A stretch of 64,000 nucleotides of DNA from contig OZ260663.1 of assembly GCA_965285935.1 (NCBI GenBank), positions 87,544,001 to 87,608,000 of the forward strand. The letters are read 5' to 3'. The notes below the pieces were generated by a model. It made no database searches and was not told the DNA's origin. It saw only the letters and a list, made by a program, of their open reading frames with translations. This DNA is from Ophelia neglecta (taxonomy: Eukaryota). Numbering within the stretch: the first letter of the stretch is position 1; the number at the start of each line of letters is the position of its first letter. Below, piece by piece: positions 1-64,000 of the stretch. The translations under genes were made by a program, and so were the position numbers.

Positions 1-268
1 TGGTGAAGCCTGGGATGTCACCCTTTCACTCAGGTTTGTCTTAATGTAACATTGGATTTGTAATCACGCCTATCACCTTAGAACTCCTTACGTCAATAGT
101 ACACCAGTAAACACATTCATCCACCAATGAGGTAGACATTTTCACAACAGATGTTTCATCTGAGAATATCTCAAGTTGGCCTTATTAATAAAAATAGCAC
201 CTGATTAGTCTCATTAAGAATCCATATATTTCCGGAATCAGACGCTCCTATTTTTTATAAACTAATCA

Positions 269-340
269 AATTACCTACCGCTAATAAAGCCTTATAACTG
301 CAGAATTGTACTTACCTAAAACGAAAGAAAAGATCATTAG
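269..340 (-). other. Recursive splice site (junction 316|315) with 37- or 41-nt RS-exon (315-279 or 315-275)
   Basis: Minus strand reads CTAATgatcttttctttcgttttAG|GTAAGTAcaattctGCAGTTataaggctttattagcg|GTAG|GTAATT. A branch-point-like CTAAT lies at 340-336. Confidence 0.72.
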
Positions 341-3300
341 AAATATGTTTAAATCAACAGGTTAAATCGTAATTCTGCATAAAAGTAATTTTAACATGCA
401 TATTCAGAACAATTTAATCCATGAGCATCTCAAAATATATTTAAGATATCATCATAAAGTTTAGGTATCATTTAGTTGTCGTATTGTATTAAAAGGAAAT
501 GACATCACTATCTTTTGGTTGAATTGCATACGTAAATATTACCACGCTTTGTACGATAGTTGATATATTGTTCCCTTACATTTCCTTCCTCGGGGTACAC
601 ATGTGACATTCATTTAATCTTTCACGTGGTTACCAAGTATCTTATTATATAACCATACATTCGTGAAAGATGTTCTACCTAATGCGATAATAGCAACCAG
701 GCTGTCAACGGAAATGAAGAGTAACTAAATGCCAGTATGGCCATATTATATGATACTAGCATGAATAGTTACTCATGTCTTGTCTTGAAATACGGTACAG
801 CAATATCACTGAAACCAATGAGAACCCGGAATGATTCTATAAGCCGTTACTGTATGCATGTAAATTCTACAATTTTCAAAAGGCGAAACCTTGTCTTAAG
901 TTCAATGACCGTCCAACGCAATATAACACTGCTCGTAGATTAATCATGTGCATTCTTATTCCTGATGTACAATCGCGAGGGTACATGCGTTTCAGGCAGG
1001 CAAGGTTATATGGTTGAATCATGATACAGAAATAACAAAGGTAAACCAACGACAAAAGGCTGACCTTTAAAATTATGTATATATCTAATAAACCGAAAAG
1101 CAAAAACAAGTTAAAACCTTACTGAATCACTCTTGCTAATTAACACAATTCGATAAGTACCCCTATCTTTTCTATGGTGATCGCGCAATTTAAAATGTGT
1201 CATAAATTCCATGTAAATCAGAGGCGTCCGAAACTATACGGCGATGTTTTATAGATACTGATTAGAGGAGGCAATTAAAAAACTTCATTACAATGGAATG
1301 TTGAATACGTTATGATATACAAACTAATTAGTACATACTAACATGTGGTGAATAGGAGCGTCTATAAAAGTATTGATACAGGTTTCATGTGGACGATAAC
1401 AAGAGTTGGTTCTAAGAGGTCTTATAATAAAGTGGCTTTTTGTTAAAGCTTAAAAGCCATACCGTTTTTGATATTAGATTAAACATTGTTATTTGGCTTG
1501 TCTACCTAAGTGGGGCTGCGGCTGCTGGTTCCTGACGATCTATGGCTCACTTAATGGTCAATCCTATATTAGTGATTGTTTTGGGTATCCCTCCAAGTTT
1601 TCAGGTGGGTATCCCTTCCCATTTTTGGTGTTGCGTTAATGATGATTTTAGTGGCCTTTATCTGTGCATGTCACTATAAATATATACACATTGTACGCGC
1701 TTGACTTCAGTCGAAATAATGGGAAATACCAACGCGCTGCCTACTGTAATTAAACTGTTTATTGCATTGCTTATAACATAGTTACGATTTATCAGGCGAG
1801 TAGCCTCAAATGGAGTAACAAAATTACAAGTATTCTTGCTTGATTAATGCTTTCAAGTAGGGACCCGGAACTTAATCTTGGATAACGGGCGAATTTTCGC
1901 CATTCTGCTGACTCGGAAACACGACTTTGTAATTGGATTTTCCTCATCGCAGAGTGCAAGCAGGTGCTCAAAAGCGGTATGAATTGAAATGCATTACCTC
2001 TTAAATGGCTATTACATTACGCAGCCAGTGTAAGTGTATGCAGATTGCTTGTCATTGGCTAAACACCATACTTCATAGGCTGGAAGTAATCGTGTATATA
2101 TATATATATCTGCACGTCTGTACCTACCTGACTTGAGTTAAGCTGCATTTGTCGAAATAATAAAACCAGTAATCAAATCTGAACCGTATTGAGGGAACTG
2201 GTGCTGGACAAAAGTGGGTTTTCATGTATCCTATTACTTTATTTTTCAATTAAATGATTTACAAGAGTCGTAAGAAAAAATAATCTTGGGAACGTCAGTT
2301 GCGGCACAGCATACGGCAAACATCATCCCCGTCAGTAAAGGCAAATGTATTAAAAGTTTTCAAAAATAGAGGCAAATCATTTTCAGGAATTAACTATGAG
2401 AGGCAGTCTCAACAGGAATCACCCACCCATTGGTTTACGCAAGACAAATATGAAACACGTCTTTTTTCTAGATTTTATGTCGTTTTTTTTAGTTTCCTGC
2501 TATTGATACTATAATTACTTATTATAATAGTAGGAAACATTCTCGTTGAAAGCCATAATGGATGAGGATATAAAGCATTCTTGTATGCAGATACACTGGC
2601 TTAACGTTCCTTAAAGCGAAAGTCTGCCGAATCCTGCAATGCTTTGACATTTATCGGGTCATCAAGTTCCCGACTAGCAAATGAAATCTATTCTATTGGA
2701 ACGGCAGCAGACCAATCAGTTAAACACAATACTAATTATTATTTTATCATAATAAAACTATATTGAAAAAAATTATATCTGCAATTTCGCGCCAACCTGT
2801 TTCAATATTATTTTTAATGGCTCACTTAATTCATCTCCAAGGCATATAAAACTATTTTGCCCGATTCAATGGTAATTCAATGAGTGGAAAGATGCATCCT
2901 CACTTTTCACACCCTAATGTAATAGATTAAAAGCGTGTTACCTGTTCGTTCACAATCGGTCCGTACAATAGTTTGATTAGTAATTAGTTATATTATAAAT
3001 AGCACGACACCTTGACGTTATATTTGAGGGGCTAGACTGCCTGTATTTCTTGCGAACATGGAAATGATTTATATTTTGTTGCATAAAAATGCACCGGTAT
3101 TTGTTATTAAGCGATGGACTATCATGCATTTCCAGAAGATATATTGGGCTGTATAAAAAAGGCAGCACCCAGATAAAACACACACTCATTGAACTACCAC
3201 AACTTTAAATCATCATGCATTGTTCTAATTCAAGCTAGTCTGGAAGAAACCTACTTCCGTTGATTGGTTACGCACATGATACAATGAGAATGCGTCATAA

Positions 3301-4049
3301 AACAGAAATAAACCAAGAAATGTGATGCAAATTAATTATTTTCTCTCTTCTCGCACTATCAGCACATGTCTGTTAACATGGCAGTTTGGCCATCCATTAT
3401 CGAGTAAAGACATAAAGGTAAGTGAATATAATAAGTAATTGATCACATTCTCTTGTCCGCGCTATTATTCAAGGCTGGGCGTAAGATTTATTTCTGGACA
3501 CAATTTCTACGATATACATTTACTATTTCACAGTACATATACATAATATCAGCAGATGTGAATCGCTATACCTGTGGCTTTGATAGAATGCAGCCCACCA
3601 GGACATGTCAAGAGCTCTGCCGGAAGCGAGATAGCATGGAAGGAAAGTATCACTTAATATACCTGCAAGTCCGGTAGCAACGAGAGTAAAGACTGGTGTA
3701 AAAAATGAGAATGTTACCATCTACACCTGAAGACATAGTTCGACATTGCATTCTGACAGAATACTTGGCAAAGATATCCTGTACGTATTATAAATTACTG
3801 CTAGAAGGAAATGTTTCAAGGTCACAACAAAACCCTACGCCATACATTATTTTCATTTTATAAAATATGTCTGGGTAGTCAAAGAACCTGACATAAACAA
3901 ATTAAACATGGTATCTCTGAAAGCGTTTGTCGAAAGATAAAAGCATTCGTTGTTAAGGCGCTGACAAAGGCCGGAAATCCTGAAAGGATATTTTCTTATA
4001 TACGGACTTTATTTCAGACTAATAAAAACACCGTGTTTATCATTGGAAA

Positions 4050-6000
4050 CTATTCCTTAACTTTTCTTCCTGCGTCATTGATTCATAATGGAATCAAGGG
4101 CTGACCTTTGGTACGACAATGAACCAGTTTTCGAAAAGAAGATAAAGAAATATATTCCAAAAAAAAAGAATAATTCGCACATTGATATCTAGAATTAGGA
4201 GGAGGTAATAATAAGAAATTAACCCAAAGTAATCTATGATGTGAAGCGATGCATGAAAATGATTTTTAAGATATCAGCTTTCTCTAAAACATATTAGATT
4301 CAGCAGTGACATGGTTCATTTACTTACGCCTAGGGAAGTTTCGCATATTAAATAAGAAGGAAATAAGGCCAACTGCCAAATTTTGTCAGATGACATAAAA
4401 CCTACCGACTCGACTTGTAACAAGGAACAAGAACCTATATTTGGATCAATAGTGTTCACGACATCGCCAGTTTTTTTATGCGGATTGTATATACTCTCAG
4501 GGATGGTATCAATCATAGACGGTGGTCTGTTTTCAAAAGTTCATTTTTCTTTAGCATATTAAGTAAGCCGTTACGACCTCAAAATATGACTTTACTGTGG
4601 AATGCATATATGATAAGTACAGTATATATTTTCAGCTTACAAGTTACATAGATATGCCACTGAGTTATATGTTGTGTGTATATCATTTTTCACTTACTAT
4701 GCGGTAGGCTGCATCATATTCTCAAAAGAAAACTTACATTTGAATTTGAACATCAAAACCTTAAAGCCACTTATAACTCATTCACGCCTATACTTTTAAT
4801 AACAAATCACACGCTGCCTGCTGAAATAAGATCGTTTTATTGGCGTGGAGTAGCTAATGAGGTATTTATTATCTAATGTGCATTCTGTGTAAGCACACAT
4901 TTACTGGTAGACAGAGGAATGTTATGGAAAAAGTTTATTTTGTAATCGAGAATTCAGATTAGTGTTCCTGGTAAATATGGTGTGGATAAAATCTTATCAC
5001 TGTCACATGTAGAGCATGGCGTGAAATACTTTCTTGAACAGGCTCAGATTTCACCACCAATTTGATAACCAACACAGACAATAACTCAACCGTTGGATGT
5101 TGCTCTTAACAAAATATCCACATTTTTCACGTTCTTACACATTAATTTACGAGTTTTCGCTATAGATTTTTTTGGATGCCTACTTGGGAGAGGTAATATT
5201 CCAATCAACGCATTGGACACATCGGCCAGTTTGATCAATAATGGTTTTCTTTCCCTTGACAGGCAATTCGTCATGATCAGATGAAAAGTTATTTGAAATT
5301 TTTATGATGAATGGGAGAAGATCTCTTACAAGTGCCAACGATTTTCTCGCATGGATTCACGTTTCTACTCCACTTCATTATTTTTTGGACGCTATCAATA
5401 ACTGCAGATGTTTCGAATGTGCCCGCGTTTGGCACACGACCCCTTCTCATCTTTTTTCAATATTCAGTGTCACAACGAAGTCAGACAGTATACCAATCGT
5501 CTTGCTGACTACCAAGTTATAGCTATTTGATACACTGATTTATAGGTCCACTTAATGGCATTTTTCAAACTGTTTTTTTCTAGAATGTTCCTATGACAAA
5601 CAGTTAATATTTGCCGGATGCTATGTTAAACATTTTAAGAGTCTCAAACATGACGGTCTGAATCATGCTGTGTGAACTTTGGATCAAACGTTCTTAACAA
5701 AGGTCATCGGCTTGTGTGGCCATGCCACCTCGAATGAGTATTATGTTACAAAACAGTGATCCAAATCTATCACCAACCATATGCGGATCACGACGAAAAG
5801 CCACACTCTTTGTAAAGCATCATTCGACTCATTTTCGACAGTAATCTTTGAGAGCAGGAAGCTGAGGCAAGGTCAGTGGTAGAACACACCATCCTAGTAA
5901 GATTGAAACGTATTAATAACTGTCCTCACCGCCCAGTAACACATAATTACGCTTCAGGGCACTGATATATTGGACATTTTTTAATATCTGCAGTAGGAAA
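4050..6000 (-). mobile_element. Highly decayed Ty3/Gypsy LTR-retrotransposon gag-pol relic
   Basis: Minus-strand translations give a gag-like FRRD(P) at ~5784-5799, a zinc-knuckle remnant GSCAKRGHIRNIC at ~5404-5442, ELPVKGK...VDWN at ~5195-5270 (resembles the protease C-terminal end) and SCSLLQVESVGFMSSDK at ~4380-4435 (resembles RT KCxF..VEYLGH.IS). The order is gag-PR-RT. There are many stops and deletions, boundaries are approximate, and no LTRs were recognised. Confidence 0.55.
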
Positions 6001-7065
6001 TAAATCATCTTTTAAGTATGCTGTCAATGCGATTATCTATCAGCGCATGTATCATAAAGTGTCCCTTTAACAGAAGTTATATTACGGGCATTGTATGAGA
6101 TGGCGGAGGGGCAGCTCAATTTAACATATTTATGGCTGAAATAAAAGGGATGGGCTAACCCAAGAGACCCAGGATACATTTTTCGAAGCCATAATCATTC
6201 AGTTCAATAAATTGCAGAGTATGTACAAAATCAAATTTTGAAGTATTTGGTTAATCAGTAGTATAATTGTTAGAAAAAAGAGTCTTCATTTCGTTGTAAA
6301 TTGCATTTTTATGCTTATTTCTTACAAAACAAGTCCTTAGAAACAAATTAATTAACATCTCTCTATCATTTAAAAAAAGAATTACCATTGAACTTGACAC
6401 CTGTCAGTAAAAACTAGGCCTAAATATGAATTGAGCTGCTTACCATGGCAACCACTTGCAGTGTTAAGTTCATTAACGTCTCATAGTATCCATTGACATA
6501 TTAACATTAACGTACTAAACCAAAATAATCTATGTCAAATGTGAGCCGGTATACAGGGATTCATGTTATTTTGTATATCCTTGGTAACAATGGCAACGGG
6601 CAAAAAACTGTCATTTGATACCCATACTACCCTCATGACTTTCCATGGACATTTTGTTTATTATTAGGACATTCAATGTGAACCATGGCTATGGCAGGTC
6701 ATGTGACCAACAAGACGTTGCAATTAAAATCGTTTATATTCCCAGCTCCTAGACTTCTATTAAATGTATGAGATAGAATAGTTACATACATCTGTCTAGG
6801 AGCTCTAGGTTAGGGGCAAGAACCTGAATATATAATATAATTTATTAGTAACTTGCCTATTTAATTCATTAACATATTGGCACCACTCTGCTAAGTAAAC
6901 GTGTTTACTTTTTTCACTGGGAATACAGATTTTGAAGACAGTCGATTCCTTCTCGAGAGCGTGGATTGGGAACCACATATTTATGAGTAACTAGCACCAT
7001 CAACATTTTCCTAACGAACTTGAGTAGAAAAATAACAAAAGTAGATGAAAACATTTAAGTCGGTT

Positions 7066-7200
7066 GGGATAAATTAATGAACTAATAATTGTCACTTACG
7101 CTTTTGACTAAAAGCAACCTTTTTAATATTCTCCCGTGGGGTTAAATTAATGACTAATCAAAAATTAATATCTACTCCTTGGACTTAAATCAACATATTT
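7066..7200 (+). repeat. Diverged tandem duplication, ~73-bp period
   Basis: GGG.TAAATTAATGA(A)CTAAT...TT.GACT.AA..CAAC appears twice. Confidence 0.65.
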
Positions 7201-10200
7201 CAAATCTTTTGATCACAGAAAACTATAAACTCAGTAGACAGGGGCATAACGACTTGGTTACACCGAAGAAATAAAATATAAACGGCTTTCATTTACAAAA
7301 GTAACTTTCCGAACGATGGTTCAACATGCCGCATCTCCAAGTTTAAATTGGAACTTCAATAGAACGTGTGATCGCTCATTTCCGCGAAGACGCTATCGAT
7401 TTCAAAACCTATTTCATGGTTGAATATTATTCCCCGGAGGATACAAAAGCGAATTAAAAGTCCACAACCTTTCTCTGTTGCAGCCGACTGTCATTGTGGA
7501 ATTTCGACTTTCGATCAATGGCCTGGTTTTTTTTATAACCTACTAGGTTTCATTATCGTTTCATATTGCCCGCTTTTTCGATATTTTTTTGTGTGTGTAG
7601 TGGATATGACTGGGGGACACACTATAACGGAAAGCTGACCCAATCCTTTATGTTCCTAGGGAAAACAGTGACGTCGAGGGCTAGGCTCGTAAACTAGGTT
7701 AAGACAAGGGAAAGGACAGATACTTGCCAATCTACTTATTTCAATCCATATCCCTAACTATCATTCTAACATGAAGGGGCTTAGACAGAATGAAGCTTTG
7801 GTAGTATTACACCATTCTTGTTGAGGAAAGGGATTTCGTTTGAAGGATTTCTCCAGCCTACCTTTTCATCAGTATCCTATGATATGCATTGTTATTCATT
7901 TGTTTCATATGAGATATGAGCAGTCTGGTTAATATGCCATGTTATTCCTTCTTTTCACTTGATAACCCCTGCTGTAACAATGAGTATCGGCCGGTTGCAT
8001 GATTACTGATTTAGTCTCAAGATGAATTCTGTATCTTCTTATATTCTTGTAAAATGCAGAGGTTTATAACCAAATATATATATATGCAAAAATTAATAAA
8101 TACACATAGTAAACCAAAGTGTCAAATTGTACTCCAAACGAAAGAAAGTTAGAAAAATCATTCTATTTGAACACCCTTTGTCTATTATAACAATGTAAGT
8201 AGAGTTCTGTCGTATAATATAGCTGATTAACTATTTCGCAATGTTTCGTTATTTTCGTAAATTTGGCTTATATCTGACGTTTGGTAATAAGAGCTAAGCT
8301 GGAAATGAATAAAGACTTATAGACAATACATTTTACCCACCGTGGATTGGCAGGTACTGCTGTACTGACTAGCTACCATATTCTATTTACTTTATTGGTT
8401 ACCCTCCGGTGGAGTCTTCATCATAGCTGGCCACGCTTAAACCACAAGCGATGATGCTATTATGAGCCGCAAAATATGAATAGACCTGGTGTGTGCCTGT
8501 CTAGTTCTATGATATATTGCGCGTTTCAAGAGAATCTTTACATTAAATTGTCATTGCAATTTGGGATCATCAAAAACTAAACAATTTACAGTTAACCTTG
8601 TTCTGCATTAGGTTTCATTTTGCAATAAAACTACAAATGATTTCTTTGAAATAAAACGAGCCACTAATCTTTCACTTCTGCCATTTTAATCAAGTTATTT
8701 TCAAATCATTAAATGAAACCTAGAATGAATTAATTTCCTCCAAATCTGAGAGTGCATAAATGCCGCGCGTCTTTGAATGAAAAATTTTATGCATAAAATA
8801 AAACTGACAGACATACAAAGAAAAAAAAATCAATAATATCCCATCGGTCCAGACACGTATACTGTATGCTATCTAAATGTTTGTATTTAAGTGTTGACGT
8901 TTCGCTAACACTAAATAAAAACCGGTTGTGGATACCCGGCAAACTAAATAAGCTCGTCAGACGACAATATTCGAATAAAACGGTAGAAAACGTCTGGAAC
9001 CGTCAGTTGTATGCCCACGAATATATATCTCTTGTTCTCCAACTCTAAATATGTTACGGAAATGATATCATATTTAATAGTACATTCGCTTTTGTCATAT
9101 GTTGCTTAGAGTATTCCAGTTTATTGTCAAGTGTCAATTACAAGTGTATGACTAAGATCAAGGGGAGGTGAAGGAATTTGAAAAAAAAACAAATAACACG
9201 AACAATATATAACATCATATTACAAGGAACATGGCTACATGTACTTGCAGGGATTAATACAATGTTGTTATTGATTAATATTCGTGCAAATTTTGGCATG
9301 CACTAATATTTAATCAAACGTTAAAGAATAATATATAATCATAGATTTGTGTGGTAGACTACCAACATTCAAAAAGCCGTATTGGAACTAAGTATAAATG
9401 GAATCAACCCATCAAGTGTGCATATCCTCTGTATATTACGCAGCTTTTTTTCGTCGTGTGCAACATTTATCAGCATATGTATGTATAGTTTTCAAGCCGT
9501 AAAGACCTGTCAGTGTATATCAAGATATGTGATGATATCAGGTGTGGAGTACAGGTACTATGGCAACTATGGAGAGGAATGTGTTCTGTAATCAAGTGGA
9601 GCATGTTCTGTCACAGGTGGGTGTGAGCAGTTTTCCACCAATCACTCCAGGGTTGCATATATAAAGTTACAGGATGGCCTGTTACTCGGCAGAGAACGCC
9701 ATGTTATTGTATTTGAAAAAGCAAACAAAACTGCCCACTTCGAACCCCTGATCCTCCCGGTTTCGGTTTGTTTTTCGGCTGTCCCTTTCTCTACCCCCTC
9801 CCCCTCCCCCGGTTCCAGTCGCGCCCGTATTGGCTGATGCCAACTAAAATGCCTTCCATACTCAGGATCATTCATAACATCAGTCCCCCTTGTTATTTCC
9901 CCCACCCTCGCCTCTCCTTGCCAGACACCAAAACCCATCACCACCGCTTAGCCATCTCGTAAAAGGCTCTAAATAAATGAAGTGTAGTTTTATTAGCAGC
10001 GAGCATAGAGCATCCGCCAATTTCAGCCATTGACCCGAAGCCATTACGATGGTGGCGAGTTCGGCTCGCGGGCGCTTTTGTTTTAATGTGTGTATTTTGG
10101 CTTTTTCGCGTCAAATTTGAACACTAAAAGCAAGAAAGAATTATATTCTAATAATCATACAGCAATTTAGCAAATTTTCAACTACAAAGCCTGGGTTCTC

Positions 10201-13200
10201 CACACAATAACAGACAGGTTTTTTATTAGATGAAACTGGTGATTAATAAATAACTGGCAAGTATATTTGATATTAAGAGTTCTTCTCCATTTTTCCAATA
10301 TGAAATGAAGAGCGTGTTTACTTTAATCTTCGCTTAGAGGAACAATTTTTGCTACAATGATGAGGGTATTTGCTGTAAATAAATGAGTAACTTTTAGCCG
10401 ATCCGCCTGTTAAACGTAACTTGAAAATAACGTAAAACGGGGCTCTACTTTAAACAAGACGAATCGACCCCCCTATTCATAGCCGGGGTTGGTCAGCAAG
10501 TAGTTTGGGCAATGAAGGAAAACATATCGCAAAAACCCTCTACTAAGACAGGTGAATAGCAAATATTTCAGCCCCATAGACTGTTATTAAAGTAATAATG
10601 TTATGAACACTTATCATTATTTTTATTGTTACTATTACTATTAATTTCTTGTTAGTATTTTGGTCAGTATTAGGATAATGGATGTTAATACTGAAAAATT
10701 AAAATAAAAACCATTGGATAAATGTTGAGCTTCTTCCAAGATCCCTCGGGGCCAGTAGGCAGCCAAATTGGCAGTCATATATTTATGAACACTCTCGTAA
10801 AGTGCATCTACTAGGCATAAATGAACACCATCATCACAGTAACGTCAATGTGCATCAATGTATGGATACCGACATGCTCGCTAATCGCGCCTGTCTTTGC
10901 CAGCAGTATTTCTCGGTGAAATCGCTGATAACCAGGACTAGGAAGGTCGTCGTTACACTGTAATTGTGTGAACTTACACGGACCAGGACTTGCCTTCCTG
11001 TTCAGACACAGCAAGGGCCTCATAAATAATACCTGGCTCTAGGGATTCTGGGTGATTTGTGACGAATTGGCTACTCGTCAGCCGATTAGGAGTTTGCAAA
11101 AGCTTCCAGGGATTGGAGGCATTGAGCGGTCTCATATATTATGTGAAGCGATTCCGTCTAAAAATAAAATGGTACAATATTGTTGTCATGCAATATGTGA
11201 ATTTGAATAATTGTGATTAAAAGCTAAGTATTTGCACACTTCAGCCTCATAATATCACTTACATCATATTCTGTATGAAAAGTTAGATCTGTAATTGCTA
11301 GAAGAATCCCTTGCTGATTCGAATATGTGTCTGGGGTGTTGAAAAAAAACATCACTTGCATCATATCTATGGGAATACATGGGTAAAAACGACACGTCGA
11401 CACAACCCTTATAAAAATCGACGCGTTCGACGCACACGGTTTTTAATCGACCGCGACATACTTTTTTCGATGCTGTTTCATCCGAACCATGACACACATA
11501 AACCCTTACACATTGACACTTAACAACTGATATGTGCTAATCTTTAACGCACAACGAAACTCTGTCCTTACTTTTACGCAAACCCAATTCGAACAATTGG
11601 CCAAACCTATAATGACAATATGGTGATTGCCCACCGGATCAGACTGTGCAGTATATTTTACTGTAAAACACGCTAGCTCAAAAACGGTGTAACAACACAG
11701 TAATTCCTTGTAGGCCTTAGTATTTATACCATATCTCCAGCAGTCTGCTCACTGGCCCGCAGGATGAGTGACTAACAAATACAGCGACAGTTTTTCAATT
11801 TAGTATACTATTAAAGAACCAGTTAGCCGCCGAGCTTTCCCAGGTCGATAGATAAAGTGTAGCCACACACAGATGCGCCCTCTGAGTGTTATTAAGTCAT
11901 GTCCTTTATCTTAATAACAAATCCACGAGGGATGTTATCCTAGGGAATGCTTAAGTTTTTTTCTTTCTTAGACATTTTACATAAAGTGTCAAACATTTTG
12001 CAGAGTTATCATCTCCTAGATTATATCAGTTAAGTTGCTGTATGAGCTTAAGCTTACCTTATGAAACGTTCATATTGGCTAAATGTTGAACCAGACACAT
12101 GCAGATGAATTTATGGTGTTATTGATATAATATGTATTTGCTCCAAATATTTTAAAACAAATGTGGGTTTAGATATAATTTAACTTTAGATAATTACGAT
12201 GAACAATAATATAATAAAAAAGATATTTAAGTGGTTGTGAATACGCAGCAACTACTTTATATGAAAATAGATTTTACATCCGCAATACAGAATATAATAT
12301 TACATTTGACATATAATAGCTAAAGTGCCCATAACCGCTGTGTACCACTTTGAAAGTCTATTGAATTGAGGTTAAATCAGTCTTTTGGGTAAGGGAATAA
12401 TTGTATCTGACGCCAGCAACTAATCAAGGCCACAAAAGCTGGTATTATATAATATATGTACTCGATTCATGATGGTTTCGGACATTTAAAATGGACTATT
12501 CTCGACCAATGATTTGCTTTTTCTGTCGGGTACCCACTCCCGTTTTTCACCTTGACACAATCGGCTAGTTTGGTGACCTGCCACCTGGAAATATTGTGAT
12601 CCGCACAAGTATAACCATTTGGAATCTTTGGAGATATTTTGGACCCACTCACATTACATTAATTCACTTGCATTCCTTCACAAATCATAAAAATACTACA
12701 ATTTCCACAAGATATTAATAACAATATTAATTATAAAATTGAAATATATACCGGTTTGTTTTCATTCATATTTAACAAAGACTCTTTGTGAAAAAACCAT
12801 TTACTCTCGATTTATTCATTCGTCAGGTTAAATAAGCCAACAGAGAGTGATATCGGCATATGACTGTTGAAAGCATGTCAAAATCAAACCAATCAAGGTA
12901 TTCATCGGCTAGGAAAGCATGATATTTGTCACGTAGTTTTTGACGGGTGAGGATGAATGTCACGGAATTTGCAGCTGTTTTGCATATTGCCACCACTATT
13001 AATCGTACCTAGATGAGCATGCTCTTTACAATTATGACAACAACAAATTTCCGACAGAACAGGCTTGCGCTGTGACATTTACTGAAGTTGATATTCTACC
13101 TGTATTGCTCACTCGTATTCTCTGGGAAGGGCGGCATTACAAACCGCCATCGGTCTTAAGTGGACAGAGAAACCAACTCTGTTTAAACACCAGGAACAAA

Positions 13201-13820
13201 ACAAATCAGGTACGGCTAGACTTTAATTATTGGCTTAATATCATGGTATATCGGTTACTCAATCCACCATATCGCTAGACTAATACATGGAAACAAAATC
13301 TTGATACTAGAAATACTCATCTTTTATAATTTCCGCACGCAACCGCAAATTGCTTTTTATTGTAACTACCATTATGCTAGTTGGCCAATACACCATTTGG
13401 TGGCTGTAGAATACTGTCAAGTATGTAGATGGATATGATGTTAAAATCCTCAGAAGTTTTTATGTTCTATTTCTTCCTGAGGGCGAATAATATGCCTCAA
13501 ATTTAATCGGATTAAATCCACTAAACTACGTTTAAAGTGAGCTATGCTTTAAAATGCACTACACCCTCTGCAGTCAATCGATCAATGTGGCCTTGTTAAT
13601 AATAACTTCGCGACACCATACAAAGTCATTCAGTTTGCTATAATATTGAAAATGTTATTCCTCGCAAAGGGATGAATAATAACACACTATAATTAACAAA
13701 GTTAAATGGTTGTTCTATTTATACCATTCATAGCATTCTTATTGTATCTATCTTGTTTTGAAGGACCACCAACTCTCTTCAAATCCATTTTGTTTGTTTA
13801 CGATGACTGACCAAATTATG

Positions 13821-13855
13821 GCTTCGCCCTTCCTAAAATCCTGGATCCGCCACTG
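13821..13855. mobile_element. Solo terminal inverted repeat of a non-autonomous DNA element (AAAATCCTGGATCCGCCACTG)
   Basis: Resembles the CAGTGGCGGATCCAGG-type ends common in invertebrate MITEs. A related TAGATCCGCCAGCG occurs at ~39727-39740. No partner TIR was found. Confidence 0.45.
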
Positions 13856-16594
13856 GAAATATATAAGTTAAGCACGCTTGGTATGGGCACTGTCATGCAT
13901 TGAAATCGTACCTGGCTTTTTACATAAGTGGCCGACTAGAAGCGCATGACTAAAAGTCTTAATGATATTTCTCAACCCATGTGAATACCTGATTAATCGC
14001 CATATCTGTGTAATAAAGTCGGCAAATTGCGAATACGTAATTTTCCTTATCGTTGAAAGGGGGCGCATGTCCGCACATAGGGAAATGAATATCTTGTATA
14101 ATTCTAAACTAGCCACATCAATAAAAGATACATTTCGGTTCTAGTGCCATTATTTCAGATAAATGAATCCTTGGTGGCGGATAAACAATCCTTGCACTAT
14201 AGCACTATAATAAAATAGCAATAATCAATAACCTTTAAAGGTTTTATTATGTTTATTGCTGCTGTTTGGAAAAATAGTAAAGTCCCACAAATTCACATGA
14301 ATGGTGTCTGTATCTCGATGAAACCCAATTGTGTTGCAAAGTATACCATTAGATTTGACCAACCAAATTAAAGTAATCTCGAGAACATTGACCTCATAGG
14401 TTACATCGATTGACCACGAAGCCGGTAATTGCCTCTCCGGTGATAATGCCCCTTCCCCCTCTCCCATATCTCTACTTAACTGGTCCAAAATGGCATCCAC
14501 GTGACCTATTATGCACAAGCACCACCGATGCATTAAGGAGCTATTTAATAAGGTTGGTAACCCAGTGAAGTTCCAGAATCAATACCTCCGTCTGTTTTAA
14601 CACTCAGTATGCATTCGCAAGCTGCTCAGGAAAGACGGCATCATTGCACTGCACTTGGTGTTGGACAAATGAACCTTCTGCATAGGTACATGATTAATAA
14701 CTATATAAATTTACAAAGCTATTTTAAATCGTCTCTTGATATAACCTTTCTATTGTTTCCGAACACATTAAATACTCGGTAAAATGTCAACTTTGTCCTA
14801 TATAACCATGACACTACTGCCGTTTATTGGACTAAGATTAAGGCCGATTTATATGCTACATAATGGTATGCCCTGTAAAGGCGTGGTCGCTGTATGAAAG
14901 TACTTTAAATAGAGAAGCGACCGTCAACTCTACCAAAAACCTGAATAAGCTGATTGCATAGCAGCATGCTAGTGATATCAATATTAAAAATTCAGTCTCA
15001 CTTCCTATGCGACTATACGGAGGCGGATCACAGATGTGATGAAACAATCACAAGAATATTTTGACTAAAATCTAGCCCTACGACAAAATAATAAACTGGA
15101 AAATTGACATAAGTGAGTGGACACCAGTTAGACAAACAAAGCAAACTCATTATTCAAGTACAGTATAGTCCATTAAGACAGTCTATTAAACCGACTCATA
15201 GTTTTCAGCATTTAGCATTTCTAAAGCACTTTTAAGATTCTCCAGCAGACAGACAACTTATCATACGGAGAGAAAAGAACTACCCAAACGGCTCTATGAT
15301 TATTTTAGTTCAGTTCATTTCATTAGGCTAAAGCATGTTTTTGTGCAAGTAACAATAATGAAAGTCATAGAAACGTCAATGGCGGAACGTGAGCGTATTG
15401 CAAATAAATCTAAATGTATCATTTATCTTCAATAAAAGCATTTATTTTAAAAAAGCCAAATTATATTCGATAGGGTATATATTAACTTTTACGCTTTGCG
15501 ACAGCTACATTTTCATAAATTGGCATTGAATTCAACGAAAACCACCTTTCCTTGCGAGCTGGGGATATTCATTACTCTTGTAACCATACTATCACCGCCA
15601 GCAATGTCGTTAGATTTTGTCCCGGTTAAAGACAGTCTCTCCTGTGTTTCTCCGGAGGTTTGTTGTGCATTTATAAGCGACATATGTTATCAGCTGCATG
15701 AAGAGGAAACAGGAAGATGTCTGGGGACCCAGTTCAGGGAGCACAGAAACAGTGTGGTTAAAAATGCTTCTGACTTGGAGGTTGCATAAATATTAAATGC
15801 TCATAGACGGCTAATTTCGGCATTCGTGAATTCACTGCGTATGTACGTTTATATAGTATTTTTGATTTCCATAAGCACTCGATGCTTTCATCATTAAATT
15901 GCTAAGATTTGCTAACAGGTCCACCAATCCCCAGTGCAAATGCAATCGGTGATCTGGTCGTTTGGTGTTAATGGGGGGCAGGATTCAACTTAATAAGTCC
16001 TACAGAATCCCTTCTACTTCCTCACGTAGAAGTGTCCTGGGGAACTGTGTATGAATTATTGAGGCATTCTTAAGCCCGATAGTGTTAAGCATTGAAAGCC
16101 ACTATATATATTGACATCCCAGGGGTATTTTTTATTGCATCTGCCTTGATTTGCCAAGAGAAAGGTGTCGCTTGGAAAGATGACATTAAGAGGCAAAGGG
16201 AAGTACACATTATCCTCCCCCATGTTTTCTAGACATTTTGTTTTAAGTGTAATAATCTAAACAACGCAACAGTGGCTGAAAATATATCAACACTTTTTTT
16301 GAATATGGAAAAATATAAGATTGTGGTATGCAATAAATCTCTTATTATTGCTGAAGGATTTACAATGGATTTGAGATGGGTTCTAGTCAGAATGTTGAAT
16401 GTCTAGTTCTGCATCTTTAGCCTACCATATTGCTTGCTACGCCCATTACAGTCACGAAGCTATATAAAGGCAAAGTATTCCCTACATGTCATTAATAATT
16501 ACTCCTCATTTGACACGAACCCCATTATAGTTTACTAACCATATCGTCGATATTTGCATTTATTACAAGTTACTGGTGGGGGGGGGGGGGTATT

Positions 16595-17135
16595 GTACAA
16601 CGAAACTACACGTGACGTCCATGGAACGGAAATGTTCTTTGTACATGGCTAAATGCGACGGAATGAAACTAATCAGACGATAAAGCAAACGAGTGCGAAT
16701 AATCCATTCATAACAGCCATAACGGCTACTGAAGTGACGGTACTCTTTCATCGCAGGCTCAATCATTCTTACATTAAAGGCACACAATACCTTGATGTAT
16801 TGGCCAGTCCTGTTCCGTGACCATGAAGACAGAAATAGTAATAAGAAACAGTAACGAGACGACTCTGTATCGTGAGACCAGACATGATAGCTTTAAACGT
16901 AGCCACGCTTAGAAGAGCCTTAGATGAAGCTTAGTACATAGATAAGAACATTTGACAACTAAAACCTCTGACGTCTATAGTACGTTGTCGCTCTACAAAA
17001 TATGACTGATGAAATAAAACGAAACTAATCAGAAGAAACAACAAACGAATAGTAGTACCCCTTTTTCTAGCAGCCTATACGGCTTATTAAGGGAAAGCAT
17101 CATTTCTCCATCGTCACCATAAAGGCAAAAACAGC
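16595..17135 (+). repeat. Diverged direct duplication, ~190-bp unit, offset ~356 bp
   Basis: Colinear blocks TGACGTC, GAAACTAATCAGA (16665 and 17021), CAAACGA, CAGCC..ACGGCT and TAAAGGCA occur in 16595-16790 and 16952-17135. Confidence 0.75.
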
Positions 17136-17773
17136 ATTGGCACGAAACGATCGAATCCCCACTCCCTGAACATTATGTGAGGGGGGGGGGGGGGGTTACC
17201 GGTAAACCCAAGTCAAAGCAAGAACCAAATGCTCTAAGCCAAATAAGTGCTCTACCAAAAATGTTTCAGTACTGCTTACGTGTGTTCTACAGGCTGGTTA
17301 AGATCATTGGGAAATGGACTGTGCCTAAGTATGTAACCCACATGTCCCACTTATGTGAATTCCCTCTTAACTCTGACCTTTCACAAATTGACACATGGTG
17401 CTCTGATTGGAAAGTCTCTAGTAGCATCCAAAAAAATGAATGAATCCTATTCAGTAGGAAGCAAGCTGCTCCAGCCTCGAACATATTTCTCGGCGAGGCA
17501 CACTGCAAAATAACACCATTCAACTGACATTTTGGGCTTATACAGACCCAGAACCTTTCATGGGAAGAACACGTAAATGTTATTGCAAAATATGTCTCCC
17601 AAATACTTGGATACTAAGAAATGAAATGAAAACTAAGAAGTATATATTCTCCCGAAGGGCCTTGGAGACCCCCTACATATCTTATACACGACCTAACATC
17701 GAAAATGGCTCATTAATATTTGATGATTGTTCTAATGAGTTATCTGGTGTTATAGAAAATATAATCTTTGAAG

Positions 17774-17816
17774 CAGCCCGCCTCGTCTTCCAGGCGAGGC
17801 GGGCTGTGTTACTGGT
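17774..17816 (+). mobile_element. Helitron-type 3' terminus (GC hairpin + CTRR)
   Basis: Perfect 12-bp stem CAGCCCGCCTCG / CGAGGCGGGCTG (17774-85 / 17795-806), followed 5 nt later by CTGG-T (17812-16). The 5' end was not located. Confidence 0.55.
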
Positions 17817-19054
17817 TCAATTTTCTGTTGTTACATTTTATTGCGCTATGAGGTGATATAATACTCTACCATTGACATTATTCCTTTAGCTTGTGATTTT
17901 TGAGGCAACCCATCTATTGTCTAAGACTTAAAGGAGAGCTTGGTCCAGCATAGACTATCTTAGGCCCTACTCCACCATTGTCCTACACTGACCACTGACT
18001 TGATCTTTTATATTCTTTGATTTTATTTCTAAATTTCATTTCCAATGCTTACTATTTTAATATTATTATTAATAATTTGGTTAAAATCCTGTTTACAGTG
18101 GAGATACTAGGGATTGATATCTGAAGGGATGCAGCCCACGGTTTTTGTTTATTTCGTACCAATTTAATGGACAATTCTAAACCAATACTTGCCTTTCTCG
18201 GCGTGTTTATATTTTTTTTTTCTAAATTTATCTGGTTGTATTGCTATTATAATTATAACAGCATCAACATATCAGGAATTGAAGCAATCACGACTTACGC
18301 AGTGGGTTTTTACCACGAGGACCATTTGCTTTAGTTGCGTGAGTCCTATACTGGTTCATACAAGTGTCCATTGCCATGATTTGATTATAAAATAAACAAA
18401 AACTTATTCCATGAATACATTAACCAATTTAATTGGTACAGTTTGAGCAAGGCTGTTGTTATTTATAGCCAAAATCTGATAAAATTGGCACATAAATAGA
18501 CTGGAAACAGCTAAGGGAGACTAGAAAAACACTTTCGTGTTTCCTCTCAATACCTAATTTAATCATAAATAATAGTCTGTAAATCGGGCCCTAGGAGAAA
18601 CATACAGTCACATATCCTAATTATTGTGGGGCACATTATCGCCGGCATGGTTAGGACTAGATTTTTTTATCTATAGGCAATGTGGCGTGTTGTGGTCATA
18701 CATGGTAAAGCCTTCATTAAGCTTTTTATTTATTTAAAGAAATGCATCTGTTCTGATTCAGCTCAGTAGACACAAAATATTCTTGTTTAATGCAAACAAC
18801 AGAGTGAATGACGGCAAATAAAGCAAAAAAACATATAAATTAGAAACTAAGCCGGCGAAAAATTCAATGACATTACATTGCCAAGCCCAATAAACAAATT
18901 TTGCTATGTGTCATTCCAAAATCGTCACGACTGCCTTTGTATTGTACACGTAAAAAGAAAGGTGTGTTGCCACGATAAGGAGAGCTTGATAAACTGAAGT
19001 CAAAGTGTCTCCCGACATGCTCTATCTGATGCTGATCTAAGAATGAGCAAAGTA

Positions 19055-19125
19055 ACTCACCAACTTTAAACCAAACGGAAACTGCAAAATGTTACTTACC
19101 TGAAATAGAAACAACAAAAGTATAA
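19055..19125 (-). other. Recursive splice site (junction 19100|19099) with 39-nt RS-exon 19099-19061
   Basis: Minus strand reads cttttgttgtttctatttcAG|GTAAGTAacattttGCAGTTtccgtttggtttaaagttg|GTGAGT. Confidence 0.75.
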
Positions 19126-20387
19126 GTATATGGTATTTGGAAACAATATTTCAATTTATAGTAACAAGCACGGTATAAAGTATTTATATTTAACTATTGA
19201 TGAGTATGTTGATTGATATATATAACAATACATTATCATGATCTGAGTAAACAGGATAACAATTTGGCCAAGTTGATACCAAACATGAAATAATTTATGG
19301 AGGGTCCAACGCATCGCTGTTCATCTACAGGAAATAGAAAAAGATATGTTTGGACTTTTGTTGACACATTGAAATGCCTAAAGTGAGTAATGCCTGGTTT
19401 TAAAAGATTGATACAAAAACAAAATCAAGGGACAATCCACAAATGATACTCAATACCAAGGAGAAATATAGTTGTTTCCTCAAACAGTACAATACTGACA
19501 CAACAAAAATATTTCATTGTTTAAAATTAACTATTTTCTCTGGGGTTTGGGGACGTCTGGTTTGCGCAGGAGGTAAGTTATGCCAATGCTTTTCTAGTCT
19601 TGTTACGACAAAGACTCTCCGACGTTTATATTCAAGACTCTTCCCTGGAGGCCCAAATTCGAAGGTCAGTTTTTCTTTCTTTCACAACTCCTGTTTATTC
19701 TCGACATTTAGAAATGGTTGGGGAGTATAACATGCAATTGCTTTAATATTGTTCGAACGCATACCAATAAATTAGCAGTGGCGACTGCTAGACGGCATTA
19801 ACCGGCCCCACACAACGTAACGAAATGAAGTGCCCTCTGTGCAATGTTTTCCTAAATATGCCCTAAATTTAGTATGCTACGATCTGCATATTTACGGTAT
19901 CATCGGGTCCGTCCAATTATACCTAAATTCACCAATATCATGTACACGACAAATGAACACGTGTCTTATACTCTACCAATCTAAGTCTCGCTGTACGATT
20001 ATTATAAATAATGACATTGTGTGTTTGTATTCTTTTTAATATGATAGCCTTACTAAATTGTTTTGATGTGTAGTTCACCAATTTTTTGTTTGTTTTAGCT
20101 GTAGGTCAGTTGTTTGTCTAATTTTGTCCAGACTTGATGAAAGTTCTTTAATGTATTCACTGGTGGCGGTGTGCACTTTTTATCTCTATCTAATGTCTTT
20201 GGCCTATGGCCTTATCGTTTATGCAATAAAACATAATTTTGTTGATCTGTTAGTCTTTTACCTAAATATGAAAAACAACACAATAAATTTATGCTTGTTA
20301 AATATTGGTTGACTTGGATATAACTGCTTTTATTGTATGTGAATTTGTCACCGAGACCTCCTGGCGGACAATTTAAGGTGTGTAATA

Positions 20388-20561
20388 CAATGGAACCTGA
20401 CTTAAGAACCAACTCTATAATCAGACCATCTGTCAATTCACACCATAAATATGAGGACCATGCTGTATACTTTCAATGTCAAATAACCTAAACAGACCAC
20501 CTCCTACATCAGACCAACATTTTGCAGTCCTTTTGGTGGTATTAATTCACAGGTTTCATTG
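20388..20561. mobile_element. 174-bp MITE, Tc1/mariner/pogo type
   Basis: Imperfect TIRs CAATGGAACCTG ... CAGGTTTCATTG, flanked by TA on both sides (20386-87, 20562-63), with internal repeated AGACCA motifs. Confidence 0.78.
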
Positions 20562-23389
20562 TACTAGAACACTAGAAATTATACAGCGGATTTCAATTTG
20601 AAAACTTGACATACCGACGCTTTCAACCACAAAGGAAACGAAACATATTACTGTTACAGGAACTTAAAATAATATTTCTCCATTTTACTGACAAAATAGG
20701 AAATAATAAGAGGTTTACAGCGATAAAAACATCAGAATGCTTGAGTCCTTCGATTTCCACATGAGGGCGCTTAAATTAAAGGCAACATTGAGCATTGGAT
20801 TAGCTACTAGACAGAACAGACGCTTATTGAGTAGACTTGAAAAATACCAAACAATTGGATTATCCTAATCTAATGACGACCACTAGGTATCTAGCACATC
20901 ATACAAAATTCGGAATACAATGGCGAGTAATGTCTATCCAAACCTCCAAAGATGACTAGAACATTGCTCTGTCATCGTGATAATATAATATAGCGTGCAA
21001 AATTGGCTTATTATTTACAGAATAAAACCCAATACCTTATGTACATTATTGATATTCATGTTTTGTTTTATTTCACGACATAACGTTTGTACTTATTGGC
21101 TCCGATAAAGAGGACTCCTACAAAACAAGTAATGTCTACCCATTTTGGCCTTTTATAATAGAAATTCCAGATAAACTGGAAAAGGCTAAAGTGGATACCT
21201 AATGACAGTGTCTAAATAAATGATTATATGACTATCCGTTTTACATTGCGTAAAATGAGAGGTTTGTAGAGGGCATCTTTGCAACGATAACTAACTTTTC
21301 TCTGTATGGATAGTGTAATAACTACACTTGGTTAATATATTTTACCGGCGTCATCGGACTATAAAACAACACATAGGGAAATACGAGGAATTAATGACGT
21401 TGCATATTGACACATGGCTATCGAACAGTATTTTCCCCTTTCTATCATTTGGACCATGATCTTTGGTCCTTGGTTTCAAACTATATAATGAATATATTTA
21501 TGATCACTCCTCATTCAAACGACAGAAAATCGTGACTTAAATCTTCCGGCAAGCCTAATTAAATTATTATATTATTGATTTGAGAATGCTGTTAATTATT
21601 TTTGTTCAAGTTAAAAAAGTGCATGTTTGAAACTATTAAAAATACAGTTCTTTTCGTTTATATGGCCTACGGAGTTTATACACGCTTATGGCAGGACTGT
21701 ATTTATATCGTCAGACTGGTACATTTACAGGAAGCCAGTTAATTGGTTCTATTTCGCATCCTCCGGCAGCTGGCGGGTACACGGATATATATTTAAAAAA
21801 GAGTGACCTTATCAGGGTTCACTAGCTAATATCGTAACCTCTGTCATTAGAGGACGCCTGACGTTCTCAATTTTATTCAAAGACTGTAACCAGAGTTAAA
21901 TAATTTCAATTTTAATATTAATTAATTTTATCGCCCTTTGCATACTGATTGCAAAATCCCAAAACATGAATGTCCGTATTTGTGCCACACAAACCACATA
22001 TTGATATCTCAAAGAATATGCATAGCTTCCCTAGGTTATCTGGACCCTAAAGCACGTTGGTATTCGTAATTCACCCATTCATAAGATTGTAAAGACAGGG
22101 GATCCTGCAATTTATTGCCGGAAACCAATATCAGATTAAAGAGCAAACCGCGCTGGTTTCTAAAAGATCCAATGGAACCGACTTTCACTCAGAGTCCTCC
22201 GAAAATACCAATTTTCTCTAAGTCAATGGCATAGTATAAAAGAGAGAGAATAACTCATGATTGAGTTAGGCGGTCATTAAAGCAAAGTCCTATAATATAA
22301 CACGACCAAAAATTGGGAAAGCAAAAAAAAAACCCTTAATCTGTCTCCTCAATTACCTTACAACTGTCAAATTGAAATGCCAAGTTACCCTTTTATTGTC
22401 TTCAAGTGACACTCAATATCTATTCTACATGACTGTCTTATTTGCGAACATGTTAAGTAGAATGTTGCACGGTAAAGCGTGCATCTCGTTTTGTTAAGAC
22501 TACCTCTAACCACTATGCGTGTGAACAATCCATTAGCCGGCTGACGAACCCCACAAATCTATGGTCAATGATCTCCTAATTGTCTAGTCTGAGACTCTAA
22601 TGGAAATGAACTATTGCGGAATGAATAGGCTCGGAAACTGCAATATTGCAGGCAACGGCAAATGGCATTCACTTGTTAAAGGAACTAACGGACGCCAGCT
22701 TACTACGTACAGAGCACAATAAATATGACGTTTTACCCAACTGTGACTAATTGATGTAGCTTAAACACTCAACTACAGGGAAAATCCCTTTCGAGCTTTT
22801 AAGTACATTATATTTTCAGAGTGTTTTGGCTATACATACAGGATACTTGGATCACCGAAGCCGCTAATGCGTCACCGTTATAGTGCAATAACGGCCCTAG
22901 TGATAGATTCGGACACTATTAAGTTGCTGTAGTCAAACACATCATAAGAATGTCACCTGCTCTGACTTTTTATGTTGCTTGGTTCGCAAACAAGCTACCA
23001 TGAGAAAACGGCAGCGGATACTTCTCTGATAAACGCAATTATGTTGTAAAGAATGATTCCATTAACTCAAGCTAACGTACAGAAACGCCATTAAACGCAG
23101 GCTCACGAGGCTATCATATACAACTTTACATTACTACTTTCAATTGACTTACACGCTAGCATGAAGCTAAGGCGAATCATATAAACAATAAAAGTACCTG
23201 TATAGGGAATTTACGTGGAGTGTTAAGATGATCTATGTCTAGTATATAATTAATTCAATGTTCTAATCCCATATGATTATAACAAGTTTTCATTGCCAAG
23301 ATTAAAATGTAGCGAATCTACTTTATTATTTACCACCAATTCAACTTCCTCTGGCTATACAAGCTAATCAACTGCAAACAGGTGGTTAA

Positions 23390-23900
23390 CAGACATTAAA
23401 AACGTTTGGTTGTATATCGTTATTTTTGTATCCGTGCATTATAGAACCGTAGAAGAACTTATTTTGCTTTCTTTTACAAATTGCCGCTAACGTTATTCCA
23501 TTGTCCAACCGAAACATATTTCCTCTCAATTCCGTAAAATGCAGACCTAAGCAATTGTCAAGTGGAGTAATAATATCTTCCAAGACAGGGATATACGGAC
23601 CTGGCTTTTGCATGCCAGTCGGTTCGGAAGATATATTTTCCACTGAAAAATATTCAAATAAATTTAAATAATAATTTTCTGCCTGCTCTGTGTCAAAACG
23701 GACGTTGGCCAACTTATTTTGTGGCTGAAAATATCTTCGTCCGATAAAAAATACTTCCAGGTCAAAAATTTGTGCTGTACATATTCAGAGCCGCGCTGTC
23801 AGAAAATGTTAACCTACAGTTTCTCGTTGTCAGGTGTGGCGTTATTCAGATTAGAGAATGGACCAGTGATTACCTACATTGTGCTAATCATCAACGGACA
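23390..23900 (-). pseudogene. Possible decayed peptidase C76-like (herpes tegument deubiquitinase-like) domain of the kind carried by some invertebrate mobile elements
   Basis: The 108-aa frame contains LDNCLGLHF...GITLAAICKRKQNKFFY, upstream of where FDSH would be expected, and is preceded by YFLSDEDI. This is pattern resemblance only, and the catalytic motifs are not intact. Confidence 0.28.
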
Positions 23901-24769
23901 GGTGCTTATACAGCAGAGCCTGGTGTTTGGATTTGGATTTTTGAGGTTTAACGAAACATTAGCACCATGTGAGACTTAAAGAAATGAATAAGCAAATACT
24001 TCTTTATTGCAGTGCTAATACAATGGAAATGAAGTGTAAGACAAGAAATGGAGCAAATGAAAACGGCCCATTGATATTAACCTGCAGCTAAATAACACTA
24101 TCCAGGCACGCCAATATAAAAGGTCCCTATCAATGATAGGAATTGTTTATCAGGCTGAAATGACTTGGATTTCCGAGGCACCAATTTAGGTCATCACAGA
24201 GCAATAATATAATAGACATTGGGTCCCCTATTCATCTTTGCATGGTGGACACGGCAGTTCGTCGATAAAGTATAAATAGGTAAATTTAGTGTTAATGGAT
24301 CTACCCCGGAGATGCAGAGGATTTTTAATCTATCAAAAATCATACCATTCTATACCATAACATAATGATAAATTTGAATCATTGTTTTTGTGCAAACCAA
24401 GTGGACCACCAACATCCGAGATACAATACCGACTTTCAGACAATAAACCACCGGATACCCTACACGAAAGGCACAATCCTTAAACAAGAAGAATCCCCTA
24501 AATGATTCCAAAATCAACAGGTACCACCAGCATCAAGCTCAAAAGCATCGATCCTAAGCTCCCACAAAATGAATAGAATTGTGATGAAACAAATGCCCTT
24601 ATTTACTTAGAATTCTTTCAGGTACAACGTTTATTGCCTAGTGCTGATCCCTTAGCCTAAAATTACTATTAGCGATGCAGTACTATGGAAGTGTCTCCGC
24701 TTAATGACATTGCCATGGACTCGACAGTTGTTGTGGTGTGTGAACGATAACTATTACTGATATTTTAAT

Positions 24770-26150
24770 CTCAGTTTGGGGCAGTCCCCTGGTGGTTCTT
24801 AATGATTCCAGATCTTTCCAATGGACTATTCAGGAATAAAGATTTGCTTTGTCTTCCGGGTATCAACACCCATTGTTTTAGAACAAAATAGCAGGGTGTG
24901 TCCGGTCGTAGTCTCTGACAATGGTAAAGAGGGGAATGAGGCAAAACTTTGGGGTCTCAAATTACAAGGGGAGCCTGGAGGCCACACCGTCCCAATCGAA
25001 GAGGGAGGGGGAGCAATTAAACCTACACGGTGCTGCTACATCATGGTCTTATGGGTAATTCAAAGCCTATACAAGGAAGGGTTTGCAATTTTTTTCTTCT
25101 TACAGTGCTAAGCCATCATTATAGACTAAAATGGAAATTTCCTATGATTATATGAATTGATAAAGTCAAGTTTTTGTCTCATTCATGAGCTTTGTCTCTT
25201 ATTATTTTTAACCATTAATGTCAAATTTCTATAGCTGAACTGGTGACATTTGCAACGATTATCTGTGTGAATGGCATTCCTAGGAAACGTAAGACAGACT
25301 TGAAAAAGTATCCCAGTTAAGATGTTCTAGCAAAGGTTATAGGGTCGCTTTGACAGAGGAGAATTCCTGACATTATCACGTTTTACCTTGAAATAGCGTT
25401 GCCCTGGGCGTTTTTATGACTTATTGGCTTCCTTATTACATGGCCCTTTGGCACGAATCTGACCGCCAGTCATTCATTTCCATGTTCCATGTTCAGTTGA
25501 TTTATATGCTACCGGAAATTGCAACTCTTAAACAAAGCGGCTCTATTATTTGAGAATGTCAGAAAACAGAGCTCCCAAAGGTCAGCCCAATTTGAGGTTA
25601 CGAGGGTTAGACTGTACGACTTATTACAGTCAGTGATTGTTGAGATATCAATTAGTCATTTTACACGAGCATATCCATCCCCTGGGTTATATTTTATCAG
25701 CGACCAATTGTATCCTTCGCCATCAATACTTTTGTGTTTATGGGTTGTAATTAATGAATATAAGCAAAAGTAATGAGGGAAGTTACACGCATGGCTTTGG
25801 CCCGTTCTCTACCCCATAAGGAATAGATACAACATTTTATTACATCATTCCGGGAATGGAAATCCGACAACAAAGCAGACATTGGCCAAGAACCGTCGAA
25901 GACAATAACCAAGCTACAAGCAACCCTCAGCAATATTTACACGCTGTTTGACATCATGACAGATACGCATTTTTTCTGACTACTCGATTGCGCTTCATAT
26001 TTCAATATAAATCATACTACAGTTTATCCAGAACAGCTTGTGGCTCCTGATGATTTCAGGCTGATTTAAAGGGCCTCTCTTCATTAACGGTTTTGCTTTG
26101 TCTTCTGGGTATCCTCTCCCGTGTTGGGATGGCTGTGGTTGGCGGTTCCT
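24770..26150. repeat. Two diverged copies of one ~130-bp segment (~24770-24900 and ~26020-26150)
   Basis: TTTGCTTTGTCTTCYGGGTATC at 24843 and 26092 (21/22 identical). A second block, GTGG.TC.T.ATGATT.CAG, lies 51-52 nt upstream in both copies. Confidence 0.7.
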
Positions 26151-29100
26151 GTATCTCGTTTTTTATATGCTCGATAACTAATATATAATGTGTTTACCGG
26201 GTGGCCATTCCCGTTTCGGCAACTACAAGGATATGATGCAATAACTGGATAAAGGGTTCCTGGTAGTGCATGGCTTCTTTAGAATGGAATGTTAGGTTAG
26301 TCCTCGATAACTTTATTAGACTTCGTAAATATACACGGGCACATTACATGCAGGCAAACAATAATAGGTCACTGCGGAGCATATTTAGTAAGGTTTGTTA
26401 CTATCTACCTTACATGGCTATTATATAAGCCATTCCCCTGTATTTGTACCGAAAGAAAACTTTGTTACAGTGTAAGCCATTTCGTATCGGCCTTAAAGAA
26501 TATGAACTGCTGTCACAATGCTATACCATTGAGAAATGTTATCCTCGTGTTCAAATTATCTTGTGGTATTATTGCTACTCTGAGTTCGTTGACCTGCAGA
26601 AAAAAGCAAAATCTTTACTCGAGAATAGTCCTTCCAATTGTCCCGAATTCCAAATAAATATATATATCAGCGCAGTAATAACATGAACAGAAATTCCTTT
26701 CCGTCGTAAAAAGCTGAGTCAGCCATTGTGATAAGTTCCATCCCCTTTATTTCCATACCGCTAACTCATCACATACTCTTATCACGCCAATGTTATAAAT
26801 AGGCCAATTCTTCACCCGATAATCCTAGCAATCATCCATCCATGTGTAATCACATGGAAAGAAAATCGTCTCCGTCGTTAAGCTTCAAGAGATAGGCCAT
26901 TCACCCATATCATCACATAATGTGTTTGCTAGAGGGCATTGACTTGCGGTCATCTCAGTTTTTTATCAATCGCACCATCACGTAATGCCGTAGTGCGATA
27001 AGGAGGAGAATTATGGCACAACCCTTACAAGGCTTCATGTTATTGCCGACAGGAAAGAGCTTTAAGGTTCATCCGAACAATTACACCACACTTTCAACCT
27101 ACGGACACTTCCAGATATTTTTAGAATACACCTACAATGTATGAGGGCACTGTCCACGACACTTATAAGGGGCGCTTCAAGTACACATCCATTAATATTT
27201 ACCATCCGGGAAATGACCTTAAAATATACAAAAGACTAACAAGTAATGGAAGACTCCTGTTGAGTGAGATTCATGTTGGTCCTGCTTATCTTAATCATGC
27301 AACTAGAAGCAGGCCACGACTGCCTCGAGGCTTGTGCTGTCTTAATACCTGATTTTTTTTTGTTTTCAGTAGGCTACAATAATTGATAAAATAGGAAATT
27401 CTGAACAACGCCTTACTATATTCTGTGGTTCGTAACGTCCAGGTATGCATTGATCAAGTCAATAAAAAGGGACATCACAATTTTGACTAAACTCGGTCGC
27501 ATATTCAAGACAACTCTGCACATAGTCTCACGGTACTGTAAAAGCTTAGTCCATCAAAGAGGCGCCAAGGGTATCTTTCTTCTTTGTCTTATTTTGACTA
27601 CTGACTCATATGTTTTGTGCTCTGGGTCGCACTATGTAAAATTGACAACTTCACATTGCAATTAATATCGAATATATTAAAAAAAAAAAATCCGTTACGA
27701 CTTTAAATATACTGGTAGGAAGCAATGAAGACGAACGATACTCGCCTGATTTATTTTTAGACAGACAGAAGTGAATTGAACCGGCACATGCGCTCTAATA
27801 CTCACTGACGTACTTATGAACAATGACCGCATCCACACTTTAATTTTTTTTTATTGGATTGTAACTGTAGATTGTGTGCCAGTACCTATTGAAATATATT
27901 CTTATTTCAAGTGTGTTACGTGATAATAATACACGCCTAATCTCCTTCGTGAATGAGAGGGTTTAAACAAAGAATTGTTCAAACCCGTCCTAGTTACAAT
28001 AGCGCTATGAAAGAAGAGTCTTGTTGGGTAAATGACAAAAGAATCAAGGTCAGCGAGAGGAATTATTAGATATTCGTTCTCACGTTTCTCGATTGATTTA
28101 TTTTATGTGTGTGGACTAATGGTTTCGCTTTGTATGCCGGGTGTCGACTCATAGGTCTCATTACTCAACAACAATATGTGCATTCATGTATATGCATGTA
28201 TATAATTAGTATACATCAGTGTGGTGGTACTTTCTATTGAATCTAAGCGTCGAAACGCTAAACGCAACCATTTTTATATTAATGTTGTCAAATTAGCATG
28301 AAGTCCCACTAACACGCTGAGTAGGGCCAAAGGGTAAAAATTCCGCATATTTGTATGGATACAGGGTCATATTAAAAGGGTAAAGTTTGAATAAAAGGTA
28401 AACGGCAAACGCTTAATTAATTCCGGTTGGTGAATTTATCATCGTTAACTCAAATAAGAAGTAGTCATATATCAGGATCCACCAGACACAGGCCCACATG
28501 CATCAGTCTCCAGCTCCCACACTGTAAATAAACTAACACTGAGAAAAGCAATTACTTTCTAAACCCAGATATCCTAAGAATATCAGGGCATTAACTTCAA
28601 GGTCAAAGGCAAAATATTGGTCATTCAGTTAAATGATGTTGTTATGTGGACGATGCATGAGGACAATTGCGATTCCTTGTAGATTCTGGTTCATGAATAA
28701 CCTCTTAAAGACCTTGATTAAAACAGAATTGAACATCACATTTTGTTGCTTGTGTTTATAAATACGCATTTATCTGAAGGGAAGCAATGGTGCGCGGAAT
28801 GAATAATGAAAAAGGGTACGCTAACGTCTATCGGTAGACAGCTGATCTTTTGGACGGGTATTTGTCGAATTTGAATAGTGTAAATTTCATGGCGATTGCT
28901 TAATTTGATTGTCTGAGGTGCATATTTAGAAATATACAGATTCAGTCGCCGCTAGTACACACTTATAGGGACAAATGTCCATATGTGTCATCGATACGGT
29001 TAACAATTCCTATATCTAAGCCCATCTCTATTAAAATAATATATGTTTTGGAAAATGTTACTGCCCATCGACTTGAAAATTAACGCATACACTATATGAA

Positions 29101-32100
29101 ATGAAAAACCCGCAGTTTATCAGCTAAACCGTCATCAGCATTAGCTAAATTAATACTCCATATATTTATGCTGTCTTTGAATGCTTTCTGAAGAAACATA
29201 AACCAAGATGGATTTCAATTACCAACATCATAGAACTAATAAAAGAGCATCAAAATAGAGTTTCCACCTACAATACGACCATAGCGACCACTCTCTTCGA
29301 AGGGAGGAGATAAATGTCAAAGCAGTGTCTCCCATAAAGCGCAAATTCATTCCAGACGGAATGGATTTTCTGTCCCATTTTATGGATTTAATGTTCTTTA
29401 TTGTTAATAAGCCATCAATAAATACTTGTTTTTAATGAAAAAGTGCTCATTTTATGAATGAAACTGCAGCAGCAGACTCATTGTGATAAAACCCATTTAT
29501 TAAGTAGAAATAGATAAAAACTATTTAATCCTCAACAAAGGAAACTCATCCATAGTAAGGGAACTGAGGACTGCTGCTTAATGGCCTGCCCCTGAAGGTT
29601 CCCGATGAATTGGGGCCAATTTAATGGACTTTACTTAATTAATGACTTGTCTGTCGGAAATCCACTCCTCTCGTTTTTATTCGTTTTGAGAGTGACGTTT
29701 TGTAATCAGTGGCATAAAGGAAAAGACAAGAAATGTAGTGTTGCGCGTATGACCTGAGGTAACGAAGTAACGTAAAAATATGCCTAGTCTCAATTTTTTT
29801 CGATTTTGTCCCTCTAGGTGCTCTATAAAATACCACTGAAAAATCCGTGAAGTCACTTGTACCATTAAAAAAATAATCAATAATCTTTGCCTAACGACTT
29901 GAGATATATGGGAAACATATGGGAAACATCGAGGATGCCTGCCGACTCCATTTGACTACTACGTCATGCATATATATACCAAATGCTACTAGAGCCTAGC
30001 CTTATGACACAGCGCCTGCAGGGCCTTAACCTCTCCATGGTCAGGGCCTAGGCGCACGGAATAATTTGACCCACCCATTTCCGTATCCAAAAGCGTTCAG
30101 AGACTTAAACTGTGTTCACAACCGCGACATACGAACTCAACCATAATAGGTGGGTCGAGGACGATGTTAGCAGCGTTGAATGTATAAGAATTGATTTTAA
30201 TTATACTAAACCAATTTAGCTTGACAATTATTATGAATAATAATAATAGAATGTTATTTTCTTCTTCTCACTTTATAATGTTTGGCAGCCCTGCAAAATG
30301 AACTCAGCTTGGATGGAAAACCATTGAAATGAAAATGTTTAAACTAATTGCGTGGAGGGGAGAAGGGTACATAAGCGGTTAAATTGTAACCATCCTTTTT
30401 TTTAGTCGTAATTGCTAGTTCCTATGGACGAAGGTGACAATAAAACAAATATGCTTGACATGATTTTGAAGCCGTCACATACGCTTTCAAAACTACAAGT
30501 ATAGGTAAATTCAGCCTAATATACACAGGAAAGCAAATACCACTTGCGGAGGAAAAAAATATACCGTCGTGTAAATGTACCTTCACGTCTTGCATTCTGA
30601 AACCCGGAAATATTCATTATTTATTTGTACACGCTGGGCTTACCTAAAATGGGGCTCACATCTAAGCTAAAACAATAGAATCTTTGTCATTTTAAATATG
30701 CGTGAAAAAATTGACATATGCATAGCTTTGCCCCAGACAACATATTCAAATATATATATAGAAGTTGTTTCTTTCGTGGAGGTTGAAAATATGAAGTTGC
30801 CAAATCATAAGTGTCTTTTCAGCAAATAGCGTATGGCCCTTTCATAAAGCCCGAGTAAGAAGGTCAAAAAGGCAATTTAAAGGAGATTTGGTTGCATTCA
30901 GCTAGTGATAATACACGAATGTAACCTTTTTTTCGACTACTACACATGTGCTGAAGGACACTCTTGAAAATGCAAATTCGTTAAGACGTCTTTCAATTCC
31001 CTAGTTAAAACCAGATATTCAGAATATTGGATAGTAGAATACGTATCACGGCCTTCTTGTTTCTCTTATATTTATAAAATGACTAGGACCATATTATATT
31101 ATGAAGGTCCAGTCACGTTATTTGGCTCACTATTTCATATGTGTGCAATACATAGCTAAGGTAGAATAAGGCATCACCAGTCAAATAAACGATGAATGAA
31201 CTACAGATAAGCTTTGCTTTTGGGCTTCTATTCCTGTCTCTGGGACAAAGCAGTATTGAATACATCCTCTTTTATCCGAAACGAACATTCATTCAAACTG
31301 GTATACTAGCCTTGATGACCACAATATTGAAAGTAACAATTCTGGTCAAATGATACTGTTAAGTAAATGTATTAAGTAGATTAACCGAGTTTTTCAGCTT
31401 CTTGTTGTTGGCTACAGGGCTGCCTGAACCAACTTATCAACCCTATGTTCACAAGAAGTCAATATGATCAGTGGAATAGGCTTATTTGCAGTTCTTATAA
31501 ATGAATGATTCGAAGAATAAACACTAGAAACATGGCGAATTTCTGGTTATATGCTATGCTATTCTTGTGTTATTCAGTAAAACTGCTTGTGATTGACATC
31601 CAAATTGCGTTTTGACGGTTGATAAAATGCCTGCAAAGGGACCATCAAATCAGACTCACTAACTTGGCACTGGAAAGCATTGGAAACCAATACAAAAGAA
31701 ACAGAAATAATCTTCGCTGATCCGCTTAACATAGTATTGGTATTAAAATTGATACCGAGAAGAATATTTTACTGGCAATAATAGCACGATCAATGAATAT
31801 AAGTTAGATCGGAAATTTCTTTTCCTTTCTTTGTAAGTATGACCATTGGGCAAACATGTGTAAGTTAAAAAGCAACCTTATAAACTTCCGATGTTGGAAC
31901 TTGTTGGTAATACAGAAAAGTCGTGATGGATGAAATGAAAGCTGCTTAAATCAAGAAATTCAATGAATGGAATTAAAGTGGCTTGGCTTACTGAGGCAAA
32001 TATGCAATAAAAGTCTCATTATCTGAGTAAGAACGGTCCAAAAAACGACATGAGGGAAACAAACATATAGTTTTTAAATACACGAATTCAAATTATATAT

Positions 32101-34839
32101 TAAAGACTCGGAACATACGGTATATTTAGATATTTGTTACTAAAGACTTTATGTAGTAGCATAATTCTAGAAACCGGAAGTAGGAACGAGCCGGCAGTAA
32201 ATTGTTTTTGCGTCACGCCCCTTGTTTCTTCTATTTACAGAGAAGGGCAGTACGTGATAAGAAAAGTAGGATCACTTTGAGCAACCGGATTCTGGAGTTG
32301 ACCAGTCGCTACGCAAAACCATCGCACAATTAGGGCTTAGGTCCGGTAAACAACTTTGTTGTTTACTTGGCCACTTGGTCGTAATTGTCAGCAGTCATTC
32401 ACTTACATTACATTCCCAATACTATTAAGTTCTGCTTTAAGACTACATCCTTGGTCAATGCGGTAATGTTGGCAATGACCTGTTCATTGTAACCCAAGGC
32501 AAAGACCATTGTATCAGGTATAATGTGAAGTTGAATAAAACTATACACATTTATGAAACAAGTCGTATTCTGGGGAAAATTGGTCTGCTTCTATACCGGA
32601 TTTTGAATGATATTTTCAAGAGGCGGCATAGTGTTTTCCTGGAAATGGATTGTCATGGTAATGGTTCTACCTTCTAACGTTCTGTAGATATAGGTATAGT
32701 TTAAAAACAACAGAATATTAGAAGATGAATTAATAACTCCGCTCTTGCGTTATGTGACTTCTCACATTTCCCCTGTTTCATGTGCCTTTCTCGTCTGAGT
32801 TGTAGGTATGCAATAAGAAGAAAAAGAAACAAGTGCCTTATCGCAACAAGAATGTTGAGTAAGAAAATATGTTGTTGCCTGGGGAGGCTACCCTGGATAA
32901 TGGACAGAAATCAATCCTTATCTCCCATTCTTTAATGAGAACAACTGGCGCTGATTCTTTTCGTGTTGTCAGGTAAAAACTTAAAAGAGACACAGTCGAG
33001 CAGCTTAGCATTCCAAGGAAATCATATCATCGCTTAATCGGCTTGTATAGTAATTCTGACAAGTTGCTCAATATGATCACTGAACGGCATAGGGCCACAT
33101 AAAAAATCATTATAAGCAGACAGATATGTGCCATCAGGAAATAGACAGTTAAGTGAGTGTTTCTTAGGAGTAGAGTATTTCATGCTTTGGCATGCGGGTG
33201 TTTTGTGCGAACAAAAAAACTTAGAACTGATTTGTGTTTCTCCACAGTCGTTAAGACAGCGGGTTTGTATTTCAACAACAAAAAAGTCATCTTATCTAAG
33301 AAACGTATCTGCAAACAAGGCACAAGTGAAACGTATACCATCTCTCCCCTGGCAATCCGCTAGAGCGGTAGAATTGCTTTCCCGCTTCGGCCTGCGTCCA
33401 CTATAGTAGACCTTTTTATAGTAACACTATCGGGCTAGTAGTGTTGTTTTAGAACTTGGTAAATAGTAATCAGCATAATTCCACTGGAATATGTTGGAAG
33501 ATGCTCAAATGGCATTTGTAAGGGCGCCTCTAGTGGACAAAATCATAGCCAGAGCTGGAAGCATATTAGAGCATAACCACGTTGAGGTAAGCATACACCG
33601 GGACACAGATTCAGCAGCCAGACTTTAGAGCATAGAGATTACGTTTGCAGACAGCATAAAGCTTCCACAGTTGTGACAGTATTATTTAAATTGTCTGATC
33701 AATTAAACATTTGACATTTAGATACTTTGTCTAAGTGTCTTTGAATACATTTGGTCCTGGAAATTGTTGTCTTACAATTTTCCGATAATACCTGCTTCCT
33801 ACACTCTAAGGAAGATATGAAAATGTTACATGAACCATTTCCATTTTAATCGAGGCATGCCCAGAAACAAAACACCTAGGCTGTTAAGAAATAGACGTAC
33901 ATATTGTGGGCATTAAAATCAAGCGTACTATATAGAACAAAAATCATTAAATGAGGGTATGATGATTGTAATCACCTACAATATAGTCCAGCCCCTAAAT
34001 CTTCTCTATTCTCCAATCTGAAGATATATATACTAATACATATGCACATGCACAGAAGCCTGCGTGCACAGACGAAATTCATGTTGTGATAATTCGTAAG
34101 CCCCGCTTCATGACGAAAAGCCATGTTCAAGGCAAAGGCAGCAATCGGTCAACAAGCCATACCAGTATGCCATGATCCGTGAGCGATAAAGACGACTCGA
34201 CAATACCCAACAGTCAGACAAATGATCAGTGAGCGATAAAGGCGGATCAACGCAAGCAGCTGAAACAGCATTGAAATGTCAACTGCGAATGGGAAAAGCT
34301 CTCGAGGCGGAATAACAAGCCTGTTATGTGGCTTCTGTGCACTGTCATCTTGGCAATGGACTACGAGCCGTTTAAAATCGAATATATGACCTTTTGTTAA
34401 CAGTGCCAAAGAAAGGTGGCAAATCATAAAGGAATCGATGTCGTTGCGCTTTATCACTATAAAAGTAATTACATAAAAAGGCTTCCTACATTAAAAGTTT
34501 ATCTCGAATCCAACACCCATAGTATTTCAATAAACTATAAAATATATATACATTCCACCTATAATGATAGGCAACCAAGTGAAAAGGATACCCCAAGAAA
34601 GTTGAATAAAGATTAATTTTCATAGTAGCCCACGACTTCGGCCTAGGAATTCCTGGAAGAATACTACTTGTCAGCATTAACCTGTATCCGGAACATAATA
34701 CACTACACCAGGTGACCAAATATAATCTCAGTGACTTGAAACGTGCATGAAACACAGTTAATGTAATCAAATAATTACTGAGAAATACTGAGATATGTTC
34801 ACATGAGCACAATTGCCCGCCTTCCTGTAATTTTCCTTA

Positions 34840-35850
34840 CGAAATCTTTGTAATATCCGACAAATTCTGACAAATTATTTGTTATCATGAAACATTGCAA
34901 TTAAGACCCGAATTATAAATCCTAGAGAACCCTTACCCAATCGTTGCAATAAAAGATTCAAATTCAATTGTTGCTTTATTCCCTGTTCTATTTTCATAAA
35001 ACTGGTTCATACATTCTGAGAAATGTGAACTTTGTCATATGAGAACGATGCCTTTACAAAACTTCAAAACATCGGGAGATCTGTAAGATTCTTCGAAATA
35101 TTTCGTCATATTTGACATTTTATGACAATATCTGACATATACTGACACTATATTTAAAAATGTTGACAAAACTGACATAATGTTGCGAGAAGTTTAGTGT
35201 TTACAACTTCATAAGAACATGTAATTAGTGGCAAGGCCCTTAGGATCTTATTACAACCCCAGGGCTTAGATAACATTATTTCGACCAAGTGATGTATTCT
35301 AAGGGAAGAGATAGATTTGGGGTGCGGGATTTCAGGATTCACGCACCCTTTCATAAAAAATCCCGCCTTAAACCACATCCTACGCCCGGGTCAGCGTACG
35401 CATATACAATATCCCAATATAACAGTTAGGCACGGGTGTTTTCAAACGTGCCACCAAATGTTTGTAATTTAATGGAATTTGTGCGGAATTTGTAAACATT
35501 TAGTTAGAATATGTAAGAATATGTAAGGTTTGACGCGTATTGTGGAAAAGGCGCCAAGGTTGGTTTATAGCATGTGCCGATCTGAGATGCAAAGACAGAT
35601 ATCTAACTTGGTATTTTTAACAGTTTAAAGTGAATCATTCATATTTAACAGATACAGTTCTCATAATATGTCTAGAATTTTAAAGAACACGTCGGAAATT
35701 GTAAATGTATGTCAGAATTTGTAAGAACTAATACGATAATACGTAATTGTAGAAAAGGTGCCAAACTATGGTTTTGAGCTTTTTTTTTCGAAGACATAGA
35801 TTTCTAAAGTCACTTTCTAATGGTTTTGATTATTCCAAATTCATATGTAC
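34840..35850. repeat. Degenerate 10-bp periodic repeat in inverted arms, plus ~220-bp tandem duplication
   Basis: CTGACAAATT-like units at 34855-34876 and 35100-35180, with reverse-complement GTCAGAATTT/GTAAGAATAT units at 35460-35530 and 35690-35727. TTGT.GAAAAGG.GCCAA occurs at ~35540 and ~35747. Confidence 0.6.
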
Positions 35851-36529
35851 CTGAAGGATAATTTATTTCCATAGACCAACAACGTCTTTTCGAGACCTTC
35901 CCAAATCTGTTGTCACTTACTTTCGCTATTTCTCACATGTTTCGAGATATTGGCCATTTTACGCCTGTGGGTGAGACAAGGCGCTTGGCAAATACCGCGG
36001 ATTGAGAGATAGCATAAAATGTGGTTCCAAGTATCATCTCTTGTTCTTGTATAACCAACACCTTTTTGCAGAAGAAAGGTCAGAATACAGACGTTGTAAT
36101 CAAAATGTCGCCTTTTGCAACCAATATTATATTACGAATGACTAATATGAACCATAACCTTTGTGTTCAATGCCTTTGTTATAATTATATCTAATAATCT
36201 AGTGGTAAATCTATTGTTATCTTTTAAGAATAGCGCGGAAGAATCCGAGGTTATCAATGTAATTCACCTTCTATCAAGAAGAAAGTAACCACAAAGAACC
36301 AAGGATTATTACGGAATGTAAATCGTTCCCCAATAGATCATTATATTTCCGTTATGATGCTTTCCGTACGTGTGCATAAAACAAATCATCTCTGTTCTAT
36401 AAAGACCCCGCTGTCCTGAGATGCTTCAGATGCCTTTCTATCGAAAAGCACTGTCCCAGCCCCGGGATACTCCCAGCTGACCCGAGGCGTAACCGATATA
36501 AAACTGATATAAAAACAAAGCGCAAATCA

Positions 36530-36600
36530 ACTTACCCTCCCTTTAGAACAAGAAACTGCGAAAGATGTACTTACCTGAAAAGAGGAAAAGCACAAATGAT
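36530..36600 (-). other. Recursive splice site (junction 36575|36574) with 39-nt RS-exon 36574-36536
   Basis: Minus strand reads tttgtgcttttcctcttttcAG|GTAAGTAcatctttcGCAGTTtcttgttctaaagggagg|GTAAGT. Confidence 0.75.
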
Positions 36601-37729
36601 AATACATTACAGCAGACATTAAAAACAATATATAATATATGGAAAAATATCTTGGCGAATTGAATTTTATCATGTCTAGACAGCAAGCTGATCTTATTTA
36701 TAATACATGTATATAGAGTTATTCTCACGAAATACTGTAACCAGCCAGAAATGTATCTCCAAATATTGCTTTACAAAGTTTATTTACAGGAGCTGGTTTA
36801 ACGCTGAATAAGACAACGCTACCTTTGAGTCAATGCAAGCCACTCAGCTGACAAATAATAAATGTCTATAGTCTTTGTAATACATCCCCCTTTCCTGGCA
36901 GCGTCGATATGAACAAGTCAGGTCAAAAAAGTGCCACATGAGCGACAATGTTTAAGTGAGTCGACCTTGGTGAAAGTGGGCCTTGTATTATGTATTGATT
37001 ATACCGCGAGTTATGGCTTCTAACAAGAATGGCTGCGCACACTTAACGGCCTATTGTAGCCTTATCGTCTTGATGGCATGTCGTTTATGTAATTATGCTT
37101 CTGTTGGCCTTTGTAGTCTCAGTATATATCATTCGAACCATTGGCAAATATCGAGGCAGGCATACGTGGTCCAGTACATAGCAATATACCTATATATAAC
37201 AGATGATTGACAAATTGCACAACACATTCTAACGTTAGAGAGTATGAGTTATCGTTAAACAATTCCTCTCAGAGGGTTTACCCAAAGACCTGGTTGGTAT
37301 GTGGGTGGGGGTGGCTGGGGGGGGGGTCCTTCCCACACCCTTGGTATGGCTCCGCCCAAGCCTTTGGGTGATCCTAGATTCACTGATGTGAGGGTTCTTG
37401 GATGATTTACACACGGATGCAATGTGAGAGGTTTTTGGCATCTTTTTAAGAGGCAGAAGTAATCAAGTACTGTGCAGTAATTCAATGCAATAAATGTAAT
37501 GGCTGACCTGCGTACAATGCTTCTGACATTTTTTATAAATCAATAATATCACTTATGAAGTGAACATCATACACCTTTTTCAATAGGCCTAATGCTGTTC
37601 TATCTTTTAGAAAAGCGCGATTAGAACGAACTTAAATTTAGTTAATATACTGCCCTAGGTAATTTGAAGGACACTGCATGACTTTTTTTCTCCATAGATA
37701 TTATATCTACTCGTATAACATGCTTATCA

Positions 37730-37765
37730 AGTTTAATACTTGATATTAGTTTAATACTTGATATT
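37730..37765 (+). repeat. Perfect 18-bp tandem duplication
   Basis: AGTTTAATACTTGATATT x2. Confidence 0.9.
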
Positions 37766-38649
37766 TGAGAGAAAGTGGTGCAATTATTTCGGAAAAGTAT
37801 GTCTCAGGCAGACCCATCACATATAGGAAATCATCCACAAAGACCTTGCTTACAAATGCTTAAAATACCTAGCTTAAACTCGGGGAAATATAGGATACAA
37901 ATGGACATATCTAAAAATTTAATCCGTTGATATAGTAATGAACTTTTTAACAAAGTTACCACCTGGGCGCTGCCTACTTATATAATAATGTTTGCTCGAG
38001 TCCCAAGTAAAGGATCATCATCTAATTTTGTGAATAACGAGATCTGTTTTTTTTTTAGAAATGTCAGGATAACATATAACAATCTGGTATTAAGCAGTTT
38101 CCATTCCCATTTCATTTTAGTTTATTTGTAAGCTTCGATACTTCTGTAAAAAAGTAAAAATAAGTAACATTGCTTCTGGTATTTTACCATGATTAAAGGT
38201 CCGTTTAGAAGATTACTAGCCTTGATCGCGACTGAGCTACGGGATATAATGCAGGAATTGACATTGACCAATATGACCCGTTCACCTTGAATCTGAGTAA
38301 GCATTGTGTCCATCCTCTTTGAAAATGATTACTTTTTCCCTCCTTTGTCATGAAAATTCAATCGCCTACAATCGCCGCCAGCTTCTCATCTTTGGTGACT
38401 GTTGGCCAACCGGTTATACTCGACAGTAAACGCAAGCCGCTCGTCTGCATGAACATGATTTACAGCCAATAGGGTCTGCATTGGTCGTCGGCAAAGTCGA
38501 AAAACATTTTTCAGACCAATCGCCGATATGCTCAGATATGAAGAAAACTATTTTATTTTTGAAACTACAACTGTTTATCTTGCAACATCAAGTTGACTGG
38601 CATGCTGAAAAATGATAATTTGTTTAATGGGCAGCGTAATGTTTTCAAA

Positions 38650-39400
38650 TACTTTTCGTATCTCCTGGCTGATTCGAGGGGATAGTATCTTCACCAAACT
38701 GCTGTTTTTCGATTTCAAATTGTAAAACCAATAGTTCTCCATGTCTACCAAGATCAGATGACATGCAGGATGCTCTTTTGTAAATGGTTCCCGTTTGTGT
38801 AGGTCTACTGTGGCAAGTGTGGTAAGAAGCTTTGTAATTCATTATTCAATTTTCCTCTTGGCCTTAATTTACCTTGACAGTGATCAGTGAGGAGGATGTA
38901 TGGTTTGGTCAGTGTGTAGTGACTTGGTTGCAATTGCGCTACAGAAACAGTGTGCCCTGAAATTGTTATTTACCAAAAGCCCGTTAATAGTACACCACTG
39001 GTTATTTATAGTTGAGAGTATTGGAGAATGAAGATCTTTTCCTGGCTGTTGGTGCTCTTAGACCTACATCAATTGAACCAACAGCCATCTACAGAAATCA
39101 AAGATCTCGCACTGCCTTCATTTCCTCGCTGGCATTAGTCATAACAGATTTATAAGCCACAATATTGGTTATATTGCATGATTTTAATGTTCATTAGATT
39201 ATGGCGGCAAGGTAAAGTTCTAAACAGGTTGGTAGTTTCAGCCTTCAGCCAGTAAATGATGTGTAGCGTCCTGTATTTTGTGCTAGTAGCCACAAAGGAA
39301 ATTGGGGAGAACAGAACCCTGAGTGATCAAAACAATAATTGGACTCAGTTGCTGGCTTAAAGACGACATCGTACTAAATAATACATGGCATTCTCAATGT
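38650..39400 (-). mobile_element. Very degenerate LINE RT relic
   Basis: TQGSVLP at ~39303-39324 (cf. PQGSVLSP). The rest is barely recognisable and the extent is uncertain. Confidence 0.33.
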
Positions 39401-39553
39401 CTAAGAAAGGCCTGCTAAACACCTACAGTAGCACACAGGAAGGAATGGTTGGTAAAGGATAGACAATCCAAACTGAACAAATTCTTTCTATTGAAGAGGT
39501 TGTGAGATGTTTCCTTTCATCCAGATGGTGAGGAAGAGGTTGGAATGCCGTAT

Positions 39554-39588
39554 GGGGGGAGGGGGGTTGGGGGTGGGGGGGTGGGGGG
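39554..39588 (+). repeat. G-tract cluster with G-quadruplex potential
   Basis: Five runs of 5 or more G separated by 1-2 nt. A similar cluster lies at 37303-37327. Confidence 0.7.
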
Positions 39589-42500
39589 TGATCCAGATCC
39601 CCTTTGGGAGCATCCGCTGCATCCCCCACATAGACGTTGCTCTCTCGGGTCAAAACTCGGCAGTTCGCGTATCCAGTCCCGTTCTATCATAGACAGAGAG
39701 AGTTGTCTGGACCAGCAAGCCTCCTCTAGATCCGCCAGCGTGGGATTCGTCGACATCATTAGTGTTCTGGTGGGTCGCAATCAATCAATGTCAAGGGAAT
39801 AGCCCAGCTTGATAAGTCACTCCTTTCCTCTAGATACACTTACCATTCTCACAAATACTGGACGCCACTTGTGTCGGTTAGGCTATCTAATTGAAAGCGA
39901 TCCATTGGATATCAAACGGTAGTTGCCAATAAAGCTCTAACATGAGGAGCAAAACACCCCATCGCCCGTTACCTATAATAGTAAGCATCTGGGAGAGTAA
40001 AGTAGTAATTTAATTTGTTTTCCCACACGCTTTCCACCCTTATTAAATATCATATATGCATTTAATTTATCCATTTCACCTTTTCATATAAAACTGCAAG
40101 ACAAATGGCTTAAATACTGTTTAAACATTGGCTCATAAAACAAGGTATACATTTGCTAAACTAAATTACACGTCCTGTATCGTGGGCCTTTGGTAATCCA
40201 AAGGATTTTGAAGGTAAATCGAAATAGCCCAATTGAAAGAGAACCGTGTCTGGTGGCGTTGGAGAGCATAATAAAGGGGCTAACAAAGAGCGCCTCGCAC
40301 GATAAAAACAGTTATGAGAATGCCATAAACCCAGTGGAATATTGATTATTTAAAGTCCGTCCTGGAATAAACAAGTCGTAGGAAAAATTCACACTGCCCA
40401 TGTTACAGTACCGCTGCATCCTACGCACTCTGCTTAAAACAAAGTGCTTGAGGACCACAACAGCATAGCTTCGTCCAAATAAATGATTATCACCTTATAC
40501 AATATGTATTTTGCAGTTTTCAAATGGTCACAACGAGAACTATTCCGTAGTATAACGTTACTGGTTTTGTTTAATAAGTACAGATTTTCTTTGTTATAAA
40601 GCATGATGAAAAACGAGCACAATTATGAATTCCAAAGCCCATTTTTTTCTTTTCACCGGGTATCCCGAGGAGGGTCTAGATACTTAACTCCCAGATTGTA
40701 TCTGAGGGGCGATATCCACCCCAAATCCTTAAGAACAAACTGACCCTCCTACAAAAGCCAAAGACAATATGTTTCCAGCATAATAAACAGCTTTCTGCCG
40801 CTTGATACACAAAAATCTTATTTTACACTTCTATTTCATCTTTTTTTCATCATAGGGGAGACAAGGATAAACTGCTTTCATGCACCCGCCAGCCATAAAG
40901 CGTGTTTACGGCTGAACCATTACAGAAACATAACAGTAGAGGGCACACACTTCGGGAAGAATTCATTTCACTGATTGATGTGGATACGTGCAATGCGTAC
41001 GAAAAGCTGATGTACATCTAGAGAGAATACCGGCGCTTATCGTTATAGCCGTATTTATAACATCATGTACACCCGAGTGAACAACAACTGAGGGAATATT
41101 ACCCGACAACCAAAGTAATCATCAGTCTCTCTGCATATCGTTTTGTTTACACCTGACCAATATTTAGAATTCCATTGGAGCTAAAGAAAGCTGTAGGATC
41201 CCTTAAATCCCTTTATTTGTTGAGGCGTGTGCCAATAAGTTCATGGCGCCGTATGTTGGTCCTATGTAGCATAACACCAAGACACTTTAAGCATCTGAAG
41301 TGTGATTGACTGAGAGATAAGCTTGCATTGTCTTGGAATACAAGACCGAATTCTCGTTATTTATTTTTCATAATTGACAACTATATTACTGACATCGACC
41401 AATAAAACTTTACCTCGATTATTTAAATAACATGGCAACCTGCTTCTAACAGTGGAAAATTGTGTTTTGCAAATGAGATACTAGCCGTTTTTGAAATCCC
41501 AAATCTGACACTACTGATCACGAATCAACTTTCCTACAAATAGTGTACCTTTTGTAAACACACAGCAGACCCGAAGTTCGTATAGGCAAGCATCGGTGGT
41601 GATGAAAACGGGTGACATTTTATGGATTTCTTGACACTTATATTAATTTGCTAGCGGGCTGTACGAAAATAGACATCGTTGGCATTTCAGGTCGCATATC
41701 CCTTGTGCTAGACGAAGGCACTAAACAATATAAATATATTTATAAGAAGGGCCGTTGCTATGTAAAAACGCATATTACGTGCATAATATGATATAAACCA
41801 CTGGTTTTTCAGCTAAAAACAACACACTTTCCTAACTTGAACTCTGTGCTTAGTTCTAATAGAGCCATCTCAATCTCTTTCAATGTCTTATTTGTTATCA
41901 CATATAATAATGAGAGTTGTGTGATCTCACCGCCGTCTACCCCCCCCCCCCCCCCCCCACAAAAACACAGTCTTCAAGGACGAATTAATGGACTATTCCT
42001 GTACACTGATTTAGCTTTGTCTGCCTTGCATCCATTCACAGAAAATCTACAGCGGAACTCCAAATAGGATTTAATATCAAACGGGTGGTAAATGGACCAC
42101 TTTCGCAGCACCATCAAAGGCATAAACTAATTACACTAGAAGGTATATTAACTCGCTTTGAAATATCATACAAGATCAACCACTGCGCCTACCCGTGGAT
42201 GAAGGAGACTTATCGGTAAAAGGACCTTGAAATATCAAACATGCTAATAATGACGTTTTTCCTTCACAAATGCAGGCAGAAATCGAATCATCTAATTAAT
42301 ATACCATACCATTAAGGTGGCACCTGGTAACAGTTTTAGAGAGAAACAACTGGTTGGCACAACACTACCTATTGTTCAAGCTAGTCTCAGTATAAATGGT
42401 AAGGGTCTTACTACTCTATGTTCGGAAGTGCCGTATTGACAAATAAGGCAGAGATAGTGTACGTTTGTAGCCAATGAACCACTATTGAAAGTAGGATATT

Positions 42501-44439
42501 TTGTACGGTGGTGCCTAAGGTTTCCCATATAACGTGAAAACGTGTTGAAAAAAGCTGACTCATTGTATTCAACGGTGTGTACGATGCGCTATCTCTGTGG
42601 TTCTGCCTGCGGCATGGACTGAGACCGACATGTCACATGGGTTTGTTTTAGGTTATCCTAGTATCATACTGCATCGCCGAGCAGCATAGTAAGCGCTGAA
42701 GGGAGTCAGCCTAAATATGTTATTAACTACGTGGCCTACATGCAAACATTTGCAGAGAAGTGAAAACGCGATGAAATATATATTATGATGAAACGCAGAA
42801 ATGGCAGTGCGAATGCATTATACTCGCGTCAAATAAATATATATGTTTGCTGGCAATGCCGTTACGTATAATCAGTAACATGTATCAGAATATTTGCAAT
42901 ATTTGCAAGGTTCGTGCAAATAACTGTTAATTGCGCCCTTGTAACCATCGATAAAATAGTTATAATGTGATAGTGAGTTAAGTAGATCCGGTATGATTGC
43001 TTTGTGATACTACTTTTCGTCCGGTAACTTATTCTCAGCAATCAGATTAATAAAGTACACTACCATACAGCATCTGGAAATCTTAAAAGTCCACTGGTAT
43101 CAATTTTAATGCATATACATTCTCTGTCGTGTTGCTAACTGTCTACCGCTAAACTATGAACGATCGGCTGGGGTCATCTCTTAATGTATCCTGTATTTGT
43201 CTCTGGGCGGAGTCTCTATAATCTCTGACGGAATGCAGGGTTACTGACGCTTCATCCTGTAACCGGTGGTGAGGTCTTACTCACACATGAATAGGTCATA
43301 AGCCGCTAGGGTACGAAAGGCTCCTCCCATAGAATAAATCATGAACCGAGTGTTATGTGTATAATGGAAAACGTATCTGGACCTATTGATGCGATGCAGC
43401 TTTCGCCGCATTATATGTTTAAGGTAATACATATTCTTGCTATGAGTATGTCCATGACATAATTCAATTTGTATAACCTCATATCAAACTTACCTTAAAG
43501 ATGTTTTGCCGATACTATAAACGGGATAAAATGACGTAAGCAATAATAGGAAGCGTAAATTAGGTACACATGAAAAGCATCATCAGTAGAAAACGATGGC
43601 AACATTTTTATCTATTTGTAATATGCTAGAAAATCAGAAGCTCTGCCTAATAAGCATTCGTCCTGCAATAATTTGACCAAACAGAAGTTGAAAATTAACC
43701 TGACTTTGTCTAATGAAATGTGCGTACAACAATACTATTCGGTTTTTCCAATGTTGTATTAAATGCACAAAATGTATCGTTGCATTATTATGGCACAAGC
43801 ATTCAAATTCATTCATTGTAAGCACATACATCTCACTCTTACAAGATTATAATAAACCTTTGCTTAATGCAATTATCAGCCAATAAGAGGCATTATATCT
43901 TTACCATTCGGTACCAGCCAATAAGGGCCGCGGCGTCTTTGACATGTAGTTCGAGCCAATATGACTCAATGCGTTATCAAAATTGATGCCCCAACTGATG
44001 AAAATTGACATTTAAAATGCATTCCATATCCAACTGTGTTCTCATTGACTAGAAAAATAGTTTGGACGTGAGCAGCAGACCATCAATAAACTGAAACGCC
44101 GGCAATGTAAAATTTGGTGTTATTACTCGCAATCCGAGTTGGAACACCAAAACATGCCAAGAAAAACATGTCAATAATCTATTACTTGTTGAACAGTGAA
44201 CGGAATCACGAAGGAAGCAGCCTTGGAAAGAAAATTGTTTACAGCAGATTGTAAATGCCATTCACAAATAAAACCAGTTTGTTACATAACCTTTTGGCTA
44301 GCAGGTCGTTGTGTTACTGGGCAAGGATGTTTGTGAGCATACAAATTTTGTTCGAAGCGGAACTTTTATAGATACACACTATTCTCAATCGCTCATTTCC
44401 TTGTGTACACCCGGCCTCCATTTTTTGCCCTCAGCATAT

Positions 44440-45200
44440 TACATCAATCATGTGTGAGGCTACAAACAAGACAAATCAGTAAACAGACCATCAGTGAGCC
44501 AGTGATTTATGTTGGACGAAGATATGTCCCGGAGAAAACGATGGCCATACATCTCCTGTGCAGTAGGAAACAAAGATGTCAATGAAGATCTAGCTGATGA
44601 AGGCAGTATATTTGTCACTGGTGATTTCCTCGAAGTGATGTTTTCATTTTGACTTATTTGCATTACAAGTTTACTCACTGTTAGGGCGCTGGAGATTGAT
44701 GTATTGATGTGTGCGTGGGCTTGTGCTTCGTGATTTCGGACCGATTGATATAATTTCTAGATTATTGATTTGGTTTGTTTGCTAGTTATCCACTCCCGTT
44801 TTTTCATATTCGTAATCAGGCAGAATGACATTTTCACTAAATGCTTCGCCGACTATCTATATCTGATTCAGCTCTTGTTTTTCGTCAACACCAGGAGTAA
44901 GAATATAACTTCAGGTCACTTGATTGTCAACGAGATAATACACAGAGCCAACCTATCTCTGGGGGATTGCATATCCAATCCAGTTTGGCAGAACCAATTT
45001 GATAAACGAGTATATTGTTGAAAGGGAAGAGCCATCAGCAGAATTAGGTCGAACCCATTGAACAGTTCATGCTTTATATTGAACGAGCGCTGCGGTCGTC
45101 TTGGAAGTCCAGGGCTGTCCCTAGCGAACACAATGCTGATAAGCCAAATAGTCCATCGCTGCGTCTAAGTCAAACAGTGATTACTGCCCTTTCCGTAACG
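44440..45200 (-). mobile_element. Decayed Crypton-type tyrosine-recombinase DNA transposon
   Basis: Colinear motifs on the minus strand: RRSDGLFGLSALCSLGTALD (~45170-45108, cf. RKKDG..Y...SL...RAALDR), RSFNIKHELF, YEKTG, then SKLVMQISQN...VTNI..SARSSLTSLF...MYGHR (44678-44540, cf. LMK.IS..YTNHS.RAT..T.LF...TGHRS). Catalytic residues are partly eroded. Confidence 0.68.
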
Positions 45201-46659
45201 ACCGCCGAATGCAATTTGGTAAAAATGACAAGAAAAGTAAAATGAGTGAAGTTACAATTGAATAAGAATTTAAAAATTCGTTGGTATAAGGTACTTGTCT
45301 TATATTTCAGCCGGCTGGGAGATCTATGAGAAGCCAACAGCATATTTCAGTGCTCAAGGGCCACGCGTATAGTACATTATAGAGTTACATTGGGTCAGCG
45401 CAAGGGTGTGCACCGCATATATATATCAATACAGAGGTATCTAGGAGATGAACTGGCAGTCAGGCAAGAAATTTGAAAGTTGAAAGTGCCATTAGAACAG
45501 ATATTCATCAGAAAAGACCGTAGGGTACCATCGATGACAAAAATGTACTCGTAGCATCAAATCTGTAATCAATTGCCTGCCCAGTGCGCTCAAATGGCGA
45601 GCGGTATTAACCAACATGTCGTTTTGCCTGCGCGCAAATGGCGGGTTGTCAGCGCTGTACCCAAATGACGTGTGCAGTCTCCGATATATATATATTCCAG
45701 ACTCGACGCCGTCATATAAATGTGAACAAACTTGGTTGGCAGAAGTCATAAATATCCTTGCTCGCCTTTAGGGCTTGTGGTCACATAGACGGGCTCGACT
45801 TGTTCGCGCAAATTCCAGTAAATACTCTCCTAAAAATCTTGCCCACCAAGCTTACCCGGACCCAACTCATTGATGTTTTCAATGAAGAGCCAATTTTCTC
45901 GACAATAAAACCCACATTGTTTTCATCTTAATAGTATTCTCCAAATGAATTAATAAAGTACCCAGGAACGCCTACTATAAAATTTCAGTACTATTGTTTC
46001 AGCGGCTGAACACATACCTTAGAAAACAGAAAGTCATACCTCAGAGAACAGCAAGTAACCGTAAATGTTTCCCTCTCACACAAATTCCATAGTGCCCCGT
46101 GTCTGAGACCTTTTCTCCTATATGTAAATGATATTTCTGACCACATCGCCCACAAATTCTTTTTGACGGCGAAAACACAATCTAACGAGCATTCCACCAC
46201 CCTACTGACAACCCAATTCTTCCTAAAAAACCTCCACTCCCTTCACCTCTGTGCCACAACTTGGCAGGTTGAATTTGAGGCAAAGAATTGTCATCAAAAT
46301 TTGTTTATTTTGACCAAAACATCTAGGGATTACAATAAGGTTTGCATTAAAACATAATATTAGCATAATCATTGTCACATAAAAGAAAGTAGGTAATAGC
46401 AATTATGATACAGTAATTATAAACATTGTTGATTAAGCGGAGCAATTTTGGTCAAGGATGGCTCCCACTATGATATGAAACTGCTAGCGTGGAAGCCACC
46501 CTGTTCAGTGGGGAAATACAGGCAACTATTATCTGACAATGGAATAGCAAAGAAAAAACCCAAGATAGAAGTTATTCAACAATCTGTACTAACCACATTG
46601 TCAATTTTCACTCGAGTGAGACAGTTGCAAATGAATTGACCCAAACAATGAAGAGAAAA

Positions 46660-48150
46660 ACAAAAAAGTGCTAGTTACAGAACTGTTAACATGACTATGA
46701 TATAATTCTTGATATAGGTAGCATAGACTCTCAAACAATGAATGCTCACCTTATGAAGTATGTCATTTGGGCTATCGTTAACAATTCTGACAACACTTTG
46801 TCGTATGCACTTATCTGCGAGTTTGTAAACGGATTTTGCTGGGTATAAAGTAGAGCAGTTCCTGGTATTATGCGACCGGATACATCTATATTGTTGTAAA
46901 TTTTTCTGACAATTTATTGTTTTAAGTTTATGATTAAATTTTAATACGTTTAATTTATATAATTCATTAACATAAAGAAATACTAGGTTCTTCAGAATTT
47001 GCTCGGAATGTGCATTTAATTTGCTGTTAGTAAAGATCTATACTGCCCCTTTCTGCAATTTAGTTATCCTTGAATTTTGAAGACCCCAGGCAAGAATTCA
47101 ATAATTCCTATGATGTAATCTAAGAGTATTGTAAATCGTCACTACAAGAGAGATTGAGGTAGACAATATTTAGTCTGTTTAAAATGCCATTAGCCTTTGA
47201 TATTTTATTTGCCACTTTATGGTCGGGCTTGACCAGTCAATGTTTTTATTTATCAGCAATCCTAAATTAAAATTATCCACAAATTCAATAGAGGTGCCAT
47301 TATTTCTAAATTCCAACTTGGGGATTTTCCTATTCTGGCATAAACATTAGCATGGCCTTAGTTTTTGAAATGTTTAGTGAAAGCTTATTAAGTTTCAGTC
47401 AGCCATTCATTAACTTTCGAAGCTCAAGATTAATATGGCGGCTCACATCTCCAACCACCATGTACAAAGAGGTAAACGTTTGCAAGGTGGTAGTCAATGC
47501 TGTTTCATCAGCATACATGATGGGATAAAATAGGTCACCGACCTTTCAGAGGTCATATGTATAAATAATAAAAAGCAGCGGACCAAGGATTGACCTTTGT
47601 TTCACCCCTGTAACTACATTACTGTGTGTCGACCTTATCCCATCATAGTATGTATATTGTTTCTAGACGAGAGGAGCTGCTAAGTAGATCTAGAGATCGA
47701 GCATTAAGCCCACAAAAATATTTTATGGTAATTCTCCTTTATCAATCTTTTGTGTTACTCAGTCGATAAATTCCAGGGCAATTCAGAGTGCATAGTTCTA
47801 AAACCATATTGGCTATCATTTATAAAAATGTTAGAGTTAAAAAGAGAATACAATTGATTAAAAATGGCTTTTTCGAAAATGTTATAGATTCCTGGAAACA
47901 CTGGTCTATAATTACCCAAAATACATTCGTCATCCTCCTTAAATACAGGGATGATTTTGCTTATCTTAAGCTTATCTGGAAAAACTGAAATAATCGATTG
48001 GTTAATAATACATGTAAGGGGTTCAATGAGTACATATTTTTCTAGTATGAGGATTTTGGTGGACATTCAATCAACTCCGGAACTAGTTTTGGGTTTGAGG
48101 ACATCGATAATTTTAAGAATATCCGCCTGATCAACAGGTTAAAAAGTCAT
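46660..48150 (-). mobile_element. 5'-truncated CR1/L2-clade LINE, ORF2 reverse transcriptase pseudogene through the C-terminus
   Basis: Motifs in order: EPLTCIINQS..FPDKLKISKIIPVFK..NYRP..FEKAIFNQL..QYGFR (48066-47770); GVKQRSILGPLLFIIY and MYADE (~47610-47505); WLKLNKLSLNISKTK; LAWG..RITKLQK..NAHSEQILK..ELYKLNVLKF; HNTRN..ADKCIR..DILHKVSIH..YIKNY. It has frameshifts, stops and an internal deletion at the DLSKAFD region. Confidence 0.92.
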
Positions 48151-48179
48151 TGGTTGGAGGAATTCTTCCTCCAACCAAT

Positions 48180-48420
48180 TACCCCAAACTATCCTGCATA
48201 CCCCACAAGTCCTTTCTCGTAATGCAAACCCATTCCATAGCTCAGCAGTGGTGAATCAAAGCATTATTTTATTCATTGTATCTAAGATCAACCAGAATCT
48301 GGAACCTCCTACTAGTTCAAATTCAAACCGTACCCACCATAACCTCCTTCCAGGCAGCCCTTAAACAGCATTACTTCAGACTATCGCTCAATCCCAGATT
48401 TTTTCTAAAGATATTGTCTG
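48180..48420 (+). mobile_element. 3' end of a second CR1/L2-type LINE
   Basis: YFYSLYLRSTRIWNLLLVQIQTVPTITSFQAALKQHY matches the terminal SFFPRTIR.WN.LP...S...FK..LK motif of LINE ORF2. Confidence 0.65.
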
Positions 48421-51400
48421 TATATAATGTCTGTTTGTCCCGATATGTACCCAGTTATGTTAAATATCTATTTCTTTTCAGTGGTTGCATCATGTTGTAC
48501 TTACATGTACATGTATGTAAAAAGAGCACGTGTGGCTCACCAAACTCCTTTGCCAACCCTCTTCAGAGGATTGAACAAAGAGAACCTGAGAACAGATAGC
48601 TGGCTAATGGCGCACTGGCCTTCAGGATAAGATTAATCAAATGTCACAAAAGCAAACCAATAAAAGGCAGCCTTTACACACCAGTTACACATCGGCAATA
48701 AACGCGTCACCAGTTCCTAATCCACACTGTTCTCTGTCATCGCGATTTGTTTTTTTATTCAGGAAATCTCCAGACTGGCAGCTATTCTGGCGCTAGTTAT
48801 GCCGTAGTTTGAAGAACGTTGACATCGGTGATTAACAACAGCATGTCATTAATAGTAGTATAAAACTTATCAGCTTGTCGAGCATAATTGATTAATTCAG
48901 AGATAATCCCAGGGAGATTTGACAGATGACTGGCAGCTATTCAGGCGGCGCGGGATGATTATGACAGCTAGTATTTGGGTTGTACGCGTCAAGTGAGATT
49001 CGTAGTGCTTACCAATCCATAATAAAATATGTTTAAAACAATGACAGTGGTACAGTCTTAAACCGAAAGTCAGGCATGTCTTTGATGCTAATTGACCATT
49101 TGGTAACTCCTTTCTAAAACTGATGTTATCAAATTTAAACCAAATATCCGGGAACCATAATTATTTTTGGGCAGATAGGACCAACTCTGGAATATTTCAA
49201 TCAATAAATTGATTAAAACAGGAGCAAGATATGTTTTGCAGGCTTTATAAGATTTTGAACTCACAATAGCGGTGGTACCTGAACCTTTATGTAACTGTCT
49301 AACCTAAACACGTTGATAGCAATATATCCATACGGTTCTCAGTGAGGAGAGACTTATCAAATAGGATTTTGGAAAACACTTAAGCAGTTTAAACCCATGT
49401 TGCTGCAAATTTATTAAAGTATTTCACTAGGGGGCTACTTAAAAGCCAAAACGGAAGTAAATATATACACAATTTAATGAGATTGAGATTTAATTGATTG
49501 AACTAAGGACAATCTTTGTAAGCGGCATAAAACAAAAAGTCGGACACCATAGATAATGAGAAAAACCGAAATGAACGCAAAACAAATACACAGACACCCC
49601 TCCGGAGGCCTGGAAGAATAATAAAGACCGGAACGGCTCCTCTGACGGCAATGAATTATGAAATAATACACAAGAGTCGGTGATTGTCTGCAGGAAAAAA
49701 ACTGATTGCAATGCTCTCTCAGATAATAACTATTGACAGGGTTTATTTCGGAGTCCTTTTCCCCGAAACACAGTTTTACGTTGCAGAGAAGATATAGGGG
49801 AAGCGTACTCTGGCAGACAGAACAAAATCAGTTTAGAAAAATAAATATTCTAAATGTACAGAATAAATCAAAAACCGACCGCTGCAGGTCCCTAAAGGTA
49901 ACATTTAAGCAGAAGGTAACGTTGAACTATAAAGCAATAGACAAATCCAACGACTACATATAAATCACATTAAGGGCTTATTCACATGATGGCTTAGATT
50001 AACCACAAGTCACGACACGTGGGAAAAAACAACCGCGGAAATATATCACTATATCGATACATTTATAAGACAAACAGCCCCGGGAGTTTATACCCTGAAG
50101 ACAGAGCAACATCGTTAATCAATGATAGGCCATTTAATCGGTAAGAGTTAGAAGCCAGCCGCTGCAGCCCAACATACACCAATTCACAGATACCCAACAG
50201 TAAATAAACTTGTACAAAAATCTATAAGTAAAACGTAAAATTGATATCACTTGCAATGAGAAGTAGTTCACAGATTTCCACGATGCCAGTCAGAGTACAA
50301 AACAAACAATACAATGGTTAACATGGGGCAGGGATAAAATATGCCATGCGATGGACTAAGCTCTCCCATAACTATGAGACTGAAAATTAATTGGCCTCAA
50401 TATACACGACAGAAGATGTGTGTGTGATTTACACACAAAAGGAAACAACTACAATTACAATTCAATAATAAGTGATCCAGTAAAAATATCATAGCTTGGT
50501 GTAAACGGCAAAAGCGAAAACAGCTGTAATCTCTAAGAATCAGCTATTATGAACATTTGGTGTGCCCTTAGCCGTTTATTAAAAGTTCAAAATGGGGATA
50601 TATGGATGAAATTTAGGTAATAAATTGAATGATGCTGCATTATTCTTATAATCGATGTAATATGGAACAAATACGGAGCATAATGTTCAGCCCACACGGG
50701 CAGGGAACACCCCTGAGTAATGTGATCTGATAGAATGTAGGGGTGCACGATTGAGGCTTCCGAAAGTAAGTCATCTAAGTAGCAAATTTGAATGAACGCA
50801 AAGGGATACCAAAATACCAAATACGATCTCTATAATTTCTATTGAGTCATTTGTGACAATGCCAATAAGGGGTGCACTCACACAAAAAGGCCTTTTTTGT
50901 TCTTGTGTGTTAGTAAATAATCATCATATAATGCTACATTCCAATTATTATGTTGGTCCCTATATCTAGGAAAATCACCTTGGTTATTTGAGGACCAACA
51001 AAGAAACTGATCCATCCAATTAACTATCTAAAACAAAATATCGACAAGATACCGACATAGCTTAAATTCAGCATTATGTTTTTAGCACTGTTCGACAGAT
51101 TTAGTGTGCAATTTATTGATGTGTCCTTAACTGAGACACTGAATACGATATGAAGTTGTTATTATTCAATAGTATGCGGTTGTATGCGTGACTGTTTATT
51201 AATTAATCTCAAATGACCTGACCGCAGCGATGCAATGTCTGATTTAAAGTATGTGGATTTAGTAAAACTGTAATCCACTGGAGCGCCTATACATCTTGGG
51301 GTTAACTTTAAGACGCATGAATCTATAGGTTAGTATAATAAATCGCTAGTCAAACTTAGGCATGACTGAGTCATTATGATTCATCAAGCCTGGGCATATA

Positions 51401-52849
51401 CGGTGAAGTTGGATTACTTTTGTGAAACATGCCAAGAAGTGAGCTGAACGTTAAACATTACTCAAATTGGTACTTTGTTCTATGAATGGAGGAATTTAAT
51501 ACCGCTCAAAACCACGCTACATCCAGCAACCAGCCGAAAAACTGCATGATACTTCAGAAGGTCCCGGCAAATGTCAAGTGAATACTTGATAGCATTTGCA
51601 GTCCTAAAGAGATTTTTACAGCTCAAACAAGAAACGCCTCCAAACATAAGACCCGCGAAGCTGTTAAGGAACGTGATTGAATTATGGTAAACGGGAAACG
51701 TGCGTAGACTGAACAGAATATAAAGAAATTAATTATGCAATTAACCCACTTGCTAAAAATTGAAACAGCATTCTGTTTAAAACAAGCTATGATTTATACT
51801 TCAGTCACTATTTCGGTTAGCTTGGCATAAAATACTTGTAGGACTCGCTTACACCGTAGGTTGTTTGCAGGAATTACTCAAGTGTGTGCAAATAAGTCAT
51901 ACCTCAGGCGTTGGCAAGGGTGAATACAATTACTCTGCCGCATTTTTAGCACGGCCATGCGTTGACTCGTACATTCTCTGTACTTTATGCAGCAATAATT
52001 GGAAAATAAGTGCGATTCGTTCGATTGTTTACCACAATACTATGCTTCATGTTTCCCAATATATGTGTGATAGACCATCCAACAGGAACATTTGTAATAA
52101 CTCAAGATTTATTTACCTTAACCCTAAAATCTTTGTTGTGTGTTTGATAAATTGATGGTATAAATTCCACTGCATTGTTTTAGGACATATATTTTTCGTT
52201 TCCTTCGATTGTTTTTGGTAAAAAAATTCCTACAATTTCTATTCGGAACCTTAAAGCAGTAGAGAGATAAGCAAATAAAGGTCCACAAGCTAAAACAATA
52301 AATGGCGAACTAGATGTTCCCATAGCATCCCACATATCAGCTTAGCGTTAAGGTATTTCAAACTGTCTTGGGATTTTGAACAATAGTAATTGGTTGAATA
52401 AATATTGAAATAAATGCTGCAAAAACATTCAAAATTTAGAAGAATCGTGAGATACAAATTAAAACAGTTTGTATAATAACAAAAGCAAGATTTGGATGTG
52501 ATTGGCAATAACTGCAACCATTCAAGATATTTGTGCAAGATAAAACTTGTTTTACAAATTGTCTGATAGAATATACATATATGCAAATATGTAAATATAG
52601 TCCAATTTATGTCAACTACTAATGGTAATCCATTAAGTGCAAGGGGGAAATTAATGGAGCAGACATGCCCATTAGCCCAAAGTCAAAGGATGCACTGTAT
52701 TGTATGCCCAAGTAATAGATTTTAGGCCAAAGTGCAATATTGAACGTTTCGAAGGCTATTACAGCGCAATATTATTTCTACAAAAGTCAATTGTGTCATA
52801 ATTCAACTTTCTTTCTTAATTTCCAGTGAGAGTGGCATGTAATATATAT

Positions 52850-53035
52850 TGTATGGTGGATGGATGCAGGCTATTATGCTTCAGCGCTTCTTGTTGATAC
52901 ACCTTGCCACATTCCTGAAGTTTATATCCTGCCAGCTTAGAAACCGTATTCGCGCAGTCAAGTATAGGTAAACAAAGTATCCTATAAGCCTTGTTCCCCA
53001 CTTTTTTAGATTTATGTCTAATAAACCACCAAGAC
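52850..53035 (-). mobile_element. CR1/L2-type LINE ORF2 fragment (post-RT region)
   Basis: FIRHKSKKVGNKAYRILCLPILDCANTVS resembles GFIRRN..VK..AY..LVRP.LEYA.TVW. Confidence 0.6.
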
Positions 53036-56000
53036 GATTTCAGTCATATGTCAAACGTTTAGGGTTCAATGGACTTGACCCTAAGAGATAAAAAAAAAGA
53101 AGCCAAACAATATACCACGCAATCGAAATACATCAAATAAATAAATACAAGCTGGTATCACCGGCAAAGAGAATTAGTCAACAATTTACCAGAGTAAGCT
53201 TCAAAGCGTTCCGGGATAAGATTATTGGAGTTCCCAGTTTGGAAATTCCCCTCGTAGTCCTTTCAATAACCTAGCCCCAACAGGCAGTCGCCCGGTCCTG
53301 AAACACTAACAATTTTAGTCCACCGGTTTAGAAATTCTAGTATGATGGGAATCAGTTCTCGAAGGTATGTTTATTAAATCTCAATCTCAAAATACTGTTT
53401 TTACTCTCCAGGGACTCACAAAATGTATACACTGCTCGAAATAGTTTACTTTTTCTTCTATTAATCAGTCGGTATTGCATGTTATAACATTTTCATCACA
53501 TTCGGCAATGGAATTAAAACCTCAGCGAATGACAAGCCCCAACGCGAAAATCCCAGTTTTCTAGTAAGAAGGAGATTAATTGGAGTCTTGTCCGCGGAGG
53601 GACAAAAAACCTGACAATCTCCCGATCATAAACCAAAATGGCGATCAAGTCGCCTGCCATCTGTAGGCGTCTCACGCGTCTGCACGCTAGTCACGTGTTG
53701 GTGGAGACACTTTTGTTGTTAGCTCCACAAAATCCATGGTTGACTCTTCTTGGGAGTATTTAATCTCACACCCTCATTGACTACTGACTATTTGTCTTGT
53801 GGTTTGACATCAGGGATAAATGTAAGTTGGCATAAAATGTTACCTGATATACCGAATTATACTTTATCACTATATTTGCCTGTGTGATAGGTATCGACTC
53901 CCGTGTTTTCACTAATTTTGTGATGCAATGAAACATTACAACCGGCCAGCTAATATCACTGATGGCGTATAAGTTAAAATGCGTTTATGTTAAGCCTTTC
54001 ATCGAATCTTATTGATTGTGGTAAAAATGTCTGTTTGTGCGGTGTGCTACGATTTATTTGACCAGTTCTCGTCTAGACGCATGTTTCTAAGGAAACAATA
54101 AATAAAAATGTTTGGTTTCTACACCACTTTCTGGCACAACTGAAGTCAACGGGCTTCTTTTAATCTAATGTCTTGTTAACACGGCAGCTGAAGCCGACAA
54201 ATAGAAACGGAAAACTATGATTAATGTGTCTAATGTCTGCATGTGATCCCAGCATATTAGAGCTGGCACAGGCATTGCATTGAGAATTATATTCCCGTAC
54301 AATAACCCAAACCATAACCCTTGCCGGAACACAGGCAGAACCTACTCAGGGCCCCCCACTACAACCATACCAGAAAAATAGCCGCCCTCTCTTCATATTG
54401 TTATATCAAACAAAATGGGGGCTACTGCCGGTCACCAGAACAAATTGATACCATCTGCGGGATAATAATTCATAGTAAACTGACATCGGATAGTTATGGA
54501 TCCCCCTTGTACATGTGCTCAACCACATTGAATCTGCAAGCTAACACTCGTACAAGAGTTTATTTTAACAACATTGGCGTAAAAAATGCGCTCTTATTTC
54601 CTAGCCAGCTGGCAGATCTATGAGCAAGCAGAATGTAATTCGCTGCATCAGTGCAGCGTATACGGGGCTTATTTGTCTACATTGGGTCAATACAAGGTTG
54701 TCCGCTACACAAAGATCCACATAATGGTGTCTAGGAAATGTTCAGATGACAATCAGCCAAGAAGTATAACTACTTATCTGCTGTTATGAGGATATTTAAC
54801 CAGCCAGATAGAAGTGGTATTAGAGCAGGAATTCATCACAACATATTGGTGGGTACTCTCGTAAATACGCATAACATATAATCTCCTTATACATGAAGCA
54901 AGGGGTCATCATCCAAATCTTCTCACAAACTTAATTACTACATATTATTTTGGCGATGGCGGTGGGCATTTAATGTGACCATGTATTAAAATACGATAAG
55001 ATAAATCAAGGTTTTGTTTGATGAGAATTGTGCGATTTGTTATGGACACTTTGTAAGAGTCCCGAAATGTTCATTTCATTTTTCGAATCTATGGGTTGCT
55101 TCGGGGCTAAAACTATTCTCCATGACAAGATGCAATTGACTCACCTACTGAAATAAATGTCACTTGAAGAACAAATAGTATGTGTTCGGAACAATTTTTA
55201 CCGCTAGAGTTTTGTCCACTGTATACAATTGCAACTGGCTACACGGGCATTTAATATGAATCCAAAGATTATACATATTGCTAAGTCTTCGGCAAGATTT
55301 TGCCCCAGGCTAGTTTAATCATCTCATCTAAGTGCGCTATTTTTACCCTCAAATCTGATTTATTTCACTCGTATTAACCTGTTTGGTACTAAAAAAGAAA
55401 ACCGGTGTGCAATACATGGAAGGAAAGAAGCACACACTATTTGTCTTCCCGGGCCTAATGACAAGAGCAGCTAATGCTACATAGGTTTCCGCATATATCT
55501 CAATGGTGGCTGGTATGTATACGCGACTTGGCGCTGATACGTTCGTATGCAGCCACATGCAAGATTCCTAGGCAGGTGGTGTTATCGCCTAGCCATCCCT
55601 TGACAGAGCGGGTCAGGAGGCCGGGCAGCTTGTGTCTATGAATCCATTTGTAATTGATATCAGTTTAGGGGGCACACAGGTTTTGATTCTGATCGGAATA
55701 TATTTTCAGTAGCTGAAACTCTATACAGAAACTCATGCTGTAAAACAACACAAGTAACGGTATCAGCTAGCCACACACTGCTTGTAACGAAAAACTTCCT
55801 TGTGACGGTATCTTTAAATTGCGAATGCATACAATAAAGTAAAAGCAAACTATTTGTTTACTCTAAATGGGGGTTTTCTGGATTCATGAATTATGAGTGA
55901 GCGTAATCACTCAGGTTATATTGAGAATGGTCAAGCTGATCAGCCTGTGGGAGATTGGTCTAAGGAGTACAGTGCGAAACCAGGTTCCACACGAATGGAG

Positions 56001-57127
56001 CAGCAGCGAATCTTTGGGAACACCGGCGCCAAACACACTTGTTGCAGCTAATGATTTGAAATTTGCTCCGACTTCTGGTGACGGCTGGTCTTTCTAGTTA
56101 TTATTATTCCGTCTGCTATTCAATGTTTAATATTCACTGTATGGGACACCTGGAGTCAATTTTTAACGTTTAAGTTGATCTCAAAATGGACTCAAGCCAA
56201 TGTAACATGCAGTATGTACACAATCTTGCATAAGTGTTATATACTCCTGCTTTGAAATGAATATGCTCATGAGAGGTAGTGCACCATACTGGTTCTTTCC
56301 GATATTCATTTAATAGATAATGCATTTGTGTATGAATATCGTTATATTTCACATATATGTATGTGTTTTATATGTTGACAAGCGCTTGTAGGCAAAAGAA
56401 GAGCTACACGTGTGTTAGATCTTAACTGAATTGCTAACTTCTTTACATATTGAATATAACAACTGGATATTTGCTAAGAAGGCATTTAAATATATGACGC
56501 GCTAGGTTTATAAAGCAATACATTAAAACGTGTGAAGGCAACCAGAAAATGGTCTAATCTTATCAGTTATATTTCCGCTCCGTTGTAATTTGGCTTGCTG
56601 CCTGGGAAGCGTTCGAACTACATAGCTCTGTTCAACATTTGCGTAATAAGCTGTAAATTAAATTACCATTGCAGCAATTAACTATAAAATAAAGTCGGCG
56701 ATAAAGCCGGGCAACTAAACTGATAGATGTGACGTGCCCGTGTTCGTTTCTGGAAGAATGCACTTGCAAAACGCTATATAGCACTATATGTAGTGTTACT
56801 AAACACTATTTTCACGGTATTTGGACACAATTCTCTCGTAAACATAACAGCTCTTCTTTATTCTTGCATACTGATGTGAAATAATGTAGTAAAACAGTAA
56901 TATGCAAAACAGGTTCCATTCAATTCTTGTAGTGGCTGGGACCTTGCGTTCTCAACCATTCGTAGGGTACCTGGATTCTGATTCGTCACAAACGGGCATG
57001 TTAACATTACTTAAAGAGGGATATAAGATGCGTTGGAAAAAAATAATTGAATATTATCATGCACTAGAAGTCAGCTCACTGTTTTTCGTATGTATTTTTG
57101 TGGACAAATTGCATAAAAAGAACTTAC

Positions 57128-57254
57128 AGAAATCTTGCCATTTGGTTTCCTTGACCACTCCCCCTCCTTTGTCACTTCCATGGCTCCCTCCTTTCTCCTT
57201 GTGCCCTCCGTGTTTATCCTTTCCACCGAAAATTTTACCAAATATATCACTCAT
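57128..57254 (-). CDS. Putative first coding exon of an unidentified multi-exon gene (MSDIFGKIFGGKDKHGGHKEKGGSHGSDKGGGVVKETKWQDF + 1 nt)
   Basis: ATG at 57254 in an AAAA-ATG context, with an in-frame TAG 15 nt upstream. The 42 codons are purine-rich (G/K/H/D-rich peptide), unlike the flanks. The coding-like stretch ends at TTTCT|GTAAGT (donor G at 57127, phase 1). The product cannot be identified from this exon alone. Confidence 0.7.
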
Positions 57255-57659
57255 TTTTACTTCACACTAACTATCCAATATATCCTCAATAATGATAATC
57301 CAATTGTGAATAATCACCTTAATCACAAAAATGTCCTTGCACAATATCATGTACACTCCCTACCGAGATAAACTTAGATATACCTAGGGCAATGTTGACA
57401 AGTAGCCAGAGAGTTGAAACTAAGCAATTCTGGGTAACGAAGGTATACCCAGTACCCGGCAGCCCTGTATAACAGGTGGAAAATCAAAGCAACCTGAGTT
57501 GACGAGTGCTTAGTATTACCCTAAGGGCATTCTTGATGAATGAATGCTAAACGTGAGCGCACACAAACAGACCATCGATCGTGGATCATACGGTATTCCA
57601 GAGCCAGATACACGTTACAAAGCACATCGCCATCGAAGTTGACAAGGGCTGTACATAGA

Positions 57660-57760
57660 CCAAACCGCACTGCGCGGCTGACTTGACTTGCAAACGGTTC
57701 TATAACATTTGAGCGGCGTGCTGCGCATAGCGCCGCACCAGGGCATCGGCGGTAACAAAT
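57660..57760 (-). promoter_or_regulatory. Candidate core promoter for the minus-strand gene
   Basis: Local GC/CpG-rich patch about 420-500 nt upstream of the ATG. TATAGAA starts at 57704 and an Inr-like GCAGT has its A at 57671 (33 nt spacing, slightly long). Confidence 0.3.
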
Positions 57761-60700
57761 AGTTATGCGTGAAATCGCTAGCAACATTATTAGGTGAAGC
57801 TCAATGGAATCCAACAGCAGACGTCGATCGAGTCCTCGCTTGTGCTGTCTAAGACGGAATCCAAAGTCGCAACACACAACAATGGCTTTGTTCAAAATGA
57901 CATTGCAGTATGACAAAAATAATACAGTATCCTTTCTTTGCATTCTGCCTGGTTTTCCAAGTTTTTGTTTACTCATGGTTACTTTTGCGGGCATTTAGGC
58001 TATGTACTGTATGCCCGCCTTCGAGATGATAAGCCATCAGCATAGGACAATGTTATTTTTTGACCTTATTTAAGGACGTGACACTAAGAATCAGTCAAAG
58101 ACTATCGATCATAAAAATTGACATTCAGCGTTGGCGATTTTTATTCACCGTGAACACATGAGCAATGAGCACACAGCAAAACTTGCATAGTATAGTATAG
58201 TTATAATCTAGGCTATAAGCCCAAACGTGCCTGTGTGCAAAACTGTCAGTAACTGTCACAGTAACCATCCAATCGGCTGAGGAGATGAAATAAATGGCAA
58301 ATTGCAAAGGGCAGAGCAGCAACTAGATGCATGAAGAAATATGCATACATTTTATATATCAAAGAGGCGCCCTTTCGACTCAACAGATTTTTCATTCACA
58401 AGCTATGCAACAACAATAACTATTACACAGGCTTAGCCTTGTGCAGCTAATAATAGCGGCACCTATTTCGTTTAGTTGTATAGTAAACAACACAATGTGG
58501 AACTGGAAACCTTGTCCTGAAACTTCAGATTCCCGGCCTTATCTAGATGAATATTCTTTTGTGTTACGATGGCACAAGTGCTTTGTAAATTTGTTAGGCA
58601 GAAACAGGATGGGTACCAAACAGAAAATGTACAATCGCTTATCCAGTCTTAATACAAATAAGCCGTCCACCGAAAGAAATACCGTCTATGGATTCAGATA
58701 TCGATTGATCAGGACCTGCAGGGAACACATACAATATTCGTGAGGGAAGCATGAAGCAGTAACGAAATATATACCAAGCTATAAAAATATAGTCCATTAT
58801 GTCGGCCAGAAACCAATTCAAAATCAACCCTGCATTTATGTTAAAACCAAAAATGAAGAAGTCATTGGGCACCACCAGTTGCAGGCTCATAAAATAAACT
58901 CAAGTGCACCAACCACAAATAAACTTGTAACGAAAAATAATTGTTGTCGCTTGCTTTGGAAGGCACTCACATATTTTCCATGATGCGAAGCAGAGCACAA
59001 TGCAAGGAGTTACTGGCCGGCGTAGAATGGTGATGATATATGCTATTTGAGAGTTTTTGGTTGACTAAGCGCTCTTATACAATTATGTGAGACTTAGGAT
59101 GAATTGTCTCAAAAAACATAACCAATAGCCCAGTTACGAATTACGGTTATAATGAATAGATCTGAAAAATGCTTTACCCTGCTGGTATCTTCGACAGGTA
59201 TATTGCATAAAAACTACTATAATCGAGGTAAACATGTGTTTCGTTTATCAAATAAATATGTTATACGTAGGTAGTGAGAAAAAAACAGAGAAACGTGATT
59301 GTTGGCTATGTTGATATTGGTATATACCATAGACGGATCAAATAAATAATCTTATCTTAAATTACTACTCGTTGCCGTCAACATAACTATAACTATAAGA
59401 AAGTACGGGAAGTGTTTGATACGAAACTATTTCCAGGAAGTGATTGTCTCCTTATACATGTATCATATTTAGAGTGGTTAGTATTGATCTAACGGACTGG
59501 CCCTCCATGGGAACAGACATAACCGATACGAAGTTATATATAAATTTGTACACGTTTCTTCCTTGGCCGTATGTCTGCTGAAAATAGGGACTCATTTCAA
59601 TCGTTTAAGACAAGTGATTATACAGGGAGCAACTCATGTAGGCTGTTCCGTTGTAATTGCTCGTCGGTAAAATGGGTTCTATTCATGAGTGTAAATGAGA
59701 ATTATCAATCTTATATATCCAGCTAAAACCCATGTAATGCAACATTGAAGCTCTCATGGCACTACTGTGTGGAAAGTATACCGTTCATATCACTTCGCAC
59801 GTAGTGGCAACGAATAGGAAAGAGAAACCGGTAGAAGTTCCTATAGGCAATTGTACTTGCTCTATATGTTTATGCTACAATGTTCATGCTTTAACTAGAC
59901 AACCAGGCTTGTTACACCAGCAGAGAGAAAGGGGGGGGGGGCGGAATAGAGAAAACCTTCTTTTGAGTATGAATTCAATTGACACTAATGGATTATTGCA
60001 TGGCATTGCATCCCTAAACAAGTCAATAAAGCACGAATGCTACCTTACTGTATGTAGCCAATCTTTTCCTCCTTAATGGAAGTTGACAGCAGTGGATAAC
60101 ATAAAGCCGGTCCAAACACACGCATCAAGCAGCAGTGTCCATTAAGTCGGTCAAATTTCACCAAGTACCGTCTGCGGCAGCCCCACAATGGTAATTACCA
60201 GTGCATATTAATTGACAATAGAAATATGTGAGATATCACTTGTATTGTGTAGTAGTTAAATGATTTCCACGAAGTGGGTCAGGCCTTTTGGAATAATCGC
60301 ACAAGTTCTATATATGCCAAACGTCAAGGTCAAATAGGTATTAATTCACCTATGTTGCCCGGGTTGAGCAAAGACGTAATGGGCCATGTTGTCCGAGTTA
60401 ATTTTTTTTATATATATATTGTATATGTAAACCGCACTTTCTGAATCGTCTTACAAGAGGGGCCACACGGGGAGCTACGATTGTGTCATAAAATCACTTA
60501 TATTGTACATAATTTTGCTACCTGTGCTACTTTTGCCATGGCTTTCGCTTTCGCCGTTTTCACGTAGCCTTACTATCACTAGGGAGGGATTTGATAATCA
60601 AAATAAGTTAATGCTCTGGTGTGTTAAGAGATAATATATTTGTTATCTATTTTTCTCACATTAAATATTAAATCCATGTAGGTAATAGAACCTGGATTGA

Positions 60701-61689
60701 TCTGTAGTGATAAAACACATGTTTCTTAACAAGTGGACTTAATTAATGGTCCGAACGGGTCAGATTTCCTCCTCTCTGCAGGAGTCATATGATTCTTAAA
60801 TGAGCATTCCAGAAATATTTCACATTGAGAAGGTACAAGTGAAAGAATGTCTCGTTCGCTGTATAATCTTACTACTGTCACTGCCTTACAAGTAAGCCAG
60901 ACGAAATAAAAACCCACCCAGACACAAATCAATTTAAACAAGCCATGAATTCAAACCAGGCACGTAAGGCAATAAACTTAGCAGCCTATGTTGAGAAGGG
61001 CCCACTTCTATCCCCGCATTATATCCTGAACCGAGATGTGTTCCTGAAGGTGGTTTTATATAACCAGTAGCAGAAAGGCGTTTGAAGTCGGAGATAGCAA
61101 AAGAAGCCGAGAATCAAACAGAGTCAAAGGAACATGTGTTATGGAATGGACAAGTGTTATTAGTAAAGAGATGTTATGCCTTGAGGAAAATATCAAACTG
61201 ATCGATGTGCGGATCTAAAAACCGTGGTTGTTCCTGCCAGGTAGCTCTGCTGAGTCGTCTACCAGCTTGTTTGGCCGGCAGTTTAAGCACTGCTACTGGC
61301 AGTAGCTGAATGATTTATGTGAAAGCAGTCTATTTTTAACTTGGACGTCAAAGATATAAAAAGTAATTATGACAAGGGTGGATATTTGGACTTTTACAAG
61401 TAGGATTCCTTATCCCTTTGTTGATAGAGAAATCAATGTCCAATAATGAAGATTAGCGCGTGGGAGTCAAATAATTTGATTACATTAAAGCGTAATGCAG
61501 TACAAAAACGCACATGGGAAAGCATAGATTTTCCTAGAAGATAATGCGAGATCATTTAACAGACGACATTAAGCGATTAAACATGTTGATGTGTCACATC
61601 TCTCTTGTTAACAAACTGTGTGCGTTTTTTGAAAAATATAATAAATTATTGAAATAATCAAAACACATACCAACAGACCCGACCTCCCA

Positions 61690-61737
61690 CATACACAGAC
61701 TCACACTTACCCCCCCCCCCCCTCACACACACACACA
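61690..61737 (+). repeat. poly-C and (CA)n simple repeat
   Basis: A C run at ~61710-61723 followed by a CA dinucleotide repeat. Other long G/C homopolymers lie at ~16578-16590, 17181-17195, 41940-41958 and 59931-59941. Confidence 0.85.
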
Positions 61738-64000
61738 AGCCCACTAAGCGTACAAGCATACTTGAGCAGCTATACACATAAACATATTTTAAACTGCAAA
61801 CTGTAATATATTTTGATAAAAATATACATAGCTATAATAATTGGTCGAGAAAGCTAGACCATCACGAAGATGAAATACTGAAAGTCTCATAATGAACTTT
61901 ATGCAGAGAACGTTTCAAGCGAGCAGGAACTTTAATGCATTATCTGTCACGATGATGCATTTATGATTAAAATCACACGACCCATCGATATCCAACTGTT
62001 TACTGTCGATGCAATGCATTTAGTTAATGTAATCCGTAGCTACCTGTCATAAGAAAACTTAAAAACTGACACCGGGAAGTTCTCTTATTGGCTACCTCAT
62101 ATAGAATATAAACAATCACAGATTCATCTTCGTTGTTTATCTACTTGATCCATCACAATGTGACAAGGAAAAACTTCATTCTGCGTTTTTCCTTGCCTTG
62201 AATGTTCTTTATTCAATTCGACTCGAAAAAGGCAAATGTGGTTATTTCGCATTTAATTTAAGCGTACAATATATTTACCGAGGTGGAATTGCTAGTTGTA
62301 GAAAATGCTTAACGAAGTTCCTCGCAGTGACTTGATATAATTAGACCAATTTAACTATAGGCTTCTTTTCCACTCACGCCATCTGGGTTACATGCCAGTT
62401 TTTCATGGCAGTGTTATAAGTAAAATACAACCGATTGTCCTTACAATCATGGACACTTTAAATTTAACTATATCTTTGAGGACTGTTGAACAAGTTAAGT
62501 CAGTTTCATAGTTGCTCAAGAACAGTCTGTTTTTGATAACAGAAAGGAAACGATCTTACTTTGCTTACAAATACAAATCACTGCGTAAATTTTAAAATAT
62601 TATGTGTGCATATTACTCCGATTTGAAACTGATAGGCGTGGGATTGTATAACTTATTGTTGCTAATATTGATGTGGAAAATATAATACGATATTAATCAT
62701 TCATATCTCTTTTTATTATTGCAAATTAAGCGAAAGCAGCTGTCAATGATGCTGCTTATATAAACTGTTTCTTTGCAGTTGATACACTTATCAATCAACT
62801 AGGATAAAAGCATACTTCGGAAGCAAATTCCCATCTGCCTGCTATTAATACTAACCATATTTTGTTCAGCAATAAAAGAACTGGGCTGCGTGCAATTCAA
62901 AGTCTTTCAGACCAAGCTCACACTCGGATACGGCACTATGGCAATATTGCAATAACTATCTGTTTTCGTCTACCATCGACTGTCGGTGTGACGCAAGCCA
63001 ATTCCAGCCACTTACATAAATTTAAGTCCTACATATCCGACACCACCTTACATAACACATACACTTGCGGTAGACTATTTGGAAGAGAAAGTGTGCAGCA
63101 GCTGCAGTGTATATTAACTCAATTTGTTCACATGTTCTACCTTATATATATTGTGCCTTTCGTACTGAATCAATTAAGCACGAAAACAGACATACGAGAC
63201 GAGGCCCAATGGTTCCACAAAGAACTGTTCATCTGATTGGTTATGAGCAAAAATAGGATAGATCGCTTTCAAGAGTGTTTTCTAGTGTTTATTTATTGTC
63301 CTAGGTTAACCTATGTGACTTATTCGCCTTGTCGTCAGACGCAGGCCATTGAAAACTTTTAAATATTATGCATTGCAATTGATTTAAGATTCTTTACTTT
63401 GCCTCTTTTCATGTTTATATTGATAATGGAGCTTGGGATTGATATTTGTGAGTCTGCGTCAGGCGGTTTTCTTTTGAGCTCGGACGGGTTAACGAAGGAA
63501 TATTTCGCGCTGTACGATTTCGTTTTGACGGTCGGTAATCCATTGCCGTTTTTTGTTGAAGCAAAGAACATCTTTGTAAGTGATTTGCAACGATAACGTT
63601 CCTAAAAAGATTTCCATATTTTAAATTAGGCGTTTTCTGAAGCACGGAATGAGCGAACTTGATAAATGCGATGTGCGTTCTTCATTGCTAGTGCATGCAG
63701 ATAAGTTTCAGCAGTTTTTCTCTCAAACTTGGCTTACTAAAAACTAAAACCATTAGCTATCTGCAAACCAATCCCAGAAGACGAATGGGAAAAAAGCGTC
63801 TTTCTGCTAATAATTTTCATCACTTGCTAACAGTTTTCATTTCTGTGGTGAAAAGGAGATGTAATTATAGTCTAGAATAGTCCAGTAATGTTTATGCCGA
63901 CAGAAAATAAAACGATATAGTTGATTTCCTCATTTAGAAATTATCTTCTATCTGCGCAGCCATGCTGCTATAATCGCTATGTCATATGAGGCAGTCTGTA

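What the first reader, a model, noticed from the sequence alone, without database searches (positions are those of the whole stretch)
269..57127. Evenly spaced ladder of recursive splice sites through a >57-kb intron
Seen: three polypyrimidine-YAG|GTAAGTA junctions at 36574, 19099 and 315, all on the same strand as the exon donor at 57127. They cut the intron into segments of about 20.6, 17.5 and 18.8 kb. By eye I found no equally strong plus-strand junction. Established: 3'ss|5'ss juxtapositions in long introns are the ratchet points of recursive splicing, characterised mainly in Drosophila and vertebrates. Inference: this intron is removed stepwise, apparently in a different invertebrate lineage, and the near-constant spacing hints at a length limit of about 20 kb per splicing step.
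Basis: partly seen in the sequence, partly recalled or inferred. Interest (0 to 1): 0.9.

Follow-up and report, generated by a model that had tools for sequence, protein, structure and literature searches.

The report
Candidate recursive-splice ladder, PKA-C distal intron
Five near-perfect "acceptor fused to donor" splice signals, each followed by a tiny cryptic exon, sit on one strand about every 20 kb in what looks like the 136-kb first intron of a protein kinase A catalytic-subunit gene. They match the recursive-splicing sites known from fruit flies, but no RNA data exist to show they are used.

Summary
The three minus-strand Y-tract-AG|GTAAGTA junctions (first intron base 36574, 19099, 315) are real. 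3 matches were found against 0.04 expected from shuffles, and none lies on the plus strand.

With 120 kb of flanks the ladder grows to five sites, adding window-relative 65665 and -20392. They are the five top-scoring of 1168 AG|GT positions. Each has:
- TT at -5/-6;
- a 37-94 nt AG-free zone upstream;
- a second 5' splice site 37-41 nt downstream.

This is the fly ratchet point plus cryptic RS-exon layout.

The host is most likely a PKA catalytic-subunit gene. Two distal alternative first coding exons have phase-1 donors: 1a at 76451 and 1b at 57254, the latter conserved in marine metagenome contigs. The only good phase-1 acceptor exon in the next 137 kb is PKA exon 2.

No RNA run exists for this organism, so use of the sites is inferred.

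The "20 kb limit" is not supported. The last step would be 59 kb, other ladders in this genome are spaced 29-58 kb, and even subdivision is already described in flies.

The scan has noted other recursive-site candidates elsewhere in this genome (THOC2, RYK, ephrin).

Verdict: a credible new example of a known mechanism, probably in a spiralian animal.

The parts
57128..57254 (-). Alternative first coding exon 1b. It runs from the ATG at 57254 and encodes 42 codons plus 1 nt, so the donor is in phase 1. The intron starts with GT at 57127.
   Evidence: The peptide is 74-79% identical in ENA marine-metagenome contigs. Conservation runs exactly from the ATG to TTCT|GTRAGT, with mostly synonymous changes.
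36575..36600 (-). Ratchet point 1, acceptor half: pyrimidine tract and CAG, with TT at -5/-6 and a 76-nt AG-free zone upstream.
36536..36574 (-). Cryptic RS-exon 1 (39 nt). It begins with GTAAGTA, the regenerated donor, carries GCAGTT at 36554-36559, and is followed by GTAAGT at 36535. It has a stop codon in the exon-1b reading phase.
19100..19125 (-). Ratchet point 2, acceptor half: pyrimidine tract and CAG, TT at -5/-6, a 94-nt AG-free zone, and CTTAT branch-like motif at -27.
19061..19099 (-). Cryptic RS-exon 2 (39 nt). It begins with GTAAGTA, carries GCAGTT at 19080-19085, and is followed by GTGAGT at 19060. It has an immediate stop codon in the exon-1b phase.
316..341 (-). Ratchet point 3, acceptor half: pyrimidine tract and TAG, TT at -5/-6, a 59-nt AG-free zone, and CTAAT at -25.
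279..315 (-). Cryptic RS-exon 3 (37 nt, or 41 nt with the next GT). It begins with GTAAGTA, carries GCAGTT at 296-301, and is followed by GTAGGT at 278. It has a stop codon in the exon-1b phase.

Best explanation
These are intronic recursive splice sites (ratchet points with cryptic RS-exons) of the fly type.

The gene, transcribed on the minus strand, is a cAMP-dependent protein kinase catalytic-subunit (PKA-C) gene with at least three alternative first coding exons:
- 1a, at window-relative 76451-76343;
- 1b, at 57254-57128;
- the canonical myristoylation-type exon (MGNAATAKKG...), at -74290.

All three have phase-1 donors that fit the phase-1 acceptor of exon 2 at -79234.

Proposed path: a transcript from a distal exon is spliced to the first AG at a ratchet point. 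The site is recognised by exon definition, through U2AF on the strong pyrimidine tract and U1 on the 5' splice site 37-41 nt downstream. That splice places the first exon directly in front of GTAAGTA, a regenerated donor. The donor is then used for the next step, so the roughly 136-kb intron is removed as 20.6 + 17.5 + 18.8 + 20.7 + 58.8 kb pieces. For exon 1a the pieces would be 10.7 + 29.1 + 17.5 + 18.8 + 20.7 + 58.8 kb. If the RS-exon donor is used instead, the short exon is included and destroys the reading frame.

Shown here: the motifs, their statistics, their architecture, conservation of exon 1b, and the PKA exons. Inferred: transcription through the region, the exon 1 to exon 2 join, and actual re-splicing.
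For: - Five sites rank as the top five of 1168 AG|GT positions in 184 kb. All are on the minus strand, and each has a strong 5'ss 37-41 nt downstream.
- Within the window there are 3 matches against 0.04 expected.
- TT at -5/-6 is present in 5 of 5 sites. This is the hallmark of 99.5% of fly ratchet points (10.1101/006163).
- AG-exclusion zones are 37-94 nt against a background median of 13 nt, and YTNAY branch-like motifs lie at -25 to -48.
- RS-exon inclusion would give a stop codon (3 sites) or a frameshift (2 sites). Fly cryptic RS-exons behave the same way (PMC8605326).
- The sites are not a repeat. Their flanks are unrelated, and the composite motif occurs nowhere else in the 762-Mb genome.
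- Genome-wide, the cassette pattern gives 59 hits against 5 in the control. About 22 are non-repeat, and 14 of those lie in five same-strand ladders.
- Strict ratchet motifs form 12 same-strand pairs within 70 kb, against 2 opposite-strand pairs and 0.34 expected.
- Host gene: exon 1b is a conserved coding exon that ends exactly at its donor.
- The only well-scoring phase-1 internal exon in the 137 kb downstream is PKA exon 2.
- The downstream exons match PKA C-alpha residues 36-78 and Pkinase.
- Alternative 5' exons joined to exon 2 are the rule for PKA-C genes (PMC3625193).
- Exon 1a shares the N-terminal M[SN][DE][IL]FGK[IL]F with exon 1b, which accounts for the site at 65665.
Against: - There is no RNA evidence of any kind. 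Only three DNA-type runs hold the locus.
- Conservation of the sites could not be tested. The one related contig reaches 7.2 kb upstream and 10 kb downstream of exon 1b and shows no site there.
- In a simple weight matrix the regenerated donor (TCT|GTAAGTA) does not outscore the RS-exon donors. In flies the ratchet donor usually wins.
- The raw genome-wide count of the strict motif equals its reversed control (95 vs 97; 9 vs 8). Support therefore comes from clustering and architecture, not from abundance.
- A conserved independent ORF lies on the same strand between the ladder and PKA exon 2. The ladder could belong to its 5' UTR intron instead.
- Exon 1a has no detected homologue.
Confidence: 0.7

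Rival explanations
1. The 37-41 nt units are ordinary expressed cassette or poison exons. They would be included in a share of distal-promoter transcripts to send them to nonsense-mediated decay or to alter the 5' region. Zero-length re-splicing would be minor or absent.
For: - Their downstream donors score as well as or better than the regenerated donor once exon 1b's last bases (TCT) are in front.
- All five disrupt the reading frame.
- Vertebrate RS-exons are often included (PMC8605326, introduction).
Against: Five independent exons that all begin with GTAAGTA, with perfect U1 complementarity to +7, are not expected unless the regenerated donor is selected for. The interiors are not coding and are poorly similar. 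Even in this case the first splice creates a recursive donor, so this is a variant of the same mechanism.
Confidence: 0.13
2. The sites are recursive splice sites, but they belong to another transcript. One candidate is a long 5' UTR intron of the independent ORF at -66786 to -67946. Another is a non-coding RNA. In either case they would not belong to distal PKA-C isoforms.
For: - The ORF lies on the same strand, 46 kb downstream of the last site.
- It has an acceptor-like AG 29-30 nt upstream of its ATG in both this genome and the related contig.
- It is conserved at 50% identity.
Against: - Exon 1b is a conserved coding exon with a phase-1 donor.
- In the related contig an in-frame stop lies 5 codons upstream of the ORF's ATG, and the candidate acceptor there sits 30 nt upstream of the ATG, which would put exon 1b out of frame.
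- The ORF's acceptor is weak.
- PKA exon 2 is by far the best phase-1 acceptor exon.
Confidence: 0.15
3. The elements are strong U1-binding or decoy sites. They would protect a very long intron from premature cleavage and polyadenylation (telescripting) or from cryptic splicing, and would never be used for re-splicing.
For: GTAAGTA is the best possible U1 target. The sites are spread along the intron at regular distances.
Against: This does not explain the fused strong acceptor, the TT at -5/-6, the long AG-free zone or the second donor at a fixed 37-41 nt. All of these are acceptor or exon-definition features.
Confidence: 0.05
4. The sites are a chance cluster or relics of a repeat, with no function.
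For: Genome-wide, the bare motif is no more frequent than its reversed control.
Against: - 3 matches against 0.04 expected in the window.
- 4 of about 22 non-repeat genome-wide cassette hits fall within 86 kb on one strand.
- The flanks share no homology.
- The composite motif is unique to this locus.
Confidence: 0.02

Closest known systems
Drosophila intronic ratchet points with cryptic RS-exons, for example luna (108-kb intron, five ratchet points), kuz, Ubx and Bx
   Same: - Y-tract-TTNCAG|GTAAGT junction in the sense orientation in a very long intron.
- TT at -5/-6.
- A short, non-conserved, frame-breaking cryptic exon with its own downstream donor.
- Several sites per intron, and segments of about 18 kb on average (10.1101/006163; PMC8605326).
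- A tendency to split introns into similar pieces (PMC6110457).
   Different: - The organism is not a fly. It is probably a spiralian marine invertebrate, but this is unverified.
- RS-exons here are shorter and much more uniform (37-41 nt against about 50 nt and variable).
- Four of the five carry a second acceptor-like motif (Y-rich spacer plus GCAGTT or GCAACT) at +15 to +21 that is found nowhere else in this genome.
- The regenerated donor is not clearly stronger than the RS-exon donor.
- Strict-consensus sites number a few dozen in this genome, not hundreds.
- There is no RNA evidence.
Vertebrate recursive splicing through RS-exons (Sibley et al. 2015, as summarised in PMC8605326)
   Same: Recognition of the site through exon definition with a downstream donor. 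Competition between the regenerated and RS-exon donors. Poison effect if the exon is included. Host genes are long.
   Different: In vertebrates only a handful of fully suppressed intronic sites are known, usually one per intron. Here there are five in series, and the motif is the extended fly-type consensus.
PKA catalytic-subunit genes with alternative 5' exons spliced to exon 2 (human PRKACB: about 160 kb, exons 1-1 to 1-4 plus the short exons a, b and c; PMC3625193)
   Same: Several first coding exons spread over more than 100 kb upstream of a common exon 2. The N-terminus varies while the kinase core is constant.
   Different: The papers I read do not mention recursive sites for PKA genes. 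The distal N-termini here (MSDIFGKIF..., MNELFGKLF...) were not matched to any named isoform.

Membership tests
Recursive splice site (fly-type ratchet point with cryptic RS-exon) | Juxtaposed strong 3' splice site and 5' splice site (Y-tract-YAG|GTRAGT) on the sense strand | tested here: met
   Five sites, the top five of 1168 AG|GT positions, all on the minus strand.
Recursive splice site (fly-type ratchet point with cryptic RS-exon) | TT at positions -5 and -6 of the acceptor (99.5% of fly ratchet points, 10.1101/006163) | tested here: met
   5 of 5 sites.
Recursive splice site (fly-type ratchet point with cryptic RS-exon) | A downstream 5' splice site that defines a short cryptic exon (about 50 nt in flies, PMC8605326) | tested here: met
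   A strong GTRAGT or GTAGGT lies 37, 39, 39, 40 and 41 nt downstream.
Recursive splice site (fly-type ratchet point with cryptic RS-exon) | Location inside a long intron of a gene transcribed in that direction | tested here: inconclusive
   A conserved coding first exon with a donor lies upstream, and PKA exon 2 is the only good phase-1 acceptor downstream. Transcription itself has not been observed.
Recursive splice site (fly-type ratchet point with cryptic RS-exon) | The cryptic exon disrupts the reading frame if included | tested here: met
   A stop codon in 3 sites and a length not divisible by 3 in the other 2.
Recursive splice site (fly-type ratchet point with cryptic RS-exon) | The regenerated donor is stronger than the RS-exon donor | tested here: inconclusive
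   The intronic parts score equally (4.7 against 3.9-6.0). With exon 1b's TCT in front, the simple matrix favours the RS-exon donor. The matrix ignores +7/+8 pairing.
Recursive splice site (fly-type ratchet point with cryptic RS-exon) | Exon-to-ratchet-point junction reads, saw-tooth intron coverage and lariats | not testable with these tools
   No RNA run holds the locus. Only three DNA-type runs are listed.
Recursive splice site (fly-type ratchet point with cryptic RS-exon) | Evolutionary conservation of the junction against a non-conserved intron | tested here: inconclusive
   The related contig L019 covers only -7.2 to +10 kb around exon 1b and has no site. The metagenome motif scan was empty. 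Three attempts to read further along that contig failed.
PKA catalytic-subunit gene (host) | Kinase-core exons orthologous to PKA C-alpha | tested here: met
   The Gly-loop exon matches PKA C-alpha residues 36-78 at E = 4e-17, well ahead of AKT. Pkinase hits were found on the catalytic-loop exons.
PKA catalytic-subunit gene (host) | Alternative first exons joined in frame to a common exon 2 | tested here: inconclusive
   The donors of 1a, 1b and the canonical exon, and the acceptor of exon 2, are all in phase 1. The joins themselves were not observed.

The most novel reading that the evidence does not exclude
Fly-type recursive splicing, with multi-site and evenly subdividing ladders, operates in a non-arthropod (spiralian) animal. 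It would therefore be ancestral to protostomes or bilaterians rather than a fly speciality. In this gene the ladder also carries its own cassette signature: a fixed 37-41 nt RS-exon with an internal Y-rich/GCAGTT pseudo-acceptor unique in the genome. That signature would point to a gene-specific factor, or a duplication origin, that sets whether distal-promoter PKA-C transcripts are completed or poisoned.
Probability: 0.3. Interest if true: 0.65.

Novelty: new member of a known kind. Interest (0 to 1): 0.5.

Why it matters
Recursive splicing has been shown experimentally almost only in Drosophila (hundreds of sites) and vertebrates (few). I found no paper in the held library that links it to molluscs.

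A five-step ladder with the full fly architecture in a distant invertebrate has two implications. The mechanism, and its exon-definition logic, may be old and widespread. And long-intron genes in such genomes could be mis-annotated or mis-spliced if these sites are ignored.

The locus also gives a concrete, testable case. It has four to five steps, a known upstream coding exon, and a well-known kinase as host. The same genome holds at least four other same-strand ladders.

The even spacing adds no new principle. Flies already show subdivision into 'bite-sized' pieces.

Tried and rejected
- RNA evidence: the look-up of sequencing runs returned no RNA run. DNA contigs cannot show splicing.
- Repeat or duplication origin of the ladder: alignment of +/-150 nt and segment-against-segment blastn found no collinear homology beyond the 60-70 nt cores.
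- Conserved RNA structure in the cassettes: RNAalifold gave -2.6 kcal/mol, so none.
- Conservation in relatives: the motif scan of JGI metagenome contigs was empty. Contig L019 does not reach far enough. Three guessed ORFs used to walk along it are not on record.
- Continuation of exon 1b into the 399-codon open frame at -66747: rejected. In the related contig the frame is closed 5 codons upstream of the conserved ATG, and the spacing breaks the phase.
- Homologues of that ORF gave only two anonymous metagenome proteins, no Pfam family and no further exons.
- Exon 1a: no homologue found.
- A sixth site where the spacing predicts one, near -40 kb: none. A 38-bp satellite starts there.
- CpG profile for promoters: uninformative.
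- The bacterial promoter scan was irrelevant to this eukaryotic locus.
- A broad literature search for recursive splicing in spiralians returned nothing relevant.
Full report
**Observation**

A pyrimidine tract and YAG are followed at once by GTAAGTA, which starts at 36574, 19099 and 315. The upstream exon donor TTCT|GTAAGT is at 57127.

- TTNYAGGTAAGTA occurs 3 times in the window against 0.04 +/- 0.2 in dinucleotide shuffles. All three are on the minus strand.
- The window is G000:C5:87544001-87608000.
- I added 100 kb on the low side and 20 kb on the high side.
- In these 184 kb there are two more sites of the same kind on the same strand, at window-relative 65665 (C5:87609665) and -20392 (C5:87523608).
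- A simple acceptor-plus-donor weight matrix ranks the five as numbers 1-5 of 1168 AG|GT positions on both strands. The next candidates are clearly weaker.

**Anatomy**

- All five sites have T at -4, -5 and -6.
- The stretch upstream is free of AG for 37-94 nt, against a background median of 13 nt. YTNAY or CTAAT branch-like motifs lie at -25 to -48.
- Each is followed, 37, 39, 39, 40 or 41 nt downstream, by a second good donor: GTAAGT, GTGAGT or GTAGGT.
- Read in the phase of exon 1b, three of these short units contain a stop codon. The other two have lengths not divisible by three.
- The flanks of the sites are unrelated. No collinear similarity links the 17-21 kb segments, so this is neither a dispersed repeat nor a recognisable segmental duplication.
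- No conserved RNA structure was found.

Four of the five sites share a pyrimidine-rich spacer and GCAGTT (GCAACT in one) at +15 to +21. The composite AGGTAAGTA-N7-8-GCARYT has 8 matches in the whole 762-Mb genome. Four are these sites, and the other four match the background rate of 3 seen in the control. I cannot explain this element. It looks like a second small acceptor, and the real acceptor of PKA exon 2 also reads TTTGCAG|TT. It could also be a pyrimidine-tract-binding silencer that favours skipping of the RS-exon. That is speculation.

**Host gene**

Exon 1b (57254-57128) encodes 42 residues plus one base.

- Two protein clusters from ENA marine metagenomes, including Tara Oceans assemblies, match exon 1b at 74-79% identity over its whole length.
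- In the DNA alignment, conservation starts at the ATG and stops at the donor, and differences are mostly synonymous.
- Exon 1b is therefore a real, conserved, coding first exon with a phase-1 donor.

Downstream on the same strand lie PKA catalytic-subunit exons:

- a canonical first exon, MGNAATAKKGDPEN (-74290), with a phase-1 donor;
- exon 2, KAFLAQAKEDFNKKWEEPAQ (-79234 to -79295), with a phase-1 acceptor;
- the Gly-loop exon (-86539 to -86667);
- three tandem alternative versions of the catalytic-loop exon.

The Gly-loop exon matches PKA C-alpha residues 36-78 at E = 4e-17. The loop exons hit Pkinase.

I scanned the 137 kb downstream of exon 1b for internal exons with a good acceptor, an open phase-1 frame and a good donor. 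At strict thresholds the scan returns PKA exon 2 alone. At relaxed thresholds PKA exon 2 is the best candidate. PKA-C genes are known to use several 5' exons joined to exon 2; human PRKACB spans about 160 kb (PMC3625193).

A scan for ATG-to-phase-1-donor units found a further candidate first exon, 1a, at 76451-76343. Its first nine residues, MNELFGKLF, parallel the MSDIFGKIF of exon 1b. It lies 10.7 kb upstream of the site at 65665 and explains why a ratchet point exists upstream of exon 1b. No homologue of 1a was found.

**A complication**

An independent conserved ORF of 386 codons, starting MCWVC, lies on the same strand at -66786 to -67946, between the ladder and the canonical PKA promoter.

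- It has 50% identity to a metagenome protein and no Pfam family.
- In the related contig the frame is closed just upstream of its ATG, so it is not the continuation of exon 1b.
- The ladder could still serve a long 5' UTR intron of this gene. I rate that at about 0.15.

**Genome-wide context**

- The bare strict motif is no more frequent than its reversed control: 9 vs 8 and 95 vs 97.
- Its occurrences cluster by strand. There are 12 same-strand pairs within 70 kb, against 2 opposite-strand pairs and about 0.34 expected.
- The full cassette pattern (TTNYAG|GTAAGT, then 24-60 nt, then GGTRAGT) has 59 matches against 5 in the control.
- After removing tandem repeats by eye, about 22 remain. Fourteen of them fall in five same-strand ladders: C2:18.75 Mb, C5:14.04 Mb, this locus, C8:80.4 Mb and C12:65.06 Mb.
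- This locus has the most sites.
- RS-exon lengths elsewhere are 34-65 nt; here they are 37-41 nt.
- The scan has already noted recursive-site candidates on other DNA of this genome, in THOC2, RYK, ephrin and Kv2. Those notes are unchecked. My pattern searches independently recover one of them, at C5:14.035 Mb.

**Spacing**

The four consecutive intervals from the exon 1b donor are 20,552, 17,475, 18,784 and 20,708 nt, with a coefficient of variation of 0.07. With the two ends fixed, three random points give so even a division in 5 of 10,000 trials. The evenness is real for this stretch, but it is not a 20-kb ceiling.

- The remaining distance to PKA exon 2 is 58.8 kb, with no further site or strong acceptor.
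- Exon 1a transcripts would take steps of 10.7 and 29.1 kb.
- Other ladders in this genome show gaps of 29-58 kb between detected sites.
- In flies, segments average 18 kb (+/- 9 kb, range 2.6-63.6 kb), and luna has five ratchet points in 108 kb (10.1101/006163).
- Fly recursive sites are already reported to divide introns into similar 'bite-sized' pieces (PMC6110457).
- A 38-bp satellite of 166 copies begins 20.0 kb after the last site. I could not tell whether that is a coincidence.

**Mechanism proposed**

The mechanism is as in flies (PMC8605326). The site is recognised as a tiny exon. The upstream exon is joined to the AG. The regenerated GTAAGTA donor then competes with the RS-exon donor. 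Use of the former continues the ratchet and leaves no trace in the mRNA. Use of the latter includes a frame-breaking exon.

One departure from the fly pattern: with exon 1b's last bases (TCT) in front, my simple matrix does not rank the regenerated donor above the RS-exon donors. Some inclusion, giving unproductive transcripts, cannot be excluded.

**Limits**

- No RNA run holds the locus.
- Conservation of the sites could not be tested.
- The organism is not identified. The close relatives in marine metagenomes and other agents' unchecked notes ('probably annelid', 'mollusc-like') suggest a spiralian. The parallel I draw with Aplysia PKA isoforms rests only on my memory.

**Verdict**

The recursive-splicing reading is well supported by sequence but unproven. 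The 20-kb limit is not supported. This is a new member of a known kind, of moderate interest.

Noticed in passing
L011:3506-5415 (window-relative -96.5 kb to -94.6 kb, minus strand): Three tandem, mutually similar versions of the PKA-C catalytic-loop exon (...RFYA.QIVL..EYLH.LD..YRDLKPEN...). Each has its own acceptor and donor, so they are presumably mutually exclusive exons.
   Followed up: partly
L008:2054-3214 (window-relative -66786 to -67946, minus strand): An independent 386-codon ORF starting MCWVC, Ser/Arg/Asn-rich, with no Pfam family. It is 50% identical to an anonymous ENA metagenome protein (P0001, contig L014). It sits on the same strand between the ladder and the canonical PKA promoter.
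   Followed up: partly
L006:3314-9593 (window-relative -46686 to -40407): A 38-bp satellite with 166 copies over 6.3 kb, free of CpG. Its gene-proximal edge lies 20.0 kb downstream of the last ratchet point, where the spacing would predict a sixth site.
   Followed up: partly
L013:2343-2451 (window-relative 76451-76343, minus strand): A candidate more distal first coding exon, 1a (MNELFGKLFKKDK..., phase-1 donor T|GTAAGTAA). It shares its first nine residues' pattern with exon 1b. No homologue was found in the protein collection.
   Followed up: partly
G000:C5:14035651, 14074725 and 14114378 (+); C12:65058764, 65099441 and 65128786 (+); C2:18706546, 18750415 and 18785831 (+); C2:81702072, 81739378 and 81760967 (+); C9:7386404, 7408289 and 7450260 (-); C8:80339973 and 80398455 (-): Other same-strand ladders of ratchet-type motifs in this genome. 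The C5:14.04 Mb ladder is also very evenly spaced, at 39,074 and 39,653 nt.
   Followed up: no
G000:C5:11141403/11180480 and C5:14035646/14074720: Two pairs of ratchet-type motifs 3 Mb apart have almost the same spacing (39,077 and 39,074 nt) although the motif sequences differ. This could be coincidence or an old duplication.
   Followed up: no
L012:276-312 (window-relative 64312, minus strand): A weaker acceptor|donor-like site (TTTTTGCAG|GTGTGG) with a GTAAGG donor 36 nt downstream, 1.35 kb after the ratchet point at 65665.
   Followed up: no
L020-L023 (ENA contigs, including Tara Oceans assemblies): Exon 1b of a close relative (79% amino-acid identity) turns up in four independent marine metagenome assemblies. 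The relative is therefore an abundant marine, probably planktonic or larval, animal.
   Followed up: no
window:57524-57994 (-): A 157-codon ATG ORF just upstream of exon 1b with no credible family hit (ADAMTS_C at E = 0.057 only). It is probably not coding.
   Followed up: partly

What the first reader, a model, noticed from the sequence alone, without database searches (positions are those of the whole stretch)
19055..19125. Shared positional GCAGTT motif inside all three RS-exons
Seen: the 5' ends align as GTAAGTAcaattctGCAGTT (315), GTAAGTAacattttGCAGTT (19099) and GTAAGTAcatctttcGCAGTT (36574). GCAGTT starts at +15, +15 and +16, each time after a short pyrimidine run, while the wider flanks look unrelated. 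The splice consensus does not explain this, and I know of no such element in described RS-exons. Inference: it may be a lineage-specific recursive-splicing element (a protein or snRNA site, or a decoy acceptor that steers donor choice). It could also be a nested acceptor giving 19-23 nt microexons, or a trace of one ancestral module that seeded all three sites.
Basis: partly seen in the sequence, partly recalled or inferred. Interest (0 to 1): 0.88.

Follow-up and report, generated by a model that had tools for sequence, protein, structure and literature searches.

The report
Shared block in four recursive-splice exons
Four look-alike "stepping-stone" splice sites, which probably let an invertebrate remove a 110,000-base intron piece by piece, all carry the same short extra sequence; it is real but found only in this one intron, so it is most likely an inherited helper signal for recognising the tiny hidden exons and not a new general splicing code.

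Summary
On the minus strand, three perfect acceptor-plus-donor sites (Y-tract-YAG|GTAAGTA) lie at 36574, 19099 and 315. GCAGTT starts at +16, +15 and +15. A shuffle test gives P about 1e-4.

I found a fourth site 20.4 kb beyond the window start. It has the same build but reads GCAACTT. All four have a second donor 39-41 nt downstream, so they are recursive-splice (RS) exon modules.

Likeness among the four is limited to about -40..+75. It is concentrated in +8..+22 and at the second donor. Positions +23..+40 and the flanks are at background. The RS2 stretch is single copy.

Genome-wide, GCAGTT shows no positional excess after AG|GTAAGTA. Six RS-exon-type modules in other genes lack it. It is therefore private to this locus, not a lineage-wide RS element.

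The host intron is about 110 kb. It runs from a likely non-coding exon 1 to a conserved ATG exon just upstream of the PKA catalytic-subunit gene.

Best reading: the four are copies of one ancestral RS-exon design, and the block has been kept as an exon-definition element. It looks like an acceptor and matches the SC35-type enhancer consensus UGCNGYY in two modules.

No RNA data or related genomes were available, so the function is inferred.

The parts
36536..36574 (-). RS1 RS-exon, 39 nt, starting GTAAGTA
   Evidence: acceptor-donor junction at 36575/36574; second donor follows at 36535
36554..36559 (-). GCAGTT of RS1 (+16..+21), preceded by C (CGCAGTT)
36575..36600 (-). RS1 acceptor: pyrimidine tract and CAG
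   Evidence: 15 of 17 pyrimidines
36529..36535 (-). RS1 second donor GTAAGTT
19061..19099 (-). RS2 RS-exon, 39 nt
   Evidence: the 151 nt around it are single copy in the genome
19080..19085 (-). GCAGTT of RS2 (+15..+20); with the preceding T it reads TGCAGTT = UGCNGYY
19100..19125 (-). RS2 acceptor: pyrimidine tract and CAG
19054..19060 (-). RS2 second donor GTGAGTT
275..315 (-). RS3 RS-exon, 41 nt
296..301 (-). GCAGTT of RS3 (+15..+20); TGCAGTT = UGCNGYY
316..340 (-). RS3 acceptor: pyrimidine tract and TAG
268..274 (-). RS3 second donor GTAATTT (the weakest of the four)
43487..43493 (-). donor of the presumed exon 1 (AAG|GTAAGTT); start of the roughly 110 kb intron
   Evidence: the only other AG|GTAAGT on this strand in the window. 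Its role is inferred; there is no RNA evidence
43878..43960 (-). three inverted CCAAT boxes (ATTGGCT), likely promoter of exon 1
   Evidence: read directly from the sequence; promoter function is inferred

Best explanation
GCAGTT is the core of a roughly 15-nt block (+8..+22: CA, a 5-7 nt pyrimidine run, GCA(G/A), TT). Only the four recursive-splice modules of one roughly 110 kb first intron share it.

Each module has a branch-point region, a pyrimidine tract, YAG|GTAAGTA, the block, about 18 variable nt, and a second donor. This gives a hidden RS-exon of 39-41 nt.

I read the four as descendants of one ancestral RS-exon module. Selection has kept the block, while the rest of the exon and the flanks have decayed.

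Inferred mechanism: the block is an exon-definition element. It lies just 3' of the U1 footprint on the ratchet donor. There it offers a pyrimidine-run-plus-CAG and SC35/SRSF2-type (UGCNGYY) binding surface. That surface would help U2AF and SR proteins, together with U1 on the second donor, recognise a very short exon. Exon 1 is then joined to the ratchet AG. After that, the stronger regenerated donor (AAG|GTAAGTA, 9 contiguous pairs to this genome's U1) outcompetes the second donor, and the RS-exon is skipped.

Shown: the anatomy, the locus-private nature of the block, and that it exceeds chance. Inferred: common descent, selection, the binding factors, and recursive splicing itself.
For: Four modules share one architecture and RS-exon lengths of 39/39/41/40 nt. 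RS-exon-type modules in other genes measure about 34-66 nt.

The shared 6-mer has P about 9e-5. The independently found fourth module repeats TTCTGCA at the same offset.

Likeness is patchy. At +8..+22 the mean local score is 7.2 among the four against 4.0 to 14 other RS-like sites. At +41..+75 it is 8.2 against 6.1. At +23..+40 (4.5 against 4.4) and +76..+200 (9.5 against 9.3) it is at background. The only in-register BLAST matches span about 60-70 nt.

It is not a repeat and not a genome-wide feature.

RS2 and RS3 read TGCAGTT at +14, which matches UGCNGYY. By shuffling, P(2 or more of 4) = 0.005. [quoted passage not shown]

The two perfect matches sit in the modules with the weaker tracts or second donor. 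The module with the strongest signals (RS4) has lost the G.

Drosophila work shows that internal RS-exon sequence can decide RS-exon fate, and that donor competition suppresses cryptic RS-exons (PMC8605326).

U1 here starts ATACTTACCTG, so the ratchet donors pair better than the second donors.

Host context: exon 2 is a conserved ATG exon with an acceptor about 30 nt before the ATG, both here and in a related contig.
Against: There is no RNA evidence at all. Recursive splicing, exon 1 and RS-exon skipping all rest on sequence.

Four sequences cannot separate descent from convergence.

I chose the UGCNGYY match after seeing the motif, and the consensus comes from a vertebrate SELEX study. RS1 has C for U, and RS4 has the inactivating A.

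The positions that never vary are G-C-A. An SR site would be expected to keep the G at position 5, and an acceptor the AG.

Six other RS-exon-type modules do without any such motif.

Most cryptic RS-exons in flies are poorly conserved.

No orthologous intron could be compared.
Confidence: 0.45

Rival explanations
1. Working nested or decoy acceptor. The pyrimidine run plus GCAG is a real second 3' splice signal 18-19 nt after the ratchet AG.

It could be used to give 20-23 nt micro-exons. Or it could act as in Sex-lethal exon 3, where U2AF binds the downstream tract and AG during exon definition while the upstream AG is used in catalysis.
For: Three of four modules have Y-run-GCAG. That resembles true acceptors of the neighbouring gene, such as T-run-GCAG|TG at PKA-C exon 2.

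The U1 footprint on AG|GTAAGTA overlaps the ratchet AG (U1 5' end), so a displaced U2AF site makes sense.

Precedent: two closely spaced AGs matter for Sxl exon 3 skipping (PMC1431707, citing Penalva 2001 and Lallena 2002). Details of that mechanism are from my own knowledge.
Against: RS4 has GCAAC and no AG. GCA, not AG, is the invariant part.

The tract is short, and it is preceded by the purine-rich GTAAGTA.

The upstream tracts are already strong.

TT after the AG is conserved but is not part of an acceptor.

Other RS-exon modules show no excess of such an AG (counted by eye).
Confidence: 0.15
2. Neutral relic. The four modules descend from one duplication series, and the block is leftover identity with no function of its own.
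For: The modules have equal RS-exon lengths and the same element order. RS4 already shows decay (GCAACTT). The motif is absent from all other RS-like sites.
Against: The adjacent 18 nt of the same exon and all flanks are at background likeness, while +8..+22 keeps 8 invariant columns of about 15. Uniform neutral decay would not leave so sharp a boundary.
Confidence: 0.15
3. Convergence without shared ancestry. Each site evolved the same element on its own, because this transcript needs a particular factor or pairing partner. One example would be a docking sequence that brings the ratchet sites to exon 1.
For: The block is private to one transcript. The 3' end of exon 1 resembles the block of RS1, with the shared 8-mer ACATCTTT before an AG.
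Against: No conserved fold involves the block (-3.7 kcal/mol, elsewhere in the module). No convincing common complementary site was found in the 110 kb. The best one is mid-intron and is explained by the CTGCAG palindrome.

Likeness between the exon 1 junction and the modules is not significant overall (P = 0.26 and 0.07).

Equal exon lengths are explained more simply by descent.
Confidence: 0.1
4. A lineage-wide recursive-splicing signal or an snRNA-pairing site.
For: Only the three-fold (now partly four-fold) recurrence itself supports it.
Against: There is no positional excess genome-wide. The other hits lack RS architecture. Six other RS-exon modules lack the motif. U1 has no AACUGC outside a stem. 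RS-like sites are no commoner than their reversed controls in this genome.
Confidence: 0.03
5. Chance, or the sites are not splice elements at all.
For: There are no transcripts. The motif was noticed after the fact.
Against: P is about 1e-4 for the motif.

Four perfect Y-tract-YAG|GTAAGTA sites lie on one strand within 57 kb. Each has a second donor at +39..+41. In this genome the stringent pattern occurs about 55 times in 1.5 Gb of strand.
Confidence: 0.05

Closest known systems
Cryptic RS-exons at Drosophila intronic ratchet points (Joseph et al.; PMC8605326)
   Same: Both have a juxtaposed acceptor and donor, and a downstream second donor that defines a short hidden exon. In both, the ratchet donor is stronger than the RS-exon donor, the sites lie in a very long intron, and there are several sites per intron.
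   Different: This is a different phylum (lophotrochozoan-type invertebrate), and there is no RNA proof. The four RS-exons have nearly one length and share an internal block, whereas fly cryptic RS-exons are reported as poorly conserved and of varied length.
Ubx micro-exons m1 and m2 (expressed RS-exons, 51 nt each; PMC8605326)
   Same: Both cases have several RS-exons of equal length in one gene. In Ubx, internal exon sequence was shown to control the outcome.
   Different: The Ubx exons are coding, included in mRNA and ultraconserved. The exons here lie in a 5' UTR intron and are probably always skipped.
SC35/SRSF2-dependent exonic enhancers, consensus UGCNGYY, e.g. tau exon 10 (PMC3152345)
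   Same: RS2 and RS3 read UGCAGUU, near the 5' end of a small exon. RS4 carries the G5-to-A change that inactivates the tau element.
   Different: The consensus was derived in vertebrates. Binding was not tested here. RS1 deviates at base 1. The match was found after seeing the motif.
AG-pyrimidine tract-AG arrangement of Sex-lethal exon 3 (Penalva 2001 and Lallena 2002, cited in PMC1431707)
   Same: Both have two AGs a short distance apart with a pyrimidine run between them. The upstream AG is the one ligated.
   Different: Here a full donor, GTAAGTA, sits between the two AGs. One of the four modules lacks the second AG. No SPF45, U2AF or SXL data exist.

Membership tests
Recursive splice site with RS-exon | [quoted passage not shown] | tested here: met
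   four sites with 14-15 of 17 pyrimidines and YAG|GTAAGTA
Recursive splice site with RS-exon | Downstream donor that defines a short cryptic exon | tested here: met
   G|GTAAGT, G|GTGAGT, G|GTAATT and G|GTAAGT at +40, +40, +42 and +41
Recursive splice site with RS-exon | Ratchet donor stronger than RS-exon donor | tested here: met
   Complementarity to this genome's U1 5' end: 9 contiguous pairs for AAG|GTAAGTA against 6-7 for the second donors (counted by hand)
Recursive splice site with RS-exon | Lies in a long intron, on the sense strand of a transcribed gene | tested here: inconclusive
   The promoter-like CCAAT boxes and donor at 43493, and the conserved ATG exon with its acceptor 110 kb downstream, fit. 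No RNA runs exist.
Recursive splice site with RS-exon | Recursive intermediates, lariats or a sawtooth read pattern | not testable with these tools
   no RNA run holds this sequence. One search used DNA contigs only.
SC35/SRSF2-type exonic enhancer (UGCNGYY) | Match to the consensus inside an exon | tested here: inconclusive
   perfect in RS2 and RS3 at +14. RS1 has C at base 1; RS4 has A at base 5. Background is 0.84 per kb.
SC35/SRSF2-type exonic enhancer (UGCNGYY) | SR-protein binding and enhancer activity | not testable with these tools
   Needs CLIP or EMSA and a minigene
Interspersed repeat or transposon-borne splice module | Many copies with homologous flanks | tested here: not met
   the only hit is to itself; no flank homology among the four sites; no further copies.
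Genome-wide RS-associated motif | Positional enrichment downstream of AG|GTAAGTA sites | tested here: not met
   12 hits (9 without ours), against 4 and 8 at shifted offsets; absent from other modules.

The most novel reading that the evidence does not exclude
Recursive-splice modules can multiply inside an intron as complete units of about 100 nt: acceptor, ratchet donor, private enhancer, second donor. As the intron grows, it would carry its own family of stepping stones tuned to one factor. Here that would be an SRSF2-like or U2AF-binding block placed just beyond the U1 footprint, in a lophotrochozoan PKA-C isoform transcript. This would be the first evidence of how ratchet points originate, and of a gene-specific control element inside cryptic RS-exons.
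Probability: 0.3. Interest if true: 0.6.

Novelty: new member of a known kind. Interest (0 to 1): 0.38.

Why it matters
Recursive splicing has been documented in flies and vertebrates. I did not find it described for molluscs or annelids in the one, non-specific literature search I ran, and how ratchet points arise is not settled.

This locus offers four ratchet points in one intron that look like copies of one design. They have a sharp contrast between a conserved 15-nt block and a decayed remainder. That makes a clean, small target for mutagenesis.

The experiment would ask whether a cryptic RS-exon needs its own enhancer or acceptor-like element, and whether RS modules spread by duplication.

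The locus also sits upstream of a PKA catalytic-subunit gene with several alternative N-terminal exons. Stepwise removal of the intron could therefore bear on isoform choice.

As it stands, this is a sequence-only inference at one locus. It is not a general rule.

Tried and rejected
- **RNA evidence.** Laying them confirmed the sequence but said nothing on splicing. There are no variants between 18629 and 20445, which is too long a clean stretch to single out the module.
- **Cross-species test.** None of the collections I could search by DNA holds related animal genomes. A metagenome scan with a module-wide pattern gave two GC-rich tandem repeats of bacterial type, which are chance matches.
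- **Exon 2 relatives.** A word-based protein search found nothing. The exhaustive search found two relatives on short metagenome contigs with no ratchet sites in reach.
- **Conserved fold.** None involves the block.
- **Common docking site in the 110 kb.** The best hit is explained by the CTGCAG palindrome, and my control was biased in favour of the real blocks.
- **Homology of the modules to the exon 1 junction.** Not significant overall, although the RS3 donor flank alone gave P = 0.0025.
- **U1 pairing.** No AACUGC outside a stem. The other snRNAs were not searched.
- **A similar 16-nt start on contig C36.** It is an ordinary donor without a second donor or homology.
- **Private likeness in other multi-site introns** (C8, C1, C12). 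Not seen beyond GTAAGTACC in C8.
- **100 kb upstream of the window.** The upstream end of the array is therefore known only from pattern searches.
- **Spliced PKA-C model.** This is why I could not look for the species' own gene annotation.

Full report
**1. What is there**

Each has a branch-point-like TAAT or TTAT, a pyrimidine tract (14-15 of 17 positions), then YAG|GTAAGTA. The G of GT lies at 36574, 19099 and 315.

They are the only pyrimidine-tract AG|GTAAGT sites in the window. The one other AG|GTAAGT on that strand, at 43493, has no tract and looks like an ordinary exon donor.

GCAGTT lies at 36554-36559, 19080-19085 and 296-301. That is +16, +15 and +15 from the G of GT, as stated. 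Each site also has a second donor, which gives hidden exons of 39, 39 and 41 nt.

**2. Beyond chance, and a fourth copy**

I shuffled the interior of each RS-exon while keeping its composition. A 6-mer shared by all three within one position appeared in 9e-5 of trials.

A genome-wide pattern search then turned up a fourth site on the same strand, 20.4 kb past the window start (C5:87523607). It has the same build: a strong tract, CAG|GTAAGTA, and a second donor at +41, so a 40-nt exon. From +11 to +17 it reads TTCTGCA, exactly as site 315 does. It then continues ACTT instead of GTT.

The recurrent unit is therefore wider than the hexamer. It consists of (A)CA, a 5-7 nt pyrimidine run, GCA, G (A in the fourth module), and TT. 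No further site of this kind lies in the 264 kb I assembled around the window.

**3. Where the likeness begins and ends**

BLAST of 6 kb around each site finds in-register matches of only about 25-70 nt across the junction and nothing collinear in the flanks.

I compared the four modules with 14 other RS-like sites of this genome:
- At +8..+22 the four are clearly more alike (mean local score 7.2 against 4.0).
- At +41..+75, the second-donor region, they are also more alike (8.2 against 6.1).
- At +23..+40 (4.5 against 4.4) and beyond +75 (9.5 against 9.3) they are at background.

The 151 nt around 19099 occur once in the genome. This excludes an interspersed repeat and a recent duplication. 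It also shows two conserved blocks separated by decayed sequence.

**4. Not a genome-wide signal**

AGGTAAGTA followed after 6-9 nt by GCAGTT occurs 12 times in 762 Mb. Three hits are these sites and four belong to one tandem repeat. The other five are single loci, none with the pyrimidine-tract, directly abutted acceptor-donor and second-donor build; one of them, C7:40760467, has an acceptor-like tract and AG 4 nt before the donor.

The same motif at offsets of 11-14 and 16-19 nt gives 4 and 8 hits. There is therefore no positional excess once this locus is set aside.

Six RS-exon-type modules in other genes have second donors at about +34 to +66, placed by eye. They are three at C8:80.34-80.43 Mb and one each at C1:21.72, C5:14.04 and C9:7.45 Mb. 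None has the motif.

Stringent RS-like patterns are themselves no commoner than their reversed controls in this genome. True ratchet points therefore seem to be few. Other pairs of nearby sites show no private likeness.

**5. The host transcript**

Three inverted CCAAT boxes lie at 43878-43960. About 400 nt downstream is AAG|GTAAGTT at 43493. Together they look like a promoter and a first exon. I find no open frame running through that donor, so the exon is probably non-coding.

On the same strand, 110.2 kb downstream, lies a 399-codon open stretch. An exhaustive protein search found two relatives, at 50% and 28% identity. Both start exactly at its Met (MCWVC...) and both stop being alike right after a DGI(H/Y) motif.

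In the related contigs an acceptor-like tract lies about 30 nt before the ATG in one, and a donor follows DGIY in the other. The same holds here. This is therefore a conserved ATG-bearing exon 2 fed by an upstream non-coding exon.

It ends in phase 1, as does the myristoylation exon (MGNAATAKKG) of the PKA catalytic-subunit gene 7.5 kb further on. PKA-C exon 2 accepts phase 1.

The intron with the four ratchet points is therefore most likely the first intron of a long-N-terminus PKA-C isoform. It is cut into 6.9, 17.5, 18.8, 20.7 and 46.4 kb pieces. This model is inferred.

**6. How it most likely works**

The sharp contrast between the block and the next 18 nt argues for selection, whether the four arose by duplication or not. 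The near-identical exon length and element order argue for duplication of one module.

The block begins where the U1 footprint on GTAAGTA ends. This genome's U1 starts ATACTTACCTG.

The block looks like a small acceptor: a pyrimidine run followed by CAG. In the modules at 19099 and 315 it reads UGCAGUU, a perfect match to UGCNGYY. [quoted passage not shown]

The two perfect copies sit in the modules with the weaker tract or second donor. The module with the strongest signals has the G-to-A form. That fits an auxiliary element, but with only four cases it is anecdotal.

Fly work shows that internal RS-exon sequence can decide RS-exon fate, and that a stronger ratchet donor keeps cryptic RS-exons out of mRNA (PMC8605326). 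Here the ratchet donors pair with U1 over 9 contiguous positions, against 6-7 for the second donors.

My preferred reading is an inherited exon-definition element for a very short RS-exon. I give it about 0.45.

**7. Rivals**

- **A truly used or decoy nested acceptor.** This would resemble the two-AG arrangement of Sxl exon 3 and remains possible. However, the fourth module has no AG, and the invariant letters are GCA, not AG.
- **A neutral relic.** This fits the loss in the fourth module but not the sharp boundary of conservation.
- **Convergence on a pairing partner.** I found no support in a consensus fold, in a scan of the whole intron for a common complementary site, or in likeness to the exon 1 junction. 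An ACATCTTT...AG stretch shared by the exon 1 end and the first module stays unexplained.
- **U1 pairing.** Excluded.

**8. Limits**

Everything about function rests on sequence at one locus with four copies. No transcript data and no related genome could be reached.

Earlier notes of this scan on the same window also called the RS-exons fixed-length, which I confirm. They also called them poison exons in the frame of exon 1. I doubt that, because exon 1 seems non-coding.

**9. Verdict**

The general interpretation is refuted, and the ancestral-module reading is favoured.

This is a new member of a known kind: RS-exon ratchet points, here in a lophotrochozoan-type genome. It has an unusual private conserved block that is worth a minigene test.

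Noticed in passing
G000:C5:87418973-87469740, minus strand (loci L020-L025): This is a PKA catalytic-subunit gene. It has a myristoylation exon (MGNAATAKKG), an exon 2 (AFLAQAKEDF), and three tandem alternative copies of the RDLKPEN exon at 87449229, 87448990 and 87447709. The copies look like mutually exclusive exons.
   Followed up: partly
G000:C5:87476086-87477243, minus strand (L019:2086-3243): This is a 376-codon ATG exon starting MCWVC (a cysteine-rich start that could be a lipid anchor). It is conserved in two metagenome contigs (P0001, P0002). It ends in phase 1 like the myristoylation exon, so it may encode a long alternative N-terminus of PKA-C. It has no Pfam match.
   Followed up: partly
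G000:C5:87497237-87503700 (L016-L017): A satellite of about 6.5 kb with short tandem units lies inside the last segment of the recursive intron. It reads as long open frames (LGVGWF...).
   Followed up: no
window 20270-20610: A very high-copy repeat. Summed contig depth is several thousand times that of its neighbours, with many variant junctions.
   Followed up: no
G000:C8:80339954, 80398436, 80431649, minus strand (L033-L035): A second multi-site recursive-splice candidate. Three Y-tract-YAG|GTAAGTACC sites lie within 92 kb, with second donors at about +57, +34 and +66. They share only the CC at +8/+9.
   Followed up: partly
G000:C7:12180667-12184923; C8:83012420-83013058; C7:40838203-40838577: Satellites whose unit contains a full acceptor-donor or donor motif (Y-tract-AG|GTAAGTAAC...). 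Their periods are about 41, 55 and 96 nt. They inflate pattern counts for RS-like sites.
   Followed up: no
whole genome G000: Y6-N-YAG|GTAAGTA and TTTYAG|GTAAGTA are not more frequent than the same patterns read backwards (107 against 109 hits, and 62 against 80). Ratchet-type sites are therefore rare here, and most single hits may be chance.
   Followed up: partly
window 43494-43504 and 36556-36568, minus strand: The last 11 nt of the presumed exon 1 (ACATCTTTAAG) resemble the block of the first module (ACATCTTTCGCAG). The RS3 second-donor flank also aligns with the exon 1 donor flank over 28 nt (P = 0.0025 alone, not significant across all four).
   Followed up: partly
G000:C7:40760467, minus strand (L007): An acceptor-like tract and AG are followed 4 nt later by GTAAGTA, with CTGCAGTT at +15..+22. 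This is a possible 4-nt-exon ratchet site carrying the same hexamer. It is a single case.
   Followed up: no
G000:C5:105.66-106.54 Mb: A large cluster of U1 snRNA genes (dozens of full-length copies about 1.36 kb apart), plus scattered copies on C1, C2 and C8.
   Followed up: no

Follow-up and report, generated by a model that had tools for sequence, protein, structure and literature searches.

Three sites in the 64,000-nt window (the whole stretch of DNA analysed) have a pyrimidine tract and YAG fused to GTAAGT (at 36574, 19099, and 315, all on the minus strand), and they raise the question of what such back-to-back splice signals do inside a giant intron, and why the short cryptic exons that they open are of such similar length. 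Our analysis indicates that these three, together with two further sites in the same intron outside the window, are probably recursive-splicing ratchet points with cryptic RS-exons, and that their shared length probably derives from duplication of one ancestral site, not from selection for poison exons. Coordinates are given in Table 1.

The Host Gene

A neighbourhood of 264 kb without gaps was examined, and within it the exons downstream of the sites encode a PKA catalytic subunit; we take the host to be PKA-C on the basis of PKA motifs. A full-length relative, P0001 (Pkinase), aligns to the downstream exons with 63–91% identity. It begins with a copy of the window exon, matched at 64% identity across the entire exon (E 4.8 in the database searched), and continues with the exon-2 peptide with nothing between. 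The sequence-only reading had joined the sites to an upstream exon of phase 1, correctly on both counts: the exon at 57254-57128 is a first coding exon of PKA-C (exon e).

Exons a–e form five tandem paralogs over 54 kb and lie 136–190 kb from the common exon 2, a distance that is also the intron length. All six PKA-C first exons, the proximal one included, end in phase 1, so that the phase of an RS-exon join is the same whichever distal exon is used; judged from the DNA, all six are presumably transcribed. Exons c and e have an extra in-frame donor 42 and 48 nt further on, respectively. A kinase-core exon is present in three paralogous copies (window scale -94711, -94950, and -96231), which are likely mutually exclusive. 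For another gene on this contig, named homologs come from molluscs and a bryozoan.

Table 1. Features of the PKA-C locus and of two other host genes (window scale, unless C2 or C5 is named)
Feature	Position	Strand	Details
PKA-C locus	C5:87,469,700-87,654,840 (window scale -74290 to 110840)	minus	six phase-1 first coding exons
First exon a	110840-110714 (outside window)	minus	
First exon b	105425-105302 (outside window)	minus	
First exon c	85845-85674 (outside window)	minus	
First exon d	76451-76343 (outside window)	minus	
First coding exon e	57128..57254	minus	42 codons + 1 base, phase 1; donor at 57127
Giant first intron, part in window	1..57127	minus	
Proximal first exon	from -74290	minus	unlike exons a–e; 4.9 kb above exon 2
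Common exon 2	from -79234	minus	
Candidate RS-exon at 65664	outside window	minus	41 nt; no phase-1 stop inside
Acceptor tract + CAG	36575-36594	minus	directly upstream of RS-exon 36536..36574
Candidate cryptic RS-exon	36536..36574	minus	39 nt, starts GTAAGTA; second donor GTAAGT 36535-36530; phase-1 stop within
Candidate cryptic RS-exon	19061..19099	minus	39 nt; first donor GTAAGT; second donor GTGAGT 19060-19055
Candidate cryptic RS-exon	275..315	minus	37 or 41 nt; phase-1 stop within
Candidate RS-exon at -20393	outside window	minus	40 nt; no phase-1 stop inside
YGCAR element	36556..36560	minus	+14/+15, in U-rich sequence
YGCAR, same register	19086-19082; 302-298; site -20393; exon e real donor 57113-57109	minus	
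Receptor guanylate cyclase	C5:13,983,000-14,247,000	+	seven tandem first exons, one constant region
ERG-type channel intron	C2:8,018,228-8,158,060	+	140 kb, phase 1

Five Sites in One Intron

The same anatomy is found at all five PKA-C sites: a tract and YAG fused to a consensus donor, with a second donor less than 100 nt on, and TT at -5/-6. In the window, second donors lie 39, 39, and 37/41 nt downstream, as the sequence-only reading had reported, and its identification of cryptic RS-exon anatomy is supported; site 315 has two non-consensus second donors, GTAGGT at 37 nt (278) and GTAATT at 41 nt (274), and the frame is shifted at either length. The pattern TTYAGGTAAGTA, selected post hoc once the sites were known, occurs three times in the window, always on the minus strand, against a shuffle mean of 0.03 (100 shuffles). 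Two site cores contain no variants among contigs from one sample, which carries no weight, since less than one was expected per core.

All five sites lie on the sense strand of the intron, and its opposite strand has no strong site. Spacing from exon e down is 20.6, 17.5, 18.8, and 20.7 kb. A scan of the final 58.8 kb before exon 2, weak sites included, found nothing convincing, which tells against the recursive reading; from -40407 to -46700 (window scale) this stretch is occupied by a tandem repeat of 6 kb, with units near 38/76 nt.

The intron is likely removed piecewise, as in flies, because it carries five fused acceptor-donor signals that are all followed by a second donor some 40 nt on. 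By analogy with flies and vertebrates, binding of U2AF/U2 to the tract and of U1 to the donor about 40 nt on would define a mini-exon; joining of the first exon to the mini-exon would then regenerate a donor, and use of this donor in the next step would remove the mini-exon (PMC8605326, PMC6224609, and PMC6110457). Ratchet-like sites, at steps of 17.5–20.7 kb below exon e, stand between the five distal phase-1 first exons and exon 2.

The distal first exons terminate in TCT or TAT, which may present a poor exon side to U1. An A at +7 would add a U1 base pair and may help the regenerated donor to compete; it is present in 5/5 PKA-C sites versus 9/34 elsewhere. A crude count of U1 matches gives 7–9 for the regenerated donor and 6.5–8.5 for the RS-exon donor, varying with the first exon, and by this count the second donor equals or slightly exceeds the regenerated one at four of the five sites. 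Since the two donors are about equal on so crude a measure, some RS-exon inclusion in PKA-C is plausible, and would be non-productive.

Strong acceptors, strong second donors, and a non-productive outcome in every case are also features of regulated poison cassette exons, which could turn down the distal PKA isoforms without recursion. However, a perfect donor opens all five exons and would be superfluous for a cassette, the spacing is even (about 18–21 kb), and the layout is repeated at unrelated loci; we consider cassette use highly improbable.

Second-Donor Distances across the Genome

The bare acceptor-donor motif is not enriched genome-wide (74 occurrences versus 76 in a reversed control, and 34 versus 41 in another scan), which counts against recursive use and means that true sites must be few. 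With a second donor 16–106 nt on, the count is 54 versus 11 in the control. Removal of 14 rows (repeat copies, tandem units, and double hits) from the 54 left 40 non-redundant sites, with 23 second donors at 34–50 nt, nine at 37–41 nt, and a median of 44.5. When the two PKA rows are left out, 34–50 nt accounts for 21 of the remaining 38, and a distribution equally peaked arose in 1/20,000 uniform simulations. By hand count, a donor at 34–50 nt follows 14 of the 74 bare-motif sites, with about 0.5 expected from the background donor rate (482 in 1.33 Mb). Looser genome scans were dominated by tandem repeats and were used for individual rows alone.

The genome-wide plot of second-donor distances thus bears out a strong excess and shows no narrow peak at 39 nt: the fixed length of about 39 nt claimed from the window gives way to a broad peak at 34–50 nt with a median near 44. 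The five PKA-C lengths nevertheless scatter less than lengths drawn from that genome-wide set (P 0.001–0.005). Chance or unused motifs in an AT-rich intron, a reading with which the parity of the bare motif and its reversed control agrees, receive almost no credence from us in view of the three occurrences in the window against 0.03, the 14/74 second donors at 34–50 nt against about 0.5, and the same-strand clusters in long introns.

Several tandem repeats are composed of 41–52 nt units, each with an acceptor-donor fusion, in few to more than 100 copies (C2:117.40 Mb, C7:12.18 Mb, C7:7.65 Mb, and C9:50.27 Mb). A dispersed repeat also carries such a fusion, followed after 17 nt by a second donor, and is a possible mobile source of these motifs.

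Other Host Genes

Two further hosts were mapped. The receptor guanylate cyclase has sites of 48, 48, and 64 nt in a long sense-strand intron, and the first of the 48-nt exons keeps the frame and contains no stop; the phase (1) was taken from the two nearest upstream exons, and the region contains one assembly gap. Its first exons each encode about 200 aa of ligand-binding domain, in a clustered variable-exon layout, and a 645-aa ORF, which we take to be RING/B-box-like, sits among them. On its sense strand, the intron of the ERG-type channel holds sites of 37 and 28 nt and a possible third of 41 nt, none with an in-exon stop; the three are alike and also resemble sites at C2:10.65–10.81 Mb. 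Host genes were sought for the sites at C2:10.7 Mb, C9:7.4 Mb, and C5:11.1 Mb and were not found. The mapped host introns (PKA-C, cyclase, and ERG) are all phase 1, too few cases to weigh. A tie between RS arrays and variable first exons was considered and rejected; it holds for two of the three mapped hosts, and that of ERG is an ordinary intron.

Stop Codons in RS-Exons

The sequence-only reading had found that all three exons in the window terminate when joined to the phase-1 exon, and they do; in the joined frame the stop is codon 53 for 36574, codon 45 for 19099, and codon 54 for 315. At 19061..19099 it comes right after base five of the first donor. Each of the five PKA-C exons, if included, would lead to an early stop at codons 45–61, far above the last junction. 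Three of the five have the stop within the exon, and the other two (65664 and -20393) shift the frame and terminate in exon 2; the join was computed with exon e, though 65664 follows exons a–d, for which the phase is identical.

Such stops are common by chance. Shuffling gives a phase-1 stop with probability 0.54 at 36574, 0.57 at 19099, and 0.60–0.69 at 315, and in the background 152 of 265 GTAAGT (0.57) have one within 39 nt; the original observation carried the caveat that stops are frequent in AT-rich DNA, and three stops are not above chance. Across introns of known phase (PKA-C, cyclase, and ERG), 5/11 sites have in-exon stops, frame-preserving exons contain a stop in three of four cases versus 2.5 expected, and ten of the 11 exons would be non-productive if included, matching the expectation for random sequence. 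Lengths divisible by three show no depletion (15 of 34 sites of 28–65 nt), and phase-1 stops in those 34 number 15 versus 21 expected, a count in which the host phase is unknown for most sites. The claim that RS-exons are all poison exons is therefore reduced to chance level, with stops in five of 11 and one 48-nt exon in frame and stop-free.

These data bear on the proposal that RS-exons are held at about 39 nt and selected for stops so that NMD clears inclusion. The idea of stop-dependent degradation comes from vertebrate work, and the Sibley model, as reviewed in PMC5126111, is in its favour, as are the non-productive outcome at 5/5 PKA-C exons, the stop in both frame-preserving 39-nt exons, and the tightness of the PKA-C lengths (P 0.001–0.005). 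However, both 39-nt stops would occur jointly by chance with a probability of about 0.3, and neither the 5/11 stops at known-phase sites, the three of four frame-preserving exons against 2.5, the stop-free 48-nt exon, the undepleted multiples of three, nor the 15 stops against 21 points to selection. PMC8605326 describes fly RS-exon content as "generally out of frame" and reports that skipping was unaltered when a fly RS-exon was made frame-preserving. Selection for poison is unlikely on this evidence; early stops on inclusion would instead be a by-product of AT-rich non-coding sequence. In-frame coding microexons were likewise rejected, as phase 0 is incompatible with the phase-1 exons and phase-0 stops occur in 3/5.

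Similarity within Loci and Duplication

RS-exons were compared over bases +7 to +34 at 39 sites (34 of the 40 non-redundant sites plus five from local scans). Similarity averages +2.4 within loci (16 pairs) versus -2.0 between loci (725 pairs), a difference equalled in 0/20,000 permutations, or 88/20,000 without PKA. The signal comes from three of the seven multi-site loci (PKA, ERG, and C2:10.7 Mb), with none in the other four. RS-exon length differences are smaller within non-PKA loci (5.9 versus 10.8 nt). When a consensus site detected later was compared with the 39, its own two neighbours took first and joint second place; a second such site had one neighbour in second place, with a weak match to its own locus, and a third, weaker site had no match among the compared sites.

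Direct traces of duplication were found for two pairs. One pair, 42 kb apart, shares 711 bp at 90% identity over the site, within a collinear multi-kb duplicated block (C9:7.40–7.46 Mb) that adjoins an assembly gap and for which no host gene was found; the members of the other pair lie 39 kb from each other, have 418 bp in common at 70%, and lack a consensus second donor. This suggests that sites spread by local duplication. For the PKA-C sites themselves we propose the same descent, which is likely although only a core of about 70 nt is common and the flanks show no similarity outside it; the sites may have been multiplied by tandem duplication of intron segments, with selection keeping the core alone. 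Head-to-tail intron duplication, in which the sites would be copies of the real intron start, fits one PKA site and fails for ERG and the cyclase, and was rejected as a general account.

An element YGCAR, picked after the sites were seen, is found in the same register at 4/4 sites below exon e, at 4/477 other background donors, and at 0/28 other RS loci. The likeness could be convergent, if each recursive site has been selected for an element particular to the locus and acting through protein or RNA (YGCAR within a U-rich stretch), a reading that is compatible with descent. The presence of YGCAR in register at these four sites and at the exon e donor, its rarity in the background, and the dissimilar PKA-C flanks are consistent with convergence. 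Against it, the post hoc motif is missing at site 65664 and at the donors of the five remaining first exons, the exon e donor overall resembles only one site (rank 33 of 478), and in the ERG and cyclase genes the real donors show no resemblance to the RS-exons. Pairing of exon ends with RS-exons is also weak (duplex energies of -5 to -13 versus a background of -6.7 +/- 2.8), and a hairpin between first-exon end and RS-exon was rejected, the energies being mostly background-like. Convergence appears decidedly unlikely, and we retain duplication of an ancestral site as the preferred explanation.

A broader formulation is that ratchet points are themselves duplicating units: introns growing by tandem segment duplication would gain one ratchet per copy, and hence locus-specific RS-exon families of one length and one donor-side element. 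We advance this tentatively, as a possibility that is on balance doubtful.

Comparison with Known Systems

Drosophila ratchet points with cryptic RS-exons include Ubx-RP, kuz, Bx, and luna (PMC8605326, PMC6110457, and 10.1101/006163). Features common to the fly and PKA-C sites, the latter known from DNA sequence alone, are the fused acceptor-donor, TT at -5/-6, a second donor within 100 nt, several sites per long intron, and content that is usually out of frame. According to 10.1101/006163, TT at -5/-6 is found in 196/197 fly sites and fly segments average 17,953 +/- 9,039 bp, a mean that the PKA-C segment sizes match. The exons here, in a host that is likely lophotrochozoan, are slightly shorter (median 44) than the "variable, ~50 nt" given for flies, and RS-exons of one locus are alike, whereas fly RS-exon content is described as poorly conserved. 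Fly sites usually have the stronger regenerated donor, in contrast to the four of five PKA-C sites at which the second donor comes out equal or slightly stronger by the crude U1 count, a point against the recursive reading.

Vertebrate cryptic RS-exons of the CADM2 type would have in common with these sites exon definition, competition between the regenerated and downstream donors, and early stops on inclusion (Sibley 2015 as cited in PMC6224609 and PMC5126111). About ten such sites are given for human, as against some tens here at strict stringency, with up to five per intron; stops are not enriched in the RS-exons here, in contrast to the vertebrate CADM2 type.

Human PRKACA (1-1/1-2) and PRKACB (1-1 to 1-4 plus a, b, and c) have alternative 5′ exons (PMC3625193), and like this locus join several first exons to one common exon 2. 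Unlike the human genes, five of the six first exons here are tandem paralogs over 54 kb, and ratchet-like sites are found in the 136–190 kb that separate them from exon 2.

A literature search (with subscription papers outside its coverage) found no report of recursive splicing in annelids, molluscs, or other spiralians, and no relevant paper that combined recursive splicing with variable first exons or with duplication or origin; PMC6224609 names no lophotrochozoan among the species compared. Recursive splicing with cryptic exons in flies and vertebrates, and alternative 5′ exons of PKA-C, are thus already known, and the resemblance of RS-exons within a locus, in sequence and in length, is new here.

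Significance

The stop-codon analysis is a useful negative result, in that no special selection is needed to explain stops in RS-exons. Family likeness among RS-exons offers a testable answer to the questions of how ratchet points originate and why they are evenly spaced, and the PKA-C array, with five sites in one conserved signalling gene, is well suited to testing for recursive splicing in a third lineage beyond flies and vertebrates. If our reading is true, recursive splicing would be extended to lophotrochozoans, and duplicating ratchets would let distal first-exon arrays (six exons in PKA-C and seven in the cyclase) sit 100–200 kb from their constant exons.
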